A DNA stretch of 64,000 nt from a virus: the IMG/VR virus record IMGVR_UViG_3300005253_000946; one strand, written 5' to 3'. Of the stretch, positions 1-64,000 are shown in pieces (within the stretch, counting starts at the first letter, position 1; every line of letters starts with the position of its first letter). Position numbers and translations under genes: made by a program. Below the pieces are notes generated by a model. The model made no database searches and had not been told where the DNA came from. It worked only from the letters and a program-made list of their open reading frames with translations.

Positions 1-24
1 TTCCCTTTGCGGCGTGCTCTAATG

Positions 25-804
25 TTAGGCAAACATATCCGCTAGGTAGTTGTCTATCTGTACCATTAGACTCTCATAATCGGTGTCACCCTCATCATAC
101 TCGATCCCTAGATTAAGTCCAGTCCATTGGATCAATCCTTCTAGGTCAAGGTGCTTCAAATCATCAGGTATAGTCAAATCCCTGAGTTCTTCGTCAGTGA
201 GTCTAACATCGGGCGGTGTTTGACCTTCCACATACTCTCCGTCGCCGCCTGGGTCATTTTGTTCTCCATACTCTTCAGACTCTACTGCTTGTTTAGCAGC
301 ACCTCGTGTTCTCTTCCTGGTAGTAGATTTTACTTCTTCTGCAGATTCGGTTTTCGGTCTCTCGAATCCAAGAGCTTCTCCGACAAAGTCGGTTAACTGA
401 TCTACACATACGTGTAGGTCTACAACTTTAACTTGGAAGGCTGCTAACTCAGACTTAGTTGCAGCTAGTTCTTCTTGTAGTTTCGCTATAGCGTCGTCTG
501 GAACTTCTACAGCCTTCTTTCGAGGTTCTCGTTTAACTTTAGGCTTATCTTCCTGTTCTTTGCCAGCAGCTTTCTTCTTAGGTTCAGGATCTTCTTTCTG
601 ACCATCTGCTTCTGATTCCTTAACTATGAATTCAGCAGCTTTCTTCTTCATTTCCTTTAGATCCATACCCATTACCTCCTCACTGTATTTCATACCTCTC
701 GATATGAGGAAGCGGTTGAGGTCTATACGAGTAGAGGAACCATCTTCAAGGCTCTCCAATGTGACATCTGGTTGGGCTAATTTACTGCCTTTTTTCTTAG
801 ACAT
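25..804 (-). CDS. hypothetical protein (Lys/Glu-rich N-terminal and central region, acidic C-terminal domain)
   Basis: 259-aa ORF with GGAG RBS, collinear with the operon; no recognisable motif. Confidence 0.75.
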   Translation of the reverse strand: MSKKKGSKLAQPDVTLESLEDGSSTRIDLNRFLISRGMKYSEEVMGMDLKEMKKKAAEFIVKESEADGQKEDPEPKKKAAGKEQEDKPKVKREPRKKAVEVPDDAIAKLQEELAATKSELAAFQVKVVDLHVCVDQLTDFVGEALGFERPKTESAEEVKSTTRKRTRGAAKQAVESEEYGEQNDPGGDGEYVEGQTPPDVRLTDEELRDLTIPDDLKHLDLEGLIQWTGLNLGIEYDEGDTDYESLMVQIDNYLADMFA

Positions 805-816
805 TATATGTTCTCC

Positions 817-1449
817 TTAGAGTTTGAATTTTGGCATATCTGGACGGCCATTTAGGTGCGCCTTATTATCTAAATAACACTCAGTTACTTTACAACTTGG
901 GCACATATAACAATCTGCATCGCACGACAACTGGCCTTCCATGTTCTTCCAGTCCTGTCTAATGAGATTGTTTATAGTACCTTTCAATTGGTCTACTACA
1001 CTGAACTCTTCTACATCCTTCTCCCCTCTTAAAATTTTCTTACAAGTCTCTAGGTCGGTACTTCTAGAAATGAAGTATCCATGCATACCCAGTATCTGTA
1101 AGATTTCGGTTTTGTTACATAAATCTAAGCCTGGTTCGTCTAGTATTAAGGCTTCTAACTCACGTTCTCGTTTACGTTTAGAGGCAGCAATCTTCTTGAT
1201 CGCTTTCTCAGCTTGCTCTTCTACAAATACCTTAGAAAGCTCTTGTATATTTTGAGAGAAACCTTCAGCTAGACCCATTAGTTCAGTACCCCATTGTCTG
1301 AGGATCTGGTGCTGCATGTCATCGTCGTCGCCTATAGAGATTAGTGAACCTCCAATAGATTCTAGACGTTGAAGTAGGTGTTCAGCAACAGCTATAGCTG
1401 CTCCTCGTTCTTTAGTACCTATCTTTTTTGGTTTGTCATTTCCAGCCAT
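817..1449 (-). CDS. hypothetical protein with C-terminal Cys cluster
   Basis: 210-aa ORF; CDADCYMCPSCKVTEC near the C-terminus suggests metal binding. Confidence 0.75.
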   Translation of the reverse strand: MAGNDKPKKIGTKERGAAIAVAEHLLQRLESIGGSLISIGDDDDMQHQILRQWGTELMGLAEGFSQNIQELSKVFVEEQAEKAIKKIAASKRKRERELEALILDEPGLDLCNKTEILQILGMHGYFISRSTDLETCKKILRGEKDVEEFSVVDQLKGTINNLIRQDWKNMEGQLSCDADCYMCPSCKVTECYLDNKAHLNGRPDMPKFKL

Positions 1450-1954
1450 TTATAATCTCCGTTAAGTGGTCCTCGTCTACGATCACGGTGTCTACATCTT
1501 CTGGGTCTAGTTCAAAAATCTGTATTCTAACTCCACACAAATCTTTATTACCTCTTCTCTTATCCAGTATTATTTGTACGTTTTGCGAGTCATCGTAAGC
1601 GAATAAGTCTTTAACACAATCTTCTAACAGTTTCACCCAGTTACTGAGGTCTTTACGCCTGTACTTGGTTTTCGTCTTAGGCCATCCCTTATTGATCAGG
1701 TCAGGTATTACGAAGCAGATCACTACTCGATAAGGCACATTGTCTTTAGGGAAAGAGGAAGGTGTTAGAGCAGTCTCCTTCAAATAGTTGTCTATAACAT
1801 GGTTTCTAAACTTACTTCTAAACTCAGTAGCCTCAGTAGAAAGATAAGTGTACTTCATAACCCAGTTGTGGCTGTACACTTTATTAGCACTAGGAGGCAT
1901 GAACGGTATAAAGAAGTCGGATACTAGTGTCTTATTCTCCATCTCTACGGGCAC
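1436..1954 (-). CDS. rusA: RusA-family Holliday junction resolvase
   Basis: PPSANK N-terminal motif and KDLSNWVKLLEDCV...YDDSQNV match the RusA D-x-x-N-x-x-K-x-x-x-D...DD pattern. Confidence 0.8.
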   Translation of the reverse strand: MPVEMENKTLVSDFFIPFMPPSANKVYSHNWVMKYTYLSTEATEFRSKFRNHVIDNYLKETALTPSSFPKDNVPYRVVICFVIPDLINKGWPKTKTKYRRKDLSNWVKLLEDCVKDLFAYDDSQNVQIILDKRRGNKDLCGVRIQIFELDPEDVDTVIVDEDHLTEIINGWK

Positions 1955-2594
1955 CCCTTCTGGAAACTGCAGTGTTAGCTACTCCCTTACTCCTTTTAGT
2001 CAAACCTCTCTTTACTGCCTCCGGAGATTTCATCTTGGTCGACGTATCGTATGAGCTGGACCTAATAGTAATTTCCCTGGAAATTACCTTTAGTCCTCGT
2101 TCCATAGCAGTGGCTATTCCCTTTACTACATTATGTAAGTACTTCATTTTCAAATACTCGGCGTTGATTTCTACATACCTGATATCAGTTCTAACAGCGT
2201 CGTTTTTGTCTGACACAGTCATACTCTTATCGGTATGCTCTTTCCTGATCGCAGCCCAAGTAAGATCTTTGACTTCTTCTAACGCACTTAGTTGTACGTT
2301 GAACTTCGTGTTTAATATAACCACGTATTCAAACCATTCAGCAAAGACGCTTTGAAGAGTACTGATCTGAGACAGTGTTAATCGAGATATATCTGTAGGT
2401 ATTTTGGGCTGTCCCATACCTTCATTTGTATATTCGATAAAATTTACTTGTAGGGCATGAGGTAGTGTAGGAAGCTCTAGACCTAAGCTGTGAAGCTCTT
2501 CTTCAATATTAGATACTTGTGAGTACCTTCCTTGAGCCTCTGACCATATCTTTTCGTTAGAGAGGTCTCGTGGACCTAGTGGTAACTTTGCCAT
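1932..2594 (-). CDS. coiled-coil protein, possible UvsY-like recombination mediator
   Basis: Helical heptad pattern (KNDAVRTDIRYVEINAEYLKMKYLHNVVKGIATAMERGLKVISREIT) resembles UvsY; sits among recombination genes. Confidence 0.4.
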   Translation of the reverse strand: MAKLPLGPRDLSNEKIWSEAQGRYSQVSNIEEELHSLGLELPTLPHALQVNFIEYTNEGMGQPKIPTDISRLTLSQISTLQSVFAEWFEYVVILNTKFNVQLSALEEVKDLTWAAIRKEHTDKSMTVSDKNDAVRTDIRYVEINAEYLKMKYLHNVVKGIATAMERGLKVISREITIRSSSYDTSTKMKSPEAVKRGLTKRSKGVANTAVSRRGARRDGE

Positions 2595-3332
2595 TTATCC
2601 TTCCTTGTTGTCTTGTTTACACTGAGTTAAGAAGGCGCAGGTAGTACACCATGAACCTTTATTGACTAAAGGCAGTACCCCCTTCTCAATATCAGACTTA
2701 ACAGAGTTTATTAGTTTTTCGACACTACCCCATGTAATATCGCTGACGTTAACAAATAGGGGTATGAGGGTTTGGTTATCTTTATTTTCATACAAGAACA
2801 GTATTCTGTTTAACCCAAGACCTTTAGCGTAACAAGTAGCTTGTCTTTCATGGAATAGTTTAGGCTTAGTCAAACTTGCCAATGAGCCACTAGCTGCACT
2901 TTTTATCTCAATAACAAAGGTTCCTACTTTTGTTGTTAATACACCATCTGCATGTCCAAATATTTCATACTCTTTAACAGAGACAGGGACTTCTGCTTCG
3001 AAATTTCCTGGATAAGCTTTACCAAAAAGGTACTGTAGCCTGTCGTGTACAGTGTGTCCATTTCTGAAAATTCTATGAAGTTGTGGGCTGAAGCGATTTA
3101 TACGTGGAGCGTCCAGGTAAGAATAGTACAATCGTCTATTGCAAGGATACATAGACCCTATCTCACTAGGATGGAATACTCCTGTGCGTCGTTTGTGTTT
3201 GATACTCTTTTCTTCAACATCTTTTAGAAGTGCTTTATCTAGATTAGACACTATCTCTAAAGCTTCATCAGTAAAACCTACTAACTTCCTTTTACTCCTG
3301 TTTCGTACTGCTTTTCTTAGAGCTTTACTCAT
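2595..3332 (-). CDS. Cas4-like PD-(D/E)XK exonuclease with Fe-S Cys motif
   Basis: HPSEIG..CNRRLYY, GHTVH, GHADG, IEIKS, Q...Y and terminal CTTCAFLTQC give the 1+3 Cys Cas4/AddB arrangement. Confidence 0.85.
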   Translation of the reverse strand: MSKALRKAVRNRSKRKLVGFTDEALEIVSNLDKALLKDVEEKSIKHKRRTGVFHPSEIGSMYPCNRRLYYSYLDAPRINRFSPQLHRIFRNGHTVHDRLQYLFGKAYPGNFEAEVPVSVKEYEIFGHADGVLTTKVGTFVIEIKSAASGSLASLTKPKLFHERQATCYAKGLGLNRILFLYENKDNQTLIPLFVNVSDITWGSVEKLINSVKSDIEKGVLPLVNKGSWCTTCAFLTQCKQDNKEG

Positions 3333-5064
3333 AATATTCTACTGCCTCTGTAAACCAGTCCGGAAACAAACTGTTGTGTCTACTGATAAAATCGGTAAAT
3401 CTTTCATCAAGTGCGTACGTAACACCTGTGTCTTCGACGTCACGTACAATTCTTCCGTATGTCTGCATTATTGACAGGGCTGTTAACCAGTTATACCAAG
3501 GCCACCCGCCAAGTCCGATCCTTACTTTTACTCGTTTATCACTAATGCTGGCGTAAGGTACAAAGACCATAATCTGAAATCTAGCCAGATCAAACTTTAA
3601 GTCAACTCCTTCGGTAAAAGATGGTGTAATAAATACAGGGTTATCCTCTCGTTCGGTATACTCTTTGAACATGTTTAGTCTTCTAGCACCAGATAGATGA
3701 GTGATTACCCTATCTCTAGTAGTAGAGTTTTCCTTTAAAGCGTTACTTATTATATTAGTCGCCTTGTAGGATTGTGTGTGAATAATACCTTTACAATCAG
3801 AATGGTGCTCTACAATGTCACATATCTCTTTAGTTACTTTCGCCATCTTCTCGTCAGTTCTTTTAGGGTAAGCAAGAGATCCTATTGTATTTGAAATAAT
3901 GAAAGGTCTGTTCTCTGCAGGAAACTCTGAAGCGATCCTAACAAATGCGTGCTCTTCTATACCGAGAGACTTTGAAAACGCTCTTGAGTCCAAGATAGTG
4001 GCCGACATAAATAATCTTTTAGGTGCCTTATTTAGCAACATATATTTAGCGAACTTATCTACAAATACTGGAGAAAAGTTGTACGAAACAATTTTATTTT
4101 TAAACCCTTTAGATATAATCTCTACACGGTCACCTACCCATTTCGTATGATCTAGTGATGAATTCATAAGAGACAGTCCAGGTATTACGTCAGATAATAG
4201 GTAATGTATATCTGAGGGGCGTCCCCCTGTTTTTTCCATTATCTCAGCTATTTTACGTATTTTAAGTAATTCTGATCCTAACCAGTCTTTCATAAAAGCT
4301 GATCCTAAAGGGTCATCATCTGCTACAGCTTCAATGTATTGAGATAAAGATTGTATATCAAGGTCTGGAACTAATCTCTTAAGTCTATCTTCGTTTAGTT
4401 TTACTCCTGCGAATGAAACTAACCATTCTTCACATCTATGGGCTTCGTCTAATACTAATAGAGACCTCTTATGGAAGATACCTGTGTAATTAACATGAGA
4501 TAGAAACAGTGCGAAATTCATAACCAGTATTTCACTCTGTAATGCCAGATGACGATTGTACAAATAATTACAGTACACTTTTTCTGAGTCAAGATCTTGT
4601 GTGTTTAAAGGTACAGGACCTAGCGGAAAATCTACTTCAGCTAACGGTGTTCCAATACAACACCCATAATTTCTACCACCGAAGCCTCCTTTAGCACATT
4701 GAGCTGTCGGTCCACAATCAGCATCAGGTATACCACTTGATATGCCTAAGTGGCATGGGTAGTTGGCAGCTCCTTTAAACACAAATACATTGTCAGAAAA
4801 AGACTCACTATACTGATCCTGTAATTCTTTTCTAGGTGTCAGTAGAAATGAGTTACCTTCGAGCGTATCACTGATGTATTTAGCAAACACCATAGCTATA
4901 ACACTCTTACCTGACCCAGTCGGTGATTCTAGAATCACATCGTCGTAATCATTAAGTGCTTGTGTTACTCGCTTGATGGCATCCTCTTGGGTGAACCTAG
5001 GTGTGTATCCAAGATTACTCAATAAGCTACGGTATACCTGTATTACGTCATCTTCGTTAAACAT
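3325..5064 (-). CDS. DinG/XPD (Rad3)-like SF2 helicase
   Basis: ESPTGSGKS (motif I), Cys cluster after motif Ia, LDEAH, MSAT, GVDL, QTYGRIVRDVEDTG. Confidence 0.9.
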   Translation of the reverse strand: MFNEDDVIQVYRSLLSNLGYTPRFTQEDAIKRVTQALNDYDDVILESPTGSGKSVIAMVFAKYISDTLEGNSFLLTPRKELQDQYSESFSDNVFVFKGAANYPCHLGISSGIPDADCGPTAQCAKGGFGGRNYGCCIGTPLAEVDFPLGPVPLNTQDLDSEKVYCNYLYNRHLALQSEILVMNFALFLSHVNYTGIFHKRSLLVLDEAHRCEEWLVSFAGVKLNEDRLKRLVPDLDIQSLSQYIEAVADDDPLGSAFMKDWLGSELLKIRKIAEIMEKTGGRPSDIHYLLSDVIPGLSLMNSSLDHTKWVGDRVEIISKGFKNKIVSYNFSPVFVDKFAKYMLLNKAPKRLFMSATILDSRAFSKSLGIEEHAFVRIASEFPAENRPFIISNTIGSLAYPKRTDEKMAKVTKEICDIVEHHSDCKGIIHTQSYKATNIISNALKENSTTRDRVITHLSGARRLNMFKEYTEREDNPVFITPSFTEGVDLKFDLARFQIMVFVPYASISDKRVKVRIGLGGWPWYNWLTALSIMQTYGRIVRDVEDTGVTYALDERFTDFISRHNSLFPDWFTEAVEYYE

Positions 5065-5562
5065 TTAGTTATCTCTTTCGAGTAATTGTTGCCATTCTAT
5101 GGCTGTAGTAAGTAGTAGCGTTCTCTTATCTGATTCGAATAAGATCTTTAGCGGTTTTTTAATGGACACTAGAGACGGGGAAATCCTCACAGATTTTTTG
5201 TCTGTGCTTAGTTCTTCTGAGACTTGTATCTCATTAGACCAAGAACCGTCTAACACTGCCAGAGATCTTTTGAGGCTGCTTCTGCCCCCAGTGAATTCAA
5301 TAACCATCACTGGGTGTGAGCCTGTTATTTTAGCTTCTTGTTCCGCCTTTAAGAACGTCGATAGTTTTAGGGTGTAGTGGGCCGCGTCAGTATACTTATG
5401 CTCTATTTTCCAGGATTCTCCGTAGTCATCTTCTAGGGATAGGTCACCTTTATCTGTGTGGAACGCTCCGCTATTAATGTTTACTCTAGCACCTATTTTA
5501 GAAGCAAGCTGCTTAGTCAGCCTGTCCGACTTCTTCCTCTTGTGGTTCGTCATCTTCTTCAA
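5065..5562 (-). CDS. PD-(D/E)XK endonuclease, Hjc-like resolvase
   Basis: NSGAFHTDKGDL...WKIEHKYT matches the Hjc-like SGA...D...E-x-K pattern. Confidence 0.6.
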   Translation of the reverse strand: MKKMTNHKRKKSDRLTKQLASKIGARVNINSGAFHTDKGDLSLEDDYGESWKIEHKYTDAAHYTLKLSTFLKAEQEAKITGSHPVMVIEFTGGRSSLKRSLAVLDGSWSNEIQVSEELSTDKKSVRISPSLVSIKKPLKILFESDKRTLLLTTAIEWQQLLERDN

Positions 5563-6835
5563 TACCTATCCCTGTTTGTCTAACATTAGAAAGTTCTAAG
5601 ATATAATGATGGGCATAATCTCTAAACTTTCTATACTTATTGAGGTCTGCTAATAGGTCTCCCTTACTTGTCCATACCATAGAGTGACCTTCCGGGAGCT
5701 TGTCTTTAAAGAACACTTTATGTTCTTTGACTATCTCATTGCTCCTACCTTTAATTTTAAACAATCCGAATCTATCGCCTGCAGTACGTATACTCATCGC
5801 CAGGTTTATAGAACCTACTGGTAAGTTATGAGGGTTCTTCCTATTTAATATAAGCTCGATACTAGTTATCCCGCCTTCAGGAGCACCGTTCTTAGATTTA
5901 CCGATGTGTATTCTGATCTCTTTCCCCCACAAGTGATAAGTTTTAGGATCGTTTTTAGTGCCATCATAAAGCTTTCCTGACTCTATGTGGGAGAATTCTA
6001 CATCCAGAGAAGCTATATGTTTCCAAGCGTTACCTCCCGGTGAACTTTTTGTAGGTCCTCTGCCCATCGTATTAATCTTTTCTCGGAACTGATTAACACC
6101 TAATACTGTAGTTCTGTTAGGTTCACCGTCGTCTGCTTTCATATTAAGAGCTGAGTGTAGCTTCTTAGTAAAAGAAGTCATCATTAGAGGAACACCGTCA
6201 CCAGGTTTTTCGCCGCCAAGATCTACTTCCATTGCATGTCTGGTAGTCAATGCTCCAATTGAATCTAAGATTATCAAATCGAAAGTACCCGACATTACCC
6301 AGTCAAGAAGTATCTGCAGTTGGTCCTCACCTGTTAGTGCATGGACTTCGTAGAATGCTCCTATCTGACTTCTAAGAGTAGCTAGGACAGCTTTACTAAA
6401 TTGAGCACCACGTACTTTCTCCATATTGGCTATCTCTTCGTCGCTGTATGCTACAAGGAACCCGTTACGTCTAGCCCAAGGTTTGTCTATTGGGTGCTCA
6501 ACAGCTATATGACCTATGACAGCATACCCACCGAACTTCTTCTGAACCTCTGCAGCGTGTCTGTAGGCGGCTGTAGTCTTAGCACAAGAAGGCTTACCTT
6601 TATATTGAACCACAGCTCCGTCAGGTAGACCTCCTCCCACTATAAGATCTAGTCCTAGAAGGCCTGTAGAAGTCCTCTCAGTGAACGTGTTGACCATCTC
6701 ATCAGCAGTTACTATCTCTGCCTTAATCTTACGCTTCTTGAGTTCAGCGTTCTGCTGATCTACTAAATCCTGTGCAGCTTTAAATTTAGAAGCTCTTCGG
6801 CTGACAGGGGTTTTACTTTTTGTCCTTGGCGACAT
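5513..6835 (-). CDS. recA: RecA/UvsX recombinase
   Basis: STGLLGLDLIVGGGLP, Walker A GKPSCAKTT, DLIILDSIGAL, NQFREKI, GGNAWKH. Confidence 0.9.
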   Translation of the reverse strand: MSPRTKSKTPVSRRASKFKAAQDLVDQQNAELKKRKIKAEIVTADEMVNTFTERTSTGLLGLDLIVGGGLPDGAVVQYKGKPSCAKTTAAYRHAAEVQKKFGGYAVIGHIAVEHPIDKPWARRNGFLVAYSDEEIANMEKVRGAQFSKAVLATLRSQIGAFYEVHALTGEDQLQILLDWVMSGTFDLIILDSIGALTTRHAMEVDLGGEKPGDGVPLMMTSFTKKLHSALNMKADDGEPNRTTVLGVNQFREKINTMGRGPTKSSPGGNAWKHIASLDVEFSHIESGKLYDGTKNDPKTYHLWGKEIRIHIGKSKNGAPEGGITSIELILNRKNPHNLPVGSINLAMSIRTAGDRFGLFKIKGRSNEIVKEHKVFFKDKLPEGHSMVWTSKGDLLADLNKYRKFRDYAHHYILELSNVRQTGIGIEEDDEPQEEEVGQAD

Positions 6836-6992
6836 TCTTTGATCCCTTCTCTAAAGGTTCGGTTCCGTGGACAGGGCATTTCATAACCTGTCCGTGTTGT
6901 TCCATTTTTACTCCACATTCGGGACATAATACGTCCGATGTTCCTTGTTTAGTAAGATCATCTTGACCTTGATCTACTCCTAATTTTTCCAT
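6813..6992 (-). CDS. small zinc-ribbon protein (59 aa), absent from the ORF track
   Basis: Hand translation MEKLGVDQGQDDLTKQGTSDVLCPECGVKMEQHGQVMKCPVHGTEPLEKGSKNVAKDKK; CxxC...CxxH; fills the gap between neighbouring genes. Confidence 0.75.
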   Translation of the reverse strand: MEKLGVDQGQDDLTKQGTSDVLCPECGVKMEQHGQVMKCPVHGTEPLEKGSKNVAKDKK

Positions 6993-6995
6993 GAT

Positions 6996-7238
6996 TTATC
7001 CTTTCTTCTTCTGTTTAGGTTTAGTCTCTTTAACTACAGAGACTTCTACTTCAGGTTCGACTATAGCATTTTCTGGTATAGTCACAGAAGCTACAGGAAA
7101 GGCTCTATTAAGAAATCCTTTAGGTAGATTCAGTTTGACCTGTACTGCATACTCTCCAGCCTTCAGACTAGGTTTATTTCTTGTCTGACGTTTAATACCA
7201 GACTCAGAGAAGATTAGGTAACACATATATGTTTTCAT
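6996..7238 (-). CDS. hypothetical protein (about 80 aa)
   Basis: Start moved to the ATG at 7238 (MKTYMCY), which has an AAGGAG RBS. Confidence 0.7.
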   Translation of the reverse strand: MKTYMCYLIFSESGIKRQTRNKPSLKAGEYAVQVKLNLPKGFLNRAFPVASVTIPENAIVEPEVEVSVVKETKPKQKKKG

Positions 7239-7248
7239 AATTGACTCC

Positions 7249-9261
7249 TTAATGGGCATCAGCCCATGCATAAGCTTTGTGGATATCGACTACTAGAGGG
7301 ATTGTGAGGATGTCAGAGAACTGTGAAATCATAATTTTCTCAATGATTTCCATAGCTTCGTCTGCTCTCTCATCGTCTGGCATGTAGAACACTAGTTCAT
7401 CATGTACTTGGAGTAACATCTCAACTTCTAGTTCACGTAAACGTTCATTATTCTCTATTTCGATCATGGCGCATTTGATGATGTCTGCTGCAGAACCTTG
7501 AGGTAAGAAGTTTACAGCTTGTCGAAAGATACTCGCCCTCTCCTGCATGGATTTGTAGGTCTCTCTAGTGACACCATCCTTATTTGCGAAGACTGAATCA
7601 GGTACGTTTAAACGGCGGTACCTTCCTAATAGAGAGAACACCCGGCCTTGTGTCTCTGCTTCCATCTGTACATCAAGGATCCACTCATACACCATCGGGT
7701 AGCCGTCAAAGTATTTCTTCCTAGCTTCTTGAGCAGCTTGCTTGTCAGGACGTTTCTCTACTCTACCGGTTTCTTTATCTGTGTACTCGACAAACTTTCC
7801 TAAATTAGCGGCCATCGAATTATCTTGCTGACCATAAGTAACAGCTAGATTGGTAATCTTTCCCTGGTTTCTGAACTCCAATAGTTCCTTCTGTTTAGGA
7901 GTTAGCTGCTCCCCACTCTCTTTTGCGTTCTTAGCTGAGATAACTTCATCATAGTCTTGGCCGTACATAAGAGCTGCTGTGTAGCTGTGGTTATCTAGGC
8001 CATCTCTAATAGCTGATAGCATATTCTCGTCTTGACTGAAGTGTGCAGTAAGACGTGGTTCTATCTGCCCATAGTCAGCAGCAACTAGAACGCGACCAGG
8101 AGGTGGTACAAAAGCTTTTCTAAGACCAAACTGATCAGACCCAGGTCTTGGTACATTCTGCAGGTTTGGTTGAGAGCTTGAGAGTCTCCCTGTAGTAGCA
8201 CCACCCTGGTTAAAGCTCGTGTGTATCCGATGCTCTATGTGATCTTTAGCATTTCTAGTAAGACCATCAGAGTAAGTTCCTTTTGCTTTAGAGAGTTCCC
8301 TGTGTTCCAACAATAGTTTCACAGGCTCGTATCCTCTTTCAGCTAAGTCTTCTAATACACCGGCAGCTGTCGATGGCTGTTTATTTCCTGACTTACCTCC
8401 TTTAGTCCATTTGAGAATAGGCAAACCGAAACCTTTAGCATCAGCATCATCTTCTGGGTTAACATCTCCGTACAATGCTCCTATTAATTGTGTAGGTGAA
8501 TTCAAGTTTACAATTCTACCTAGCAATTTAGTAAACTCTCGTTCTATTTCGGTGATACGCTTAGCCATCTTCTTACCGACTTCGGCCAACATATCAATAT
8601 CGACAGAGATACCTCTACGTTCCATATTCCAAAGTACGCGAGTGTATGGTACTTCGTACTGTACGTAGTAATCCCAGTAGGTGCTGTCTTGCCAATCTAT
8701 GAGCTTTAACAGGATACGAAGGCACCTGAATAACATGTAGGTAGCCCAAGCATCTTTTGTGGCATAATCGGTTAGCACGTCAGGCTTAACTTTATGTAAC
8801 GGAACATTCCCGAACAGCTTTTTAAAAGAGACCATCTGTAGACCTAGATAATCAGTGGCACAACTCTTAAGGTTATGACTACCGTAGCGGTTCTCGTCTA
8901 CTAAACAATCCATCATAAAGGTATCGTAGAGTATGCCGCCTAACATAATTCCGTGATTGGCAAAGACGTGCATATCGTACTTAGCATTGTGCATTATGAG
9001 GTCGACAGATGGATCTTCTAACCACTTCTTCATCATATGTACTGTGCGTCTAGTAAGGAGAATCCTATTCTTAATCCCCCAACACATCGACCAACAGTAA
9101 ATTCTATCTTTACCTACTGCCGATACTTTTTTCTTTACAGATTCGCCGTCAGTTTCTGTATCAATCGCAACCAATTTTACATCTACAAGCTGCTCAAGTA
9201 ACCAGTCTACCTCTTCTCTAGTATCTATAATTATTGGGTCAGGAAGTTTTACAAACTTCAT
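7249..9261 (-). CDS. polA: DNA polymerase family A with 3'-5' exonuclease domain and no 5'-3' exonuclease domain
   Basis: Exo motifs AIDTET, HNAKYD, YATKDA; polymerase motifs TGRLSSSQPNLQN, ADYGQIEPR (A), RNQGKITNLAVTYG (B), QVHDEL (C). Confidence 0.95.
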   Translation of the reverse strand: MKFVKLPDPIIIDTREEVDWLLEQLVDVKLVAIDTETDGESVKKKVSAVGKDRIYCWSMCWGIKNRILLTRRTVHMMKKWLEDPSVDLIMHNAKYDMHVFANHGIMLGGILYDTFMMDCLVDENRYGSHNLKSCATDYLGLQMVSFKKLFGNVPLHKVKPDVLTDYATKDAWATYMLFRCLRILLKLIDWQDSTYWDYYVQYEVPYTRVLWNMERRGISVDIDMLAEVGKKMAKRITEIEREFTKLLGRIVNLNSPTQLIGALYGDVNPEDDADAKGFGLPILKWTKGGKSGNKQPSTAAGVLEDLAERGYEPVKLLLEHRELSKAKGTYSDGLTRNAKDHIEHRIHTSFNQGGATTGRLSSSQPNLQNVPRPGSDQFGLRKAFVPPPGRVLVAADYGQIEPRLTAHFSQDENMLSAIRDGLDNHSYTAALMYGQDYDEVISAKNAKESGEQLTPKQKELLEFRNQGKITNLAVTYGQQDNSMAANLGKFVEYTDKETGRVEKRPDKQAAQEARKKYFDGYPMVYEWILDVQMEAETQGRVFSLLGRYRRLNVPDSVFANKDGVTRETYKSMQERASIFRQAVNFLPQGSAADIIKCAMIEIENNERLRELEVEMLLQVHDELVFYMPDDERADEAMEIIEKIMISQFSDILTIPLVVDIHKAYAWADAH

Positions 9262-9262
9262 A

Positions 9263-9778
9263 TTATACCTCTTGTAGAAGTTTTGAGAGTGCGTCTTTAT
9301 CAGCCCATAACTTTTTTTGTATCTCGTATGGGTATTCTAAGGGTTTGATTAGTCCTAGTAAGTCTTTACCTCTCACTAAGAGTGGAGAAGTTATTGAGGC
9401 TTGCCTGTACAACTTAATTTGTAGTTGTGGATTGATAGCTATAGTCCTAAACATCTCAGACCGTATTGGGGTATACAGCTTGTTATTTCCGATGTCCGTT
9501 CTGACTGTGTCTGTTTTACCTAAACCTAATTCTTCATATGCAGGGAGAGACAATACTTCACTTTTAAGGTCTTTACGTTGAGCTATAACTGCCACATCCA
9601 GTTCTACATTACTTCTGTATTTAGAGACTGTTTGTAGGAAGTCTTCTTTGACTTCTACTCCGGTCAATGTGTCTAGTTCTTCTAGAGCTTCGGCTAACCT
9701 TGTACAGAATCTAGCGGAATGTTCTTTAAGAGCAACTAGCTCAAACGAATCCGCCACAAAAGTTTGTGGGGTAAACAT
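9263..9778 (-). CDS. hypothetical protein
   Basis: 171-aa ORF with AGGAG RBS. Confidence 0.7.
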   Translation of the reverse strand: MFTPQTFVADSFELVALKEHSARFCTRLAEALEELDTLTGVEVKEDFLQTVSKYRSNVELDVAVIAQRKDLKSEVLSLPAYEELGLGKTDTVRTDIGNNKLYTPIRSEMFRTIAINPQLQIKLYRQASITSPLLVRGKDLLGLIKPLEYPYEIQKKLWADKDALSKLLQEV

Positions 9779-9796
9779 TAATTAACTCCTGGAAGA

Positions 9797-9826
9797 AGAT
9801 AGGGGTAGGAAAACCTACCCCTATCT
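9797..9826 (-). terminator. perfect 13-bp hairpin downstream of ssb (terminator or processing site)
   Basis: agataggggtagg-aaaa-cctacccctatct; only a weak U tract follows. Confidence 0.55.
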
Positions 9827-9841
9827 AGATCGTCGTGTGGT

Positions 9842-10834
9842 TTAGTAATTTGACGACTTACTACCCTCGAAGATATTTGGTTCTCCGAGTATAGCAGCTT
9901 GCTCGTCTAGTGTTGGCGCTACCAATATGCTTTGGAACTCGAACAACTCGATATGTTGTTTGAACTCCTTACCAAGCCTTCCTGTCTGACCCGATTTCTG
10001 GAGTTGTAACGCCGATTGTGTACCTTCACCGGCTTTCTTTATGTGTACGTCGACATCATAAATCTCGGTGCGTTCAGGATTATCACAACTTTCACAGTCT
10101 ATGACTTCCTCCGGTGTACCTTCGTAGTCACAGTGAGAACAAGAACCCTCACGACCAGAGAACTCATTAATTTCTTTGGGTGACCATTCAGTTAGATCGT
10201 CAGCAGAAACTATCTCTCCTTCACAGGCTGGACAGTCAAAAGATACTACATGGATATCTCCTCCACAACTTCTGCAGGTTTTACCTATGTGTTCTTGAAA
10301 CTCTCCGAGGTGCGACAGGTGTGATGGTCCGAGAGTTAACATACGGGCACCAGCGATAGTCATGTCCATATCCTTCTCGCAACTGCCTTTACAGGGTCTG
10401 GACATGGTACAGGGTTCGAAACGAGGCTTCTTACTAGAATCGTCGTTAGGCTTTAGATGCCCTACTGTATAGTCGATCAGTTGTAGGGGAGTCATAATCC
10501 TAAACGGACTGATGTGTTTTTTACCTGCAGATGCGTAATGGCAGCTAAGGCATCTTCCTTGCTTGTCTGTATCTGTCGAGCAGATCATGTTAAAGCCTTT
10601 ACGTTTACCATCTTTGCTGGGTCTGTTGATCCAATGCTCTTTATAGGAGAAGAGATCTGTATCTATACCGTCACCGTAAGGGACTTCGATGGTAATCTCG
10701 TTCTTTATAAATCTGACCTTGGCTGAGTCAGAATCTTTCTTTGGTGGCCAGAATGCGGGGATTCCGTGCCACTTAGGAAAATTACCTCCAGAACCTTTTA
10801 GATTCTTTTGTGCCTTGGTTTTGAACTTGTTCAT
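9842..10834 (-). CDS. putative gp32-like single-stranded DNA-binding protein with Zn-ribbon insertion
   Basis: KVRFI...YKEHWIN...CSTD...CLSCHY, IKKAGEGT, four CxxC pairs; lies between polymerase and primase. Confidence 0.55.
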   Translation of the reverse strand: MNKFKTKAQKNLKGSGGNFPKWHGIPAFWPPKKDSDSAKVRFIKNEITIEVPYGDGIDTDLFSYKEHWINRPSKDGKRKGFNMICSTDTDKQGRCLSCHYASAGKKHISPFRIMTPLQLIDYTVGHLKPNDDSSKKPRFEPCTMSRPCKGSCEKDMDMTIAGARMLTLGPSHLSHLGEFQEHIGKTCRSCGGDIHVVSFDCPACEGEIVSADDLTEWSPKEINEFSGREGSCSHCDYEGTPEEVIDCESCDNPERTEIYDVDVHIKKAGEGTQSALQLQKSGQTGRLGKEFKQHIELFEFQSILVAPTLDEQAAILGEPNIFEGSKSSNY

Positions 10835-11873
10835 TTAGTTGGTTCCTTTTCTTTCTCTTGGTTTGTGTTTTATAGACCAATGGGGTCACCGTTTGTTTTA
10901 AGAGAGTTTCTATATCTGTTCTAGTCATACCAGCTTTAACTTCTCCTTGTGCATCGATTTCTGGTGCAGCATCTTTCCTGTGTTCTGGATATGATGCTAT
11001 CTCTACCCTTATACCAGCTCGTTTTAGAAGTCTACCTAAAGATCTGAGAGTCCCTTCCTGACCTGCTTCGTCGTTATCTAATGCCAGTATTACTTTCAAA
11101 TCAAACATACCTAGTAGCTCCAGCTGTCGATTTGTAATAACCGAAGTCAATGTAGCGACTACGTTGTGCACACCTTTCTGCCAAAGCCATATACAATCTT
11201 TCTGACCTTCTACTACAACTATCTCTTTAAGATCTCCTAAGAGTAACTTAGGATAGACTCTGTGAAGATTATATAGATAACCGCCCTTGATAATTTTGTC
11301 TTTACTAGCTTCTACGATATCGTACAAGTGGTCATACATCACTAGTTGTGGGACTATATTAGGTAAAATAGTTTTTGCATAAACGATACGTAAGTTACCC
11401 TGATGATCTCTCACTGGGTAAGTTATTCGATACCCTTTATTGTCAAAACCTACTTCAAATCTCTGAAGCACTTCTTTTTTGAAACCCATCTCGATAAGGT
11501 TTGTAGGACAAAAGTCATACAGACCTAAGTAGGATTCTGGGATAACAGGGGCCTCAATTAATTCGTAACGTTCGTTCTTCCTTCTTATACGCTTCTTTAT
11601 GTCTTTGTCTTGAGTGTCTTCTGATATAATTTTAGCTGCTCTGTTGATTACAGATGTCGGTGAGTTCATTAATTTCAATAGGTACTGGAATGGACCTGCA
11701 GTATGGCATCCGTAACAGTTAAAGACTCCTTCATGAATATTTAAGGTAAAACTAGGCGTATTATCGTCATGCCAAGGAAAAGGACATCTCGATATAACGT
11801 TACCACTAGAGGTCACTTTATACCCATCTAGGTTGGATTCAGAGAAACCATATACCAGATCTTCTATACTCAC
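10782..11873 (-). CDS. dnaG: DnaG-type primase
   Basis: CHC2 finger CPFPWHDDNTPSF...CYGC; TOPRIM VVEGQKDC and LALDNDEAG. Confidence 0.9.
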   Translation of the reverse strand: MSIEDLVYGFSESNLDGYKVTSSGNVISRCPFPWHDDNTPSFTLNIHEGVFNCYGCHTAGPFQYLLKLMNSPTSVINRAAKIISEDTQDKDIKKRIRRKNERYELIEAPVIPESYLGLYDFCPTNLIEMGFKKEVLQRFEVGFDNKGYRITYPVRDHQGNLRIVYAKTILPNIVPQLVMYDHLYDIVEASKDKIIKGGYLYNLHRVYPKLLLGDLKEIVVVEGQKDCIWLWQKGVHNVVATLTSVITNRQLELLGMFDLKVILALDNDEAGQEGTLRSLGRLLKRAGIRVEIASYPEHRKDAAPEIDAQGEVKAGMTRTDIETLLKQTVTPLVYKTQTKRKKRNQLNEQVQNQGTKESKRFWR

Positions 11874-13249
11874 TTAGGTTTTTTCCTTCTACCCATCTCT
11901 ACTGTTAAGTCCATATCACTTTCGTCGAACTCTCCTGGGTTATATACATCTGCCGTACGTTTCTCATTAACACCATCTTTCCGGTTCTGGTCTTCTTCGT
12001 AGTTTTCTTCAATCAGGCCTAAGAATCTTAGGTCTTGAGCCAGCCTAGCTCTTGCTCTAAATCCGTATAGAGCAGTCTCTCTGGCACCAGTTAGTACCCA
12101 ATCTATGTAGCCCTCACTTTTGTTGAACCGTAGTCTGATAATCAGATCGGCATCCTGACCAAAACTGTCTGCGTACGCTATATCATCTACATCAGACCCA
12201 CCTTTATTTTTAGCTTTAACTGCAGACCTATTTTGTTGGGTAGTACCTATTATAGGTATTTTTGTGGACTGAGCTAACTCTTTAAGGTCTTGAGTGATGT
12301 TATACATAGCTCTCCAGTCAGAAGTCTTACTGGTGCTACGGTCATCGCGCATAAGATAGATACCGTCTAAGAACACTATGTCTGGAGAGACCTCTTCAAT
12401 TTTAGCTCTTAATGCTGTTACACCGCCGCCAGACTGTCTTCTACGACCTCCGCTTTTTTGGGCGCTGATAATCAACCGTTTGTTCTTAGAGATATCTTTT
12501 ACTACTTGATTGAAACGCTGTTCTTCCAGAGTAGTGAGTTTACCTTGTCTGAATCGTCGGTAATCAAGTTTAGCAATAATGGCAGCACACCTACGCATTA
12601 AAGCCTTTTTAGACATCTCCTTTGTCTCTATTAACGTTTTATAACCTCTCTCAAACTTATGTACTGCCTCAGCTAGTAGCATCCATGTCTTCGCATTTTT
12701 AGGACGAGCGTAAAAAACAATAAAATCTTCTTCGTGTATACCACCCAACTCGGTGTTTAGAATGTCGAATCTCCACGGTATACCCGTGAGTCCTTTCTGC
12801 TCCTTAACCATGTAGTACTCTTCTTGTACTTCACTCATCCCATCGCCTATAACCATATCATCTGGATCGGAGTACCTACCAGAAAGAGTAGTAGACCCTG
12901 CCTGTAGCCTATCTAATGCAGAGAATGGTTCAGCTTCTACTACTTCAGCTATAGAAACTTGTAGATTGTTTATATCATTTTCCAGCAGAGCAGACTGGAC
13001 TTGGTCTAGAATAGCTTCCAGGGAATCTCTAGTAGGCCTAGGTAGTTCGACAGGACCCATCTTTTCAAAGAACATCTCTTTTGAAAGTACTGTACCAAAA
13101 TCTATATAGTTGGTCAGTATTTTCTCTAGAGCTTCGGAACAGTTTGGATTAGTCAGGTCAGCGGGTGTAATTCCTCGTCTGATAACCTCTTTCAGTTGTC
13201 CACTATAAATTATCTTACTGATTAAGAGTAGCTCCCAGTTAACCGGCAT
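11870..13249 (-). CDS. dnaB: DnaB-like replicative helicase
   Basis: YARPKNAKTW (H1), ETKEM, VFLDGIYLM (H2), TTQQNR (H3), YADSFGQDAD (H4). Confidence 0.9.
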   Translation of the reverse strand: MPVNWELLLISKIIYSGQLKEVIRRGITPADLTNPNCSEALEKILTNYIDFGTVLSKEMFFEKMGPVELPRPTRDSLEAILDQVQSALLENDINNLQVSIAEVVEAEPFSALDRLQAGSTTLSGRYSDPDDMVIGDGMSEVQEEYYMVKEQKGLTGIPWRFDILNTELGGIHEEDFIVFYARPKNAKTWMLLAEAVHKFERGYKTLIETKEMSKKALMRRCAAIIAKLDYRRFRQGKLTTLEEQRFNQVVKDISKNKRLIISAQKSGGRRRQSGGGVTALRAKIEEVSPDIVFLDGIYLMRDDRSTSKTSDWRAMYNITQDLKELAQSTKIPIIGTTQQNRSAVKAKNKGGSDVDDIAYADSFGQDADLIIRLRFNKSEGYIDWVLTGARETALYGFRARARLAQDLRFLGLIEENYEEDQNRKDGVNEKRTADVYNPGEFDESDMDLTVEMGRRKKPK

Positions 13250-13586
13250 CTAATTCAGACTCCTCAAAGTGTGCAAAGATGTCCTCTCCTGTTATTTCTT
13301 CTGCTTTACGCCTCAAATCTGTCTTTTTCCTCAAATCAATAGTTAGTTCTTCTGCGGTAGCCGGTGACACATCTTCGAATAAGACAGGTAGCAGTTCGTT
13401 GATCGCACTTTTTACTAATACCAGTATAGCATCGTGTACTTCTTTGGATGTTAGAGAAGGCCATGTACCGGCTCCGTATGATACTCCTTTATCATCTATC
13501 AATTCATACTCACAATTAGTGGTACCTGATTTGGCATTTATGTGGACAGACGAAAGCCTTATTCCAGTAATTTTAGATGCACTCAT
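13239..13586 (-). CDS. hypothetical protein
   Basis: 115-aa ORF coupled to neighbouring genes. Confidence 0.7.
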   Translation of the reverse strand: MSASKITGIRLSSVHINAKSGTTNCEYELIDDKGVSYGAGTWPSLTSKEVHDAILVLVKSAINELLPVLFEDVSPATAEELTIDLRKKTDLRRKAEEITGEDIFAHFEESELDAG

Positions 13587-13798
13587 TGAGAACCTCCATT
13601 GAGAATGTCTGCCTTGAGAATCTCTAGATCACCCAATAGACTGCTGACACTGGTTTCTGTGTAAGCTATAAGGTGCTCTCCGTCTTTTGTTAAACCAATT
13701 ATAGCCACACGTTCTAATTCATCTTCGTGAGCAGATAGGAAGCCTACAACTCTCTCAGTAGACTTAGGTCTCAACTTAACTATGCTGTTGTTCGACAT
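13583..13798 (-). CDS. hypothetical protein (about 71 aa)
   Basis: Start moved to MSNN at 13798, which has a GAGGAG RBS. Confidence 0.65.
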   Translation of the reverse strand: MSNNSIVKLRPKSTERVVGFLSAHEDELERVAIIGLTKDGEHLIAYTETSVSSLLGDLEILKADILNGGSQ

Positions 13799-14231
13799 GC
13801 ACCTTCTCCTCAATTGTGACTGCCACACTACTGACTTTTACAGTTATAAAGTCCGACAGGTCAATATTGTTATTGTCTGCCCATATAGTTAAGGCTTTAG
13901 GATTTGCTTCTTTCACTATAATAGAGGTGTCTTTACCTTCTACGTCTATAGTCTCGGTTTCTAGACCAGGGAATTTCTTTAACAAAGCTTTTACATCAAT
14001 TATCTTGGTCTTTCTTTCTGTTAATTTGAACTCAATATCATCAAACGCTCTAGCGATCCCTTTTGACTTCACCCAAGTTTTTGACTTTTCCTCAAGTGTT
14101 TTAAGTTCATTAAGTATCAGGGTGTATTCTTCTAGAATATCTGCATTATCTTCTTCGAAACCCCGTACACGCTTCAGAGCCTTTATGTGTTCCTTAATCG
14201 GTTTAGGAATTAGTTTGTCTATCCTTCCCAT
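13776..14231 (-). CDS. hypothetical protein
   Basis: 151-aa ORF within the operon. Confidence 0.7.
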   Translation of the reverse strand: MGRIDKLIPKPIKEHIKALKRVRGFEEDNADILEEYTLILNELKTLEEKSKTWVKSKGIARAFDDIEFKLTERKTKIIDVKALLKKFPGLETETIDVEGKDTSIIVKEANPKALTIWADNNNIDLSDFITVKVSSVAVTIEEKVHVEQQHS

Positions 14232-14235
14232 ATCT

Positions 14236-14955
14236 CTATCCTTCCCGTAATTCTGTTATATCTCTTATAGGTATATCAATTTTGTTCTCAATTTTTTGAA
14301 ATGTATCTAGTGATGCCAACATCTTTTGTAGATCGAGAATAGTAGATACTATAGGACCATCTTTTTTGTTCTCACTCGGATTACGTAGTAAGTAAGATGG
14401 GTGAAATATAGGGAAGGCTGGGTAACGAACTGGACCGAACATCCCAGGAATCTCTACTGTATGCATTTCTCCCTTAGAAGATGTTATCTTTTTTTTATCA
14501 CCGAAGAACGCTGAGAGAGCTACGTTCCCTAATAATAAGACTATTAGAGGGTCTATGATGTAAATAGTTTCACACAAACGTTTCCAACAGTTAGTGATCT
14601 CATCTTTGGTGGGCTTCCTGTTACTAGGAGGTCGACACATCACAACATTTGTGGTGTACAAAACTTCAGTTCTGGGAGAATCTTTAGATATTAGACACAC
14701 TTGATGTAATAGTTTGTCTAACATCTTACCAGATGGACCTACGAAAGGTTCTCCTGTTAAATCTTCTTCCAATCCAGGTGCTTCACCTACGATCAGGATA
14801 TTGGCATTTAAGTTGCCCGTACCGAAAACGGTGTTACCTAACTCCTCGTCTTCAATTTTGGAGTCTAGTCTACACTGATACAGGTTCGAGCATTTCTTAC
14901 AATCTTTATACTGGGCTTCAAGTTCTTGTAATCGTTCTTGTTTAGTTAATAGCAC
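14236..14955 (-). CDS. uracil-DNA glycosylase family 4 (Fe-S)
   Basis: CKKC, VGEAPG..ED..G.PFVGPSG, TNVVMCRPPSNRKP, FHPSYLLRN. Confidence 0.92.
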   Translation of the reverse strand: MLLTKQERLQELEAQYKDCKKCSNLYQCRLDSKIEDEELGNTVFGTGNLNANILIVGEAPGLEEDLTGEPFVGPSGKMLDKLLHQVCLISKDSPRTEVLYTTNVVMCRPPSNRKPTKDEITNCWKRLCETIYIIDPLIVLLLGNVALSAFFGDKKKITSSKGEMHTVEIPGMFGPVRYPAFPIFHPSYLLRNPSENKKDGPIVSTILDLQKMLASLDTFQKIENKIDIPIRDITELREG

Positions 14956-14967
14956 CCTTTTTTCCTC

Positions 14968-15339
14968 CTAGGGGTTTTTAGGTCTTGGTATTGAGTTGGC
15001 TGGTGCGAATTCTAGTCCACTGTTACGGCCTCTAAAACTTAGATACTCTTTTCGAATCTGACTCTCTGGGGAGTCAGTTATCTCTTGTAGAGCCACTGGC
15101 ATTATTTCTACTTTGACCAGTTCGTTTATACCAGGCTCTAGTGATAGAACCACTGTGATTTGTTGAGCCATCATCCCTTGGGGGCCTTGAACCATACCCA
15201 TCTGAACCAAAAGTCTGGCAGTTTTCTCTAGAACATATCTTTGTCCGAAAGAGGATCTAAGTGTTCCCACCTCTTCGTCGGAAAGTTCAGATATGTAATC
15301 TCTAGCCACTGAATCAGTTATGACAAATAGTTTGGACAT
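14968..15339 (-). CDS. hypothetical protein
   Basis: 123-aa ORF with GGAGG RBS. Confidence 0.7.
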   Translation of the reverse strand: MSKLFVITDSVARDYISELSDEEVGTLRSSFGQRYVLEKTARLLVQMGMVQGPQGMMAQQITVVLSLEPGINELVKVEIMPVALQEITDSPESQIRKEYLSFRGRNSGLEFAPANSIPRPKNP

Positions 15340-15351
15340 TTTGTAGGCCTC

Positions 15352-16740
15352 CTAAACCTTGATTGATATAAAATCGTAACCCATTTCGGCTAAGACCTTC
15401 TTAGCTTTCTTGGCTGTGCTGTAAGTAGGGGCAATAAGCGGATCTTCGAATACAATACAGAGAGGGTCTTTCTTTCCTTCATACTCTCTTTGCGCTCTTC
15501 CCAACAACTGTCTCCAGAATATCGGTTTAGAGTAAGGTATGGTGACAAAAATAGTGTCTAGTTCTTCCTTGTCTAACGCTTCGTATCCTAACTCATGTGT
15601 AGCTACTAAGACCTTGCCTTCCGTTATATCTTGTTGTCGCTTAGCCCTCCTACCCTTACCAACTACTCCATAGATCAGCTTGGCATCAACACCAAGGTTA
15701 GTCAACTGTTCGTGTAGATATTCAGCGTGAGCTTTTGTAGGGGTACAGATCATTATAGTTCTTCCTGCCTTAATCGCTTTCATAACCTCTTGTAAAATAA
15801 AAGAGTTTCGATCTTCATCTTCGAGGACGAATTTAACAATCTTAGAGGATATAATACGTCCTGTATCTAGATTTACATAATCATCTAGATTCTTTACTTC
15901 TGTTTTTGTTCTTAAAAACCTGATATTTATTTTTAACGGCTGTTCCAGATTTATGTATAGAGGTTCTCCTAGATGATACTGATAAATCTTCTCCATACCA
16001 TCAGACCGTTCGTGTGTAGCTGTTATACCTAATCTACGGCCTATAAAGAGATTCGCTGCTCTAGAGAATACCTCGGCCGCTACATGATGTGCTTCGTCAT
16101 AGATAGCTGTTCCGAATCTTAACCTGTAGCGCATACTAACTTTCCCACGGCTAGAAGCTAAAGTATGTATCATCGCTATAACGATAGGCTTTAGAAAATT
16201 TTTATCGTTGATTGATTTGGTTCCCGACACCAGCCCTATGTCTCTTTTATCCCAGAGGGTTAGTTTTTCTATTTCGTTAGACCACTGACTCATAAGCTGT
16301 GTTTTATTTACCACTACTATAATAGGGTGAGTAGGAGCGATTAGTGCCTCCTTTAATGATATAGCCGTTTTACCTCTACCACATGCCAGAACTAGTGTAC
16401 CTTCCTTACCTCTTATAGCTTTTAGAGCCTCCCTTTGAATATCGTCCCTGGGTTCTATAGACGAGTGTACGTTAACCTTTTCAAATTCTTTATAGACACT
16501 TATGTCTACAAAAGGTATACCGGCTTTAAGTAGCTGCTCCTGGGTATAAAAATTACGAGGAACTATTAGGTGTGTATCTGTCTCTTTCCATATAGCTATA
16601 CTCCTAACTGTTCCTGTAGATGGAAAAAACGTCAACGAGTTTTTAACTACCTGTACGTTAACCAGCTTCTTCGGCAACAGTAGGTCGAATATCTTGTACG
16701 CAGTATCATTTTTTAGGGGTAATATTCTTCGTTTTGGCAA
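15352..16740 (-). CDS. SF2 DEAH helicase (UvsW/XPB-like)
   Basis: LACGRGKT, YDEAHH, GITATHERSDG, EALD, QLLGRAQR; TTG start with AGGAG RBS. Confidence 0.88.
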   Translation of the reverse strand: MPKRRILPLKNDTAYKIFDLLLPKKLVNVQVVKNSLTFFPSTGTVRSIAIWKETDTHLIVPRNFYTQEQLLKAGIPFVDISVYKEFEKVNVHSSIEPRDDIQREALKAIRGKEGTLVLACGRGKTAISLKEALIAPTHPIIVVVNKTQLMSQWSNEIEKLTLWDKRDIGLVSGTKSINDKNFLKPIVIAMIHTLASSRGKVSMRYRLRFGTAIYDEAHHVAAEVFSRAANLFIGRRLGITATHERSDGMEKIYQYHLGEPLYINLEQPLKINIRFLRTKTEVKNLDDYVNLDTGRIISSKIVKFVLEDEDRNSFILQEVMKAIKAGRTIMICTPTKAHAEYLHEQLTNLGVDAKLIYGVVGKGRRAKRQQDITEGKVLVATHELGYEALDKEELDTIFVTIPYSKPIFWRQLLGRAQREYEGKKDPLCIVFEDPLIAPTYSTAKKAKKVLAEMGYDFISIKV

Positions 16741-17200
16741 CTTTAAATCTCCTGGTTAGAAAATAGTCTGAAACTTCTCTAGCTGCGGCAGATATAGCCC
16801 TTTCAATAGATCTTATTGCTACCTCAATCATTACCTCTTTAAAAGGTCTACTTTCCACTGCTTCTAGCAAAGGAGGTATTTCCCTTGGGTGGTTATGGTT
16901 TGTGCGATCAATATCTGTAGCACCACTATTACCTCCCCAAGCAGATATTTTACAAGAGGACCGTTTAGCGCACTTAACACACTCACGGTGACCTTCTTCA
17001 TAAGTTCCATAACATGGGTGAGTATCATATACTGAGCCTGCTCCTTTCGCTTTCTTAGATTTCTTTAACAACGGTCTCGATGCTTCATTGTTTATAGTTT
17101 CAGTTCTGCAACTAGATTTTTCGAAGCAGTATTCACATTCAGAATTACCATCCTCGTAGTGCATACTGTAACAGTAATCTCGATTATCTCTATCTCTCAT
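16706..17200 (-). CDS. Cys-rich hypothetical protein (first gene of the replication operon)
   Basis: Two similar Cys modules (CYSMHYEDGNSECEYCFEKSSC and CYGTYEEGHRECVKCAKRSSC); probable start MRDRD at 17200 with GAGGAG RBS (ORF track begins at 17257). Confidence 0.65.
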   Translation of the reverse strand: MRDRDNRDYCYSMHYEDGNSECEYCFEKSSCRTETINNEASRPLLKKSKKAKGAGSVYDTHPCYGTYEEGHRECVKCAKRSSCKISAWGGNSGATDIDRTNHNHPREIPPLLEAVESRPFKEVMIEVAIRSIERAISAAAREVSDYFLTRRFKVAKTKNITPKK

Positions 17201-17352
17201 TGTAAGGTGTAGCTCCTCTTGGTTAAAAGTGGGTAACAAACTGCTGCGTGTAAACATCTTATGCTATTAAATCCGTACCCTTACTTGACGTTAGAAGGCT
17301 ATTAGTAGAGAATCATAATGAAACCCTGTATCCATAATCGGAGGCAAAAGTC

Positions 17353-18447
17353 ATGGCATTAGAAGGTTTATTCGATCACTCTGACGATCCTACTGGTAAA
17401 ATCCTGGTAAGCAACTTAGGTCCATCTCTCGGCCCTGCTGTAATGCAGAAAGTAGCCGAGGTTAATTATAAAGAACTCCCTGATTCTGCATTCGCTCTTG
17501 TAGTAGCAGGTAAAGGTGAGACGCTTAGAAAGTTCGCTTGTATAAATCCAGAGACGACTTTAGCTTCTTTAGTTTATTTCGCAGCAAGCACTGGGCATAT
17601 ACCTACAGCTCTTGCTAAAACAGCGGCTGTAAATTTATCTGAAGCATGTAAAAGTTTTGGGTTAAAAGTTCCTTCAATGATCAGCGAGTTTAATGCTGAC
17701 GAAGATACCTTAAATGTTGTGGTTAGGGATAAGAACGATTACTCTCTTGATGATCTCTCAGGTTATTTGTTAAAAGAAGCAAGTGTTCCTAAGAACTTTG
17801 CTTATAAAGAAGAGGGTCTGTTCAGTACTTCTACAAAAGAAGCCGCTACAAGTTCGATAAAAGAATTTGAGAAGATGGCTCATACACTATCTCCTGATAA
17901 CAAGCGTGAGGTAGCCAAAGAACTGTCTACCAGATGCCAGGCTTGGGGTGTTAGTCCTAGCGAATTTATTTCTAAACATGCCTCTAATCAAAGGTCTGAA
18001 GAGAATTTAAATGTTGGCATAAACCTTAGACTAACTCGGTTAAATGATATTGAAGAGAACGAACCTCACAGAGAAGCTCTTCATAAATTAGCATCGGCTG
18101 TAAATGACTTGGAGGACAGCGAGATTGTTGATGCATTTAAAGAGATAGATCGTAGAGCTGGGTTTGACTATAAATATACTCAAGTACCTGACCCCTTCCA
18201 AAGCGTGTTTGGTTTAGCTAAAGAAGCAGGCTTTACTTTCCTACACGGAAATGACAGAGTTACCGGAGATCAGTTGGGTATACTAGCTGAGAACCCTACA
18301 GTTTTAAAGAATAACTTTACCGAGGAGTTTGTGTCAGCGTTTAAAAGTGACCCAGTTACCATCTTTGAATCGTTACCCCTGCCACAGAAGTTAGTTCTGT
18401 GCCGTGTAGCTAACGATATAGGTACTTCAAACGCCACACCAGCATAG
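17353..18447 (+). CDS. putative virion head/core protein with repeated K-x-A motifs
   Basis: GGAGG RBS; KTAA, KEAS, KEAA, KHAS, KLAS, KEAG; first gene of the structural module. Confidence 0.55.
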   Translation: MALEGLFDHSDDPTGKILVSNLGPSLGPAVMQKVAEVNYKELPDSAFALVVAGKGETLRKFACINPETTLASLVYFAASTGHIPTALAKTAAVNLSEACKSFGLKVPSMISEFNADEDTLNVVVRDKNDYSLDDLSGYLLKEASVPKNFAYKEEGLFSTSTKEAATSSIKEFEKMAHTLSPDNKREVAKELSTRCQAWGVSPSEFISKHASNQRSEENLNVGINLRLTRLNDIEENEPHREALHKLASAVNDLEDSEIVDAFKEIDRRAGFDYKYTQVPDPFQSVFGLAKEAGFTFLHGNDRVTGDQLGILAENPTVLKNNFTEEFVSAFKSDPVTIFESLPLPQKLVLCRVANDIGTSNATPA

Positions 18448-18449
18448 AC

Positions 18450-19337
18450 ATGAGCGATAAAGACTCTGAATTTTATATAGGTGTCCCAGGTAAGGAGTAT
18501 ATACCCGCTGATACCATACCTACTCCTGAGAGCCTGTTTATGGCACGTCTCTCCGACCCTGCTGCGCCTATAGAAGCAGATCTTCAAAAAGAGGCAGAAT
18601 CGGTCGAAGAAAAGACTTCTTACGCTACCATCATAAACAAACCGGCCGACGATCTTTCTTCTTCTAGACTTAAAGTAGGAGTCATATTCGTCGAAGACGA
18701 TATATCTCCATTGGTTTACGAAATCCTTCTGCGTCGATTGTTCGGCAATAACTGGATAGCCCCGGATGATTTGTATGAAGATGTATGGACTCCAGAAACT
18801 ATCTGGTCTGGTATAGAGGAAGAGTTTGGAGTAGAACCATCTAGGCTTACAAAAGACAAGATTCTTGCGGTACAGTTGATGCGTAATTCAGACGATTATT
18901 GGAACGATATAGATATATTTGAGAAGATAACCCAAGCTTTTAATAATAACATTCCTATATTTACTCTAAGACAAGAGGCGACTATATCTCAAATTCTTTG
19001 GAGTGTGACGTTAGCCAACCTATTTGAGAAAAATACCTTTAGCCACGAGGTCAGAGCTTATATAGCTGCTGCCTTTTTCAATAGTGGTTTATGGTGGGCA
19101 CCTCCCTTAATAAAATTTGCACAACCTCTGTTAGGTATACTAGCTACACAGAACGAGTTACCGGCCTTTGAACCGTCTAAAATATCTAAAACTTACAATC
19201 AGGTTAAAGAAATGCCTTCAGATTCTGTAAGATTTGAAGAGGATGTTATTGGTATACAGGTACAAAAACTTCTTTTAGCTAGAGACTATGTTAGTAAGAG
19301 GAGTGCAGAGCTGCATGGTCAGATAGCGGAGTTATGA
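18450..19337 (+). CDS. hypothetical protein, probably virion-associated
   Basis: 295-aa ORF directly upstream of the portal. Confidence 0.6.
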   Translation: MSDKDSEFYIGVPGKEYIPADTIPTPESLFMARLSDPAAPIEADLQKEAESVEEKTSYATIINKPADDLSSSRLKVGVIFVEDDISPLVYEILLRRLFGNNWIAPDDLYEDVWTPETIWSGIEEEFGVEPSRLTKDKILAVQLMRNSDDYWNDIDIFEKITQAFNNNIPIFTLRQEATISQILWSVTLANLFEKNTFSHEVRAYIAAAFFNSGLWWAPPLIKFAQPLLGILATQNELPAFEPSKISKTYNQVKEMPSDSVRFEEDVIGIQVQKLLLARDYVSKRSAELHGQIAEL

Positions 19338-19340
19338 TCT

Positions 19341-21224
19341 ATGTCTTCTTTGGTAACTGTAGGTAGTACTTCTAGGTTTAATAGACGAACCCGGTCCGAC
19401 TTAGCTAGTCGAGGGATCATTCGTTACCCTCACCCATTTTTTAATGTAGCTCAGACATATCTTCCTAGTTCGATAAAAGAGTTGTTTGATCTTTTAGAGT
19501 ATTACTTTAGCTCTACAGGATTTTTAAACGCGGCTATAATGAATATGGCCGCTTACCCTATAACTGATCTGTCTTTCGAGCACGATAATGAAGACATTAT
19601 TTCTAGATACGAATTGTTGTTTGAAGAAAACTTAAAGATCTATGACTTCCAAATAGAGATAGGTATGGATTACTTCAATTATGGTAATGCCTTTGCCTCT
19701 ATTAATTACCCGCTACAGAAGAGGCTCAAGTGCCGTAACTGTAAGAAGTACAGCAATATCGAAGAAGTGAACTTTAAGTTGGTTGAAGGTAAGTTTCAAT
19801 TTAAAGGCGCTTGTCCAAACTGCAAAGAAATATCTTTGATGGATCCAGAAGATGTTTACCGTAAATCAGAGAAGGAACTGAATCTGATACGTTGGAACCC
19901 GCATGATATAGGTATTATATACAACCCTCTTACACATAAAAATGTGTACACATACACTATACCGGCAGCTACCCGAAAGCTAATAAAAAAAGGTGATCGT
20001 AATACTATAAAAGATCTACCTAACATTTTTATTGAGGCTGCTATTAAGAATAAACCGATTATTTTTAATCCTGGATCAATCTATCATTTCAAGCGACCTA
20101 GTATCTCAGGTAAATTCAATGGATGGGGAACTCCATTACCTATGCCTGTTTTACAAGACCTGTTCTATTTAAAGGTATTACGTAAGGCTAATGAAGCCAT
20201 TGCTATGGAGCACATTGTTCCTCTACGTGTTATTTACCCATCCGGCCAAACTGAGCACGGTACAGCCTATTCATCGTTAAGCTTAAGTACTTGGAAGACT
20301 AACGTAGAGACTGAGATTAAACGTTGGAGATTGGACCCCAATCATATCCCTATCTTCCCATTACCTATAGGACTGCAATCTTTTGGTGGCCAGGGTAAGG
20401 CCATGATGCTTACACAAGAAATACGTATGAGGATGGAAGAAACTATCGCCGGTATGGGTGTACCACGAGAATTTGTATTTGGTGGCCTGACATACTCTGG
20501 TTCTAGTATGAGTATTAGAATGTTGGAGAACTTATTTATACGGTATCGTACCTCTCAAAATGGTTTCCTCAAATGGGTATTAGAACGTGTCCATGTGTAC
20601 CTAGGATGGCCTTCTGTATCTACTAGAATGACTGACTTCAAAATGGCTGATGATCTGCAGAAGAAGCAGATTCTCATTACACTTAATGCATCGCAGAAGA
20701 TATCAGATCACGCTTTGTTGGACGAATTCGGTTTCGACTATGATGAACAATCTGCCATGCTTGAGGACGAGCTAAAAAAGAAACTTCATTTCAGGAAGGT
20801 AGAGAACGACATCAACGCGATGCTGCAAGGGCAGTCTATGTTGATACAACAACGTTACCAACAAAAGCTACAAGAGCTTATAGGAAGTATCGGAGAGGCT
20901 GGAGCAACTGTGCCAGAAGGGGTACAAAATCAAGCCCAAGAAGCCCAACAAGTATTAGACAGAGGTCAAGAAGCCGAAGATGGTGCTGTGAATATAGATG
21001 CCCGCAATCTTCTTAACTACTACGCTAAAGAGATGTCTGAAATGAATGAGGCTCAGAAACAGGCTGTTCTAGACAAAATGAAGGGTGAGATGCCTGAACT
21101 TCACGGTAAGCTTATACAGATGCTCACTGGAGGAGATCCTTCCAAGTCAGAAAACAAACCACTACCAGAAATCAAGCCGCCACGTAGAAAAGTAGGAGGT
21201 CAGGTAGCTGGTTCTACTAGCTAA
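19341..21224 (+). CDS. putative portal protein with Zn-ribbon insertion
   Basis: Size and motif order (YFNYGNAF, LIRWNP, IYHFKR, WGTP..MPV, long helices) are portal-like; CRNC...CPNC insertion. Confidence 0.6.
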   Translation: MSSLVTVGSTSRFNRRTRSDLASRGIIRYPHPFFNVAQTYLPSSIKELFDLLEYYFSSTGFLNAAIMNMAAYPITDLSFEHDNEDIISRYELLFEENLKIYDFQIEIGMDYFNYGNAFASINYPLQKRLKCRNCKKYSNIEEVNFKLVEGKFQFKGACPNCKEISLMDPEDVYRKSEKELNLIRWNPHDIGIIYNPLTHKNVYTYTIPAATRKLIKKGDRNTIKDLPNIFIEAAIKNKPIIFNPGSIYHFKRPSISGKFNGWGTPLPMPVLQDLFYLKVLRKANEAIAMEHIVPLRVIYPSGQTEHGTAYSSLSLSTWKTNVETEIKRWRLDPNHIPIFPLPIGLQSFGGQGKAMMLTQEIRMRMEETIAGMGVPREFVFGGLTYSGSSMSIRMLENLFIRYRTSQNGFLKWVLERVHVYLGWPSVSTRMTDFKMADDLQKKQILITLNASQKISDHALLDEFGFDYDEQSAMLEDELKKKLHFRKVENDINAMLQGQSMLIQQRYQQKLQELIGSIGEAGATVPEGVQNQAQEAQQVLDRGQEAEDGAVNIDARNLLNYYAKEMSEMNEAQKQAVLDKMKGEMPELHGKLIQMLTGGDPSKSENKPLPEIKPPRRKVGGQVAGSTS

Positions 21225-21381
21225 ACCTGCTTCTAAATTCTACATAGTCATTGATAGAGTGTGGACTGTTAAAAAATTTTACGATGTCGCTCCACTCTAT
21301 TAACGCTTCTGCCAGTGCCATAAATAATCCAGATAATAAACCTGTAGAGATTAGGATAATTGTAGTCCTATCTAGGGTCAC
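21217..21381 (-). CDS. small predicted single-pass membrane protein (54 aa), absent from the ORF track
   Basis: GTG start overlaps the upstream stop (GTGA); MTLDRTTIILISTGLLSGLFMALAEALIEWSDIVKFFNSPHSINDYVEFRSRFS. Confidence 0.5.
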   Translation of the reverse strand: MTLDRTTIILISTGLLSGLFMALAEALIEWSDIVKFFNSPHSINDYVEFRSRFS

Positions 21382-21455
21382 TCCTCAGCCCCGCTGATAC
21401 CACACATATCTTCTAATGTATCTTGTAAGTCTTCACACGGATCGTAGTCGTCCAT
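21378..21455 (-). CDS. acidic mini-protein (25 aa), absent from the ORF track
   Basis: AAGGAG RBS then MDDYDPCEDLQDTLEDMCGISGAEE. Confidence 0.5.
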   Translation of the reverse strand: MDDYDPCEDLQDTLEDMCGISGAEE

Positions 21456-21491
21456 TACGGAACTCCTTAAAGTTAGGGTTTTTACGTTCAA

Positions 21492-21504
21492 TTACCTTAT
21501 GACA
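21492..21504 (-). promoter_or_regulatory. TGTNATAAG motif (putative phage promoter)
   Basis: TGTCATAAGGTAA about 40 nt upstream of the mini-ORF pair; motif recurs before other minus-strand genes. Confidence 0.5.
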
Positions 21505-21607
21505 TAAAACCACTACTCTATTTCATAGATTGACCTAACATTTTAGGATGTGGTATTACTATTAAGAGAACTTATACGCTACCTCCAACACCAAGAAGGT
21601 TGTAATA

Positions 21608-24600
21608 ATGGCGCATCTAAACCCAGCCGACCAATTCGAATCTCTTAAAAAAAGGGTAGTCCAAACCTTACAGACTACTGTGTTCCCTATAACAGGTGGT
21701 AAGCACACATTAGAGGCTAAAAAGATTTGGGTTGATGACTCACTATCTATCAATGATTTAGGATCACAGAAAGATGCTAAACTAAAAGGTGGTAGCTGGA
21801 CTGTACCTGTAAACGCTCACCTGGTACTCAAAGATTCGAAGACCGGAAAAATTATAGACGAGCGGCCGAAGATCCGTATTATGAATCTTCCAAAGGTTAC
21901 TCGCAGGTTCTCTTTTATTGTTGGAGGAACAGAGTATCAACCTAAAGGGCAGTTCAGGCTTAAGTCTGGTGTGTACTCCACAATCAGTGGTAAGGGCGAA
22001 GTTATAGCTAAGGTAAACATGGTAATCGGGCTTAAAGGATGGGGAGGAAGTTCACATGTAAAACTAGATCAGGCCAACGGAATCTTTTACTTCTTGCCTG
22101 AGACTTCTACAGGTACTTCAATACTCCTGTACCCTATACTCAAAATGATGGGTATCGGTGATGCCCAGATGCAAAGATATTGGGGTAAGGAATTACTAGA
22201 AACTAATCGAACCTTTAGTTCTGGTAAAGAAGAACGAAATCTAAACAAGCTATACGCAAAACTTACTGGTGAGAAATCTACTGACCAAGATGCAGTAAAG
22301 AGTCTTTTATTAGACTCATTTAAAGGTACTAAGCTTAGGGAAGACTCTACAAAAATAACTCTCGGTAAGGCTGTATCTAAGCTAGATGGAGAAGCTCTTC
22401 TGCTTACTTCATCTAAGCTGATTAAGTTGTCAAAAGGAGAAGCCAAACCGGATGACACAGATTCACTGGCCTTCAAAGACTTTGCTGACATAGACGATTT
22501 TATCTCGGAACATATCGAGGCAAAGGTGAAGACGATCCATCGCAAGATCAAGAATAACCTTAATGACAAAGTTGCTATTAGGGATATAGTCTCGTCTTCC
22601 TATTTTACCGAACCTGTAAGAAGTTTCTTTACTAGTACACAGTTGTCGGACAAGCCGGAGCAGGTTAACCCTCTTGAGATGATTAGCGGCCAATTAAAAA
22701 CCACCATTATGGGAGAAGGAGGAGGTATTACTGATCCCAATAAAATACGACCGAATCTGCGTCAGGTTAATCCTTCTCACTTAGGATTCCTAGACCCTAT
22801 CCATACACCAGAAGGAGATAAGACCGGTATAACATTGAACCTACCTATCGGTGCTAGTAAAAAAGGTAATGAGCTACGTACAACTTTTTACTCTATTAAA
22901 CGCAAAAAACTTGTGAAGGTGTCCCCTCTGGAGTCCATTCATTCCGTAGTAGCTTTTGCTGATCAATACATTAAAGAGTCTGATGGGACATATACTCCTA
23001 AAGAAAAAATAGTAAAAGTAGTCTCTAAAGATGGTGAGATACAAAAAGTCCCAGCTACTACGGTTGATTATGTTATACCAAGCCCGTCCGTGCTTTTTGA
23101 TGTCACTACAAACATGATACCATTTCTGAGTAACAACTCAGGTGCTAGAGCCTTCATGGCTTCTAAACAGATAGAGCAAGCTGTCAGTTTAGTACACAGA
23201 GAAGAACCTTTAGTTCAGGTAAGAGCGTCAGACAAATCAGAACATACTTTTGAAAGAGCTGTAGGACGAACCAGTGCTCACATATCCCCTATTGACGGCA
23301 AAGTAACAAGGGTAACTGAAACAGACATCTATGTTCGAGGGGACAATGGTAAGAGTATAAAAGTACCTTACTACAATAATTTCCCGCTCAATAGTAAACA
23401 GATGTTACACGCCACACCAGTTGTAAGGGCTGGGGACACGGTTACAAAAGGACAGTTATTGGCTGACTCTAACTTTACTAAAAATGGTGTGTTGTCATTA
23501 GGAGTAAATTTGGATGTAGGCTACATGCCGTTCAAAGGATACAACTATGAAGATGGTATAGTTATATCGGAAAAAGCTGCTGAGAAGCTGACCTCTGAGC
23601 ACCTTTATAAATTCTTAGTTACTGTGGGTCCAAATACTGAATTAAGTCTTAGGAAGTTTACTGCACACAGTCCTAATATACTTTCAGTAAAAAACTTAGA
23701 GAAACTAGACTCTAGAGGTGTTGTAAAGAAAGGGTCGACTGTTTATGAGGAAGATTATCTTGTAGCGGTCCTCAATAAAGTGGAGCTTACTAAAGAGCAA
23801 GTAATGATGCGTAAGTTTAAAAGCTCTCTGATTTCTGCTTATAGTACTAGTAAGAGTATTATGTGGGATAAGAGATTTCCGGGAACTGTCACTGATGTAT
23901 CGGTATCTGGTAAAGATGTAGTTGTCTATGTAAAAACACAAGAGCCTATGATTGTAGGAGATAAACTGATCGGCAGACACGGAAACAAAGGTATTGTCAC
24001 AATGATAGTACCTCAAAATGAGATGCCTACAACTAAGAGTGGAAAACCTTTAGAAGTATTATTGAACCCTACAGGTGTACCTGGACGTATTAACCCTGGC
24101 CAGGTCTTAGAGACTATGGCAGGTAAGATTGCTGATAAGATTGGAAAGCCTCTAAAAATGGTTAACTTTGATGGCAAGAATGCTGTTGACCATTTAATTA
24201 AAGAACTTAAGAAACATAAACTATCTGACACTGAAGACGTCTTAGATCCAAAGACCGGACGTTCAATAGGTAAAGTAATGGTAGGTAAGCAGTATATGCT
24301 TAAGCTTATCCACCAGATAGATAAGGGTACTTCTACTCGCTCTACAGGCCCTTATGAGAGTACATCAAGAGCACCAGCTCGTGGAGGTAAAGCTAGTGCT
24401 AGTAGGTTAGGAGAACTGGGCAACTACGCGATGCTGGCTCATGGAGCTAAAGCTAACTTGTTTGATGCCTATAACTATAAAACAGAGCGAAACGATGATG
24501 TTTGGTACGCTTTAGTTGAAGGCGCTCCACTTCCTAAAACTAAACCAGCATTTGTGTTTGACAAGTTTACCGGGTATCTAAACGCTCTCGGAGTAAATGT

Positions 24601-27600
24601 AGAAAAGAAAGGTACTAAATTTCAGTTAATCCCTTTCACAGAGAAGCAGATACTAGATATGAGTAGCGGTGAACTCAAAGACGCCGGACAAATGGTTAAA
24701 GGAAAGAGCTTGAAGCCTATTAGAAATGGCCTGTTTGATGAAGAGCTGACTGGAGGCCTTGAAGGAACCAAATGGACTCATATAGATCTCGGAGAGAGGT
24801 TCGCTAATCCTGTATTTGAGAAACCACTGAAGTATATTCTAGATATATCTGAGAAGGAGTTCGAGGATATTAAGAATGGTAAGACTGTAGTTAAAGGCAA
24901 AACTGGAGGAGATCTCTTCTACGATATGCTGAAAAAGGTAGATGTAGATAAAGAGCTTAAAGAAGCTATAGAGAAAGCTAGAAAGTCTAAAGCAGCCACG
25001 ACATCCAAAGTTCATCGTCGTATTCGATACTTGAAGTCTTTGAAAGAGTTAGGTATCAGACCAGAAGAGGCTTACGTTAAAAAATCTCTACCTGTATTAC
25101 CTCCAGCTTTTAGACCGTTGACCATTACTGAAGAAGGTAACATACGAGATCGAGGTCTCAATGGTATTTACAAAGGAGTGTTTTTACTGGCTGACAAATT
25201 CAAAGAGGCTAAGAAGGTAGGATTACCTGATGAGGATTTAAATAAGCTACGTACTGAAATATACGATGCTCTACAAGCATTTACAGGTATAGGAGGTCAT
25301 ATAAGTATTGGTGGCAAAGGTCGTAGACCAAAAGGTATCATGGAAATACTAGGTGCCAGTAAATCTGGTGCAGAACAACGTGTGTCTGCTAAAGAAGGTT
25401 TCTTCCAGAACAAGGTACTGAAGCGTCGACAAGATTTTACAGCTCGAACAACTATTGTTCCAGAACCAAGGTTAGGTTTAGATGAGATAGGTATACCTGA
25501 GAACCTTGCTTGGGAACTATACAAACCATTTATCATTAAAGATCTGACTAAAACTCTTTTTATGGCCCCTCTTAGAGCTAGAGAGGAAGTCTCGAAGAAG
25601 AGTAAGTTGGCACGTACAGCGTTAAGTAGAGTGATGAAAGATAGGCCAGTACTGGCTAAGCGAGATCCTGCTTTACACAAATATAACGTACAAGCGTTTG
25701 ATCCTATCATTACTGCTGGCCGTGCTATCAAGATTAACCCTCTTGTAACTAGTAGCTATAACGCTGACTTCGATGGTGATAAAATGCCTATATTCTTACC
25801 TATTTCTAAAGATGCGGTTGCAGAAGCACATAGATTAAAGCCTTCTAATAACCTGTTTTCTGCAGCTCACGGTAAGTTGATGTACAAACCGACACAAGAA
25901 GCACAGTTAGGTTTGTTCCTACTTACTAAAGAAGGTAAGAAGACAGGTCTGTCTTTCACATCCCAAAAAGATATTATGACAGCCTTTAAACAACGCCGTC
26001 TTAAAATAGACGATGTTGTTACCCTTAAAGGTAGAAAGACAACTATCGGTAAAGAGATAATAAGAGGAATGTTACCTAAAGGTATGCAGACTAAAGAAAT
26101 GTTAAGGGTTGTGAAGAAGACTTTCGATAGGAACGTGCTCACTGAATTCTTAAACATAGCTGCAAAACGAGATCCAGGAAGGTTCGGGGTAATAGTCAAT
26201 AAGATAAAGAACCTAGGTAATGAGAAGGCTACTGGGTACTCATTTAAGTTAGCCGATTTTAAACCTATTAACAAAAGCACAAGAGATAGACTGTTTAAAG
26301 CTGCTGAGAAAGAAGCTGCCAAGATCGACAAAGATAAGTCTTTATCTAAAGATGAGCGTAATGAAAAGAAGGCTGCTGTATTTATGGAGGTAGTTAAAAC
26401 GTTAGACAAAAAGATGATCGATCACTTTAAAAGTTCTGACTCCGGGATAGGTGCTTTATTATTATCTGGTGCTGTAAATAAGCCCGCTCAAGTAAGATCT
26501 ATGATCAGTGCTCCTGGTGTTGTAACTGGACCAGATGATAAACCTCTACCAGTTCCAGTAACAAAATCCTACTCTGAAGGACTGGATTTAGGTAGTTACT
26601 GGAATTCTATGTCTGCTGCACGTAAGACTATGATACAGAAAACTATTGAGGTGCGTAATCCTGGATATTTAACAAAACAGTTGATGAACACAACGATAGG
26701 TATGGTAATATCTGAGGCTGATTGTGGTACTAAAAGGGGTATTTCTTTAGAGACCGAAGATCCTGAGATCATAGGTCGGGTACTAGCTAATGGAGTTAAA
26801 GTAGGCTCCATCTCAGTCAGGCGTGGGACTGTTATAACTCCAGAAGTTATTACCCGTCTGATTAATAATAGAATACCTAAGATAGTTGTTCGATCACCTA
26901 TGCGTTGCGAATCTATAAACGGCGTATGCCAAAAATGTTATGGAAAAAATGAGACTGGAGCGTTCCCTGAGATAGGCACTAATGTTGGAGCCATAGCTTC
27001 ACAATCTTTAGGGGAACCATCAACTCAGTTAATAATGAGAGCCTTCCATACAGGAGGTACTGTATCTGCTAAGAGTAATGTATTAAATACCTTTGACCGG
27101 GTGTCTCAATTAGTACGCCTACCAAAAACAGTACCGGGATCTGCTACTTTAGCTGGTTCTGACGGATCTATTGAAAGTATCAACAAAGCTCCGGCCGGTG
27201 GGTGGAATGTAAGTTTAGGAGGTATAGCTCATTACATCCCTCAAGACAGAGGTTTGAGAATAAAAAAAGGTCAGACAGTTAAAAAAGGGTCACCTATCAG
27301 TGGTGGGGTTATAAACCCAAGAGAGTTGTTAGAATTAAAAGGTATCGACGCTACCCAGAATTATATAGCTGGTTCACTGTACGATTCCTACAAGACAGAG
27401 GGGCCTATTAATCGTAGACATGCCGAGATTATGACTAGAGGTATTACGAATATCTCTCAGGTCAGAGACCCTGGAGGTAATGAGGTTGTGGTTCCCGGAG
27501 ATATTGTACCGACGACTTTGGTAGAGAATTTTAATCGCACAGGCAGGATTAGAACTGTAGCTCCGGTAGATGCTTTCAATTCTACTTTACTAGAACCAGT

Positions 27601-27913
27601 TGCTGGTTTGAGTAGAGGTAAACGTCTTAATGAAGACGACATACAAAAACTTAAGAGGCATGGTATACAAACTGTTAAGGTAGCTGCAGATCCTATAATT
27701 TCTGAAATTAATCTCAAAGGGGTTGAGATGGCCCCGTTAGCTGTTAGTGAAGACTGGATGGCCAGAATGAACTTCAACCGTTTAAAAGAGACTGTGCTCG
27801 AAGCAGCAGGTCAAGGTTGGATTTCTGATGTACACAGCTCTAACCCTATACCGGCTTTAGCTTACGGAGCTGAGATAGGTAAACCACCGGAAGATAAACC
27901 TTGGGCGTACTAG
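21608..27913 (+). CDS. rpoBC: single-chain fused beta-beta' DNA-directed RNA polymerase (2101 aa)
   Basis: beta motifs PSHLGFLDPIHTPEG, GYNYEDG, GDKLIGRHGNKG, LNPTGVPGRINPGQ, SRLGELG; beta' motifs LPVLPPAFRP, KRDPALH, catalytic NADFDGD (25760-25780), GYLTKQL, CYG, QSLGEPSTQL..RAFHTGG, all in one ORF. Confidence 0.97.
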   Translation: MAHLNPADQFESLKKRVVQTLQTTVFPITGGKHTLEAKKIWVDDSLSINDLGSQKDAKLKGGSWTVPVNAHLVLKDSKTGKIIDERPKIRIMNLPKVTRRFSFIVGGTEYQPKGQFRLKSGVYSTISGKGEVIAKVNMVIGLKGWGGSSHVKLDQANGIFYFLPETSTGTSILLYPILKMMGIGDAQMQRYWGKELLETNRTFSSGKEERNLNKLYAKLTGEKSTDQDAVKSLLLDSFKGTKLREDSTKITLGKAVSKLDGEALLLTSSKLIKLSKGEAKPDDTDSLAFKDFADIDDFISEHIEAKVKTIHRKIKNNLNDKVAIRDIVSSSYFTEPVRSFFTSTQLSDKPEQVNPLEMISGQLKTTIMGEGGGITDPNKIRPNLRQVNPSHLGFLDPIHTPEGDKTGITLNLPIGASKKGNELRTTFYSIKRKKLVKVSPLESIHSVVAFADQYIKESDGTYTPKEKIVKVVSKDGEIQKVPATTVDYVIPSPSVLFDVTTNMIPFLSNNSGARAFMASKQIEQAVSLVHREEPLVQVRASDKSEHTFERAVGRTSAHISPIDGKVTRVTETDIYVRGDNGKSIKVPYYNNFPLNSKQMLHATPVVRAGDTVTKGQLLADSNFTKNGVLSLGVNLDVGYMPFKGYNYEDGIVISEKAAEKLTSEHLYKFLVTVGPNTELSLRKFTAHSPNILSVKNLEKLDSRGVVKKGSTVYEEDYLVAVLNKVELTKEQVMMRKFKSSLISAYSTSKSIMWDKRFPGTVTDVSVSGKDVVVYVKTQEPMIVGDKLIGRHGNKGIVTMIVPQNEMPTTKSGKPLEVLLNPTGVPGRINPGQVLETMAGKIADKIGKPLKMVNFDGKNAVDHLIKELKKHKLSDTEDVLDPKTGRSIGKVMVGKQYMLKLIHQIDKGTSTRSTGPYESTSRAPARGGKASASRLGELGNYAMLAHGAKANLFDAYNYKTERNDDVWYALVEGAPLPKTKPAFVFDKFTGYLNALGVNVEKKGTKFQLIPFTEKQILDMSSGELKDAGQMVKGKSLKPIRNGLFDEELTGGLEGTKWTHIDLGERFANPVFEKPLKYILDISEKEFEDIKNGKTVVKGKTGGDLFYDMLKKVDVDKELKEAIEKARKSKAATTSKVHRRIRYLKSLKELGIRPEEAYVKKSLPVLPPAFRPLTITEEGNIRDRGLNGIYKGVFLLADKFKEAKKVGLPDEDLNKLRTEIYDALQAFTGIGGHISIGGKGRRPKGIMEILGASKSGAEQRVSAKEGFFQNKVLKRRQDFTARTTIVPEPRLGLDEIGIPENLAWELYKPFIIKDLTKTLFMAPLRAREEVSKKSKLARTALSRVMKDRPVLAKRDPALHKYNVQAFDPIITAGRAIKINPLVTSSYNADFDGDKMPIFLPISKDAVAEAHRLKPSNNLFSAAHGKLMYKPTQEAQLGLFLLTKEGKKTGLSFTSQKDIMTAFKQRRLKIDDVVTLKGRKTTIGKEIIRGMLPKGMQTKEMLRVVKKTFDRNVLTEFLNIAAKRDPGRFGVIVNKIKNLGNEKATGYSFKLADFKPINKSTRDRLFKAAEKEAAKIDKDKSLSKDERNEKKAAVFMEVVKTLDKKMIDHFKSSDSGIGALLLSGAVNKPAQVRSMISAPGVVTGPDDKPLPVPVTKSYSEGLDLGSYWNSMSAARKTMIQKTIEVRNPGYLTKQLMNTTIGMVISEADCGTKRGISLETEDPEIIGRVLANGVKVGSISVRRGTVITPEVITRLINNRIPKIVVRSPMRCESINGVCQKCYGKNETGAFPEIGTNVGAIASQSLGEPSTQLIMRAFHTGGTVSAKSNVLNTFDRVSQLVRLPKTVPGSATLAGSDGSIESINKAPAGGWNVSLGGIAHYIPQDRGLRIKKGQTVKKGSPISGGVINPRELLELKGIDATQNYIAGSLYDSYKTEGPINRRHAEIMTRGITNISQVRDPGGNEVVVPGDIVPTTLVENFNRTGRIRTVAPVDAFNSTLLEPVAGLSRGKRLNEDDIQKLKRHGIQTVKVAADPIISEINLKGVEMAPLAVSEDWMARMNFNRLKETVLEAAGQGWISDVHSSNPIPALAYGAEIGKPPEDKPWAY

Positions 27914-27919
27914 CTAAAA

Positions 27920-27951
27920 GAGGGGTGGGGACATTAAGCCCCCACACCCTC
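27920..27951. terminator. GC-rich hairpin between convergent genes
   Basis: gaggggtgggg-acattaagc-ccccacaccctc. Confidence 0.6.
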
Positions 27952-27971
27952 CCACTCTTACTAGGAGACTC

Positions 27972-28751
27972 CTACGAGGCTTTCGCCATCGTCTTTTTAG
28001 GAGCTGCTTTTTTATTGGTGGTCGGTTTCTTCTTCGTTTTCTTGGTTGAGGTTTTTGCTTTAGCTACAGGTTTCTTCGCAGTCTTTTTAGCTGCTTTCTT
28101 GGCCGGGGCTTTCTTTTTAGTTTCAACGGTTTTGGTTTCTTTAACCGACACCACTTTACCGGTTGTTTTGTCCGTTGATACTGTCAGACCTGCTACTTGG
28201 ACTAGCTCTACTTCTCCAGAAGCTTCTTCTGGTAGAAGGCTGCGACCAGGCATCAAGATATCAATCATACGTCGGCTGGTATCTATTGGTTTGCCTTTTG
28301 AGAGATCCTCTGATGCTTTTGAGGCACCGATGGCGACTTCAAGTATACCAGCGATAACCAGCATCTTTGTCTCAGCGTGCCAGTCCCTATCTACATTGTT
28401 ATTGAATTCAATGTGCGCCCTGTCGTCAGGAATTCTGGCTTGCACCTCCACATCTATACCCATGTGGGGCATTGGCGGTAGGAAGATGGTACATCTAAGA
28501 CCGTGGCCTCTAAAATCTCTAAAGACCTGGACCCCTTGTTCGATGTCTAGAAAGTCAGAGTATGTAATAAATTCCACAGGGGCCTTAAATCTACCGAGGT
28601 TGATTAAATACCTTTTCAGGTTTTCTACCAGCCACGACGCATTTTTGTGTCCGTTGTTTCTGATCCACACAGACCTTTCTTTCACAAATTCGGTTACTTC
28701 GCTTTTTTCAAATCCGGCCGCTTCTAATTGGTTTTTTATGTCTGTTGACAT
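27972..28751 (-). CDS. hypothetical protein with histone H1-like Lys/Ala/Pro/Thr tail
   Basis: C-terminus KKKAPAKKAAKKTAKKPVAKAKTSTKKTKKKPTTNKKAAPKKTMAKAS; AGGAGG RBS. Confidence 0.7.
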   Translation of the reverse strand: MSTDIKNQLEAAGFEKSEVTEFVKERSVWIRNNGHKNASWLVENLKRYLINLGRFKAPVEFITYSDFLDIEQGVQVFRDFRGHGLRCTIFLPPMPHMGIDVEVQARIPDDRAHIEFNNNVDRDWHAETKMLVIAGILEVAIGASKASEDLSKGKPIDTSRRMIDILMPGRSLLPEEASGEVELVQVAGLTVSTDKTTGKVVSVKETKTVETKKKAPAKKAAKKTAKKPVAKAKTSTKKTKKKPTTNKKAAPKKTMAKAS

Positions 28752-28801
28752 GAGCTATCCTCCTAGGAGAGTGTTAGAGTTTCAGGCTAATTGCCTTCAT
28801 A

Positions 28802-28813
28802 GTTCTTATAACA
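28802..28813 (-). promoter_or_regulatory. TGTNATAAG motif (putative phage promoter)
   Basis: TGTTATAAGAAC about 50 nt upstream of the 28751 start. Confidence 0.5.
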
Positions 28814-28836
28814 ATTTTTAGGACGGAATTTTAGCG

Positions 28837-29835
28837 ATGAGACGCCAATCAAAACCTTGGTTTCCTGTTTCAGATTACAGGATGCCGGAGATTATTTACT
28901 GTAGAGTCAGTAATGTGGATCTTGATAAGTACACACTTACAGCTGTAGGGGACATCGGTAATAGATCCTTCTTCAGTCTTCCGTGGGCATCTCCTTATGT
29001 CAACATAAATCAAGGGCAAGGAACTTATTGTATCCCAGAAGTAGGTTCTCGCGGATATGTCGTAATACCCTCCGACAACACAGACCCTTTCTTTTTGACA
29101 TTTATAATGCCTCAGAGTACCGATTTTTATCGAGGTGGTAGAAGTAAAAAACTCAATCCAGGAGATCAAGTTATGATTTCTGAGGATGGTAACGGTGTTA
29201 TAGTACGAAAAGGTGGTGTGACTCAGATAATGTCTACACCTATCTGCCAGAGGATGTTTATACCTATTAACAACTTCATTAAAGACTACTGTGAAAACTT
29301 CCAATTATTTAGTGCTGGAGGAACTATGACTTGGGTAGTTAACAAAACACTTTTAAATAAAACAGCATTCGAACTAAGAGCTAAGACACAAGCAGAATTA
29401 CCGCCTACAATAAAGTTTGCTCTTGGAGATCTTACAGGCTTATTAGATGAGCTACCTATGACAGGTGTAACAGCTCCTGCAGATATTCACGGATTACTTT
29501 CTATTGGCGAAGGTCTATTTACGATGAGAATAGACGCTGTAGGTAACTGCGAGATGAAAGGGTTAGAAAGTTCTGAGACCTGGCTTACAGGTAAGACAAT
29601 CACAGCCCCTGTTATAAAATTCGGATCAATAGCTGCCTCATCTCCGGCCGCTAAAGGTGATGCCGTTATTCAACTACTTACTAGCTTCTTAAACGCCTTT
29701 ATAAACAATTCAGAGATATCTACGCTCGGCAATATGGGTGCTCCGGTAGTCACTAATCCAGCAATTATTACTGAGCTGACTACTATTCTAGGACAAGTAA
29801 GCACTATAGCTTCCCTGAAAGTGTTGATCGAATAA
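28837..29835 (+). CDS. baseplate central spike (gpV/gp5-like)
   Basis: N-terminal OB-fold pattern (CRVSNVD...PWASP...CIPEVGSRGYV), short beta repeats, C-terminal AAKGDAVIQLL...GNMGAPV. Confidence 0.6.
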   Translation: MRRQSKPWFPVSDYRMPEIIYCRVSNVDLDKYTLTAVGDIGNRSFFSLPWASPYVNINQGQGTYCIPEVGSRGYVVIPSDNTDPFFLTFIMPQSTDFYRGGRSKKLNPGDQVMISEDGNGVIVRKGGVTQIMSTPICQRMFIPINNFIKDYCENFQLFSAGGTMTWVVNKTLLNKTAFELRAKTQAELPPTIKFALGDLTGLLDELPMTGVTAPADIHGLLSIGEGLFTMRIDAVGNCEMKGLESSETWLTGKTITAPVIKFGSIAASSPAAKGDAVIQLLTSFLNAFINNSEISTLGNMGAPVVTNPAIITELTTILGQVSTIASLKVLIE

Positions 29836-30275
29836 TGCCATTAGCTCAAGGAAGTCCTGATTGGATAGATGCATGGGGGAAGGCTACTCCGGTAGTAGGA
29901 GCAGGTCCTACGAACGTTGTAACTGAATCTATGGCTGCTCTATCTGCTATGGACGCAATACTAGTAGCTGCTGTACCATTACAAGCAAAAGGATTCGCGC
30001 TTTTAGCTGCTCTTCCGGCTACAATGCAGACCACAAAGGCCGGTATAGCTTTAGACGCAGCCTTTGAAGCAACATTTACAGAGAGTCAAGGAATATACCT
30101 ACCAACAGCTCCACCGAATCCAGGACCGCCAATACACCCACTAGCAGAAAAAATGATAACCACGTTTAAAACTGCTTACGTAGCTTCAATGCCAGAGGCT
30201 GCATTTGGTGTTGGACTTGAGACATTAGCTATGGCAGTATGTACTAATATATACTTCGCCTATCCAACTCCGTAG
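29835..30275 (+). CDS. hypothetical protein (Ala/Pro-rich), possibly associated with the spike
   Basis: Translationally coupled to the spike gene (TAATG). Confidence 0.6.
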   Translation: MPLAQGSPDWIDAWGKATPVVGAGPTNVVTESMAALSAMDAILVAAVPLQAKGFALLAALPATMQTTKAGIALDAAFEATFTESQGIYLPTAPPNPGPPIHPLAEKMITTFKTAYVASMPEAAFGVGLETLAMAVCTNIYFAYPTP

Positions 30276-30284
30276 GAGATATCA

Positions 30285-32330
30285 ATGGAAGCCCAAATAA
30301 GACCGGATCTATTTTTAAACCACGAACTTAAGTTCGAAAAAATGGCTGCTGCTCAACTGAGTGACTATGCAGGCAAATGGGATCAAGAGATTCTGCAAGA
30401 GGCCTACAAACAGGTTCCGTATCTAGGTGATTATCAAACTACACTTGTACTGGACCGAAAAGATGAAGAGCGTGGAACAGCGTTAGGTTATATCTCGGTT
30501 AAAACAAAAACAGGTACTACTGAGAGCACTAGTGGAGCCACCACTAAGGACTTTGATGTAGTCATTCCTATAATCGTTAAAGACAATAAGCTTTTTAACC
30601 TAGATATATTACGAATTAGTACGAAGTTCTTTCCGCTTACTCAAGATCGTTTAGCTGAAGCTCTCTTCAATCCCAGCATTTTTGAACTGATTACCAAGAA
30701 TCGTCACTTTGATACGTCTATTCTAGATGTCTTAGAGCCAGCAGTGAAGGATAGGTATGGGTTCGGTTTAGGGGTAACTAATCTCCTTAAACAAGGTTCA
30801 GCAAACGTTACTCCTATTTCTTTGCTTAAAGAAGCTACTGCGTCTATGATAGATACTGATAAGAATGTGTTTTTAAATTCGCTAGACGACAATATTGTGC
30901 ACGCAATGACGAACAATGACACAATTGGTTCACTAGACATTATTGTTGCAGCAGAACCTAAGTTTACAAAAGAAGCGTCTGCAATTGCTGTGTTGTCTGT
31001 TTCCCCTGACGTTATTTCTTTACGTAAAACACGTCCTAATTCGTACATCTTAAAGACAGCTAATGCAGAGGGTTATGCCCCTATCACTCTTAATATAAAC
31101 AAAGCAGAAGCTGTCCTTGCAACTAACGAAGAGTTTGTTAAAGAAGCAGACCTTACACCACTTTCTGTAGAGAAGACCTCTAGACCAGCTCAGTTAGAGG
31201 ATTTGATTAAAAAACCTCAGAGTAAAAAATTAGATAACAGTAATATTATTGTCGCTAAAGACGCAGGATCTGGCAGGTCTACTATAGGTATGTACTTCAA
31301 TAGGATAGTTGATTTTGACAACGTATTACTCCCTGTGTGTTTATTCACAAACCTTTCTCAGTACAGCTACCAAGAAAGTATCGCTGGAGATAGTCTGAAA
31401 AAGTTATATTTAGATGACAGAGGTAGTAAGAAATTATTTAAGATTCCTGCTGCTGGTGACCTTGGTGTTTTTGTAGTAGACGAAAATAAAGCCACTAACT
31501 ACGACTCAGTGGTGACAATCCCTCTTAAAATTGTCACTGTTATACGAGACCTTGGTGCTACTAAATACGTCTGTACCACTATCGAAGACAATCCAGTTAC
31601 TCTTATCCCTGATTCTAATGTTACAAAGTTCATGGCTACGGGAGAAGGATCTTATTTATATCCTTCAGAATTAAAGTTCCTACCTATAGGCACCCAACCT
31701 GTGGGGTTAATAAAAGATTCTGCTGAGTTTGACAAAATAGCTTCACTAGAAGGTGTTTCTAGACGTGTAGTTATTAAGTCATCTGGAGGCTCTTATACTC
31801 TTAGTGGTAATCCGGTAGACACACTAGATTCGAAGGACAAAGAGTTTCTTAACAAAGAAGCTGCCAGGATGGTTTTAGGAGCTGCGGGGTTTAGTTCTTC
31901 TATGTCCAACCCTGTTCTAGATACTGCTGACAGAACTAGAAGAACACAATATCTTGATGGTGCCGTCAGAATAGTTAATCCTCCTATGTCCAAAGTAGCT
32001 AAGATTAAAGAAGCTATTCAACCGGTGTATGAATTCACCAATAAACTAAAAAGAAACCTGGTAAAAGAGGCTGCTGTAGTTCCAGATGAAGCGTCAGTAG
32101 ATGCGATACTATCATTAAGTTTTATCAATCCCGACAACATAAATGTCTTTATTGAATCTCTACCTCAGTTAAAAGTTATTCAGTCTAGATTATCTGAGTT
32201 ACTTATTGGGGTAAGGTTAGGTATTCCTTCTATTCCTGAGTCCGCTGTCCGTAGAGCTATTACAGCTATAGATGAGGTAATGAAAGGCCTCTCAGTATTA
32301 GAGCAGCAGAATAGGACACTGCTGACCTAA
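30285..32330 (+). CDS. large putative virion core protein with repeated K-x-A motifs
   Basis: 681 aa; EKMAA, KEAT, KEAS, KTAN, KEAD, KIAS, KEAA (twice), KVA. Confidence 0.55.
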   Translation: MEAQIRPDLFLNHELKFEKMAAAQLSDYAGKWDQEILQEAYKQVPYLGDYQTTLVLDRKDEERGTALGYISVKTKTGTTESTSGATTKDFDVVIPIIVKDNKLFNLDILRISTKFFPLTQDRLAEALFNPSIFELITKNRHFDTSILDVLEPAVKDRYGFGLGVTNLLKQGSANVTPISLLKEATASMIDTDKNVFLNSLDDNIVHAMTNNDTIGSLDIIVAAEPKFTKEASAIAVLSVSPDVISLRKTRPNSYILKTANAEGYAPITLNINKAEAVLATNEEFVKEADLTPLSVEKTSRPAQLEDLIKKPQSKKLDNSNIIVAKDAGSGRSTIGMYFNRIVDFDNVLLPVCLFTNLSQYSYQESIAGDSLKKLYLDDRGSKKLFKIPAAGDLGVFVVDENKATNYDSVVTIPLKIVTVIRDLGATKYVCTTIEDNPVTLIPDSNVTKFMATGEGSYLYPSELKFLPIGTQPVGLIKDSAEFDKIASLEGVSRRVVIKSSGGSYTLSGNPVDTLDSKDKEFLNKEAARMVLGAAGFSSSMSNPVLDTADRTRRTQYLDGAVRIVNPPMSKVAKIKEAIQPVYEFTNKLKRNLVKEAAVVPDEASVDAILSLSFINPDNINVFIESLPQLKVIQSRLSELLIGVRLGIPSIPESAVRRAITAIDEVMKGLSVLEQQNRTLLT

Positions 32331-32331
32331 C

Positions 32332-33237
32332 GTGAGAGTACCGTCTACACAGTATAGACTTCCATTTGAGTATTTTATTAAGTGGTTGATCTCTACCGGG
32401 GTCTTCCAGTTAACAGATATTAATGCACAACTGAAGCAGTATCTTTGCCCAGAGTTGTCTGATGAAGTTTTCGCTCCAATACAGATACAAGTAGGTAGCT
32501 GTCCTGTATCCGAAAAATTACAGAGCGTTACAAACCCTTCCTATAAACAATGGTTAACGAGTTTAGGTGTGTTGTCTCTACACTACCCATCTAGATCTGC
32601 CAAGAAGTTGGCATCACTAGCTTCTGACTGGGACTTTTGGAGAGCTTTTACGTCTTACATGTTCTACTACAGACGTCTTAGATCACCGAATATTTTTCAT
32701 ATGTTTAGAGATAGTTTGGTGGGTAGAGACTTCGATGTGACGATAGAAGATATTAAAATGTTCTACTACTATTTTTGTAATGATTCTATAATGACAGATG
32801 CTTCCTGGTCTCAGTTTAGACACATAAGCCCTTATCAGAGAATTGTATCTATAGGACTAAGTCCTCACTCTAGCGATCCTGTGATGTTGGCTAAGTGTCT
32901 GGGAGAGGTGACATTTGTAGACCCAAGTACTACTCTTAAAATGATGATGGCTGACTTACATGCTGCCTATGTGGAGGTTTCTGATATACCTCCTATATTA
33001 GGATCTGGTGTAGACGGTAGAGCTATTAGAGGAAGAAAAGAAATTGTTGAGACTTACCTCAAGCTACACGAAGTGTATATAGAATCAGAAGACAGATCAG
33101 AAAATATTATAGAAGACATGAGTATTTTTATCGAAGAGAATACAGCGCCCACACTCACCAGCCTGTCCGAACTTAGAGATGGTAATCTGTTACCAGATGC
33201 TGTTAGAGAAGACAGGCTACTACCAGCAGGAGATTAA
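32332..33237 (+). CDS. hypothetical protein
   Basis: 301-aa ORF with GTG start right after the upstream stop. Confidence 0.65.
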   Translation: MRVPSTQYRLPFEYFIKWLISTGVFQLTDINAQLKQYLCPELSDEVFAPIQIQVGSCPVSEKLQSVTNPSYKQWLTSLGVLSLHYPSRSAKKLASLASDWDFWRAFTSYMFYYRRLRSPNIFHMFRDSLVGRDFDVTIEDIKMFYYYFCNDSIMTDASWSQFRHISPYQRIVSIGLSPHSSDPVMLAKCLGEVTFVDPSTTLKMMMADLHAAYVEVSDIPPILGSGVDGRAIRGRKEIVETYLKLHEVYIESEDRSENIIEDMSIFIEENTAPTLTSLSELRDGNLLPDAVREDRLLPAGD

Positions 33238-33656
33238 TGATGACTAAAGACAATGGAGCTTTAATAGAAAGCCAAAGAACACCGACAGAAGCACTGAGCC
33301 AGATTATACCTAGATTTGTCTCTAAAAAAGGAGACACTATAACTCTGGATATAACTACCAGAGGAGAGGACGTTCAATACTCCTTGTTTCCGTCTGGTAA
33401 ATATTTCAGAAATATACACGATACCAGTGTTCAAATAGATACAGTATTTGGAGAGTTGTTAGGGGTTAAACCTGTAGTGACTTTCGATAAGACAGGGTAC
33501 CCTATCCCTGCGACATTCGATGCAGGGGATGAGAGCTTGGATCAACCAGCTCACTGTTTCTTTATTGATCTCAAAGGGTTTAAGAGTAAAGCTATAGCAG
33601 ATGAACAGATGTTTGTAGAGAGGATCTTCGAACAGCTATCTACTAGGGTTCGGTAA
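33237..33656 (+). CDS. hypothetical protein
   Basis: 139 aa, coupled by TAATG. Confidence 0.65.
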   Translation: MMTKDNGALIESQRTPTEALSQIIPRFVSKKGDTITLDITTRGEDVQYSLFPSGKYFRNIHDTSVQIDTVFGELLGVKPVVTFDKTGYPIPATFDAGDESLDQPAHCFFIDLKGFKSKAIADEQMFVERIFEQLSTRVR

Positions 33657-34032
33657 AATCCCTTTTGTTGTAGACATCGATTAGTGAAATGAAGTAGGCA
33701 CCTTCTCTAATCACAAAATCGTTGTGTTTAGAGAGACTGTCTTTAACTTCATCACAGACCCTTAATGCCTCTACTCTAGCGTCACTTGTGTCACTTTTTT
33801 CTGTACGAGGTATGTCTGATCGAACTATAATCTCCAATCTAACTATTTGGTTACTGGTGTTTATAGCTGAGACTATTACAACAAAGGTTACGCACTGTAA
33901 TTTCCCGGCATCTTTGCCTGGAATCTTGTGGTAGGTAAAATAAAATTCAGGCCTCACTCGTATAGGGTGGGCAGCATCTAGAAAAGGTATTTCTTCTGTG
34001 AAAGATTCTAGACTTGAAATATCGACATACAT
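33643..34032 (-). CDS. hypothetical protein
   Basis: 129 aa, AAGGAG RBS; antisense island within the structural module. Confidence 0.6.
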   Translation of the reverse strand: MYVDISSLESFTEEIPFLDAAHPIRVRPEFYFTYHKIPGKDAGKLQCVTFVVIVSAINTSNQIVRLEIIVRSDIPRTEKSDTSDARVEALRVCDEVKDSLSKHNDFVIREGAYFISLIDVYNKRDFTEP

Positions 34033-34048
34033 TATATAGGCTCCTTCT

Positions 34049-35671
34049 ATGCGTGTTGTAGACCATATAAATAAAAAAAGAACTGAACGACTCCCAGTAA
34101 AGTTATCTAATTTTGTGGAGTACGCTATCCTTGTAGACGGTAAGGTTATGGATTTTACTAACAGACCTTACTTGAGAGAGATTTATGACACCAGTGCCAG
34201 AGAGATTTTATTAATGTGTGGTCGGCAGGTTGAGAAATCTACATCTAGTGGTAACAAAATGTTGAGTAGGAGTATCATAAACTCTTATAGAAAAAGCGTC
34301 TATACAGCCCCTACCCAACCACAGGTAAGACAATTCTCCGATGATAGGCTAAAAGAACCTATGACATCGTCCCCTAACTTAGCCCCGTTTACAAATACTT
34401 CACTCCTTAAGAATGTGTTTGAGAAGAGGTTCGCTACTAGATCTAAAATAACTTTGAGGTCCGCACATCTTAACGCTGACCGTGTTCGTGGTATACCAGC
34501 TGACGATATCTACATCGATGAGATTCAAGATGTAGCCGTAGACGGTATACCTGTTATTAGAGAATGTGCTGCGAACTCTCCTGACCCTAAGTTTCAATAC
34601 TCAGGAACCCCTAAAACAAAAGACAACACAATCCATGAGTATTGGCAACGCTCTACTATGAAAGAGTGGATGATACCTTGTGGGTGTAAAAAATGGTATT
34701 GGAATTTACCTGGGGAAGATAATATAGGTACTACCGGGTTGATATGTAGTAACTGCGGTAAGCGTATAAACCCATTGAATGGTCAGTGGATTAGGACAGG
34801 TAGGGAATTAGGTACAGAAGCCCACCAGACGTTCGTAGAAGGCTTCAGAATACCTCAGATAATAGTTCCATCCCATCAACCCTTAAGTAAATGGATAGAA
34901 ATCCTCAATAAACAGCGTAACTACCCTATAGCAAAGTTCTATAATGAAGTTTTAGCACTCCCATTCGATTTAGGTGCTAAACCTATTACTCTAGAAGAAC
35001 TTCAAAACACATGTGACCCCGGCCGGTCTAATACACCATACCCTACAACAGGGGTAGCTGCGGCCCCCACTTATGCAGGTATTGATTGGGGTGAAGGTTC
35101 GGGTGAAGGAGGATTCTCTGTTCTTACAATAGGGGTAGCTAATTCTATAAATAGAGGTATAGATGTCTTGTTTATAAAGAGGTATGAAGGCAGAGAGGCT
35201 CTACCTGAAGTAATGATTCCAGACATGGCTAAGTATATTAATATGTACAATTGTAACAGGGTAGGAGCTGATTATGGATTTGGATTTGGACTTAATGACA
35301 GACTAGCTAAGATGATTGGGTATGAAAGATTCTTTAGATACCAGTACACAGGTGCACAAAGAGAGAAGGTAAGGTGGAATGATAAGATCGGCCGCTTTGT
35401 TCTAAACAGAACTTCTATTATGAGCTACATGTTTGAATTACTTAAGAGAGGGCAACAAAAAGGGCCTGGTCTTAGACTATTTAAATGGAAGGACTTTGAA
35501 CCTTTCGCTAAAGACGTCCTCTCTATATTTTCAGAAGAGAACACTTCACTACATATGAAGGTGTACAGTAAAACCCCAGGCAAGCCTGATGACACATTTC
35601 ACTCAATCACATACATGGTACTCGTATCACTACTCGATTTTATGCGTGAAGATTTCATTCAGTCAGACTAA
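34049..35671 (+). CDS. terL: terminase large subunit (lambda gpA-like)
   Basis: GRQVEKST Walker A, IYIDEIQD Walker B, SGTPK coupling motif, CGC...CSNCG Zn site, nuclease motifs GIDWG, GADYG, PDDTFH. Confidence 0.9.
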   Translation: MRVVDHINKKRTERLPVKLSNFVEYAILVDGKVMDFTNRPYLREIYDTSAREILLMCGRQVEKSTSSGNKMLSRSIINSYRKSVYTAPTQPQVRQFSDDRLKEPMTSSPNLAPFTNTSLLKNVFEKRFATRSKITLRSAHLNADRVRGIPADDIYIDEIQDVAVDGIPVIRECAANSPDPKFQYSGTPKTKDNTIHEYWQRSTMKEWMIPCGCKKWYWNLPGEDNIGTTGLICSNCGKRINPLNGQWIRTGRELGTEAHQTFVEGFRIPQIIVPSHQPLSKWIEILNKQRNYPIAKFYNEVLALPFDLGAKPITLEELQNTCDPGRSNTPYPTTGVAAAPTYAGIDWGEGSGEGGFSVLTIGVANSINRGIDVLFIKRYEGREALPEVMIPDMAKYINMYNCNRVGADYGFGFGLNDRLAKMIGYERFFRYQYTGAQREKVRWNDKIGRFVLNRTSIMSYMFELLKRGQQKGPGLRLFKWKDFEPFAKDVLSIFSEENTSLHMKVYSKTPGKPDDTFHSITYMVLVSLLDFMREDFIQSD

Positions 35672-35715
35672 AAAAATCGCATAAGCTAAAGGAACCATAT
35701 AAATGATTCCCCTGC

Positions 35716-35734
35716 CAAGCCTTGCGAGGGCTTG
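35716..35734. terminator. hairpin between convergent terL and a small gene
   Basis: caagccttgcgagggcttg. Confidence 0.4.
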
Positions 35735-35761
35735 CGCTATTCAATTGTAAGGCACGAGTAT

Positions 35762-35983
35762 CTAACCGGCGTCGATGTCGCCACCACGGATTTTACGATA
35801 CCCGCCCCGGATGAGTCCGAGGAACGATGCGTAAGAACCGACGTGAATGATCACTTCGTCGACAACAGAAAATACTTCTTTGGTTACTGCCCAGATGGCG
35901 GCAGAACTTTGAAGATCTTCTAATGGTTTACTGTTCGTGGCCTTATCTTTAGCTGCTGCTGCTGTGCTCATAGGATCCTCCAT
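35762..35983 (-). CDS. small hypothetical protein
   Basis: 73 aa; TGTTATAAG motif about 30 nt upstream. Confidence 0.5.
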   Translation of the reverse strand: MEDPMSTAAAAKDKATNSKPLEDLQSSAAIWAVTKEVFSVVDEVIIHVGSYASFLGLIRGGYRKIRGGDIDAG

Positions 35984-36012
35984 AAGCGTTAAGGTGAGTG
36001 ATTTTCCTTCAC

Positions 36013-36025
36013 AATTCTTATAACA
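36013..36025 (-). promoter_or_regulatory. TGTNATAAG motif (putative phage promoter)
   Basis: TGTTATAAGAATT upstream of the 35983 start. Confidence 0.5.
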
Positions 36026-36067
36026 CTAAATCTTTAAATATTTCAGTTTAAAGGAGACATCAAATAA

Positions 36068-37060
36068 ATGAGTAAACCTAGACACCCAAGGGTAGGTATT
36101 TACAATAGTTTACAAGCTAAGATGGTAGAACTGACAGAGAACACCAATCCAGGATTCTTTCAAGTGTATATAGGTGAGCATGGCTTCGTCCAAAATCATC
36201 TTAAAGTTTTAAAGGGTGCTAAGTTATCTGTATACTTAGCTCTTTGTGAGCACATGAATATCAAAGGTGAAGCTTTCCCGTCTAATAAATATTTAAGTGA
36301 GCTTACAGGGTATTCTTTAAAGTCTATTATTAGAGCTAAAAAACAATTAGATGACTCAGGATTTATTAGAAGACGTATTATAAGAGGTAGGACTATATGT
36401 TCCCTAAACCATGATATAGAGGTATATGACAAAAGTTCCCTAGGGACAAAAGTTCCTATAGGAGGGGACAAAAGTTCTAACAAACAAGAAGCTAGTAGGG
36501 ACAAAAGTTCCTATACTATAGGACAAAACTTCCTCTATAACTATAAGAATACTCTTTCTAAAGTAACAGAAGAGAGATGGTTCTTCTCCGAGGAATTTAC
36601 TTTGGTCTACGAAATTATAACAAGGATGATGGAAGGTGATGCAGACTATTCAGGTAAGTTTATGGAATCAGTTAGTTGGGTATTGAAGCATCCAAAACTT
36701 TTGTCTCGTATATCCCATACCCCTATAGAGGAGCGTCATCTTAATACAGTAGAAGAAAGAGTTGTATTGAGTGTTCATAAATTTCTACTCTTGTTTCATT
36801 CCTTACATCATTTAGATTCTAAAACAGGAAGTGGTTTACCTGTAGTCGATAGGTTAGGGGTTAATACTTTGATTTATATACTAATCACACTTTCGGAAGT
36901 ACAGGAAACTTTTGTTTGTAAATTTTCGGAAGTGACTGTTGAGTTTTGTAAATGGTTATGGGATGAAAAGTTACCGAGGATACAAACCAGTAACTTAGGT
37001 ATTATGAAATCTCTTGTTGATGAATTTAAAAGATACGGGGCAGATAAATATTTAGAATAG
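36068..37060 (+). CDS. winged-HTH protein, replication-initiator-like (phage O / HTH_36 type)
   Basis: LSVYLALCEHMNIKGEAFPSNKYLSELTGYSLKSIIRAKKQLDDSGFIRR; DNA direct repeats follow the HTH. Confidence 0.65.
   Translation: MSKPRHPRVGIYNSLQAKMVELTENTNPGFFQVYIGEHGFVQNHLKVLKGAKLSVYLALCEHMNIKGEAFPSNKYLSELTGYSLKSIIRAKKQLDDSGFIRRRIIRGRTICSLNHDIEVYDKSSLGTKVPIGGDKSSNKQEASRDKSSYTIGQNFLYNYKNTLSKVTEERWFFSEEFTLVYEIITRMMEGDADYSGKFMESVSWVLKHPKLLSRISHTPIEERHLNTVEERVVLSVHKFLLLFHSLHHLDSKTGSGLPVVDRLGVNTLIYILITLSEVQETFVCKFSEVTVEFCKWLWDEKLPRIQTSNLGIMKSLVDEFKRYGADKYLE
36427..36533 (+). repeat. five iteron-like direct repeats GACAAAA(G/C)TTC(C/T)
   Basis: Copies start at 36428, 36445, 36467, 36500 and 36522 (spacings 17, 22, 33, 22 nt) and fall in different reading frames. 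Confidence 0.8.
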
Positions 37061-37831
37061 TGCTCTTAAGGAATTGTCTTTGTAATGGTGGATGACAAAA
37101 TCGTCCATTGCATCTCCAATTGTTCTAGTTTCTACTAAGAGTTGAGACATTCTTTTAGCGTATGTGTTTGATTTCCGATTGGCCATATTTATTAAGGCTA
37201 TCGCTGATCGTATATTTCTCCTACCTGTATCTAACTTAGTCGAAAGATTCTTTGCTACAAGGCTTTGGTGAAAGGATGGTTTGCTCGATAGAAATGATGC
37301 CATCGACAAGTTTAATTTAAGTAGTGGAACCCAAGGGTTTTGTAACCCAACTTCTAACATACGTTGGAGGTCTACTTCGGTTATAGACTTCATTAAGGTA
37401 GCCCAGACATTTATTTTATTATCGTCCCAGCTAGTAAAAGTTAATTCAGATACTGCTGCAGAGAGTATAGTTTTATACCCTTCGCCTTTATTTTTTAGCT
37501 CTTTAAATAAGGGGTCCGATAATTTAGGGTCATAGAGCTGGGCTATAGCTATAAACTCATTTACTAGATTTGAAGTAGCTTCCATCTCTTCTTCTACTTT
37601 AGAGATCTTTTCTTCTACCTCTTCTCTAAGTAACATCACCTTCTGGTCGACAGCATCACCAAAACCAAAAGTGTTACTGTAAGCCTCGACATCTCTGAGT
37701 CTTACCAGCTTAGTCCCTTTTTTAGCCTTCTTTGTTAAAAATACACCGTTATCGCAGTGATGGTATATAGAAGATCTAGATACTCCTGTGCTTTTATATG
37801 CCTCTTGGATAGTTACGAATCTATCTTCCAC
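37052..37831 (-). CDS. N-terminal HTH (Xis/MerR-like) DNA-binding protein
   Basis: FVTIQEAYKSTGVSRSSIYHHCDNGVF; GGAGG RBS with GTG start. Confidence 0.65.
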   Translation of the reverse strand: MEDRFVTIQEAYKSTGVSRSSIYHHCDNGVFLTKKAKKGTKLVRLRDVEAYSNTFGFGDAVDQKVMLLREEVEEKISKVEEEMEATSNLVNEFIAIAQLYDPKLSDPLFKELKNKGEGYKTILSAAVSELTFTSWDDNKINVWATLMKSITEVDLQRMLEVGLQNPWVPLLKLNLSMASFLSSKPSFHQSLVAKNLSTKLDTGRRNIRSAIALINMANRKSNTYAKRMSQLLVETRTIGDAMDDFVIHHYKDNSLRALF

Positions 37832-37856
37832 AGTTTTTGCCTCCAGTTACATGTTC

Positions 37857-37897
37857 TTGACAGTTGTGCGACCTAAATTTATCCTACAGATGTAGGA
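37857..37897 (+). promoter_or_regulatory. sigma70-like promoter with overlapping palindrome
   Basis: TTGACA-17 nt-TATCCT (37857-37885); inverted repeat tcctaca-ga-tgtagga (37882-37897). Confidence 0.5.
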
Positions 37898-37934
37898 ATG
37901 TTGTTTTCAACCCTAATAGCTTAAAGGATATCTC

Positions 37935-38831
37935 ATGGTGAGTCTAGTATCTACTTCTACTACTTCTTCGTTACACAACGATAGTGACAACCTCAAGTCT
38001 ATTGGCGAGAAAGCCAAGGATATTGCTATAGCTACTGGCGCTGCTTTGAATGATTCAATCATCCAAGCTGTGGGTGACACAAAACTGAATCCACAAGAGC
38101 TGCGTAGGGTAATTGAGAGCGCAAATAAATCTACTTTCTCTCATATGTTTAGTGCAGAGGCGGATAAAACGTTTGAGTTCCCTCTAGCTTCATTCGATGG
38201 TGTGAACGGTGCATTAGAGAAAAATTTAAAAGCACCAGGGGTTAAGCCTTTAGAGGCCTCTCCTTCTAAAGACCGTCCCTGGACTCCATCAGCTGAAAAG
38301 GATGATAAAGATATGGAGATGTTATTTTCTGGTGTAGGTAAAGATGACGGTAATAAGACGGTAGAATATGAGAAGACAGCTTCAGCAAGAACAGCCTCTG
38401 TTACATTGAGTGATTTAAATAGAGCAGAGAATCTACTCGACAACAAAGTTCGTGAAGTAGATAATTACTACTATGATGCTGTAGAGGATTTCTATAAAGA
38501 AGCTAAATCTCATATCCTGGACCATAATGGCTCAGTGTTTGACGTAGCCGCAGCAATGAACTCAGTGGACCCTTCTGTAGCTAAAGAATACTTTCCTATA
38601 GTTTTATCTAAGCTTGCTTCAAACAAAGTCATCAGGAAAGATAAGCTTATTAAAGAAGCTGGGTCTGTAGAAGATGATTTCATCTTACAGGAAGTTAATC
38701 CAGAACACCCTCTGGTTATGAAGTTTAACTCTTTAGTTAAACTGGCATACTCAAAATTATTTTTTATGAACTCTAAGCGTCAAATTAAGGACGCTAAAAC
38801 TTATGTGTTAGATAGAATACGTGGGTTATGA
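37935..38831 (+). CDS. putative head/core protein with K-x-A motifs
   Basis: KTASA, KEAK, KLAS, KEAG, KLAY; first gene of the head cluster. Confidence 0.55.
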   Translation: MVSLVSTSTTSSLHNDSDNLKSIGEKAKDIAIATGAALNDSIIQAVGDTKLNPQELRRVIESANKSTFSHMFSAEADKTFEFPLASFDGVNGALEKNLKAPGVKPLEASPSKDRPWTPSAEKDDKDMEMLFSGVGKDDGNKTVEYEKTASARTASVTLSDLNRAENLLDNKVREVDNYYYDAVEDFYKEAKSHILDHNGSVFDVAAAMNSVDPSVAKEYFPIVLSKLASNKVIRKDKLIKEAGSVEDDFILQEVNPEHPLVMKFNSLVKLAYSKLFFMNSKRQIKDAKTYVLDRIRGL

Positions 38832-39181
38832 ATCAAGCGATGTTAGAAGGGTTCTGTGATGAACTTATTAAAGAGTCTGGCTTAGCTGTTTGGGGTGCCA
38901 AGAAAGCTATAGGGATAGGATCTAAACTTCTTAAGGGTGTTGGTAAAGTTACTGGTGGAACTACTAGGGCAGTTACTGGCGCTCCTAAAAATATAGGTAA
39001 AGAAATGCTTAAAGATCCTGCCCGAGTTCTTAAACGTATGGGTAAACGTACTATGGGTGTAGGCATGGGAGGGTTGATAGGGATGGAAGGAATATCGGCA
39101 GCTCAAAAGGCTGGAAGAACTATTAAATCAGGGGCCAGGTATAGTGCCCCTCAACCGACTACGATCAGGAGATATCGATAA
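38828..39181 (+). CDS. leader-tagged small cationic Gly-rich protein
   Basis: MNQAMLEGFCDELIKES leader, then a K/R/G-rich core containing GVGMGGLIGMEG. Confidence 0.65.
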   Translation: MNQAMLEGFCDELIKESGLAVWGAKKAIGIGSKLLKGVGKVTGGTTRAVTGAPKNIGKEMLKDPARVLKRMGKRTMGVGMGGLIGMEGISAAQKAGRTIKSGARYSAPQPTTIRRYR

Positions 39182-39837
39182 TGCCAAAGATACCAACAGG
39201 TGGAGCATTTTCTAGGTTCTGGCAAGGATTTAAATCAGGCCCGAAAGCTGAAGTGGTTGGAACCGCCGCAGCACAAACGATGGCGACTATGCCAGCAGCT
39301 ATTATTGGTAGCATTCTCGGTGGTGGAGTTGTTGTTAGTGGCCAAGTTGCTGCCGAAAGTATTGGAGGAGCAATCCAAAAATCTAGATCCTATAAAGCTA
39401 TGCTCAATCATTCACCGGAGTTAGCTAAAAAGGTGAATCGTGATAAAGTCGAGAAGTATTTTAATTCTATTTGGAATTTTAATCCTCAAGTAGCTAGAGA
39501 CCCTATTGCATCTTCAGCTGCAGTAAAAAGGATGTTAGGTGTCCATGACGAAGAGCATCTAGAATTACTTACCGGTATGGGTAAGATGTATCAAGAGCCT
39601 AAACCATTTATGCATCCTGGGACACAGGCTATAATGTCCGGTACTTTAAGTGCGGGACTCGGAGCTTTTGTACCTAAATATAAAGACCTTCATCCAGCAC
39701 CAACAGGTGTGAGGAGACCAGAAAATTTTCCAGAAGATGCTACTCAGGTAAATCAGACTCGTCCTGGAGGTATGACTAAATCAGCTTCGGCACGAACTAG
39801 CTTCCTGTGCAACGTAGGTAAAGCTTTTAATGGATAA
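39181..39837 (+). CDS. hypothetical virion protein with Gly-rich hydrophobic segments
   Basis: AAIIGSILGGGVVVSG, ends KSASA; coupled to the protease gene. Confidence 0.6.
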   Translation: MPKIPTGGAFSRFWQGFKSGPKAEVVGTAAAQTMATMPAAIIGSILGGGVVVSGQVAAESIGGAIQKSRSYKAMLNHSPELAKKVNRDKVEKYFNSIWNFNPQVARDPIASSAAVKRMLGVHDEEHLELLTGMGKMYQEPKPFMHPGTQAIMSGTLSAGLGAFVPKYKDLHPAPTGVRRPENFPEDATQVNQTRPGGMTKSASARTSFLCNVGKAFNG

Positions 39838-41536
39838 ACGCCTCTTCTTCCCTTCTCGGATAGATGAGGAGGGAATGTATCAGTTATTTGTTACTGAGGT
39901 AGTGAACCCTGGAGATTTTTCTAAAGTTGCTACTGAATACGATCCTAAGATAGCTGCTTTAATTAAAGGTATTGTACCATCTCCAAGCTACACCTATGTT
40001 TTAGTAAATGCTTTAGGCGCTAGTGAGTTTTGGGGTTCGAATGTAAACGGGGATTCATTTCCTGAGAGAGGACTGGGTCACGAAGGTAATGGTTATGGAT
40101 ATAAAACATTCGAGTTATACGCTCGTCCATTCCCTCATCACCGTAACAAATCTGATGAGTTCGCTTTCGGAAAAGTTATGGCTTCTGTGTACAATACTCG
40201 TATGCATAGGGTCGAACTATTGCTGCAACTTGATGTTAAAAGGGCTAGGATTGTCGGTGCTGGTTATGTCATCAATAGGATACTTAAAGGAGAACTACCA
40301 GATGTCTCAATGGGCGCTAGAGTACCGTTTGATGTCTGCTCCATTTGCGGCCCCCCAATTGAGACTTTATGGGAATTACCAGTACAAGAAATCCTCAGAA
40401 GAGCTTACTTACCAAACAATAACCCACAAAAGTTCAACGGTATCGCCAAGCGATTCTCAGATTACTGCGAACACTTAAAAGGGTGTATAGGTAAGATATG
40501 GCACGACGGTAGAATTGTTACTGCTGTCAATATGTACCCGAAGTTTTTTGATATAAGTTTCGTCTTTATTGGTGCAGACTCTACTGCAAAAGTGTTACGA
40601 AAAGTAGCTACTGCAGGTCAACCTTTCTTTATGCCATCTGCTATGTTAGCTGAGCAGTTTGGTGTGTATAAAGGTCAAGAAAAGAGAGCAAACATCGGTA
40701 AAGTTGCTGAACTTATTAAAGATATTCCAGCTAAAGATGTACAAGTAATTAGGGGTACTTTGTCAAAAATGGACTCACTAACTTGTTGTGAGCCTGACAT
40801 AAATAAGAACACTCTTGACAATTTAAGTTCACAATTTCCTTTAAAGACTATTTTAGATTCTCTTGGGTACGGTGGTGTTCTAGTTAAACCTAGAGAGTTT
40901 CAAAGAATGGTGCTTGTTTCTAAAGGATATAAGGACGTTGCAGATGTTATGGATAGTAATAACGTTTGCTTTGATCCTCCAGCTAGAGATGAGTTACCCG
41001 CACCTACAAACAGTTCTTTAATACCTTCTTTTGATTCCTCTATTTTAGAATCCATTAAACAATTATTACCTCAAAGATCATTTTTTGGTCCAGCTTTAAA
41101 TAAGCGTGTGGTTGTTTTAAATATAAAGAAGGTAGCTCCTCCTTTAACTAAAACCGCATCATCAGATGTTCCGGACCAGTATAAACATATACTGGACGGA
41201 TTCTCTAAGATGTACGCCCAATACAGGTCGGACCTTATAAAGGTGGCGCATCTAGAGAGTATATCTAGACGCAACCCTTACTTGTTGGGTGCATTGGGTG
41301 TAGAGACTTCAGACGAACTTTGGAAGTTAGCTGCAGTAGGAGTTGACGCAAAAAAGGTTCCGTGGCAGGCTTTACTTGCTATTGTTCCTTTAACATATTT
41401 ATATGCTGCTCATTTAAAGAGAGCAGGTATTAAGAATAACGAGGAATTAAACGTGATACAGAAGTTTATTACTAACAATCCAAGTTTTACGTCAGCTACA
41501 TTATTTAATGTGAGCAAGGCGGCATTGAGGATTTAG
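39830..41536 (+). CDS. putative prohead maturation protease (HK97/assemblin fold) with C-terminal extension
   Basis: SNVNGDSF, PFPHHRNK (candidate His), HRVELL, DVSMGARVPFDVCSICG (candidate Ser), FFDISFV..GAD; lies upstream of scaffold-like genes and the capsid gene. Confidence 0.6.
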   Translation: MDKRLFFPSRIDEEGMYQLFVTEVVNPGDFSKVATEYDPKIAALIKGIVPSPSYTYVLVNALGASEFWGSNVNGDSFPERGLGHEGNGYGYKTFELYARPFPHHRNKSDEFAFGKVMASVYNTRMHRVELLLQLDVKRARIVGAGYVINRILKGELPDVSMGARVPFDVCSICGPPIETLWELPVQEILRRAYLPNNNPQKFNGIAKRFSDYCEHLKGCIGKIWHDGRIVTAVNMYPKFFDISFVFIGADSTAKVLRKVATAGQPFFMPSAMLAEQFGVYKGQEKRANIGKVAELIKDIPAKDVQVIRGTLSKMDSLTCCEPDINKNTLDNLSSQFPLKTILDSLGYGGVLVKPREFQRMVLVSKGYKDVADVMDSNNVCFDPPARDELPAPTNSSLIPSFDSSILESIKQLLPQRSFFGPALNKRVVVLNIKKVAPPLTKTASSDVPDQYKHILDGFSKMYAQYRSDLIKVAHLESISRRNPYLLGALGVETSDELWKLAAVGVDAKKVPWQALLAIVPLTYLYAAHLKRAGIKNNEELNVIQKFITNNPSFTSATLFNVSKAALRI

Positions 41537-41629
41537 TAATGAGTGTGTATCATGTGGATAGTTGTAAAGATTTGGCCTACACCCCTGGCCTTAAAAAACC
41601 AAACACAAGTTTTGTAGGAGAATAAAACA

Positions 41630-42382
41630 ATGAGTACTTTTCTAGACTCACTCTACCCAGACGGTGAAGGTCAAGATCAAGAAGATAATGATATGACCAA
41701 GCTAGCTCAATCAATTTTAGCTTTTGATGATAGTGAATCGACAGATGTTGATACTGACAACCCTCTAGAACTAGCTGACGCTGTTTTAGATAAAGTTGCT
41801 TCATCAGAAAATCCAGAAGACTTTGCCAAATATGCGGAAGCCGATATGGCTGGTCGTGTAATGGCACATTCATTCGTGCAAGAAATGACTAAGTTGGATC
41901 CCAGCCTAGCAAAAATGGCAGGATTTATCCCGGAAGATGCCGAGATCGCTGACTACAGTGAAGGTATTACTTTGGAAGATGTCGTCGAAGCCGAAGGTGA
42001 GTTAGTTAAAGCAGCTTCAGTTGCTGAGATTAACTTTGCGACCGGTGGTATCACTGAAGAAGATTATGTAAAAATCGCAGAGGCTTTAGAAGGTGAAGCA
42101 CTAGAAGTGTTAAACGCTAAAGCAGAACTTCTTGGTGTAGACCCGGAAGACCTTCTTCATAAAGAAGCTGCCGAAGAAAAAGACGAGAAAAAAATGTCTC
42201 CCGAAGAGTACAAAGCGTACATGGCGGAGATGAAGAAAAAGAAAGCCGGTAAAAAAGAAGGTCAAGAGAAGAAAGCTTCGGCTTATAATCTAACCGACTC
42301 CGAGGCTATCGGTGTTGTTAACGCTTTTATCGAAGCGGGTGGCGACCTCGAAGTGCTCAGAAAAGAAGCTTCCTTAGCTTAA
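41630..42382 (+). CDS. acidic scaffold-like protein
   Basis: Very D/E-rich and helical; KLAQ, KVAS, KMAG, KAAS, KIAE, KEAA, KKASA, KEAS; contains GRVMAHSFVQEMTKL. Confidence 0.5.
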   Translation: MSTFLDSLYPDGEGQDQEDNDMTKLAQSILAFDDSESTDVDTDNPLELADAVLDKVASSENPEDFAKYAEADMAGRVMAHSFVQEMTKLDPSLAKMAGFIPEDAEIADYSEGITLEDVVEAEGELVKAASVAEINFATGGITEEDYVKIAEALEGEALEVLNAKAELLGVDPEDLLHKEAAEEKDEKKMSPEEYKAYMAEMKKKKAGKKEGQEKKASAYNLTDSEAIGVVNAFIEAGGDLEVLRKEASLA

Positions 42383-42391
42383 GATAAATAA

Positions 42392-42426
42392 GTGTCGTCG
42401 GGGGAGATAACACTCCTCCGGCACAC
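42392..42426 (+). terminator. hairpin after the scaffold-like gene
   Basis: gtgtcgtcgggggag-ataaca-ctcctccggcacac. Confidence 0.45.
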
Positions 42427-42440
42427 TAAAAGAACTAATT

Positions 42441-43031
42441 ATGACTGAGCATGAATTAATAGGCTTCACTAAAGAAGCAGTACGCGGCCGGGTGCTAGAT
42501 ACTCCTGGTATGCGTGAGCGTGCGTTTCAGTTAGGAGAAGCTAGATCAGGTGGTCCCAGTAACTGGAGAGGTAGAAGAGCTACTAGAAAGCTTACTAAGG
42601 GCATCGAAAAAGATATCGGAGCTACTCAGAAGTCAGTAGCGTCTACGTATAGATCCGATATAAGAAAATTAAAGGCTCAACAAAGAGCCTCTAAAAATCT
42701 TGTACAGGTAGCTAATTTAGGGAAACAAATTAGAGAAAGATCTGTACAGCACCAAAAAAACCTGTCTGATGTAAGTAAGCAGTTTCATACAACTAAAGGT
42801 ACTTTTACAGGAAGAACTAAAATTCTCGATGTAACACCTGAACATAGAGTGAAACCGGGATCGGCAGCAGCTGGTGGTGCTGGTCGTGTTAAGCAAAAAT
42901 TAAAGTCTCTAGGGGTCAAAGGATTGATCGCTGGAGGTCTAGGTTTAGGAGCTTATTACGGAGGTAAGAAGTTACTAGGCAGTTCCAAGCAACCTAACTA
43001 CGGTGGTGGTAGAGCACCTACCTACTATTAA
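42441..43031 (+). CDS. leader-tagged cationic protein with C-terminal Gly zipper
   Basis: MTEHELIGFTKEA leader; R/K-rich; GVKGLIAGGLGLGAYYGG. Confidence 0.65.
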   Translation: MTEHELIGFTKEAVRGRVLDTPGMRERAFQLGEARSGGPSNWRGRRATRKLTKGIEKDIGATQKSVASTYRSDIRKLKAQQRASKNLVQVANLGKQIRERSVQHQKNLSDVSKQFHTTKGTFTGRTKILDVTPEHRVKPGSAAAGGAGRVKQKLKSLGVKGLIAGGLGLGAYYGGKKLLGSSKQPNYGGGRAPTYY

Positions 43032-43047
43032 GAGAGGAATTCGAACA

Positions 43048-43854
43048 ATGGGCTCATCTTTATTAGAAATTGTGAAAGCTACTTTGGAGCCAGACAGCTT
43101 CGAAAAGATAGCTACTACAATAAAAACACAATCTACAACTCCTGGAGTCTCTACTATAGAGAAGGTTGCGTCTGCTTTAGATTTTCTGGCTGATAACCTT
43201 AATATGGTTGAGAGAGCTGACGAAGTTGGAGCTGCTCTTTCTAAGGTAGCTATGGATGCTCCTGTCCCACCTACTAATAAAGGTGAGGCTGTTAGCCAAT
43301 TGGATACCAATAAAGCAGGTACCCAAGGTGAGCAACCTGGTAACAAACCTAAACCGCAAGCTACTACAGCTGTCGATGACACAGGTGTTGTAGAAGATAA
43401 CGAGAAAAAGAAAGCCGATAGTGCTACGGTTACTGTCAAGCAGGCTTCAGCCTACTCAGGCAACTCTACAACTCACGATCAAACAGCTCCTGTATCATCA
43501 GGCGTAGCTGGTTCACCTACTCAGAAGTCTAGCGAACAAGTAAGTGCTGTAGCTCCCGAGCCGTCAATTACTGACGGTCCACCGGCCTTTTTAAGTGAAG
43601 AAGAGCCTGTAGCAGATAAAACAAAGCCAAAAGATAAAGCTACTAAGAGCTTAGCCAGTAGTGCAGCAGTAGCCAGCACTGGCAAAAAAGTCAACGATGC
43701 CCAAGTTAAGTCTCAGATGGCCGGAATTTTAAAAGAACCGGCAGTTGGAGTACACGGGGATTCGGTTGTAAAAGCCAATCTTGGTACTATGAAAACAGCA
43801 GCCCAGCGCGTAGTCGAAAAAATCGACACAATGCGTGCTGGAGGACAACTATAA
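43048..43854 (+). CDS. low-complexity scaffold/core-like protein
   Basis: Start moved to MGSSLL at 43048 (GAGG RBS); EKIA, EKVAS, KVA, KQAS, KTAA. Confidence 0.55.
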   Translation: MGSSLLEIVKATLEPDSFEKIATTIKTQSTTPGVSTIEKVASALDFLADNLNMVERADEVGAALSKVAMDAPVPPTNKGEAVSQLDTNKAGTQGEQPGNKPKPQATTAVDDTGVVEDNEKKKADSATVTVKQASAYSGNSTTHDQTAPVSSGVAGSPTQKSSEQVSAVAPEPSITDGPPAFLSEEEPVADKTKPKDKATKSLASSAAVASTGKKVNDAQVKSQMAGILKEPAVGVHGDSVVKANLGTMKTAAQRVVEKIDTMRAGGQL

Positions 43855-43917
43855 TATAAGCTTCCTACACCATTAGGAACCCACAGGTTTTAGTCCACAA
43901 AGGATTTGGAGAAAACG

Positions 43918-44277
43918 ATGAAAAAGATCAGTTCGCAGAAAGCTTCAGCCCTACTGAAAGAAGCCGCTTCAACTATGCGTACTCTGTCAGCAGAGAACGT
44001 AGAGTTACGTGCCAAGCTGACGGACCACGAAAGTGTGGACCGTTTGTCTAAGCTGGCATCAAGCATGGTATCTAGAGGTTTGGCTGGAACACACGAAGAT
44101 GCTGTAGATGCATTAAAAGAGTCGCTCGATAAGGGTTCCTCAATAGATGTTCTAGAGCAGTCAGTCGAACTGCGTCCGGAGTTCACACCTCTAGGACAAA
44201 TTTCTTCGTTCTCCAAAGAGGCTAGTTCTGCTGGTGCCGAAGAGCCTGATGCTCTAACGGCGTTTTTAGTCTCGTAA
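43918..44277 (+). CDS. coiled-coil scaffold-like protein
   Basis: MKKISSQKASALLKEAAS...KLAS...KEASSA; GGAG RBS at 43918. Confidence 0.55.
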   Translation: MKKISSQKASALLKEAASTMRTLSAENVELRAKLTDHESVDRLSKLASSMVSRGLAGTHEDAVDALKESLDKGSSIDVLEQSVELRPEFTPLGQISSFSKEASSAGAEEPDALTAFLVS

Positions 44278-44326
44278 GAGATAAATCAGGTTCTAAACCA
44301 CTAACCCTTTTTTAGGAGTACAGACA

Positions 44327-44836
44327 ATGTTCGAGTTACGCAATCCTGTATTGTCCCTAAAGCGCCTGGATGCAATTGTCGGAGATCCGACCATCTTGGA
44401 AGCTAATGGAGCATTACGAAACGGAATGTGGCTTGGTCTGGACGCTGATTACAAGGCAGTGGTTCTTCTTGGCGCTAGCGATGTAGCTATAGCCCACCAG
44501 AACTACTACCAAGTATTCATGGAGTCCGGTCGCTCTGATTCTCAAGCAATCAGTAAAGTGACCCTTCTTCAACTAGGTTCATACGAAGCTGAGACAGACG
44601 AATTTGTAGACGACCCCAATGTCCGTGCAGCCGGTGCTGCCGAAGATCTTTATGATATCGGCGCACTTCTCACAGTAGTTACGGGTGGATACAAAACGTC
44701 TGGCGCACCGGTCACAACTGACCAACCGGGTGTTTTGACTACAGCTATTATCGGCACCGATGCCATTATAGGTTACGTCACAAAAGATCCGGCAAACAAT
44801 AACGGCAAGCTACGTTACATCTGTAACGTGCGATAA
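44327..44836 (+). CDS. putative capsid decoration/cement protein
   Basis: 169-aa beta-rich ORF immediately upstream of the major capsid gene. Confidence 0.5.
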   Translation: MFELRNPVLSLKRLDAIVGDPTILEANGALRNGMWLGLDADYKAVVLLGASDVAIAHQNYYQVFMESGRSDSQAISKVTLLQLGSYEAETDEFVDDPNVRAAGAAEDLYDIGALLTVVTGGYKTSGAPVTTDQPGVLTTAIIGTDAIIGYVTKDPANNNGKLRYICNVR

Positions 44837-44860
44837 CTGGAAAGAAAGGAGCCAATTATA

Positions 44861-45907
44861 ATGGAACTAAATGCTTCCCAGTTAAATGATCTGTTCATGC
44901 AAAAGCTGGACAGTGAGGATTCTCGTGAAAAGCTTGCCGCTGCTACGACATCGTATGTGCGCGACAAACTACGCGAGTCAGCATTTAACCGAAAGGTTAT
45001 TAACCCCCAAACGGTTACTAAAGACGATTGCCAAGTGTCTGTTAATCACGACACACTGGTTAAAATCGTTGAGATCGAGCCGAACAGTAAAGCGATGGCC
45101 ATCACCTTCCGAGGTGAAGCCGATTCGCGCTTCATCAGCGCCCCGCGTGTTGAATGCCCGTTTTTCTCCATCTCCTCGGAGAAATTCGAGAAAACTGAGC
45201 AAGAGCTTCTGGCGTACCAGATGCCTCTTACAAAGGTAATCGAAGAAAACACTGTTAAAGACATTGAAGAAATTGAAGACTTCTACTTCCTCAATTATAT
45301 TGAGGCAGCAGTCCGAAACTACACCAATCCTTTAACAGCTGCCAACAACATCTTTAAGCCAGCCCGTACATCATCGCTAGGTACAACTGAGTTGACACCT
45401 AACGTGAAGGCTGACTTCATCGAATGTAAGAAACTTTTGTCAGGTAGTCGTCGCCGTGCGCAACGCATCCTGATGACAGAGCCTGATTTCGATGATATCA
45501 CCGGTTATACCATTACGGATTTCGGTGACAAGATCGCGTCGGAAGTCATCGTAGATGGCTACAAGTACAACCTATTCCTGGGCATGGAGCTTATCCGTAC
45601 AATCAAGACTGACATCTTGAAACAGGGTAATATCTACTTCTTCACCCAGGAAGAGTTTCTCGGTAAGAGTTACGTCCTGAACAACACCAAGTTCTATATC
45701 GACAAAGTCGGTAATCTTATTACTTGGTGGGCATGGGAAGATATTGGCATGATCATCGTTAATGTAGCTTCGATCTCTAAGATGGAGCTTTACAAAGGCG
45801 ATCCGACTCTTGCTGGTAACCGTCCTGCAGTCGGTCTTGCTCTTGAAGATGAACTGGGTGGTACTTACGTTGAGCCTGATCAGGTTCAGCCGCTGGTCAC
45901 CTTTTAA
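44861..45907 (+). CDS. major capsid protein (HK97 fold)
   Basis: 348 aa; follows protease, scaffold and decoration genes; AAGGAG RBS and a terminator downstream; N-terminal REKLAAATTSYVRDKLRE. Confidence 0.75.
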   Translation: MELNASQLNDLFMQKLDSEDSREKLAAATTSYVRDKLRESAFNRKVINPQTVTKDDCQVSVNHDTLVKIVEIEPNSKAMAITFRGEADSRFISAPRVECPFFSISSEKFEKTEQELLAYQMPLTKVIEENTVKDIEEIEDFYFLNYIEAAVRNYTNPLTAANNIFKPARTSSLGTTELTPNVKADFIECKKLLSGSRRRAQRILMTEPDFDDITGYTITDFGDKIASEVIVDGYKYNLFLGMELIRTIKTDILKQGNIYFFTQEEFLGKSYVLNNTKFYIDKVGNLITWWAWEDIGMIIVNVASISKMELYKGDPTLAGNRPAVGLALEDELGGTYVEPDQVQPLVTF

Positions 45908-45924
45908 TCTGACTTAGCAACCTA

Positions 45925-45955
45925 AGTAGGGAGGTCCTAACCGGGCCTCCCTACT
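45925..45955 (+). terminator. hairpin after the major capsid gene
   Basis: agtagggagg-tcctaaccggg-cctccctact. Confidence 0.6.
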
Positions 45956-45969
45956 CGAAGGACTTTAGA

Positions 45970-46443
45970 ATGAAAATTTCAGTTCGTAATATTTCCGGTA
46001 CAGCTGCTTCGAATAAACCTTTTGAGAGTATTCAGTTAGGCAGCATGATGAAATTAGCTCCCTCTAGGGAGTTTGCTTTTGATGTTGAGTCTTTAGGGCT
46101 TGTCTCTTATGGATTGTTAGAGGGTTTAAAAGCTGACGTTGCAGTAGTCAGTGTAGATGGGACTGTACTATCTACAGAAGATGCAGTAACTTTTATCAAA
46201 TCTGGTGGCAAAAAATTACTTAAAGTTAAAAAAGAACCAGAACCTATAGTAGAGCCAAAAGTCGAAGAAAAGACTGTAGAAGCTCCTAAAGAAGAAGAGA
46301 AAAAACCTTCAATAGTCGATAAGATCGTTAAGGCTGTCAAAAAAGACAAGCCTAAAAAAGCAGCTAAAGATAAGAAGTCTAAAAAGGCTGTAGAAGAAAC
46401 ACCCAAAAAGAAGAAGAAAACTCGTAAGAAAAAGGATAAGTAA
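45970..46443 (+). CDS. hypothetical protein with Lys-rich C-terminal tail
   Basis: Ends KKDKPKKAAKDKKSKK...KKKKKTRKKKDK. Confidence 0.65.
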   Translation: MKISVRNISGTAASNKPFESIQLGSMMKLAPSREFAFDVESLGLVSYGLLEGLKADVAVVSVDGTVLSTEDAVTFIKSGGKKLLKVKKEPEPIVEPKVEEKTVEAPKEEEKKPSIVDKIVKAVKKDKPKKAAKDKKSKKAVEETPKKKKKTRKKKDK

Positions 46444-47012
46444 TGGTCACCTTGTCCAGACGGATATATCGAGTAACTAATTTAACAGATCAACCACGGA
46501 CTATAAATGGGATCCCTAAGATAGTTCGTACCGGTGTTTCTGTCGGACCTTTTGTTTTAAGGCCCGGTTTTTTTGTTGATGTAGAGGACTCAATTCTTAC
46601 ACCAGGTTTACGTCGACATCAAAAGAATAAGGTTGTATCTTTTTTCCGTATGATTTCTGTTGAATACGACAGACCTACTACTAATAAAACTGTTCGTAGA
46701 GCAGCTACTACTCCTCCACCAGCCCCAGCTCCTCTTAAAGAAGAGGTAGTAGAAGAACCTGTAGTACAAGAAGAGCCTGTTGAGGAAGAAGAATCGGTAG
46801 TGGAAGAGGAAGTAACTGAAGACTCTGAAGAAGTTGTTGAAGAAGAAGAGATCTCTTCTATCAGCCTTAACGATATTACCGATTTAAATAGAGAAGAGTT
46901 ACTTCAACTCTGCGAAGAGTTTGATATTAAGACTCGCTCTGATATAAAGACCAAAACTCTTCGCAAGAAGGTTAAAGCCTACTTAAGCGAGAACACACAA
47001 ACCGATGAGTAG
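46443..47012 (+). CDS. protein with C-terminal Rho-N/HeH-like helical domain
   Basis: Acidic linker then DITDLNREELLQLCEEFDIKTRSDIKTKTLRKKV. Confidence 0.5.
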   Translation: MVTLSRRIYRVTNLTDQPRTINGIPKIVRTGVSVGPFVLRPGFFVDVEDSILTPGLRRHQKNKVVSFFRMISVEYDRPTTNKTVRRAATTPPPAPAPLKEEVVEEPVVQEEPVEEEESVVEEEVTEDSEEVVEEEEISSISLNDITDLNREELLQLCEEFDIKTRSDIKTKTLRKKVKAYLSENTQTDE

Positions 47013-47020
47013 TGTAGAAA

Positions 47021-47548
47021 ATGCCAAACATTGTTACCACCATAGAAGCCTTTACAGAAGAGGTTCGGAGGTATCTTAGAGACTACCCCGAACTTAACCG
47101 CCTTATTAAAGGGGAAGAGCATAAAGATATCGATATTGCTATCTCTATGAAGGATGCAGCTGGCGATTATAATATGACTCCACCGTTTATCGGTGACCTC
47201 CAACCAAACAAAATACCTACTAGATACCTAACCAACTTCAAGTTAGGTACTATCATACATCTTCTACAAAGCGTTACGCTTTTAAATATTCGTAACCGCC
47301 TCACGTACAACGATGGTGGAGTACATGTGGGTATTTTTGATAAGCAGCCGGATATCCAGAACTGGATCGGTATGATTAAGCCTCAGTATATGAAGACTCT
47401 TGATCGTTACAAAGTGTCTCTCAATTTAGAACAAGCCTATGGTGGAGTACATTCAGAATACTACATCATCAATAACTACTACGATGTTGGTGAGATATCT
47501 CTTCTAGGTAACACTTCCAATATCGGAACAGGCGGCGGCGTTGAGTGA
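47021..47548 (+). CDS. putative head-tail adaptor (neck 1)
   Basis: 175-aa helical ORF shortly after the capsid gene; assignment mainly positional. Confidence 0.5.
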   Translation: MPNIVTTIEAFTEEVRRYLRDYPELNRLIKGEEHKDIDIAISMKDAAGDYNMTPPFIGDLQPNKIPTRYLTNFKLGTIIHLLQSVTLLNIRNRLTYNDGGVHVGIFDKQPDIQNWIGMIKPQYMKTLDRYKVSLNLEQAYGGVHSEYYIINNYYDVGEISLLGNTSNIGTGGGVE

Positions 47549-48417
47549 TGGAATGCAGTTTCTCAAATGTTGGTTATGAGATCACTAAGTTGGCTGATAA
47601 TCATACGATCAAAGCTCAGACAGACAACAGTTTCCGGGATACTAGAAATATTATGCTTGGCAGGCAGTTAGGTGCCAGTGCTATGGCTATAGGAGGTGTT
47701 GCAGGAGTAGGAACTAGTCTCCTTTCCCGTAAAGCAGACGAACTACTAGTTTCTAAAGTCACCAAAGAGTTGGTTAAGGACGAAGCAGCTAAAGCTTCCT
47801 CAGTTATTGCAGAGATGTTAAATCAATATGGATTGTCTGATATCCTTAAAAATCCTGAATCATCTATCGAAGTAGGTAGATCTGCAGGATCAGGACAGAC
47901 CTCTATTTATCTTGATTTAGATCCCCGAAAACCACAAAGGTCTGTAGCTAAATTCGCAATTACTGATACAGGCAAGTTTGCTCCTGCACATGAGGTTGGG
48001 CACGTGGTTGGTGAACAACGTTCCTTACTTCATAAATGGCGTGGTAAATTAACTAGGGGTCAGAGTAGAAATCTGACTCAAGCATTATCTCGTGCAAATA
48101 GAGCTGCCTATTTAGCTGGTATAGGTGGTGGTCTTATAGCAATGTCAACAGACAACGAGTACGCGGCTCCTGCCTTAGTTGCAGCCCCATTTTTACCTCA
48201 ATTATATAATGAAGCAAGAGCCAGTGCTTATGGGTTAAACTATCTCAAGAAAAAGCATGGTTTAAAGTCTATGTTAAAAGGATTAGTGCCAGCTACTACA
48301 GCAATCTCTACTTATGCTGCTATGCCTTTGTCTTTAGCTATAGCTTTTTTAGCAGCAGGGAAGTTAAAGAAAAAGATTAAACATAAACCACCAGTTAAAA
48401 AGGGTGATAAAAAATGA
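47545..48417 (+). CDS. leader-tagged Zn metallopeptidase (HEXXH...E) with hydrophobic segments
   Basis: YEITKLA leader; APAHEVGH; LYNEARAS as third ligand; Gly-rich predicted membrane helices. Confidence 0.6.
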   Translation: MMECSFSNVGYEITKLADNHTIKAQTDNSFRDTRNIMLGRQLGASAMAIGGVAGVGTSLLSRKADELLVSKVTKELVKDEAAKASSVIAEMLNQYGLSDILKNPESSIEVGRSAGSGQTSIYLDLDPRKPQRSVAKFAITDTGKFAPAHEVGHVVGEQRSLLHKWRGKLTRGQSRNLTQALSRANRAAYLAGIGGGLIAMSTDNEYAAPALVAAPFLPQLYNEARASAYGLNYLKKKHGLKSMLKGLVPATTAISTYAAMPLSLAIAFLAAGKLKKKIKHKPPVKKGDKK

Positions 48418-48788
48418 GTCTATTCCAACCTAAATCGAAGAAGAAAAAGAAACCGAGTCTGCAAAGCACTGTACAAAAAGTGCGTATGCAAGAGCAGCGA
48501 GAATCAATGGCACCTACGTTTATTTTTAAGCGTACCATTATAAAGGTTGTAGACGGCCAAGGAAGGTTTAGGTATTATGATGCGAAGACCGGAGAGAAGG
48601 TCTCAGCAAGTCATAAAGAGGCAACTGGTGTACTAAAGTTCTCTCCTGCCGGTGAAACGGCAGCAAAGAAAGGTGTAGGTCTTGCTGACTTATTACAAAG
48701 AGGTCAGGTAACATACTCTGGAGATTTGAAAGCAATCGTAACACTAGGCTCTAAAAGAACTTTAACAGCTTTAGTAGCATTTTCTTAA
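48414..48788 (+). CDS. basic hypothetical protein
   Basis: 124 aa, K-rich N-terminus. Confidence 0.6.
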   Translation: MSLFQPKSKKKKKPSLQSTVQKVRMQEQRESMAPTFIFKRTIIKVVDGQGRFRYYDAKTGEKVSASHKEATGVLKFSPAGETAAKKGVGLADLLQRGQVTYSGDLKAIVTLGSKRTLTALVAFS

Positions 48789-48798
48789 GGACAAACCA

Positions 48799-49179
48799 AT
48801 GTCAGATACACAAGATATAACGATGGGCAAGGTAGCAGCAGCTTCCTTCAAGAGTGAACTTGAAAAATTAGCTCTCTTTGGTAGTGCTGCTAAAAAAGCA
48901 ACCGAGAAGGCAGTTAAGAGTAAAGCTACTAGGCAAGAAATTTTGCAAGGTATTAAAGCTCTAGGCATCGGGGGCGGTGCTAGTATGGCAGGATTAGGTG
49001 TTCTAAGATCAGGAAGTGCGGCCAAGCAAAGAGCTGACCAAGCTTCTAGACCTACCTTTGTAAAACATATTTCTAAATATGATAAAGCTACTGGACGTAG
49101 AGCCGCTATGACAATTAGAGGTCCTATGAAGAAAGTACAAGTAGCTAAGAAAAAAGCATTAGTCAAAAAAACCAAATAA
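48799..49179 (+). CDS. leader-tagged small cationic protein
   Basis: AAASFKSELEKLA leader; GIGGGASMAGLG; K-rich. Confidence 0.7.
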   Translation: MSDTQDITMGKVAAASFKSELEKLALFGSAAKKATEKAVKSKATRQEILQGIKALGIGGGASMAGLGVLRSGSAAKQRADQASRPTFVKHISKYDKATGRRAAMTIRGPMKKVQVAKKKALVKKTK

Positions 49180-49198
49180 CTAGAAGGAGACATGAACC

Positions 49199-49540
49199 AT
49201 GAGTCAACCAAATGCACTTCTATCCGCTATGTACGGTACTGCACCGGTAGCTGAAGAAGAACTAATCAAGATGGCAGAAGCCGGTTTAATCCAACTCGAC
49301 GAAGGCGAAGAAGTCGCTATCGATAATGATTTCTATAAAGAAGCGTCGGCAGTATTAGACCACGATGCGATTATTTCTTTAGATTCAACAGGCCGTGCGC
49401 TTGCTAGAGAAATGGTTATGGATCGTTTAAACAAAACAGCATCGGCTGACGAAGAGGGAGTAGATTTAGAAAATCTTTCCCCTATCGAGAGACTCAATCT
49501 CGAAGTCCAAACAGCTCTTGCCGAACAAGGTGCGGAATAA
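49199..49540 (+). CDS. small acidic scaffold-like protein
   Basis: KMAE, KEASA, GRALAREMVMDRLNKTASA, resembling a segment of the 41630 protein. Confidence 0.55.
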   Translation: MSQPNALLSAMYGTAPVAEEELIKMAEAGLIQLDEGEEVAIDNDFYKEASAVLDHDAIISLDSTGRALAREMVMDRLNKTASADEEGVDLENLSPIERLNLEVQTALAEQGAE

Positions 49541-49563
49541 CTTTTTTAGGTTAGGAGTCTAAA

Positions 49564-49947
49564 ATGGATTTAGATCAAACAGTAAACGATAAAGTTATGG
49601 CAGCCTCTTTTAGAAACGAGCTTGAGAAATTAGCTGTTTACGGACAGATTGGTAAAGGGATAGCCGTTGCCGGTAAGAAGCTTGTTGAATGGGGCGGAAA
49701 GAAAAGCGGTAAGCTTGGTAGATATGCTACCAAAGCAGGAGAGAAAGCTCGAATGGTTGGTAAAGATATCGGAGGCCGTAATGTATCCAAAGCACAAGCT
49801 GGTTTAGCAGGAGCTAAAGATATCGGCGGAGTTGTGGGTTACACCAAAGCTCTTGGTGGTGCCAAGAAACGACAAGCTATTGCTAGAGCTGCTTTGACTG
49901 GCGGTACTGGTTTAGCCACTGGTGTAGGTATCGGAAAAGCTCTGTAA
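49564..49947 (+). CDS. leader-tagged small cationic Gly-rich protein
   Basis: MAASFRNELEKLA leader; C-terminal AALTGGTGLATGVGIG. Confidence 0.7.
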   Translation: MDLDQTVNDKVMAASFRNELEKLAVYGQIGKGIAVAGKKLVEWGGKKSGKLGRYATKAGEKARMVGKDIGGRNVSKAQAGLAGAKDIGGVVGYTKALGGAKKRQAIARAALTGGTGLATGVGIGKAL

Positions 49948-49958
49948 GTAAGAAACTT

Positions 49959-50567
49959 ATGTCTTCCTCTCTAGTATATGAGTATGTGGGAGGAGCAGTA
50001 GTCGCTTCAGCATTTGGTAACGAATTAAAGAAGTTGGCAGCTGCTCCTCCTCGACAGTTTGTACGTAGCACTTCGGATGCTATGGCATCCCTTCGTGCGT
50101 CTCAGAGGGAGCGCAATCTACCTACGGGTATGAGAGAACAACTCATTGGTGAAGGCTCTTCTTATTTAGCCGAAAGACCTGGTGAGTATCCACGATATCA
50201 ATTAACACGTGGATTAGGCGTAGGTGCAGGTATCGGAGCAGCAGCCGGTGGAGCTGGTTTTCTATTTAGACATTCTGCAGAGAAGATGGGTCTCTGGGAT
50301 AAAATGCCTAACCTGCTTAAGAAAACAATTGGATCCAGAGTATTTCAATTTGGAATTATACCAGCAGCCGCCGCAGTTGGAGCTTTTATAGCTACCAGAG
50401 GTTTAGAAGAAGGACAAAATGTTCCTCGACACAAATCTGCTGAAGAGGTAGAGGCGGTTATAGGACGTAAGATAGTTAAAAAGCACAAGATACGCTCTAT
50501 GGCTGGCCGTGCTGCCGAGATGATTATAGATGTTAGAAGTGGGGCAGTCCTACCAGGAGTAGGCTAA
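49959..50567 (+). CDS. leader-tagged protein with two Gly-zipper hydrophobic helices
   Basis: ASAFGNELKKLA leader; GLGVGAGIGAAAGGAG; GIIPAAAAVGAFIA. Confidence 0.7.
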   Translation: MSSSLVYEYVGGAVVASAFGNELKKLAAAPPRQFVRSTSDAMASLRASQRERNLPTGMREQLIGEGSSYLAERPGEYPRYQLTRGLGVGAGIGAAAGGAGFLFRHSAEKMGLWDKMPNLLKKTIGSRVFQFGIIPAAAAVGAFIATRGLEEGQNVPRHKSAEEVEAVIGRKIVKKHKIRSMAGRAAEMIIDVRSGAVLPGVG

Positions 50568-51394
50568 TGCTGACATTTACCAAATACAGAAGCATATCTT
50601 TAGTTCAAGATTTTTTAGATATTTTTTGGGAAGTAACTATAGATGGTGGTGAGGCTGAACTCGATTATGATTTTTATGTTCTTAGGTCCGAGAACAATTT
50701 AGAAGGTCCGTACAAAGTAATAGCTGGACCTCTGTCAGGTCTCTACACGTTTAGAGATCCAGATGTATTCCCTTACAAACGTAATATACGGTTATTTTAT
50801 AAAGTACGAGCTGTTAGGAAGTCCGATAACTATGACATAGAGACTGAGCCGTTCGACATCGAAGGTCCAGCCGATTTACAGACCAGAGCTATCTCCGACT
50901 TCCACGATGTACTTCTGGACAATATGGGTGTAGGTATTATCATTTATAACAGGAAGTCTTTTGGAGCCAGGTGTGCTGAATGTTGGGATTCTATAAAACA
51001 TCAACAAAGATTCTCTCACTGCAAAACCTGTTACGACACAGGGTATGCTGGAGGGTATTTACCTCCTAATACAGCTCGGATGAGAGCAGTTCCTGAACAG
51101 CACCAATACACCTTTACTTCTCAGAATAAAGCTGATGTGGTAGAAACTCAGATGTATTTGTCACGCTACCCTCCGGTAAATCTAGGAGATGTTATCGTAG
51201 AGATTAAATCTAATATACGTTGGAAGGTTAGAGGGGTTGCTAAGAGTGAGCACATACGTCACATAACTATGCAGCATGTAGGTCTGCATCAAATACCGGA
51301 AAGTGATATTGAGTATCAATTGACTGCAGACTTAGACCTCTCTAAAATAGTGTACGAAGAAGAACGTATTCACACTAACCCACATTCAATATGA
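50567..51394 (+). CDS. putative head-closure/neck protein 2
   Basis: Ig/FN3-like N-terminal part; CAECW...CKTCYDTGYAGGY; located between the adaptor and the sheath. Confidence 0.45.
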   Translation: MLTFTKYRSISLVQDFLDIFWEVTIDGGEAELDYDFYVLRSENNLEGPYKVIAGPLSGLYTFRDPDVFPYKRNIRLFYKVRAVRKSDNYDIETEPFDIEGPADLQTRAISDFHDVLLDNMGVGIIIYNRKSFGARCAECWDSIKHQQRFSHCKTCYDTGYAGGYLPPNTARMRAVPEQHQYTFTSQNKADVVETQMYLSRYPPVNLGDVIVEIKSNIRWKVRGVAKSEHIRHITMQHVGLHQIPESDIEYQLTADLDLSKIVYEEERIHTNPHSI

Positions 51395-51771
51395 GCAACT
51401 TAGATACAGCAGCAAATACATTAATTACGTCAGAGTCCTTTAAAGACGAACTGACTAAGTTAGCTACTGGTGATGATTCTAAAACCAAAAGATGGTTAAA
51501 GAACATTGCTATTATAGCTGCTGCTCCAGCTATAGGGTTTGGTTTAGGTAGGTACGCAATGTACCCTGTAACTCGTGCCTTGGTATCTAAAACAGGTCGC
51601 AAGTTTATACGTTCACATCCTAAAACATCTAAAGCTCTTGCCTATGGATTACCGGCCGCAGCCGGTGGAGCAGCAGGTTTAGGTACTCTTTATCACGGAT
51701 TACAGTGGGCAGCCCATAAACAATCTATGGAACCTAAGAAGGGTAAAGTAAATGCCAACCCCGCTAGATAG
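51391..51771 (+). CDS. leader-tagged cationic protein with two hydrophobic helices
   Basis: SESFKDELTKLA leader; IAIIAAAPAIGFGLG; GLPAAAGGAAGLG. Confidence 0.7.
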   Translation: MSNLDTAANTLITSESFKDELTKLATGDDSKTKRWLKNIAIIAAAPAIGFGLGRYAMYPVTRALVSKTGRKFIRSHPKTSKALAYGLPAAAGGAAGLGTLYHGLQWAAHKQSMEPKKGKVNANPAR

Positions 51772-52525
51772 AGAGTTTGGTCCTAACTCTAATCTTAGTC
51801 AAAGGATTAAAGACTATAGGGCAACTAAAGTATTAAACCCCGACTTCGGTATTGAAGATTCGGTAATAGATACGTTTATCGTTTTTTTAAGAGAGTTTTT
51901 TGCTACTTCCCAACCTTATGGTGCTACTCAACAAGATGTTGAAGTAGATGAATCTAAGCCAAATCTTAGTGAGCGTTATCGTTTATATTATGATTCCGAA
52001 GGAGGTATGGACTTAGAAAAATCAGGTATTATTATAGTTGATTCTGACACAGTAGATCCAGACCTTTATGCTAAAAGACCGGCTATAGTAATAGACATGG
52101 TGTCCTCTCAGTTTCTGGGTTTAGGTTTAGACCAGTATGAAGGCGGGTCTATGGCAGGCGAAGATAAAATACACAGAGACCTGGTTATGGGTCAGTTACA
52201 ACTAAGAGCATATTCCAGTGTTAAGAACGAAGCACGTATCTTAGCCAACTGGGTGCGCAACATCGTCTTGGCGTACACGCCTTCACTATGTAGAATGGGT
52301 CAAATACATGCAATAGAAAGACGTATCACCGTAGGACGCCCCTCAACAGGAGGACAGTTTCCTAGCTCAGATACAGAAAATATTGCTGTACCCGTAGGAG
52401 TTACTTGGTACAAAGCTTATAAATGGAGAACTGGTTACGTACAACCCGATCCACTACTTGCAGATATTACTATGACTTCTAGAACACGAATAGGAAAACG
52501 AATTGTCATATCCCTTGACGACTAA
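51752..52525 (+). CDS. putative tail terminator/completion protein
   Basis: Directly upstream of the sheath; RPAIVID; mainly positional. Confidence 0.45.
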   Translation: MPTPLDREFGPNSNLSQRIKDYRATKVLNPDFGIEDSVIDTFIVFLREFFATSQPYGATQQDVEVDESKPNLSERYRLYYDSEGGMDLEKSGIIIVDSDTVDPDLYAKRPAIVIDMVSSQFLGLGLDQYEGGSMAGEDKIHRDLVMGQLQLRAYSSVKNEARILANWVRNIVLAYTPSLCRMGQIHAIERRITVGRPSTGGQFPSSDTENIAVPVGVTWYKAYKWRTGYVQPDPLLADITMTSRTRIGKRIVISLDD

Positions 52526-52542
52526 TTAAGGAGACTTTGCAC

Positions 52543-55062
52543 ATGCCTGGTCAAATAAGACAACCCGGAGTTGAGATCATACAGGAATTTGTTTCTGCAT
52601 CTCCTAGCTTCAGCATTCCCTCTTTACTGTCGTGCTCCGTAGGACCGGCTTTTAGGATAGTTAAGGCTTTTACGCCAGAAGGTGCGGTCGACGCAGACTC
52701 GATTGCCGGAGCCTATCCAGATACACGTGATGTAGGAGCTGGCGGATATAGCGGCCAGTCCTCTGGTGTAGCTAGTACTCCAACTACCCATTTAGTTGAT
52801 ACTACTCAATCATGGGTTGACGACGAGCTTAACGGTAAGTATGTCTTCATCTGGTCAGGTACCGGTGCAGGACAATTACGTGAAATCCTTGATACAGACA
52901 ACGCGCTTCAGGAAATCGAAGTCAGTGTAGCTTGGGATGTTACTTTAGACGCTACCAGTAAGTATTATATTGGTGACGGAATCGAAGTAGGTTTCCCGAA
53001 GTTTATAGACACAGACAAGATTGAGCACACCGATATCACAGATCCGTTAAACCCGATCAAGGTATATATACAACTTGGTGGGACAGTTGCCGAGGTACCG
53101 AACTATCAGTACGTGTTAAATCCTACGAACGATGGGATTATTATAGGTCCTGGCGCAGGTAACGTTAACTTCCCGGTTATAGGTACGATTCTTGTTGAGT
53201 GGCTTGGCCTTAGAACCGACATTTCTGAAACATTAGTGGTCGCTGAAAACCTAGAAGACCTAGATAATTTTCTTGGACCAATTTCTGTAGAGAATCCCTT
53301 AGCTTGGGGTATGGCACAACAATTATCTAATTCCCAGACCAATGCTGTAGCAGGTTTAGGTGTTAATGATATTGATCCGATCAACGAGCCTGATGGAACT
53401 GTGGCATCTTACCAAGAAGCTTTAGATGCTTTAGAGAGTGAAGACGTTTACGCTATCTCAACTCTAACTCACGCTTTAAGTGTGCATCAATCGTTGTCTA
53501 GCCACGTAACTGCTTTATCGGCATCAACCGAAAAGAAAGAGCGTATTGGGTTTGTCAATCCACTGTTTCCTACTAATGCTGCAGATCAGATATTGGTACA
53601 GGATAATTATTTCTTCTCAGCAAGTTCTGGAAATCCGTTAGACATATACTCCAACGTAGATTTCTTGTCATCCTTAGCGTTGTTAGGTGTTAATCCGGTT
53701 GACGATCTTGCAAACATAGTTGTTACTTTTGAGAGTGAGTTACATGCTGTAGAGCACCCACTTACTGAAATCAAAGTTAATAGCCTTGTAGGAGACGATA
53801 CTTTACCTGGTCCTTTACCTCCGTTAGCCTCTTTCGGTAGAGTAGCGGAAGTAGTAGGAGATTCTTCAGCGGCGTTAACCGATCCGGTATTTAATGGGGC
53901 AGTATCCGTGGCATCACCCAATAATAATGGGTTGGTTGATAATACCGATACTTTTGAGCCTAATCAGTTTAAAGGATTAACGTTAATTAAAGACCCTACT
54001 GGAGTTGGAAGTGGTACAGAAACTTTTCTAATTACTTCCAATACAGACCATGAAATTTTTGTAGTATCTGACTGGCTTGCTAATCCAGTAGTTGGCGACC
54101 TTTACGAGATTTCAGGTTTCGAACTGCTTCTACAAGATGACGGTATTAACCCGATAGCTTTAGAAGGAGACTATGTTGACGCTATCGAACCTTATTGGGT
54201 CTACATAATGGCTGGCGGAGCAGCAGCAGGTCAATTTAGAAAAATCATAGGCAGTTCCTCTTCGGCTTCCAGCTTTGCTAATACGTTACTGCTCGAACTT
54301 CCCTGGACTATTGTTCCTGATGCAGAACCTTACGAGATTTGGCAGGGTACTGAAGCGTCACTAGAAGAATTCAAACTAGTCCTTAAAGGCGATCTACTGG
54401 TAATTAATGGTTTCCCGAACAAAGCTTTAATGGCTACTACCATTGCAGGGTTCGGTGAAGCGTATAAAAACCGTAGATTATTTGTAGTTATTCCTGACCA
54501 AGTAGAGCAGAGCGTAGCTGGTGTAACCTCTCTAGTAGAAGGCTACTACCTAGCTTCAGCTATTTGTGGCATGGTTGGGCAACTACCTCCTCAACAAGGC
54601 TTTACCAACTATCCTGTTACAGGGTTCTTGGGAGTCAATAACAAGACTTCTGGCTTTTTCTCAACTAGCCAGTTGGACACGATAGCTGGAGGCGGAGTCT
54701 ATACGGTAATTCAAAATGCCCAAGGACAGCCTCTAATTTGCCGTCATCAGTTATCTACAGATGTCAGCGTAATCGAAAAGCGTGAGCTTTCGATCACGAA
54801 GGTTGTGGATTACACAGCTAAGTTCCTTCGGAACCTGTTAGTGCCGTACATCGGCCTCTTTAACATTAACCAAGGATTCTTAGACAACCTGAGTACGATT
54901 GTTCAAGGCGCTTTAAGATCGTTAGTTGATGCAAACATCTTGAATGGTGCTGATCTTAATATCATCGCGCAAGATGAAGATTCACCTGACACCGTGATAA
55001 TCGACGTAACTTTGGATGTTCCGTTCCCAGCGAACTACATCCGGCTAACTCTACTAATTTAA
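52543..55062 (+). CDS. contractile tail sheath protein
   Basis: RQPGVEIIQE N-terminus; C-terminal YLASAICG..GQLPPQQGFTN, RHQLSTD..RELSITKVVD, PFPANYI; ATG 52543 has an AAGGAG RBS. Confidence 0.88.
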   Translation: MPGQIRQPGVEIIQEFVSASPSFSIPSLLSCSVGPAFRIVKAFTPEGAVDADSIAGAYPDTRDVGAGGYSGQSSGVASTPTTHLVDTTQSWVDDELNGKYVFIWSGTGAGQLREILDTDNALQEIEVSVAWDVTLDATSKYYIGDGIEVGFPKFIDTDKIEHTDITDPLNPIKVYIQLGGTVAEVPNYQYVLNPTNDGIIIGPGAGNVNFPVIGTILVEWLGLRTDISETLVVAENLEDLDNFLGPISVENPLAWGMAQQLSNSQTNAVAGLGVNDIDPINEPDGTVASYQEALDALESEDVYAISTLTHALSVHQSLSSHVTALSASTEKKERIGFVNPLFPTNAADQILVQDNYFFSASSGNPLDIYSNVDFLSSLALLGVNPVDDLANIVVTFESELHAVEHPLTEIKVNSLVGDDTLPGPLPPLASFGRVAEVVGDSSAALTDPVFNGAVSVASPNNNGLVDNTDTFEPNQFKGLTLIKDPTGVGSGTETFLITSNTDHEIFVVSDWLANPVVGDLYEISGFELLLQDDGINPIALEGDYVDAIEPYWVYIMAGGAAAGQFRKIIGSSSSASSFANTLLLELPWTIVPDAEPYEIWQGTEASLEEFKLVLKGDLLVINGFPNKALMATTIAGFGEAYKNRRLFVVIPDQVEQSVAGVTSLVEGYYLASAICGMVGQLPPQQGFTNYPVTGFLGVNNKTSGFFSTSQLDTIAGGGVYTVIQNAQGQPLICRHQLSTDVSVIEKRELSITKVVDYTAKFLRNLLVPYIGLFNINQGFLDNLSTIVQGALRSLVDANILNGADLNIIAQDEDSPDTVIIDVTLDVPFPANYIRLTLLI

Positions 55063-55073
55063 GGAGTAGATAA

Positions 55074-55772
55074 ATGGGCACAATTAGCCAATGGGATCAA
55101 TACGATAAGTATGTGCAGGGAGGCTTGCAAGACGGCCTCTTTATGTCGGGCGCGTTTACGCTTATCGCTGCTGGACCCCCTCGTCTATCTAACTTAGCCG
55201 GTGAATTAGTAGTAGGTACTTTGATCCAGGCTGGCGGCGCAGCAGTTGATACAGTAGCGTACCCGATTGGTGTGGTTCAGAACCTGAACATCAGCCATAA
55301 CAGGCAGTTCACTCGTTTATTCGAGATAGGTTCAGAACGCTCCTACTTTATTTCTGGTCGAACCATCGGTCAGATTTCGTTAGGTAGGGTTTTATACCAC
55401 GGACCTTCACTGCTACGCGCTCTCTATGCATACTACCAAGACCTCCTACCCCCAGGAATTGTACCTTCCTTGTGGCAAAACGTAGGTTCAGCCTTCGTAC
55501 ACCATGATGTGAAGATACCTCCAGGGTATGAGAACCTCTTCATAAATTTAGCTTCCGATATGTTCTCGCAACCTATGGGTCTGCTAGTTTATGTTAAGGA
55601 CTCTGATGAACGTACAGTAGGTGCAGTCTACTTCGAACAGTGCTACGTCCCGAATCATACCTTCGCTACTGACGCGCAAGGTGTTCTGATTCAGGAAAGT
55701 TGTGCTATACAGTTCGAAAGAGCAATACCTGTAGCCACCAGCGAAGTAGCTCTGATATCTGGCCTACTGTAG
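55074..55772 (+). CDS. tail tube protein
   Basis: Follows the sheath; IGVVQNLNISHNRQFTRLFEIGSERSYF. Confidence 0.75.
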   Translation: MGTISQWDQYDKYVQGGLQDGLFMSGAFTLIAAGPPRLSNLAGELVVGTLIQAGGAAVDTVAYPIGVVQNLNISHNRQFTRLFEIGSERSYFISGRTIGQISLGRVLYHGPSLLRALYAYYQDLLPPGIVPSLWQNVGSAFVHHDVKIPPGYENLFINLASDMFSQPMGLLVYVKDSDERTVGAVYFEQCYVPNHTFATDAQGVLIQESCAIQFERAIPVATSEVALISGLL

Positions 55773-55794
55773 TCAGATAAAGCCTTTCGAGAAT

Positions 55795-55832
55795 AGAGGG
55801 GATGCGGTAATATGTTTATTGTATCCCCTTTC
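55795..55832 (+). terminator. hairpin after the tube gene
   Basis: agaggggatgcggtaa-tatgt-ttattgtatccccttt; all mismatches are G-U pairs, followed by a T tract. Confidence 0.6.
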
Positions 55833-55846
55833 TTAATGGATGACAT

Positions 55847-56314
55847 ATGTACGACGGCCTGACAACAGAAGAACTACATGGGCTTGCTGACTACCTCTTA
55901 AAGGAGGCATCAGCGGCCCCTAAGTTGCTTACAGCCGGTACTAAAACCATTCCCCCATCTATCTTGAAAAAGGTCGTAGATAAGGTGAAACGTTATGGTA
56001 CGTTGATGGCTGGTGGTAAGAAGTTTACAGGCTCTGTGACTGGTCAGACAGGTAAGACACGCTTCAGATCCGCTAGTGTGAAAAACCTTCGAGCTACGTC
56101 AGCTCTTAGTAAGTTGCGAAAGCAGCAGAATTTTGGCAGGGCACCTAGAGGTATATTAGGCAGGTTACTGGGAGGTGTTAAACCTGTAGGTAAACTTAAG
56201 AAAGAAATAGATGCTGTAAACCTTGCTAGGGGTGCGACAGCTGCAGGCGGTGTAGGTACTGCTGGTGCAACATACGTCCTCACTAGAAAATCTAAGCCGA
56301 AAAGGAATCGTTAA
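55847..56314 (+). CDS. leader-tagged cationic protein (ADYLLKEA type)
   Basis: EELHGLADYLLKEAS leader; K/R-rich; C-terminal GATAAGGVGTAG. Confidence 0.7.
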   Translation: MYDGLTTEELHGLADYLLKEASAAPKLLTAGTKTIPPSILKKVVDKVKRYGTLMAGGKKFTGSVTGQTGKTRFRSASVKNLRATSALSKLRKQQNFGRAPRGILGRLLGGVKPVGKLKKEIDAVNLARGATAAGGVGTAGATYVLTRKSKPKRNR

Positions 56315-56315
56315 A

Positions 56316-56720
56316 ATGAGTACACCAACTACTTTAGAGTTACATGAAATAGCTGACTACTTACTGAAAGAGGCCAGGAAGAGTAAACGCTCTTATGGTT
56401 CTGAAGCTGGTATAGGCGCTCTTGCTGGTGGTGTAGCTGTAGGTGGTGGTGCAGCTGCTGCTAAAGGTTATGGGATGTACGGCGCATCTCGAGAAGCACT
56501 AAGAGTTCGTCTACAAGCAAAAGTTTCTGGTGTACCAAGTCGTAGGTTATCTACTAAAGCCCGAACTGTTAAACAGGTTATCAAGAAGCTTGGACCTAAA
56601 GCTTTATTAGCTACTGGAGCTATCGGTGGAGCAGGAGCTTTACTTGGTGCAGGCGGTGGTTTAACCAGACATAAACTGCGTAAATCTATGAAGAAGAACG
56701 CTGCGAAGAAAAGTAAGTAA
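56316..56720 (+). CDS. leader-tagged cationic Gly-zipper protein (ADYLLKEA type)
   Basis: Start MSTPTT at 56316; LELHEIADYLLKEA; two Gly-zipper segments. Confidence 0.7.
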   Translation: MSTPTTLELHEIADYLLKEARKSKRSYGSEAGIGALAGGVAVGGGAAAAKGYGMYGASREALRVRLQAKVSGVPSRRLSTKARTVKQVIKKLGPKALLATGAIGGAGALLGAGGGLTRHKLRKSMKKNAAKKSK

Positions 56721-57327
56721 TGCCCTTCAAGTCTAAAGCTCAGCGCAGAGGTACATGTTTGCACAACACCCTAAGATAGCTAGACGATGGGCAGACGAGC
56801 AGAAGAAGAGTAAAGGTAGAAAAAGCTTCAAAACCATGCCTGATAAATTACATACCGATAAGAGTGTAAAACCTTCTGAGTTTAAGAAGCAGGCTCAAGC
56901 AGAGATTACTATAGGTATGATCAAAGCAGCTGCTTTTAGGGAAGAACTTGAAAAGATAGCCATCATAAGTTTAAGTCCTTTTGATTTTAATATACCTCAT
57001 GCGGCCATAGCTTTATCGGGAGCCGCTAATGTTGGAAAGAAAGCTTCAGGACTAGCGGCTCATGCTGCCAGCAAAAAAGGACACAAGATTAAAAATGAGG
57101 AGTTAGCTAAACTTCTAGGCGGAACGACTGGGCTGCTTGGTGGTATTGGTGGTATGATTCTCGGACTGAAGTACAGACCTCAATTACAAAAAATATTAAG
57201 TAAATTAACCAAAAACAAAACAGCTATGTTAGCTTCTAGACCAGCTATCCCTATGGCCTCTACTGTTTTAGGTGGAGCAGTTGCAGGAGCTGGTACTGGA
57301 GTCTTAGTAAGCGTTCGTGGAAAATAA
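56720..57327 (+). CDS. cationic Gly-zipper protein with internal leader; apparent frameshift near the 5' end
   Basis: TAATG-coupled MPFKSKAQRR (56720) continues as YMFAQHPK only after a frame change at about 56749; internal AAAFREELEKIA. Confidence 0.6.
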
Positions 57328-57339
57328 GGAGATTAAACA

Positions 57340-58119
57340 ATGAATGCAAATATCGATAGAGAAGAATTGCTTGGAATGGCCGATTTCCTTTTAAAGGAAG
57401 CTAAGGACAAGAAGACATACCCTTTTTCAAGGGCAGCCACTGATCCAGCATTTCAGGGTGCTGGTGTAACCGGTTTAGGTTTAGGAATTACAGGAGCAGT
57501 AGCACATGGTGCTAAGAAGATAGTCAAGACTAGAAAAGGATTGCAAGCTATGGCACGATTGGGCCAAGAACTCGGTCTTGCTGGTAGCCGTAAAGCTGCT
57601 GTTCGTGGAGCGTCTAAATTACCTAAGAAGCTTTTAATAGGTGGAGCAGTTGCTTCTGGTCTTGCTGGTCTTGGCGCAGCTGGAGTGACATCACTAAGTC
57701 GGCGTCAGCAGATGAGAGGTTTAGCTGGTAGAAAAGCTCGTGGAGGCAAAGGCATGACTGCCAGAGAGCGTAAGCTTACTGGTATCAAGAAAAGTGCCTC
57801 TCTCATTAAAGAAGCTTTACCTATCGGACAGCGCCTACCTAAAAAAGAGCAGATCAAAAAAATGATTACTGCTTACAAAGATATTGTTAAAGGCAAGAAC
57901 GTAGCATCAGCTAAGCGGACAAAGAAGATGTGGTCTGGAGCACAATCTAGGCGTGCAAAATGGAATATAGCTAATCCTAAAAAATCTGGATTACGTCCCG
58001 AACAGAAGGCTTTTCATAAGGCGAAGAGCAGAGTCTCTAATGCTCAATTAGAGAGAGCGGTTGCTATCGGCGTACCTGCATTAGGTGTTGGTGGCTTGAG
58101 CGCTGCAGCTCTTAAATAA
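57340..58119 (+). CDS. leader-tagged cationic protein with two leader/core units
   Basis: EELLGMADFLLKEA and a later SASLIKEA; Gly-zipper segments. Confidence 0.7.
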   Translation: MNANIDREELLGMADFLLKEAKDKKTYPFSRAATDPAFQGAGVTGLGLGITGAVAHGAKKIVKTRKGLQAMARLGQELGLAGSRKAAVRGASKLPKKLLIGGAVASGLAGLGAAGVTSLSRRQQMRGLAGRKARGGKGMTARERKLTGIKKSASLIKEALPIGQRLPKKEQIKKMITAYKDIVKGKNVASAKRTKKMWSGAQSRRAKWNIANPKKSGLRPEQKAFHKAKSRVSNAQLERAVAIGVPALGVGGLSAAALK

Positions 58120-58131
58120 GGTGTTAATCTC

Positions 58132-58392
58132 ATGGACCAAGTAGAAGCATTAGTTGTTAGTCAGGTTGTTGAGTCAGCATTCCATTCTGAACTCAACAAA
58201 CTGGCTGCTAGGAAAGCCAGATTAGGTTCTGGTGTCAGATTCAAGTCCTTGCAGAAGAATATTGCTAAAAGCATTAAACCAAGAGCAGGACAGACTAAGC
58301 AACAAGCTGCCGGTGCAGTAGCTGCAGCTATCGGCCGTAAAAAGTACGGTAAGAAGAAATTTCAAGCATTCAGTATGAAGGGCAGACGGTAA
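58132..58392 (+). CDS. leader-tagged polycationic peptide
   Basis: ESAFHSELNKLA leader; 61-aa core with 19 K/R and no D/E. Confidence 0.7.
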   Translation: MDQVEALVVSQVVESAFHSELNKLAARKARLGSGVRFKSLQKNIAKSIKPRAGQTKQQAAGAVAAAIGRKKYGKKKFQAFSMKGRR

Positions 58393-58393
58393 G

Positions 58394-58981
58394 ATGGGTA
58401 ACCACGTACACATAACTTCAGGTTGTGGTGATGAAATCATCAAACTGGCCGCTCATGGTGGTCCTACGACCGGAGAGCAGTTGCATCGATCTCTGATGGA
58501 TCAGAGAGCTATGCTTAGACGTGCTGGTTATAAAAAGAATCTGTCAGGTCAAGAGATTATAGCCAGAAATAAATGGCTACGTTCTGCAGTAAGGCAGGGC
58601 TCAACACTTAACAAGTCAGAGCTAGCGACTATTTCTGACCCGACTATTAGCCGATATACAAGTAGGGGTGCTGGTAAGGGTATTTTAGCAGGCGGTGGCT
58701 TAGGTGCGGGACTTGGAGCTGGAGCAGCTGCCTTACTAAAGAAGAATCCAAAGGCTGCACTCTTAGGAGGATTAGCTGGAGGTGTTTTAGGTATGTTACC
58801 GGGTGGCATTATAGGCAGCCAAATTGGTAAAGCTAAAGGTAGGAAAAGAGCTGGCGAGAAGATTAAACGCACACAAGAGTTATTAGGTGGGTACCAGAAA
58901 TTTATCAACAACCCGCAGATACAAAGAGAGATCTTGTCTGGTAAACTTATGATCCCTGTAATAGGTGTCCCTAGAGGCTGA
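58394..58981 (+). CDS. leader-tagged Gly-zipper membrane protein
   Basis: GCGDEIIKLA leader; GILAGGGLGAGLGAGAAA...GGLAGGVLGMLPGGIIG. Confidence 0.7.
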   Translation: MGNHVHITSGCGDEIIKLAAHGGPTTGEQLHRSLMDQRAMLRRAGYKKNLSGQEIIARNKWLRSAVRQGSTLNKSELATISDPTISRYTSRGAGKGILAGGGLGAGLGAGAAALLKKNPKAALLGGLAGGVLGMLPGGIIGSQIGKAKGRKRAGEKIKRTQELLGGYQKFINNPQIQREILSGKLMIPVIGVPRG

Positions 58982-59202
58982 TGTTATATGTACTCACACC
59001 TTGTATAGATGAACTCAGGAAGCTGGGATCTACACTTATGGCTACAGCTCCGAAGGTGATTAAGCTTCCTCCGTTATCTGCAGTCCATGAAGGCCCTAAG
59101 ATGAAGCCTAACAGTAAGAGGATTCAAAATGCTGCATCCTCATATACTACCTTAGCCAAAGACAACAAGATGCAGAAGTTGATGGCCCCCAAAATAAAAT
59201 AA
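58981..59202 (+). CDS. leader-tagged small basic protein
   Basis: PCIDELRKLG leader; coupled by TGATG. Confidence 0.55.
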   Translation: MLYVLTPCIDELRKLGSTLMATAPKVIKLPPLSAVHEGPKMKPNSKRIQNAASSYTTLAKDNKMQKLMAPKIK

Positions 59203-59250
59203 GCACTACTCTCCGGCTTCTAGTAAGTTGTTGGGAGTTGTGGGCCTGGG

Positions 59251-59281
59251 AAGGGGAGCTTTATCAGCTCCCCTTTCTTTT
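59251..59281. terminator. bidirectional intrinsic terminator
   Basis: aaggggagct-ttatc-agctcccctt followed by a T tract, between convergent genes. Confidence 0.7.
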
Positions 59282-59894
59282 ATTGCTTATTCATATTATT
59301 TAAGGCATCCAGGAAGGCTTGAGGAGGAGCTACAGCGTTAGCACTAGCAGCTGCAGATGGTACGAAAGCAGATATATTAGGGGGTATAGATGCCTTCTTA
59401 GGGGCTGAAAACGTCTGCACCGGCTTCTGAGGGTCTAAAGAATCTGCACACAGGTTACATAGACCTAGTTCTTTATTCTTTAGATATATATGGCCATCGT
59501 CTACCCTACCCATCTCTGACCCACACCCACGGCAGTTCAGGATCCTACTCACTGGCAGTTTAATATTAATTAAGGTAGGTAGGTGGTGTTGCTCGATTTT
59601 GTAGTTCTCATCCCAGTGAAACTTACCTGGGTGTATATCCCAGAGCTTCAGTAGCTTCCCTACCGCCAACAGGTTGTAACAATTCTCATCGGTGAGGACA
59701 TGTGTTCGTAGGACCAGATGAGAAGCTCCGTCGACCAACTCTGGAACTCTTCTAAGTTCAGAGATCAGAGAGGATGCATTATCTTTGAGAGCGTTTACAT
59801 CGATCCTTACAGAAACTCCGGGTTTTATATCAACCTTGGTCCCTGTGGGTGAGACTAAATTAGCTAGGGCTGCTAGAACTTTTGCGAAATCCAT
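59280..59894 (-). CDS. hypothetical protein with CxxC...CxxC finger
   Basis: CRGCG...CNLC. Confidence 0.65.
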   Translation of the reverse strand: MDFAKVLAALANLVSPTGTKVDIKPGVSVRIDVNALKDNASSLISELRRVPELVDGASHLVLRTHVLTDENCYNLLAVGKLLKLWDIHPGKFHWDENYKIEQHHLPTLINIKLPVSRILNCRGCGSEMGRVDDGHIYLKNKELGLCNLCADSLDPQKPVQTFSAPKKASIPPNISAFVPSAAASANAVAPPQAFLDALNNMNKQ

Positions 59895-59899
59895 AACTC

Positions 59900-59929
59900 T
59901 TGACTCAAAGGCCTAAACCTGTTTACTAT
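59900..59929 (+). promoter_or_regulatory. sigma70-like promoter
   Basis: TTGACT-18 nt-TACTAT upstream of the 59944 start. Confidence 0.4.
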
Positions 59930-59943
59930 GGTGTTTACCGCTT

Positions 59944-60480
59944 ATGGATAAACTAGAAATAAGATACCGACGATTCAAGAATAAAGCAAGGCAAGACGTA
60001 GATGTCATCGCCCTGCAGATTTTTAGGGTCACCGATCCCTTAATTGAGCAGAAGTACAGTCACGTTACTGATTACAGCCTTCGTAAGAAACGTAAGGACT
60101 CACCATTGAAGATTAAGGAGTGGGATGGTAGTGACACCTTGTTAAATGGTAACATGAGCGTCGATCAGTATATGAAAATGATCCTCGATACCTGGAAGGG
60201 TCCTTGCAATAGTCATGCCGATATTGTGATTAAACTTGAGGAAGGTACAGTGTTACAAGCACCTTCTAGGAGAGTAAGTCAGGATCCAGTTATCTTAGAC
60301 CCAAACCAGCATGAACTGGCAAAGGGCTGGGTTACGTACGATACCGTCTATATCTCTCAAGAAGACATGCGTAGCTCTTTTACTAATCACTACCCTCTAT
60401 TTAAAGACCTTATCGAGATTGTCAAAAGGTCTATAGAGGTTCGAGAGGACGTTAAGCGTGGTCAATCCATCAGAGCCTAG
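59944..60480 (+). CDS. hypothetical protein
   Basis: 178-aa ORF. Confidence 0.65.
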   Translation: MDKLEIRYRRFKNKARQDVDVIALQIFRVTDPLIEQKYSHVTDYSLRKKRKDSPLKIKEWDGSDTLLNGNMSVDQYMKMILDTWKGPCNSHADIVIKLEEGTVLQAPSRRVSQDPVILDPNQHELAKGWVTYDTVYISQEDMRSSFTNHYPLFKDLIEIVKRSIEVREDVKRGQSIRA

Positions 60481-60847
60481 AGTTGTAGCAGATATAGTCA
60501 CTGAGATATCTGAACTCAATGACAAAAAGGTTGTCATTGAGCATCTACGCTCGGCATTATCTGATTTTATTAAATCACCTGAAGGTATGGAAGCACCTTT
60601 GAATCTTTCCGACAGCCGTGGTAAACGGATAGATCCTATTATTATAAAAGATGTCGTAGGTGAGTTAAATGATTGGACCGAAGATATTGATGGGGAACTA
60701 ACTAAACTGTCAGGGTCTCAAGTAGCTACAGCTGGTATGAAAGTAGTAATAGCCGGTGGAAAAGGGAAGGCTAAAAAAAAGATCAATAATAAACCAACAG
60801 TTGTTAAAGATCCAGAAGACAAAGTACCAGAAGCCGCTCAAGCTTGA
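60458..60847 (+). CDS. hypothetical protein
   Basis: 129-aa ORF, GTG start with GAGG RBS. Confidence 0.65.
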   Translation: MVNPSEPRVVADIVTEISELNDKKVVIEHLRSALSDFIKSPEGMEAPLNLSDSRGKRIDPIIIKDVVGELNDWTEDIDGELTKLSGSQVATAGMKVVIAGGKGKAKKKINNKPTVVKDPEDKVPEAAQA

Positions 60848-61230
60848 GCAGCCACAGGTCCGTCTAACACTTCAGATATTATATCGTAGGGTATCAGTAC
60901 TTCTACATTAGGGGACTTCTTAGTTACTACTGTGAGAGCTTTTCGATAGAGCTTGAATCTGAGTAATTCTACTCGCTTATCTTCTGTTGTAAGTAAAGTC
61001 ACAGGTCCGTCCACCAGTTCGTAGAGATCACCCACACGTCTGTACTCGTATTGTTTGATTGAGTTTAAGAAGTTGATACTACCTCTGGCCTCTACCGGTA
61101 CTACGCTGAAAATAAATCGATCCAATTTATTCAATAGTGTTCGTAGCGATCCTCTCTTTTTGCCAGTAGAGAGTCTCAACGAGACTGAGGTTAAAGCAAA
61201 TATGATTGCTAACAACAATTTTCTGTCCAT
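60838..61230 (-). CDS. hypothetical protein
   Basis: 130 aa, AAGGAG RBS. Confidence 0.65.
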   Translation of the reverse strand: MDRKLLLAIIFALTSVSLRLSTGKKRGSLRTLLNKLDRFIFSVVPVEARGSINFLNSIKQYEYRRVGDLYELVDGPVTLLTTEDKRVELLRFKLYRKALTVVTKKSPNVEVLIPYDIISEVLDGPVAAQA

Positions 61231-61489
61231 GTAAAATCTCCTTCTCAGCTATGGTTAGGTTGTTAATGGAAGACCCTACATGCTCGACACTTCAAAACTC
61301 ACTCATCCTTGGAGGATTTAGAAGGCTGTGTACCGAACTTGTAGGGTCTCCAAACTGTTATAGCCGATTATTTGGGATTCTTTTAACACAAAAATATAAG
61401 CGTCGTTTCAAATGGTTGTGTTGTGATCTTTCTACTTCGGCTTTGAGAACTTTCGGGCTACAAGAATCCTCTATAAATTGTTTTAGTAG

Positions 61490-61585
61490 AGTACTCAAGT
61501 AGGATAGGAATTGAACCTATCTTCTCAATTCTCGATAGGAATTGACTTTACAGTATGTATTCGGCAAACGCTCGTAATACATTAT
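61490..61585 (-). pseudogene. degenerate tRNA-Tyr(GTA)-like element
   Basis: In order: GAGCG..GCCGAA (D-loop-like), CTGTAAA (Tyr anticodon loop), a 7-bp variable stem, and a perfect T arm atagg-TTCAATT-cctat; anticodon and acceptor stems do not pair. Confidence 0.35.
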
Positions 61586-61589
61586 ACAT

Positions 61590-61602
61590 TTACCTTATTA
61601 CA
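61590..61602 (-). promoter_or_regulatory. TGTNATAAG motif (putative phage promoter)
   Basis: TGTAATAAGGTAA directly upstream of the tRNA-like element. Confidence 0.5.
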
Positions 61603-61619
61603 CAAACTTTACTCGATTT

Positions 61620-61919
61620 TCACCTTTTTTTGGATAAGAAGTTTGAGAGGTCTAAGGTGCGTATATTATGCTTAAGTGGGGGGTTATCTTCTCTAGAATC
61701 TTCCAAGATCTGTCTTTCTTCGGATTCAGCGTCCTCATCGATCTCTGAGTAGTCGTCTCCCAACTCAACTATGTCTCTAGTTACTAGTCTGTATCTATCG
61801 ACCAAGGCTCGTATGATATCCTCTACAGTGATGTCAGGGGCCTCTGTTTGCAGTTCATTGGCTTTCCTGTGTAGGAAGTCAAGTTGCTGCTGTGTGAGTG
61901 GTACGACTACCTTTTTCAT
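61620..61919 (-). CDS. ribbon-helix-helix-like DNA-binding protein
   Basis: KKVVVPLTQQQLDFLHRKANE...TVEDIIRALVDRY. Confidence 0.5.
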   Translation of the reverse strand: MKKVVVPLTQQQLDFLHRKANELQTEAPDITVEDIIRALVDRYRLVTRDIVELGDDYSEIDEDAESEERQILEDSREDNPPLKHNIRTLDLSNFLSKKR

Positions 61920-62479
61920 TCGAAATCTTCGTGACTCCTAGAAGCTACGACACCGTCAGATTTTGCGTATTTTCCTCGATATAGTACATCAGGCGTTTCA
62001 CCTTCACTGTCAGCTTTGATAACTTCGTTAAAGGCTATCTGGCATATTTTCATGCCAGGAGTGAGACGTATTTTGTACTTCCTGGTTATATGGAGGTCTA
62101 CTATCTCAAGTGTCCAATGCTGATTGAATCCTACATCCCCAAAACCTGCTGTAACGTGTACCAATAATCCTATACGACCTATAGATGATTTACCATTAAT
62201 TTGTGGCTCCCACATATCACTACCAGCTCTCTCTACTGTATGGCCTAGGTAAAGAACTCCAGGTTTAAGATCATACCCGACATCAGGTATCTTAATCTCT
62301 TTAGTCGGAGTCTCTTTGCGTGGGTCTATAGTCGACCCTTCAGGGTAGTTATAAACCAGTAGAGTATCTCCCAGAGTAAGATCGTAAGAGTTCGGGTTGA
62401 TGTTAGCATCATTAAAGGGGTCTATAAGAATCCTACCCGCCTTAACTTCCTCTCTTAATTTAGTTGCTGATAGTGCCAC
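61916..62479 (-). CDS. dcd: dCTP deaminase
   Basis: NPNSYDLTLG, GKSSIGRIGLLVHVTAGFGDVGF, TLEI, PGMKICQI. Confidence 0.93.
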   Translation of the reverse strand: MALSATKLREEVKAGRILIDPFNDANINPNSYDLTLGDTLLVYNYPEGSTIDPRKETPTKEIKIPDVGYDLKPGVLYLGHTVERAGSDMWEPQINGKSSIGRIGLLVHVTAGFGDVGFNQHWTLEIVDLHITRKYKIRLTPGMKICQIAFNEVIKADSEGETPDVLYRGKYAKSDGVVASRSHEDFE

Positions 62480-62481
62480 AA

Positions 62482-62718
62482 TTACTCCTTTTTAGTAGGG
62501 TTTTTCTTTGGTGGTTTAGGTGTTTGTTGTTTAGATTCAGATGAATACCCGTCTTTATACCAACCACCACCTTTAAGTTCGAAGTTAGATCTACTTAAGA
62601 TCTTCTTTGATCTTTCACCGCACTTATGACACTTAATATGTTCCGGCCGGTCATCAGCAATACTCTGTATTATCTCTGAGATATGACCGGACTCACATTC
62701 ATACTCATACCTAGCCAT
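62482..62718 (-). CDS. FmdB-family zinc-ribbon protein
   Basis: MARYEYECESGH...CHKCG...ILSRSNFELKGGGWYKDGY. Confidence 0.85.
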   Translation of the reverse strand: MARYEYECESGHISEIIQSIADDRPEHIKCHKCGERSKKILSRSNFELKGGGWYKDGYSSESKQQTPKPPKKNPTKKE

Positions 62719-62720
62719 AT

Positions 62721-63251
62721 TTAATCTGTTCTTTCAAAACCTAATGCGGCGGCAATGATACCCTCTACTAGTTGTGGGTCAGCTGTAATTTTACGACCGT
62801 TACCGTCCGATGCCTCTACAAAGAGCCAGGTGAAGTCTTCCTCGCTTATATCTATGTTAGCATCCCATCTACCTTCAGTATCTATACTGATTTGAGCCAA
62901 TTCACTACCGTAGGCTAAGGTAGCTATGTCTATAATAGTCTGTTTCAGAGCTGCTGATGCTCTAGGACTACTGTTGCCTGAAGTAACAAGATCATACCCA
63001 AGCTCCATTAAACTTTTAATAATATTGTTTAGGCGTTCGAACTCGTCACGAGTAATATCTGTATCCGCCTGGGTCTTAACAACTTCATCTGAATCTGCGT
63101 CTATCAAGACTACGGAACAGTCTAAACATTCTATGGACATGTTTATAGGCTCTTCATCGCATTCTCCGTAAGCTACGACTTTAATCTCGTGACAATAATG
63201 CTCTTTCAGGCCAGCGAAGATTTTAGCTCTGTTACTCAGATCCAATCCCAT
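62721..63251 (-). CDS. hypothetical protein
   Basis: 176 aa; HYCH...ECLDC. Confidence 0.65.
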   Translation of the reverse strand: MGLDLSNRAKIFAGLKEHYCHEIKVVAYGECDEEPINMSIECLDCSVVLIDADSDEVVKTQADTDITRDEFERLNNIIKSLMELGYDLVTSGNSSPRASAALKQTIIDIATLAYGSELAQISIDTEGRWDANIDISEEDFTWLFVEASDGNGRKITADPQLVEGIIAAALGFERTD

Positions 63252-63846
63252 TTTTCAGGTCCTCCAGATATTTAGCGAAGAGTTCACCATCTTCTTTGTT
63301 TTTGAAGTTCGCTACTACAGACAGCTTTGTAGCAGCAGAGGTTGGTATTCTACAGAGTGCAGGAGTTTGTCGCCTAGGTATCTGTAGAACTTTATAATCA
63401 AATGTTTTTTCAGCCATGTCTTTGAGTTCCTTTTTTACCAGATAGAATGTGTGGATACGGTTCTTTAGATCGATACTAGACTTAGGGTCTTTTTTAGCTG
63501 CAGCGTTATGTCCAGAACCGATAGGATAACATTTCATCTTCCTTTTCATTTGAGAATCTCGTGTATGCCTACCCCACGGATCTATTATGATGTAAACGTC
63601 CTCTAGTCCTAATTTCCACTCATGTAGGACTTCAATTATATTCCAAATTCTATGCTGACCGTAAGGTTTTGCAAAATGCCCTGGACACTGTTCTTCATAC
63701 CATTTCCCTACTATACTTTGTATAGGAAGTTGGCAGATAAGACCGTCGTTTGCTTTGTAAGTATTAGGGTGTTGGAATAGATCTCGTGTATTAGGTATAT
63801 TCATCACATACCTTTCAAACACTTTCTGGTAGGGATTCATATTCAT
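63232..63846 (-). CDS. hypothetical protein (true start may be the ATG at 63804)
   Basis: 204-aa ORF; the upstream partial gene stops at 63815. Confidence 0.6.
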   Translation of the reverse strand: MNMNPYQKVFERYVMNIPNTRDLFQHPNTYKANDGLICQLPIQSIVGKWYEEQCPGHFAKPYGQHRIWNIIEVLHEWKLGLEDVYIIIDPWGRHTRDSQMKRKMKCYPIGSGHNAAAKKDPKSSIDLKNRIHTFYLVKKELKDMAEKTFDYKVLQIPRRQTPALCRIPTSAATKLSVVANFKNKEDGELFAKYLEDLKNGIGSE

Positions 63847-64000
63847 CCTCTAATTTCTCTCGATAGTCTATGGCAGCCTTATTTTCTTCAGTTATAAACC
63901 TACTTCTCAGCTCTTCTAAATCATCTAGGTCAATTATCTGTGCATCAATAGGTGAATCGGATTTAATACCCTGCACCACACCACCATCAACAAGTACTAG
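63815..64000 (-). CDS. partial hypothetical protein (5' end outside the window)
   Basis: Open frame LVLVDGGVVQGIKSDSPIDAQIIDLDD...ESLPESV*. Confidence 0.6.
   Translation of the reverse strand, partial: LVLVDGGVVQGIKSDSPIDAQIIDLDDLEELRSRFITEENKAAIDYREKLEDEYESLPESV

What the first reader, a model, noticed from the sequence alone, without database searches (positions are those of the whole stretch)
21608..27913. Single-chain beta-beta' RNA polymerase inside the virion module, with no alpha, omega or sigma in the window
Seen: all main beta and beta' catalytic motifs in one 2101-aa ORF, well short of the roughly 2750 aa of E. coli beta plus beta', placed between the portal and spike genes. Known: a lineage of environmental tailed phages encodes deep-branching cellular-like RNAPs (Weinheimer and Aylward 2020), whereas phiKZ-type RNAPs are split into several genes. 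Inference: a minimal self-sufficient two-barrel enzyme, possibly packaged in the virion to transcribe early genes.
Basis: partly seen in the sequence, partly recalled or inferred. Interest (0 to 1): 0.7.

Follow-up and report, generated by a model that had tools for sequence, protein, structure and literature searches.

The report
Single-chain phage RNA polymerase beside portal
An uncultured large contractile-tailed phage encodes both big catalytic subunits of a bacterial-type RNA polymerase as one 2101-residue protein between its portal and tail-spike genes; this is the usual layout in a very large, barely studied phage lineage that also has its own sigma factor and probably carries the enzyme in the virus particle.

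Summary
ORF 21608-27913 (+) is an intact 2101-aa head-to-tail fusion of RNAP beta (about residues 1-1003) and beta' (about 1004-2101). All catalytic elements are present. The window holds no sigma, alpha or omega.

It is the shared bacterial core without the E. coli lineage-specific inserts and without the beta' N-terminal zinc-binding domain. It has no extra domains.

It is not a bacterial capture. Bacterial homologues are at most 30% identical, and in two trees the phage enzymes sit across a long, fully supported branch from 11 bacterial phyla.

It is not rare. Most of the 150 closest 50%-identity cluster representatives are fused proteins of 2000 aa or more. The gene order portal, RNAP, gp5-like spike, terminase recurs in most relatives long enough to show it.

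The closest cultured relatives are Salmonella phage Arash and Vibrio phages D69/D148/D181, whose enzyme is split in two. In Arash, the RNAP and a sigma (gp10) were detected in virion preparations.

"Self-sufficient" is not supported. The sigma docking elements are kept. A fused-RNAP relative encodes an orthologue of Arash gp10 in a similarly ordered operon of large virion-type genes.

Virion packaging is plausible but unproven. This scan has already reported the same enzyme type in several other genomes.

The parts
21608..27913 (+). Single ORF of 2101 aa: RNAP beta fused head-to-tail to beta'
21608..24616 (+). beta part (about res 1-1003). It lacks E. coli beta 225-343 and 938-1040 (SI1 and SI2 by my own knowledge) and about 1128-1178
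23771..23812 (+). beta flap-tip helix equivalent (res 722-735, LTKEQVMMRKF), the sigma region 4 docking site in bacteria
   Evidence: alignment; weakly conserved in the rest of the clade
23972..23992 (+). beta active-site motif GRHGNKG (res 789-795)
   Evidence: invariant in the fused relatives (Arash and D69 have GLHGNKG)
24602..24640 (+). beta/beta' junction: the end of beta (LGVNVE) runs straight into the start of beta' with no linker. The beta C-terminal tail and about 14 N-terminal beta' residues are missing
24617..27913 (+). beta' part (about res 1004-2101). There is no SI3 insert in the trigger loop
24740..24790 (+). Site of the deleted beta' zinc-binding domain (E. coli beta' 64-88, CxC...CxxC); the deletion is shared by the whole phage clade
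25157..25312 (+). beta' clamp helices (coiled coil; sigma region 2 docking site), normal length
25760..25780 (+). beta' catalytic motif NADFDGD (res 1385-1391)
26723..26938 (+). Second zinc site: Cys1706, Cys1767, Cys1774, Cys1777
19341..21224 (+). Portal protein (627 aa)
   Evidence: 31-33% identity to the Arash gp204 portal and its D69 homologue; lies upstream of the RNAP in most relatives whose locus reaches that far
21530..21559 (+). Promoter-like TTGACC-N18-TATTAC with TG upstream, 49 nt before the RNAP start codon
   Evidence: read from the sequence; weak, because such matches are not above chance in the region
21217..21455 (-). Minus-strand pair of small ORFs (25 aa then 54 aa, overlapping GTGA stop/start) between portal and RNAP, preceded by TGTCATAAG (21496-21504)
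   Evidence: a 54-aa minus-strand gene is called at the same position in relative L106, with no sequence similarity
27925..27945 (.). GC-rich hairpin between the convergent RNAP gene and the minus-strand 259-aa gene
27972..28751 (-). 259-aa gene of unknown function, convergent with the RNAP gene. It replaces the spurious + ORF 27901-28821
28837..29835 (+). gp5/gpV-like central baseplate spike (332 aa)
   Evidence: ESM Atlas; homologues in relatives reach the Pfam cut-offs for Phage_base_V and Gp5_C; follows the RNAP in most relatives whose locus reaches that far
34049..35671 (+). Terminase large subunit

Best explanation
The gene encodes a catalytically competent, single-chain core RNA polymerase of bacterial type. 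It belongs to a large lineage of tailed phages with contigs up to about 200 kb, whose cultured members are Salmonella phage Arash and Vibrio phages D69/D148/D181. Shown: beta and beta' are joined end to end, with all active-site elements intact. The shared bacterial core is otherwise kept, with only small loop and terminal deletions; what is missing is the lineage-specific inserts and the beta' zinc-binding domain. No alpha or omega homologue is detectable in the window, in three partial contigs of fused-form relatives, or in the complete genomes of two cultured split-form relatives. Inferred: covalent fusion replaces the alpha dimer as the assembly platform. The core is not self-sufficient: it finds promoters through a phage sigma factor (the Arash gp10 family) encoded elsewhere in the genome within a virion operon. 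Because the RNAP gene is kept beside the portal gene across the lineage, and the enzyme and gp10 were found in Arash virion preparations, the core (with sigma) is probably loaded into the capsid and delivered with the DNA to start phage transcription independently of the host enzyme. The rifampicin-pocket residues differ from those of sensitive bacterial enzymes, so it is probably insensitive to rifampicin.
For: Identity and integrity. Lineage: more than 100 clusters of fused proteins of about 2050 aa at 39-44% identity, on contigs up to 204 kb. There are 3499 cluster representatives at E<=1e-30 for the beta' half, and most of the top 150 are 2000 aa or longer with the match starting near residue 1000. 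The phage clade lies on one side of a 100% SH-aLRT branch against 26 bacteria from 11 phyla, and the beta'-only tree agrees. Bacterial identity is at most 30%. Synteny portal-RNAP-spike-terminase recurs in IMG/VR relatives down to 28% identity, and portal-RNAP is kept in Arash and D69. Sigma docking elements are kept. Sigma genes in relatives: two annotated in Arash, one in D69. G001, whose fused RNAP is 41% identical to the window's, has a 263-aa protein that matches phrog_351 sigma factor (3.5e-13) and is 31% identical to Arash gp10 (E 7e-25). It sits in the same gene order as gp6-gp8-gp10. Virion: in Arash, gp206 gave 3516 spectra (the most of any protein), gp216 gave 1210 and sigma gp10 gave 467, whereas the second sigma, gp196, is absent from the portion of the table I saw (PMC10585845). 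No alpha or omega. Rifampicin pocket: the equivalents of D516, H526 and S531 are E, G and T.
Against: No member of the lineage has been tested biochemically. The Arash proteome lists 116 of 272 proteins, including ribonucleotide reductases, ligases and helicases. Its authors allow that abundant enzymes may simply co-purify. In this window the RNAP gene is its own unit, flanked by minus-strand genes and with its own promoter-like site and hairpin. Co-expression with the portal gene is therefore not shown. The flap-tip helix is poorly conserved in other clade members, and the zinc-binding domain is missing, so sigma binding may differ from the bacterial mode. My trees use LG+G4 with a short search and no archaeal outgroup; the mixture-model run did not finish.
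Confidence: 0.6

Rival explanations
1. The enzyme is a non-virion polymerase. The host RNAP transcribes the phage RNAP and sigma genes after infection, and the phage holoenzyme then runs middle and late transcription (a T7-like or AR9 nvRNAP-like scheme). It is not packaged, and its presence in Arash preparations is carry-over.
For: The RNAP gene is an insulated unit with a sigma-70-like TTGACC-N18-TATTAC site. The Arash virion list contains many obviously non-structural enzymes, and the authors raise carry-over themselves. gp206 spectral counts exceed those of the major capsid protein, which is hard to reconcile with a low-copy cargo protein.
Against: The portal-RNAP adjacency is kept down to 28% identity. 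The gp10-type sigma sits inside an operon of large virion-type genes in both Arash and G001. Only one RNAP is found per genome in Arash. Sigma-70-like matches are not above chance in this region.
Confidence: 0.3
2. One reading: a self-sufficient minimal two-barrel enzyme that recognises promoters without sigma, like YonO or crAss-like gp66.
For: There is no sigma, alpha or omega in the 64-kb window. The beta' zinc-binding domain is deleted.
Against: The clamp helices and a flap-tip helix are retained. Sigma genes were found in both cultured relatives and in most of the longer related contigs searched: G001, G003 and G004 have hits, while G002 (94 kb, about half complete) has none and G005 only a marginal one. 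The gp10-type sigma was found with the RNAP in Arash particles.
Confidence: 0.07
3. The gene is a recently captured or decaying bacterial rpoBC.
For: None beyond the general bacterial-type domain order.
Against: Identity to any of 599 bacterial loci is at most 30%. A long, fully supported branch separates the phage clade from bacteria. All catalytic residues are intact. G+C is the same as in the rest of the window. Thousands of phage relatives exist.
Confidence: 0.02

Closest known systems
RNAP of Salmonella phage Arash (gp206 + gp216, sigma gp10; OQ632216.1; PMC10585845) and of Vibrio phages D69, D148 and D181
   Same: Homologous over the whole length (32-34% identity). The gene lies next to the portal gene. 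No alpha or omega. The phage has its own sigma. They are the sister group of the fused clade in both trees.
   Different: Their enzyme is in two chains: beta plus the front of beta', and the back of beta'. The cut falls near window residue 1465-1479, about E. coli beta' 560. The active-site motifs read AADYDGD and GLHGNKG instead of NADFDGD and GRHGNKG. Here everything is one chain.
mReC, multi-subunit RNAP-encoding Caudovirales (Weinheimer and Aylward 2020, PMC7481178)
   Same: Tailed-phage RNAPs recognisable with cellular beta and beta' models, branching outside cellular clades, on contigs with head and tail genes.
   Different: Every mReC entry I could read lists separate beta (900-1521 aa) and beta' (899-1391 aa) genes, and some jumbo contigs carry two sets. 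The paper mentions fusion only for crAss-like phages. No fused-clade contig matched their list by sample and length. Shared clade membership was not tested.
phiKZ/AR9-type virion and non-virion RNAPs of jumbo phages
   Same: Phage-encoded relatives of beta and beta' without alpha or omega; the virion form is injected to transcribe early genes (PMC7598289, PMC7824862, PMC13282480).
   Different: Those are split into four or five polypeptides, are much more divergent, and have no sigma; promoter recognition uses gp68 or gp226. Here the enzyme is one chain, close to the bacterial core, in a lineage with sigma factors.
crAss-like gp66 and YonO single-chain two-barrel RNAPs
   Same: One polypeptide holds both barrels; by my own knowledge, gp66 is carried in the virion.
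   Different: Those show no recognisable homology to the beta and beta' models. This protein matches four Pfam beta and beta' domains above their cut-offs, plus two weaker ones, and matches solved bacterial beta' chains at E 1e-105.
Natural beta-beta' fusion (rpoBC) of Helicobacter and Wolbachia (own knowledge, not tested here)
   Same: The same head-to-tail order: the end of beta joins the start of beta'.
   Different: Those are cellular enzymes of about 2900 aa that keep alpha, omega and the zinc-binding domain.

Membership tests
Multisubunit (two double-psi beta-barrel) RNA polymerase, beta and beta' homologues | Matches to the beta and beta' domain models above curated cut-offs | tested here: met
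   Rpb2_6 208.6 bits, Rpb2_3 35.0, Rpb1_2 98.2 and Rpb1_5 94.4, all above cut-off; Rpb1_1 and Rpb1_3 match below cut-off. Solved bacterial beta' chains match at E 1e-105.
Multisubunit (two double-psi beta-barrel) RNA polymerase, beta and beta' homologues | Catalytic aspartate triad NADFDGD, beta GRHGNKG, bridge helix and trigger loop | tested here: met
Bacterial-type sigma-dependent core enzyme | beta' clamp helices and beta flap-tip helix present | tested here: met
   Alignment with five bacterial enzymes. The flap tip is clear in the window protein and weaker in other clade members.
Bacterial-type sigma-dependent core enzyme | A sigma factor encoded by the same genome | not testable with these tools
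   None in the window. The rest of the genome is not held. An unchecked note reports one 18.6 kb upstream. Relatives have one.
Bacterial-type sigma-dependent core enzyme | Alpha dimer and omega subunit | tested here: not met
   No Pfam hit in the window's ORFs, in the complete Arash and D69 genomes, or in three related contigs; all 14 control genomes hit.
Bacterial-type sigma-dependent core enzyme | beta' N-terminal zinc-binding domain | tested here: not met
   The four-cysteine segment is deleted in the window and in all aligned phage relatives.
Arash-like phage RNAP lineage | Groups with Arash and D69 to the exclusion of bacteria | tested here: met
   100% SH-aLRT in two trees.
Arash-like phage RNAP lineage | Gene lies next to the portal gene | tested here: met
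mReC clade (PMC7481178) | Monophyly with the published mReC sequences | not tested
   No mReC sequence could be identified among the fetched loci.
Virion-packaged RNAP | Protein present in purified particles | not testable with these tools
   The only evidence is the published proteome of the 33%-identical Arash enzyme.
phiKZ-type phage RNAP | beta and beta' split into four or five polypeptides, no sigma in the genome | tested here: not met
   A single ORF; relatives encode sigma.

The most novel reading that the evidence does not exclude
The lineage carries a complete private transcription machine: a single-chain core without alpha or omega, plus a sigma encoded among virion genes. Both are packed into the capsid and injected, so that infection needs no host RNA polymerase. 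This would be the smallest natural sigma-dependent cellular-type RNAP, and a case where covalent fusion replaces the alpha assembly platform.
Probability: 0.4. Interest if true: 0.75.

Novelty: new variant of a known kind. Interest (0 to 1): 0.55.

Why it matters
Reviews of phage transcription describe two options: phages with split, sigma-less phiKZ-type polymerases, and phages that only supply sigma factors to the host enzyme. This lineage combines a near-bacterial core with its own sigma. It does so in one chain of about 235 kDa (my estimate from its length), without alpha, omega or the zinc-binding domain.

If active, it would be a compact natural model for how a cellular-type polymerase assembles and binds sigma. 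It could also serve as an orthogonal, probably rifampicin-insensitive, transcription module.

The lineage is very large in metagenomes, yet I found no paper that describes the fused form.

This window adds one more, rather divergent, member (nearest relative 48% identical in beta'). It does not add a new principle, and the scan has already reported the same enzyme type in several other genomes.

Tried and rejected
- **Whole-genome search:** not possible, because no genome is held for this window. Megablast of the gene against cultured phages found nothing.
- **Mixture-model tree:** LG+C20 did not finish in two runs, so I report LG+G4.
- **Link to mReC:** A near-match in length (P0020's contig versus an HMP mReC contig) proved to be coincidence, because that mReC contig has separate 1407-aa and 1301-aa genes.
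- **Neighbouring ORFs:** Pfam and PHROGs gave no hits for most of them. The ESM Atlas gave nothing usable for the 681-aa protein 30285-32330.
- **Promoters:**
  - Sigma-70-type matches are not above chance (41 found versus 41.6 expected).
  - TTGAC is only slightly enriched between genes (4 versus 1.9).
  - TGTNATAAG (6 versus 3.4) and GMAAWN-N18-TAAG (5 versus 4.1) are not above chance in number.
- **N-terminal capsid-targeting leader:** I considered that the RNAP N-terminus might be one, like the K-x-A leaders noted elsewhere in this genome. I rejected this because residues 1-30 are conserved across the clade and appear, by my own reading against the E. coli sequence, to correspond to the beta N-terminus; the computed alignment shows only small N-terminal deletions there.
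- **+ strand ORF 27901-28821:** rejected as a gene. Its translation is hydrophobic low-complexity sequence opposite a plausible minus-strand protein.
Full report
**The object**

ORF 21608-27913 on the + strand is open for 2101 codons from an ATG. Pfam places RNAP Rpb2 domains 3 and 6 in residues 351-926, and Rpb1 domains 1, 2, 3 and 5 in residues 1114-1849. The strongest matches are Rpb2_6 at 2e-61, Rpb1_2 at 8e-28 and Rpb1_5 at 1e-26; Rpb1_1 and Rpb1_3 fall below their curated cut-offs. Solved bacterial beta' chains match at E down to 4e-105.

Against E. coli, residues 56-999 cover beta 84-1338, and residues 1096-1977 cover beta' 177-1290. The gaps fall at beta about 164-424, 939-1048 and 1128-1178, and at beta' 943-1188. 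From my own knowledge these hold the lineage-specific inserts SI1, SI2, a third beta insert, and SI3.

**Anatomy**

I aligned the protein with five bacterial enzymes and seven phage relatives.
- The end of beta (LGVNVE) runs straight into the start of beta', with no linker.
- GRHGNKG, NADFDGD, the bridge helix, the trigger loop and the second zinc site (four cysteines) are intact. They are invariant among the fused relatives.
- The beta' N-terminal zinc-binding domain (E. coli beta' 64-88) is deleted in every phage sequence.
- Apart from that, the clade differs from the shared bacterial core only by deletions of 8-14 residues. It has no insertion of 8 residues or more.
- The enzyme is therefore the common core, trimmed: 2101 aa, against 2316-2749 aa in the five bacteria.
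- The beta' clamp helices have normal length. The flap tip reads LTKEQVMMRKF, against LTPEEKLLRAIF in E. coli. These are the two sigma docking sites.
- In the rifampicin pocket, the equivalents of D516, H526 and S531 are E, G and T. I infer insensitivity to rifampicin; this is not shown.

**Surroundings**

The window has a minus-strand replication block at 1-17257. It contains family A DNA polymerase, helicases, primase, a RecA/UvsX-like recombinase and UDG. The dCTP deaminase lies in a second minus-strand stretch near the window's other end, at 61916-62479. A long + strand virion block follows from 17353, with major head protein and tail sheath families.
- The gene before the RNAP, 19341-21224, is the portal: 31% identity to the annotated Arash portal, E 1e-87.
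- Gene 28837-29835 is a gp5/gpV-like central spike. The ESM Atlas features and structure point to Phage_base_V. Its homologues in relatives reach the Pfam cut-offs for Phage_base_V and Gp5_C.
- The large terminase is at 34049-35671.

The RNAP gene is not simply the next cistron after the portal gene.
- The 383-nt gap upstream holds two small overlapping minus-strand ORFs.
- The sequence just downstream is a hairpin (27925-27945), followed by a convergent 259-aa minus-strand gene.
- The + ORF 27901-28821 is an antisense artefact.
- A TTGACC-N18-TATTAC site lies 49 nt before the start codon, but such matches are not above chance here.

**Sigma, alpha and omega**

None is in the window. The Pfam tally over 66 ORFs shows none. 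phmmer with five relatives' sigma proteins and a profile of 21 gp10-type sigmas found nothing. The rest of the genome is not available to me. An earlier, unchecked note of this scan reports a group-3 sigma inside the tail/baseplate operon, 18.6 kb before the window's start.

I tested the idea in relatives instead.
- Arash has two annotated sigmas and D69 has one.
- Contig G001 has a fused RNAP 41% identical to the window's. It encodes a 263-aa protein with Sigma70_r3 above cut-off and a phrog_351 sigma factor match at 3.5e-13.
- That protein is 31% identical to Arash gp10 (E 7e-25). It sits behind homologues of gp6 and gp8, in the same order as in Arash.
- This sigma family has 23 clusters in metagenomes.
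- Alpha (PF01000, PF01193) and omega (PF01192) have no hit in the complete Arash and D69 genomes or in three contigs. All 14 control genomes hit.

**Relatives and phylogeny**

- The 5.8-billion-protein search returned more than 100 clusters of fused proteins of about 2040-2110 aa at 39-44% identity. They lie on contigs up to 204 kb, and several are lengthened by inteins.
- The exhaustive search with the beta' half found 3499 representatives at E<=1e-30. Most of the top 150 are 2000 aa or longer, with the match starting near residue 1000. The nearest is 48% identical.
- Only about ten shorter beta'-only proteins reach 33-42% identity, and many of those may be cut genes.
- In most IMG/VR loci that reach far enough, the order portal, RNAP, spike, 681-aa protein, terminase recurs. 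In the 28%-identical L013-L015 group only portal-RNAP could be confirmed.
- A scan of 185,579 species' genomes gave only ordinary rpoBC loci at 25-30% identity.
- In the tree of concatenated beta and beta' (42 rows, 1980 columns, LG+G4), the 16 phage rows lie on one side of a 100% SH-aLRT branch about 1.1 substitutions per site long. On the other side are 26 bacteria from 11 phyla.
- In that tree the window sits inside the fused clade, Arash plus D69 are its sister, and L013 is deepest.
- The beta'-only tree agrees. It shows the fused state throughout, with a few short forms scattered inside.
- Caveats: the search was short, there is no mixture model, there is no archaeal outgroup, and the root is unknown.

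**Literature**

- Weinheimer and Aylward (PMC7481178) describe RNAP-encoding Caudovirales. Their tables list only separate beta and beta' genes, and they mention fusion only for crAss-like phages.
- The Arash paper (PMC10585845) reports gp206 as the protein with the most spectra in virion preparations (3516). gp216 gave 1210 and sigma gp10 gave 467.
- The same paper lists 116 of 272 proteins, and its authors allow for carry-over of abundant enzymes.
- Reviews of jumbo-phage transcription describe sigma-less split polymerases, or sigma-only phages.
- I found no paper on the fused bacterial-type form.

**Reading**

- Shown: an intact single-chain beta-beta' core of a large phage lineage. It is not a bacterial capture, it sits beside the portal and spike genes, and no alpha or omega is detectable in the lineage.
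- Inferred with fair support: it works with a phage sigma of the gp10 family.
- Inferred with moderate support: it is loaded into capsids and injected.
- The main rival is a non-virion enzyme made after infection.

**Relation to this scan**

Earlier follow-ups in other genomes reached the same reading: fused or two-chain RNAP beside the portal gene, Arash as the closest known relative, and a sigma in the lineage. I saw those only after my own analysis, so they are agreement, not evidence.

Noticed in passing
window 27901-28821 (+) versus 27972-28751 (-): The longest ORF here (+ strand, 306 aa, TTG start) translates to hydrophobic low-complexity sequence and is probably an antisense artefact. 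The minus-strand 259-aa ORF looks like the real gene, with TGTTATAAG upstream and a hairpin downstream. It has no family match and no homologue in the fetched loci.
   Followed up: partly
window 21217-21455 (-): Two small overlapping minus-strand ORFs (25 aa with an AAGGAG ribosome site, then 54 aa) lie between the portal and RNAP genes. A 54-aa minus-strand gene is called at the same position in relative L106 (9755-9919), but the two are not similar in sequence.
   Followed up: partly
window 21496-21530, 36017-36044, 61594-61621 (all minus strand): Three intergenic sites ahead of small minus-strand genes share GAAA(T/A)-N17-19-TGTNATAAG, a possible phage promoter class. All six TGTNATAAG copies in the window are on the minus strand, but the count (6 versus 3.4 expected) is not above chance.
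   Followed up: partly
window 17285-17313, 21530-21559, 37857-37885, 59900-59929 (+): TTGAC(N)-N17/18-TAnnnT sites stand before several + strand operons, including the RNAP gene. The enrichment between genes is weak (4 versus 1.9 expected).
   Followed up: partly
relatives: L006 3816-8765 and 9986-18472; L007; proteins P0042, P0045, P0107, P0119 and others: Many relatives carry inteins or homing-endonuclease domains (PF14528, PF14890, PF03161, PF05204) inside the fused RNAP gene, giving proteins of 2400-4700 aa. In L006 and L007 the portal ORF is also greatly lengthened. The window's own RNAP has none.
   Followed up: no
L001 (Arash) and L002 (Vibrio phage D69): The two-chain relatives have variant active-site motifs: AADYDGD instead of NADFDGD, and GLHGNKG instead of GRHGNKG.
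   Followed up: no
PMC7481178, Supplementary Data 2: Several mReC jumbo contigs list two different beta/beta' gene pairs (about 1360+1005 aa and about 1019+900 aa) on one contig. That means two polymerases per phage, unlike the single enzyme found in Arash.
   Followed up: no
window 37052-37831 (-): A 259-aa minus-strand protein has a weak N-terminal HTH_17 match (E 0.006). It sits between head-module operons and may be a regulator.
   Followed up: no

What the first reader, a model, noticed from the sequence alone, without database searches (positions are those of the whole stretch)
38828..59202. Leader-tagged cargo family: about 14 genes with a shared acidic K-x-A leader and unrelated cationic Gly-zipper cores
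Seen, leader type A: GFCDELIKES (38828), GYEITKLA (47545), SFKSELEKLA (48799), SFRNELEKLA (49564), AFGNELKKLA (49959), SFKDELTKLA (51391), AFREELEKIA (internal, about 56935), AFHSELNKLA (58132), CGDEIIKLA (58394), CIDELRKLG (58981). Type B: LHGLADYLLKEA (55847), LHEIADYLLKEA (56316), LLGMADFLLKEA (57340), and the shorter ELIGFTKEA (42441). The leaders are acidic or neutral. The cores are dissimilar, very K/R-rich (58132: 19 K/R and no D/E in 61 aa) and mostly carry GxxxG helices. Known: T4 internal proteins use a short N-terminal capsid-targeting sequence removed by the prohead protease, and the variable IPI locus supplies injected anti-restriction proteins. Inference: a modular addressing system in which the leader docks cargo into the prohead, cleavage after K-x-A releases polycationic peptides, and these condense DNA, form a membrane channel during ejection, or act as injected effectors.
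Basis: partly seen in the sequence, partly recalled or inferred. Interest (0 to 1): 0.88.

Follow-up and report, generated by a model that had tools for sequence, protein, structure and literature searches.

The report
Cleavable K-x-A leaders on phage cargo
In an uncultured ~200-kb contractile-tailed phage, 14 small, very basic, glycine-rich proteins start with a short acidic peptide ending in Lys-x-Ala, the motif that also marks the capsid, scaffold and head-protease proteins. They are therefore most likely loaded into the capsid and trimmed by the phage's herpes/T4-like head protease, a new cleavage-code version of phage T4's capsid-targeting tag, but no experiment has shown this yet.

Summary
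All 14 ORFs exist. Each carries a short leader ending in K-x-(A/S/G), acidic in 13 of 14. The cores have pI 10.1-12.0 and mostly 9-24% Gly, and share no detectable similarity.

The motif is not private to these genes. Hydrophobic-x-K-x-A occurs 54 times in the head/structural block against 9.4 expected. It is absent from sheath, tube and terminase. It sits at three telling places:
- the MCP N-terminus, conserved in relatives and in cultured phages Arash and Vibrio D69;
- the end of the protease catalytic domain (K-L-A|S in many of the 150 best of 3,899 matching cluster representatives);
- up to nine times in acidic scaffold-like proteins.

The 568-aa protease model has the herpes assemblin / T4 gp21 fold. 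Relatives (MCP 50-56% identical) put the same leader on unrelated proteins: 105 proteins fall into 53 clusters. Synonymous sites in the leaders look randomised, so selection acts on the peptide.

Best reading: K-x-A is the prohead-protease cleavage code, and the leaders are cleavable propeptides or address tags on head-packaged cationic cargo. This is a new variant of the T4 CTS / phiKZ-SPN3US scheme with an assemblin-like Ala-Ser specificity. Cleavage, packaging and cargo function are all untested.

Other notes of this scan describe the same leader or K-x-A code in other genomes (e1-5678571, e1-5742009, e1-5747932).

The parts
38828..39181 (+). Cargo gene 1 (117 aa). Leader aa 1-17 (nt 38828-38878) ends K-E-S. 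Core 100 aa, pI 11.8, 19% Gly.
42441..43031 (+). Cargo gene 2 (196 aa). Short leader aa 1-13 ends K-E-A. Core pI 11.2. Lies in a syntenic slot between scaffold-like genes, where relatives carry a ~100-aa leader protein.
47545..48417 (+). Cargo gene 3 (290 aa). Leader aa 1-17 ends K-L-A. The core has H-E-x-x-H at nt 47989-48003 and two hydrophobic segments. The Atlas model resembles Zn_peptidase_2 / M48 membrane metallopeptidases (TM about 0.5).
48799..49179 (+). Cargo gene 4 (126 aa). Leader aa 1-25 ends K-L-A. Core pI 11.5.
49564..49947 (+). Cargo gene 5 (127 aa). Leader aa 1-24 ends K-L-A. Core pI 10.7, 24% Gly.
49959..50567 (+). Cargo gene 6 (202 aa). Leader aa 1-27 ends K-L-A. Core pI 10.6, two hydrophobic segments.
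51391..51771 (+). Cargo gene 7 (126 aa). Leader aa 1-25 ends K-L-A. The only cargo with a detectable homologue in the related loci (L014). Syntenic slot between two conserved neck/tail genes.
55847..56314 (+). Cargo gene 8 (155 aa). 'Type B' leader aa 1-21 ends K-E-A. Core pI 12.0. First gene of a post-tube cluster that is absent from complete relatives G004 and G005.
56316..56720 (+). Cargo gene 9 (134 aa from the ATG at 56316). Leader aa 1-20 ends K-E-A. Core pI 11.9, 18% Gly.
56755..57327 (+). Cargo gene 10 (190 aa). The motif is internal (P1 = aa 69, nt 56959-56961). The basic N-terminal part is conserved in G005. The part after the site has pI 10.7 and two hydrophobic Gly-rich segments.
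57340..58119 (+). Cargo gene 11 (259 aa). Leader aa 1-21 ends K-E-A, with a second site at aa 159. Core pI 11.8, 53 K/R.
58132..58392 (+). Cargo gene 12 (86 aa). Leader aa 1-25 ends K-L-A. Core 61 aa with 19 K/R and no D/E.
58394..58981 (+). Cargo gene 13 (195 aa). Leader aa 1-19 ends K-L-A. The core has 15 G-x-x-x-G, with weak likeness to glycine-zipper families.
58981..59202 (+). Cargo gene 14 (73 aa). Leader aa 1-16 ends K-L-G. Core pI 10.4, only 2% Gly. The weakest member.
39830..41536 (+). Prohead protease, 568 aa. Catalytic domain about aa 35-260, with invariant H103/H104, S160 (D-V-S-M-G) and D241. K-x-A sites at aa 34 and 260 flank the domain. A further conserved site at aa 501 precedes a hydrophobic C-terminal tail.
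44861..45907 (+). Major capsid protein (348 aa). K-L-A ends at about aa 26-27. The aligned position reads E-K-I-A in nearly all relatives, V-K-E-A in Arash and T-K-E-A in Vibrio phage D69.
41630..42382 (+). Acidic scaffold-like protein (250 aa, pI 4.2) with 6 motif sites. Two of them are positionally conserved in 34 homologues.
43003..44277 (+). Two further multi-site head proteins: 43003-43854 (4 sites) and 43906-44277 (3 sites, one conserved in 33 homologues).
49199..49540 (+). Acidic 113-aa protein (pI 4.1) with 3 sites, lying between cargo genes.
37935..38831 (+). Conserved head-module protein (298 aa) with 5 sites. Three K-x-A islands are conserved in 33 homologues while the flanks are not.
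30285..32330 (+). 681-aa protein with 9 sites, one at aa 21. The G004 homologue also has 9.
17353..18447 (+). 364-aa acidic protein with 6 sites, including a 'type B'-like site at aa 143.
52537..55772 (+). Tail sheath (841 aa) and tube (232 aa). Internal negative controls with no motif site.

Best explanation
K-x-A is the cleavage code of this phage's prohead (head-maturation) serine protease. The extended form is acidic-acidic-hydrophobic-x-Lys-x-Ala, cut after the Ala and often before Ser or Ala. The protease has the herpes assemblin / T4 gp21 fold.

The 14 genes encode precursors of head-internal proteins. Each has a short N-terminal peptide, acidic in 13 of 14, ending in the code. It is followed by a strongly cationic, Gly/Ala-rich mature part.

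Proposed sequence of events:
1. Precursors co-assemble with the acidic scaffold-like proteins and the protease in the prohead core. The leader serves as the handle, and charge complementarity may help.
2. The activated protease frees itself at the sites flanking its catalytic domain and ahead of its tail. It trims the capsid protein's first ~27 residues, dices the acidic multi-site proteins into small peptides that leave, and clips the leaders.
3. The cationic cores stay with the DNA. They act as counter-ions and are ejected with the DNA. The cores with glycine-zipper hydrophobic helices and the Zn-peptidase-like one are candidates to act at the host membrane.

Shown here: motif statistics, placement and conservation; the protease fold; leader conservation with core turnover.
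Inferred: cleavage itself (about 0.8), packaging and trimming of the 14 cargos (about 0.6), any role after release (about 0.3).
For: - Enrichment: 54 sites against 9.4 expected in the structural block, and none in excess elsewhere. L-x-K, K-x-A and E-x-L emerge from an unbiased pair scan of head genes only.
- Placement in the capsid protein: the MCP N-terminus carries the site, conserved over 46 relatives, in Arash and in Vibrio phage D69.
- Placement in the protease: K32-x-A34 and K258-x-A260 are nearly invariant at the two ends of the catalytic domain. With a strict anchor, 72 of the 150 best representatives show K-[LI]-(A/G), P1' mostly Ser, and many others show close variants. 135 of 150 have an N-terminal site. 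3,899 representatives match in all. A conserved K-[TLV]-A site precedes the C-terminal tail.
- Placement elsewhere: acidic proteins carry 3-9 sites, whereas sheath, tube, terminase and the 627-aa protein at 19341 carry none.
- K-x-A islands are conserved in otherwise diverged stretches of three head-protein families.
- Protease identity: PHROG head maturation protease, E 5.6e-5. The model has pLDDT 75. Its best structural matches are VZV protease (Z 8.8) and T4 gp21 (Z 8.3), with the next at Z 6.0. The best Foldseek rows are mostly herpesvirus proteases.
- Leader conserved, cores not: 63 leader ORFs in relatives, all on the gene strand. 105 unique proteins fall into 53 clusters, 43 of them singletons, with mostly basic cores. 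13 of the window's 14 cargos have no homologue in loci whose MCP is 50-56% identical.
- Third codon positions of the leaders are 33-36% identical, against 61-83% at positions 1 and 2. Selection therefore acts on the peptide.
- The tag is portable. In relative G005 it precedes a protein with Ser/Thr-kinase likeness (PDB StkP E 1.7e-4, Pfam Pkinase E 0.008). In G004 an SNF2 helicase has an N-terminal K-I-A site. D69 has a 151-aa basic protein (pI 10.6) with a 12-residue leader.
- Precedent: T4 and SPN3US prohead proteases remove N-terminal propeptides from many head and ejection proteins (PMC10052503; PMC9026906).
Against: - There is no experimental datum. The Arash virion proteome gives only coverage percentages, with no peptide list in the supplement. 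Its MCP coverage of 86.6% neither confirms nor excludes loss of 29 residues.
- Several cargo genes lie among neck and tail genes, and seven follow the tube gene, where tail chaperone and tape-measure genes usually sit.
- Seven cores have predicted hydrophobic segments and one looks like a membrane metallopeptidase. That is awkward for soluble packaging inside a prohead.
- Arash shares the code in its head genes but lacks the leader-tagged basic family. Complete relatives G004 and G005 lack the post-tube cluster. The expansion is therefore lineage-specific and its importance is unknown.
- 58981 and 42441 are weak members.
- The fold match of the protease is moderate (Z 8-9; Foldseek E at best 0.03).
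Confidence: 0.6

Rival explanations
1. K-x-A is the protease cut site, but the leader is not an address. The cationic cores would enter the prohead simply by binding the abundant acidic scaffold-like proteins. The N-terminal peptide would be only a removable acidic cap that keeps the polycation inert (off DNA, RNA and membranes) until maturation, as with adenovirus core-protein precursors.
For: - Internal sites of scaffold-like proteins share the same extended context as the leaders (acidic, hydrophobic at P5), so nothing in the leader is demonstrably extra to the cut site.
- The charge split is strong. Multi-site proteins have pI 4.1-5.8 and cargos pI 10-12.
- Adenovirus core precursors are trimmed by the viral protease (PMC4246237, abstract seen).
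Against: - Leaders conserve an aromatic residue at P9 and a helical F/L/I face beyond the minimal site.
- In relatives the same leader sits on proteins with enzyme-like domains; the two leader-tagged proteins measured in G005 have basic cores too (pI 9.8 and 10.6). Sequence analysis cannot separate this from the main reading.
Confidence: 0.15
2. The motif is an uncleaved docking helix. It would be a short amphipathic helix that binds the capsid protein, portal or scaffold, is shared by scaffold-like proteins and cargo, and stays on the mature proteins.
For: - The motif is helix-compatible, with hydrophobic positions at i, i+4 and i+7.
- Another first-stage note (e1-5829065) saw the same likeness to scaffold helices.
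- The P1 DarB capsid-targeting signal has no described cleavage motif (PMC9024508).
Against: - A binding helix would not be expected exactly at both borders of the protease catalytic domain, before its tail and at the capsid protein N-terminus.
- It would also not be expected to recur up to nine times in one protein.
- A small P1 with Ser or Ala at P1' is typical of assemblin-type cleavage sites (own knowledge).
Confidence: 0.08
3. The 14 genes are not head proteins. They would be a diverged paralogous family of late membrane or tail-lumen proteins (holin- or exclusion-like, or tape-measure/chaperone substitutes) that keep an ancestral N-terminus. The likeness to head-protein sites would be partial coincidence.
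For: - Seven genes sit directly after the tube gene.
- The basic, Gly-rich, weakly hydrophobic make-up recalls membrane-active proteins.
- There is glycine-zipper and Zn-peptidase membrane-protein likeness.
- Syntenic slots suggest descent with fast divergence.
Against: - The same leader occurs on proteins scattered over the genomes of relatives, including ones with enzyme-like domains.
- Seven cores have no hydrophobic segment.
- Sheath, tube and the conserved neck/tail proteins carry no site at all.
- The leader ends in the very motif conserved at the MCP and protease processing positions.
Confidence: 0.1
4. They are leader-bearing secreted peptides of the bacteriocin or RiPP kind: an acidic helical leader, a cut after a small residue, and a cationic G-x-x-x-G core.
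For: There is a formal likeness of the leader (hydrophobic, E-L, small residues at the cut) and of the cationic Gly-rich cores to double-glycine-leader bacteriocins (own knowledge, not tested).
Against: - No match to any Pfam family, and so to no C39-peptidase/ABC-exporter or modification-enzyme family, in the 28 window proteins scanned. The rest of the window was not scanned with Pfam.
- The cores are 57-273 aa.
- The genes lie inside a virion module.
- The motif is shared with the capsid, scaffold and protease proteins.
Confidence: 0.01

Closest known systems
Phage T4 capsid-targeting sequence (CTS) on internal proteins IPI-III and Alt, removed by prohead protease gp21
   Same: - A short N-terminal tag ends in the cleavage motif of a gp21-fold prohead protease.
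- The same motif is used in the capsid protein, scaffold and the protease itself.
- The mature internal proteins are basic and travel with the DNA.
- The cargo set is variable.
(PMC9026906, PMC10052503 and PMC9024508 as read; fold match to 5JBL, Z 8.3.)
   Different: - The code is K-x-A (cut after a small residue), not (L/I)-x-E.
- There is no sequence similarity to the T4 CTS or to the IPs.
- There are 14 cargos in one 20-kb stretch rather than 3-4.
- The cores are Gly/Ala-rich with hydrophobic zipper segments.
- The protease carries a ~300-aa C-terminal extension.
- Nothing has been shown experimentally.
phiKZ-like giant phages (phiKZ gp175, SPN3US gp245): A-x-E processing of many head, inner-body and ejection proteins
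   Same: Many head proteins are processed at one motif. The cuts are mostly N-terminal propeptides, with multiple motifs inside propeptides. The phage is large and has its own RNA polymerase (PMC10052503; window RNAP gene at 21608-27913).
   Different: - A different motif and P1 residue (Ala instead of Glu).
- No detectable homology of the cargos.
- Leaders here are short (13-27 aa) and share a recognisable consensus across unrelated proteins.
Herpesvirus assemblin (UL26-type protease-scaffold fusion) with Ala|Ser release and maturation sites
   Same: - Best structural match of the protease model: VZV protease Z 8.8, with most of the best Foldseek rows being herpes proteases.
- Cut after Ala, often before Ser.
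- One site lies exactly at the end of the catalytic domain, like the R site. Another lies shortly before a C-terminal tail, like the M site.
- The protease is fused to a long C-terminal part, 526-2031 aa in relatives.
   Different: - Lys at P3 and a hydrophobic residue at P5 are required here. The assemblin consensus is (V/L/I)-x-A|S (own knowledge).
- Herpesviruses have no family of leader-tagged cargo.
- The catalytic triad could not be assigned here beyond Ser160 and His103/104.
Phage P1 DarB N-terminal capsid-targeting signal
   Same: An N-terminal ~30 residues suffice to send a protein, including a reporter, into the capsid for delivery with the DNA (PMC9024508).
   Different: No shared consensus among the P1 Dar proteins, and no link of the signal to the protease motif is described. 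The P1 MCP is cut after Glu120.
Adenovirus core-protein precursors (pVII, pre-mu) trimmed by the adenovirus protease
   Same: Very basic DNA-condensing proteins are made as precursors and trimmed by the virion maturation protease at a short consensus motif (PMC4246237 abstract; details from own knowledge).
   Different: An unrelated cysteine protease, virus lineage and motif. This is an analogy only.

Membership tests
T4-type CTS / prohead-protease-processed internal proteins (functional class) | The genome encodes a prohead protease of the gp21 / assemblin fold | tested here: met
   PHROG head maturation protease, E 5.6e-5. The model matches 1VZV at Z 8.8 and T4 gp21 5JBL at Z 8.3, with the next match at Z 6.0. 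His103/104 and Ser160 are invariant.
T4-type CTS / prohead-protease-processed internal proteins (functional class) | The tag ends in the same short motif that marks the capsid protein, scaffold and protease processing positions | tested here: met
   K-x-A lies at the MCP N-terminus, at the protease domain borders and in multi-site acidic proteins. All 14 leaders end in K-x-(A/S/G).
T4-type CTS / prohead-protease-processed internal proteins (functional class) | The tag is shared by otherwise unrelated proteins (portable) | tested here: met
   No core pair gives blastp E below 0.2. 105 leader proteins fall into 53 clusters. Leader-tagged proteins in relatives include a kinase-like and a helicase protein.
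T4-type CTS / prohead-protease-processed internal proteins (functional class) | Proteins are found in the capsid and are cleaved at the motif | not testable with these tools
   No virion N-terminal data exist for this clade. The Arash proteome lists coverage only.
T4 CTS / IP family (homology) | (L/I)-x-E cleavage motif and sequence similarity to the T4 CTS or IPs | tested here: not met
   The motif here is K-x-A. The cargos match no PHROG at E up to 0.01 (10 of 14 scanned) and no Pfam family above its cut-off, best E 0.01.
phiKZ/SPN3US-type processing | (S/A/G)-x-E cleavage motif | tested here: not met
   P1 is Ala, Gly or Ser. A-x-E does not appear among the top eight enriched residue pairs.
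Herpesvirus assemblin (peptidase S21) | Assemblin fold | tested here: met
   1VZV matches at Z 8.8, rmsd 3.5 over 125 residues. Most of the best Foldseek rows are herpes proteases, but with E at best 0.03.
Herpesvirus assemblin (peptidase S21) | Ser-His-His catalytic triad | tested here: inconclusive
   Ser160 and His103/His104 are invariant and His84 nearly so. Spatial arrangement could not be inspected.
Herpesvirus assemblin (peptidase S21) | Self-release at Ala|Ser sites at the end of the catalytic domain and near the C-terminus | tested here: inconclusive
   Conserved K-L-A|S lies at the domain end and K-[TLV]-A before the tail. Cleavage has not been shown.
Glycine-zipper membrane proteins (Pfam Gly-zipper families) | Significant match to a Gly-zipper Pfam model | tested here: not met
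   Only 58394 gives a weak match: PF05433, E 0.01, 16 bits against a cut-off of 24. The Atlas structure likeness covers 60 residues. G-x-x-x-G counts are high, but composition alone may explain that.
Zn_peptidase_2 / M48 membrane metallopeptidases (for 47545-48417) | H-E-x-x-H plus the family fold | tested here: inconclusive
   H-E-V-G-H is at aa 149. The Atlas model has TM 0.49-0.55 to Zn_peptidase_2 clusters. There is no Pfam hit at E up to 1.

The most novel reading that the evidence does not exclude
A large, uncultured clade of ~150-210-kb phages uses a portable, clip-off K-x-A leader as a general address tag. The protease family has 3,899 matching cluster representatives. The tag would load a fast-turning arsenal into the capsid: polycationic glycine-zipper peptides that open or condition the host membrane during DNA entry, plus enzymes such as a membrane Zn-peptidase and, in relatives, a protein kinase. 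The processing protease would work with herpesvirus-like Ala|Ser specificity and a UL26-like protease-scaffold layout, making it a functional bridge between phage and herpesvirus capsid maturation.
Probability: 0.3. Interest if true: 0.8.

Novelty: new variant of a known kind. Interest (0 to 1): 0.6.

Why it matters
If true, it adds a third, independent 'code' for head maturation and cargo loading in large phages, next to T4 (L/I-x-E) and phiKZ (A-x-E). This one has the Ala|Ser preference and the protease-scaffold layout of herpesvirus assemblin.

It would allow head-packaged, probably injected, proteins to be predicted from sequence alone across thousands of uncultured phages. It points to a class of very basic glycine-zipper proteins whose role in DNA packing or membrane passage is unknown. 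It also offers a short tag for loading foreign proteins into capsids.

Two cultured relatives carry the same code: Vibrio phage D69, which also has a leader-tagged basic protein, and Salmonella phage Arash. The idea is therefore directly testable.

Tried and rejected
- Complex prediction (protease domain with the 58132 precursor) was not available, so there is no docking test.
- No whole genome is held for the window. Genome-wide distribution was therefore checked in complete relatives G004 and G005, and in Arash, instead.
- Megablast of the region against phage records found nothing. Only Arash and three Vibrio phages share the MCP, at 27-30% identity.
- Pfam and PHROGs gave no family for the cargos scanned.
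- The pattern search with the tube protein in viral contigs found nothing. It was replaced by the genome search on handles.
- The leader profile against 5.8e9 proteins gave only 27 hits. All are unnamed or 'hypothetical' (one is from an uncultured Caudovirales phage record), and many lie on large contigs. Only 8000 candidates were scored, so the true spread of the leader is unknown.
- The Arash paper and its supplement hold no peptide-level data.
- The PARP/Tpt1-like hint for the G005 258-aa leader protein stayed weak (Pfam E 0.03, nothing in the PDB search, only 2 homologues). It is not used as evidence.
- Recent DNA-level duplication or shuffling of a leader cassette is rejected. Third codon positions are near random and core DNA is about 28% identical.
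- A separate 'type B' leader class is rejected in favour of one extended motif.
- Literature searches found no description of a K-x-A prohead-protease motif. The library is incomplete, so this is weak evidence of absence.

Full report
**Context**

The window is the structural and replication region of a large uncultured myovirus. The + strand block 17353-59202 holds:
- a terminase (PHROG E 1e-61);
- a 568-aa head maturation protease, the major capsid protein and a tail sheath;
- a tube protein, 56-64% identical to those of relatives;
- a 2101-aa RNA polymerase-like ORF.

Megablast finds no phage record. The MCP is 50-56% identical to 80 IMG/VR loci, several on 190-210-kb contigs, two of them with terminal repeats. 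It is only 27-30% identical to Salmonella phage Arash and three Vibrio phages. No whole genome is held for the window.

**Observation**

All 14 ORFs are there. Thirteen of the 14 leaders have pI 4.1-5.9; the 69-residue N-terminal part of 56755 is basic (pI 10.1). All end in K-x-(A/S/G), 13-27 residues from the start. 56755 is the exception here too: the site is at residue 69, and its conserved basic N-terminal part also occurs in relative G005.

Cores have pI 10.1-12.0 and 9-24% Gly, against 6% in the other proteins (58981 is the exception at 2%). Eleven have G-x-x-x-G and seven have a moderately hydrophobic 19-mer. No pair is similar at blastp E below 0.2. Pfam and PHROGs give no family. The start of the ninth gene is best placed at 56316.

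**The motif is a head-module code, not a private leader**

- [LIVMFYT]-x-K-[LIVME]-A occurs 54 times in the structural block against 9.4 +/- 3.1 in shuffles. The rest of the window has 3 against 4.7.
- Among all 1200 residue pairs at gaps 0-2, L-x-K, K-x-A and E-x-L rank 2nd, 3rd and 6th in the head block. They do not stand out elsewhere. K-x-A or L-x-K stands out likewise in the head blocks of complete relatives G004 and G005.
- The site profile is: acidic at P7/P6; Leu, Phe, Ile or Met at P5; Lys at P3; Glu, Leu, Val, Thr or Ile at P2; Ala at P1; Ser or Ala at P1'.
- Acidic proteins carry many sites: 41630 has 6, 30285 has 9, 17353 has 6, 37935 has 5, and 43003, 43906 and 49199 have 3-4 each. 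Sheath, tube, terminase, the conserved neck/tail proteins and the 627-aa protein at 19341 have none.
- The cargos have a single strict site at the N-terminus, with three exceptions: 57340 has two, and 38828 and 58981 end in K-E-S and K-L-G and so are missed by the strict pattern.

**Placement at expected processing positions**

- The MCP N-terminus reads E-K-L-A at about residue 26-27. The aligned position is G-K-E-K-I-A in nearly all relatives, V-K-E-A in Arash and T-K-E-A in Vibrio phage D69.
- In an alignment of 23 proteases, K32-x-A34 and K258-x-A260 are nearly invariant. The second follows the last conserved strand of the catalytic domain, and Ser follows it.
- Of the 150 best cluster representatives of this protease family (3,899 at E up to 0.001), 72 pass a strict anchor. 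These show K-[LI]-(A 59 / G 12) with Ser the commonest next residue. Many of the rest show close variants. 135 of 150 have an N-terminal site.
- A further conserved K-[TLV]-A site precedes the hydrophobic C-terminal tail.
- In three poorly conserved head-protein families, K-x-A triplets stand out as conserved islands.

**The protease**

The N-terminal 300 residues fold with mean pLDDT 75. An exhaustive structural comparison puts VZV protease (Z 8.8) and T4 gp21 (Z 8.3) on top, with the next at 6.0. The best Foldseek rows are mostly herpesvirus proteases, though at E 0.03 or worse. His103/His104 and Ser160 (in D-V-S-M-G) are invariant.

The layout is catalytic domain, cut site, long variable C-terminal part (526-2031 aa in relatives), cut site, tail. 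This recalls the herpes UL26 protease-scaffold fusion with its release and maturation sites. That comparison rests on my own knowledge of assemblin.

**Leader conservation with core turnover**

- In the related loci the leader regex hits 63 ORFs on the gene strand and none on the other. The consensus is small-F-x-D-E-L-x-K-I-(A/G), a few residues from the start.
- 105 unique leader proteins of the clade fall into 53 clusters, 43 of them singletons, with mostly basic cores.
- Thirteen of the window's 14 cargos have no homologue in loci whose MCP is over 50% identical. Some occupy syntenic slots, after the acidic scaffold-like gene and between the two conserved neck genes, so rapid divergence is likely.
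- Third codon positions of the leaders are 33-36% identical, against 61-83% at the other two positions. The core DNA is about 28% identical. The peptide, not a recently copied DNA cassette, is what is kept.
- Complete relatives have fewer tagged genes, scattered over the genome, and no post-tube cluster. The seven genes at 55847-59202 are therefore a lineage-specific expansion.

**Portability**

- In G005 the leader precedes a 302-aa protein with Ser/Thr-kinase likeness (PDB StkP E 1.7e-4, Pfam E 0.008).
- In G004 an SNF2 helicase has an N-terminal K-I-A site.
- The window's 47545 protein has H-E-V-G-H. Its Atlas model resembles Zn_peptidase_2 / M48 membrane peptidases at TM about 0.5.
- Vibrio phage D69 has a 151-aa protein (pI 10.6) with a 12-residue leader ending K-I-A, lying among neck genes. 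It also has head proteins with 6-8 sites.
- Arash has the sites clustered in gp220, gp222, gp223, gp225, the MCP and gp242, but no leader-tagged basic family.

**Interpretation**

The simplest account is a T4-like scheme with a new code. Precursors join the prohead core. The protease cuts after K-x-A, releases itself, trims the capsid protein, destroys the acidic core proteins and clips the leaders. The cationic cores stay with the DNA.

That the leader also targets cargo, and what the cores do afterwards, is inference. It rests on T4 (CTS, basic internal proteins), SPN3US (N-terminal propeptides on ejection proteins; PMC10052503), P1 DarB (PMC9024508) and adenovirus core precursors.

My odds:
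- cleavage code: about 0.8;
- the 14 proteins being packaged and trimmed: about 0.6;
- a membrane or DNA-condensing role: about 0.3.

The rivals are a cut site without addressing, an uncleaved docking helix, non-head membrane or tail-lumen paralogues, and secreted peptides. They are weighed in their own sections.

**Limits**

No experimental datum exists. The leader profile search scored only 8000 candidates. Literature searches found no K-x-A prohead-protease motif, but the library is incomplete.

**Earlier notes of this scan**

Notes on this genome saw the K-x-A|S/A code (e1-5829068), the Zn-peptidase cargo (e1-5829066), the second leader class (e1-5829069) and the scaffold-helix likeness (e1-5829065). 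In other genomes, follow-up agents reported the same 15-residue leader on cationic glycine-zipper cargo (e1-5678571) and K-x-A / K-R-A codes (e1-5742009, e1-5747932). These agree with my reading but are not independent evidence.

**Verdict**

The feature is real and statistically solid. It is a new variant of a known kind: prohead-protease propeptides or capsid-targeting tags, here with an assemblin-like cleavage code, an unusually large cationic cargo set and cultured relatives in which to test it. Interest 0.6.

Noticed in passing
window 21608-27913 (+): A single 2101-aa ORF, homologous across relatives (G004 2118 aa, G005 2087 aa), lies between the 627-aa protein at 19341 and further head-block genes. 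Other first-stage notes read it as a fused beta-beta' RNA polymerase. In Arash the corresponding genes are annotated as RNAP subunits and are the most abundant virion proteins in its proteome (PMC10585845).
   Followed up: no
window 47545-48417 (+): A leader-tagged 290-aa protein with H-E-V-G-H (nt 47989-48003). Its Atlas model resembles Zn_peptidase_2 / HtpX-type membrane metallopeptidases (TM about 0.5). Look-alike clusters of 70-145 members are mostly viral.
   Followed up: partly
L105:17718-18626 and L105:16377-17153 (relative G005): Two adjacent leader-tagged proteins outside the structural block. One has Ser/Thr-kinase likeness (StkP E 1.7e-4). The other has a weak PARP/Tpt1-like N-terminal hint (E 0.03-0.05) that could not be confirmed.
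   Followed up: partly
protease homologues in L002-L081 and P0030-P0179: The protease length ranges from 526 to 2031 aa. The conserved catalytic domain and C-terminal tail are separated by very variable inserts. In some representatives the profile match is split into 2-4 stretches or starts about 450 residues in, suggesting inserted or prefixed domains (inteins or fused scaffold/cargo?).
   Followed up: no
window 56755-56961 and G005 79450-80121: The basic N-terminal part of the 56755 protein, ahead of its internal K-I-A site, is conserved in a distant relative (motif K-S-K-A-Q-Q-R-F-M-F-A ... R-W-A). This is the only cargo part other than the leaders that is conserved so far.
   Followed up: no
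window 45970-47012 (+): Directly after the MCP gene come two proteins with no homologue in the related loci. The first is 157 aa with an extremely Lys-rich C-terminal half. The second is 189 aa with a long Glu/Val-rich acidic stretch. They are possibly decoration or charge-paired head proteins.
   Followed up: no
L112:14750-18457 and 32508-33359 (Vibrio phage D69): This cultured phage shows the same K-x-A saturation: 8, 2, 2 and 6 sites in four consecutive head genes, and 6 in a distal gene homologous in pattern to Arash gp242. The 269-aa acidic protein has a thrice-repeated F-E-x-A-x-E-(L/M)-V-K-E-A unit.
   Followed up: partly
window 50567-51394 (+): A conserved 275-aa neck-region protein with a C-x-x-C ... 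C-x-x-C zinc-ribbon-like motif and weak PHROG 'virion structural protein' hits. It has no K-x-A site.
   Followed up: no
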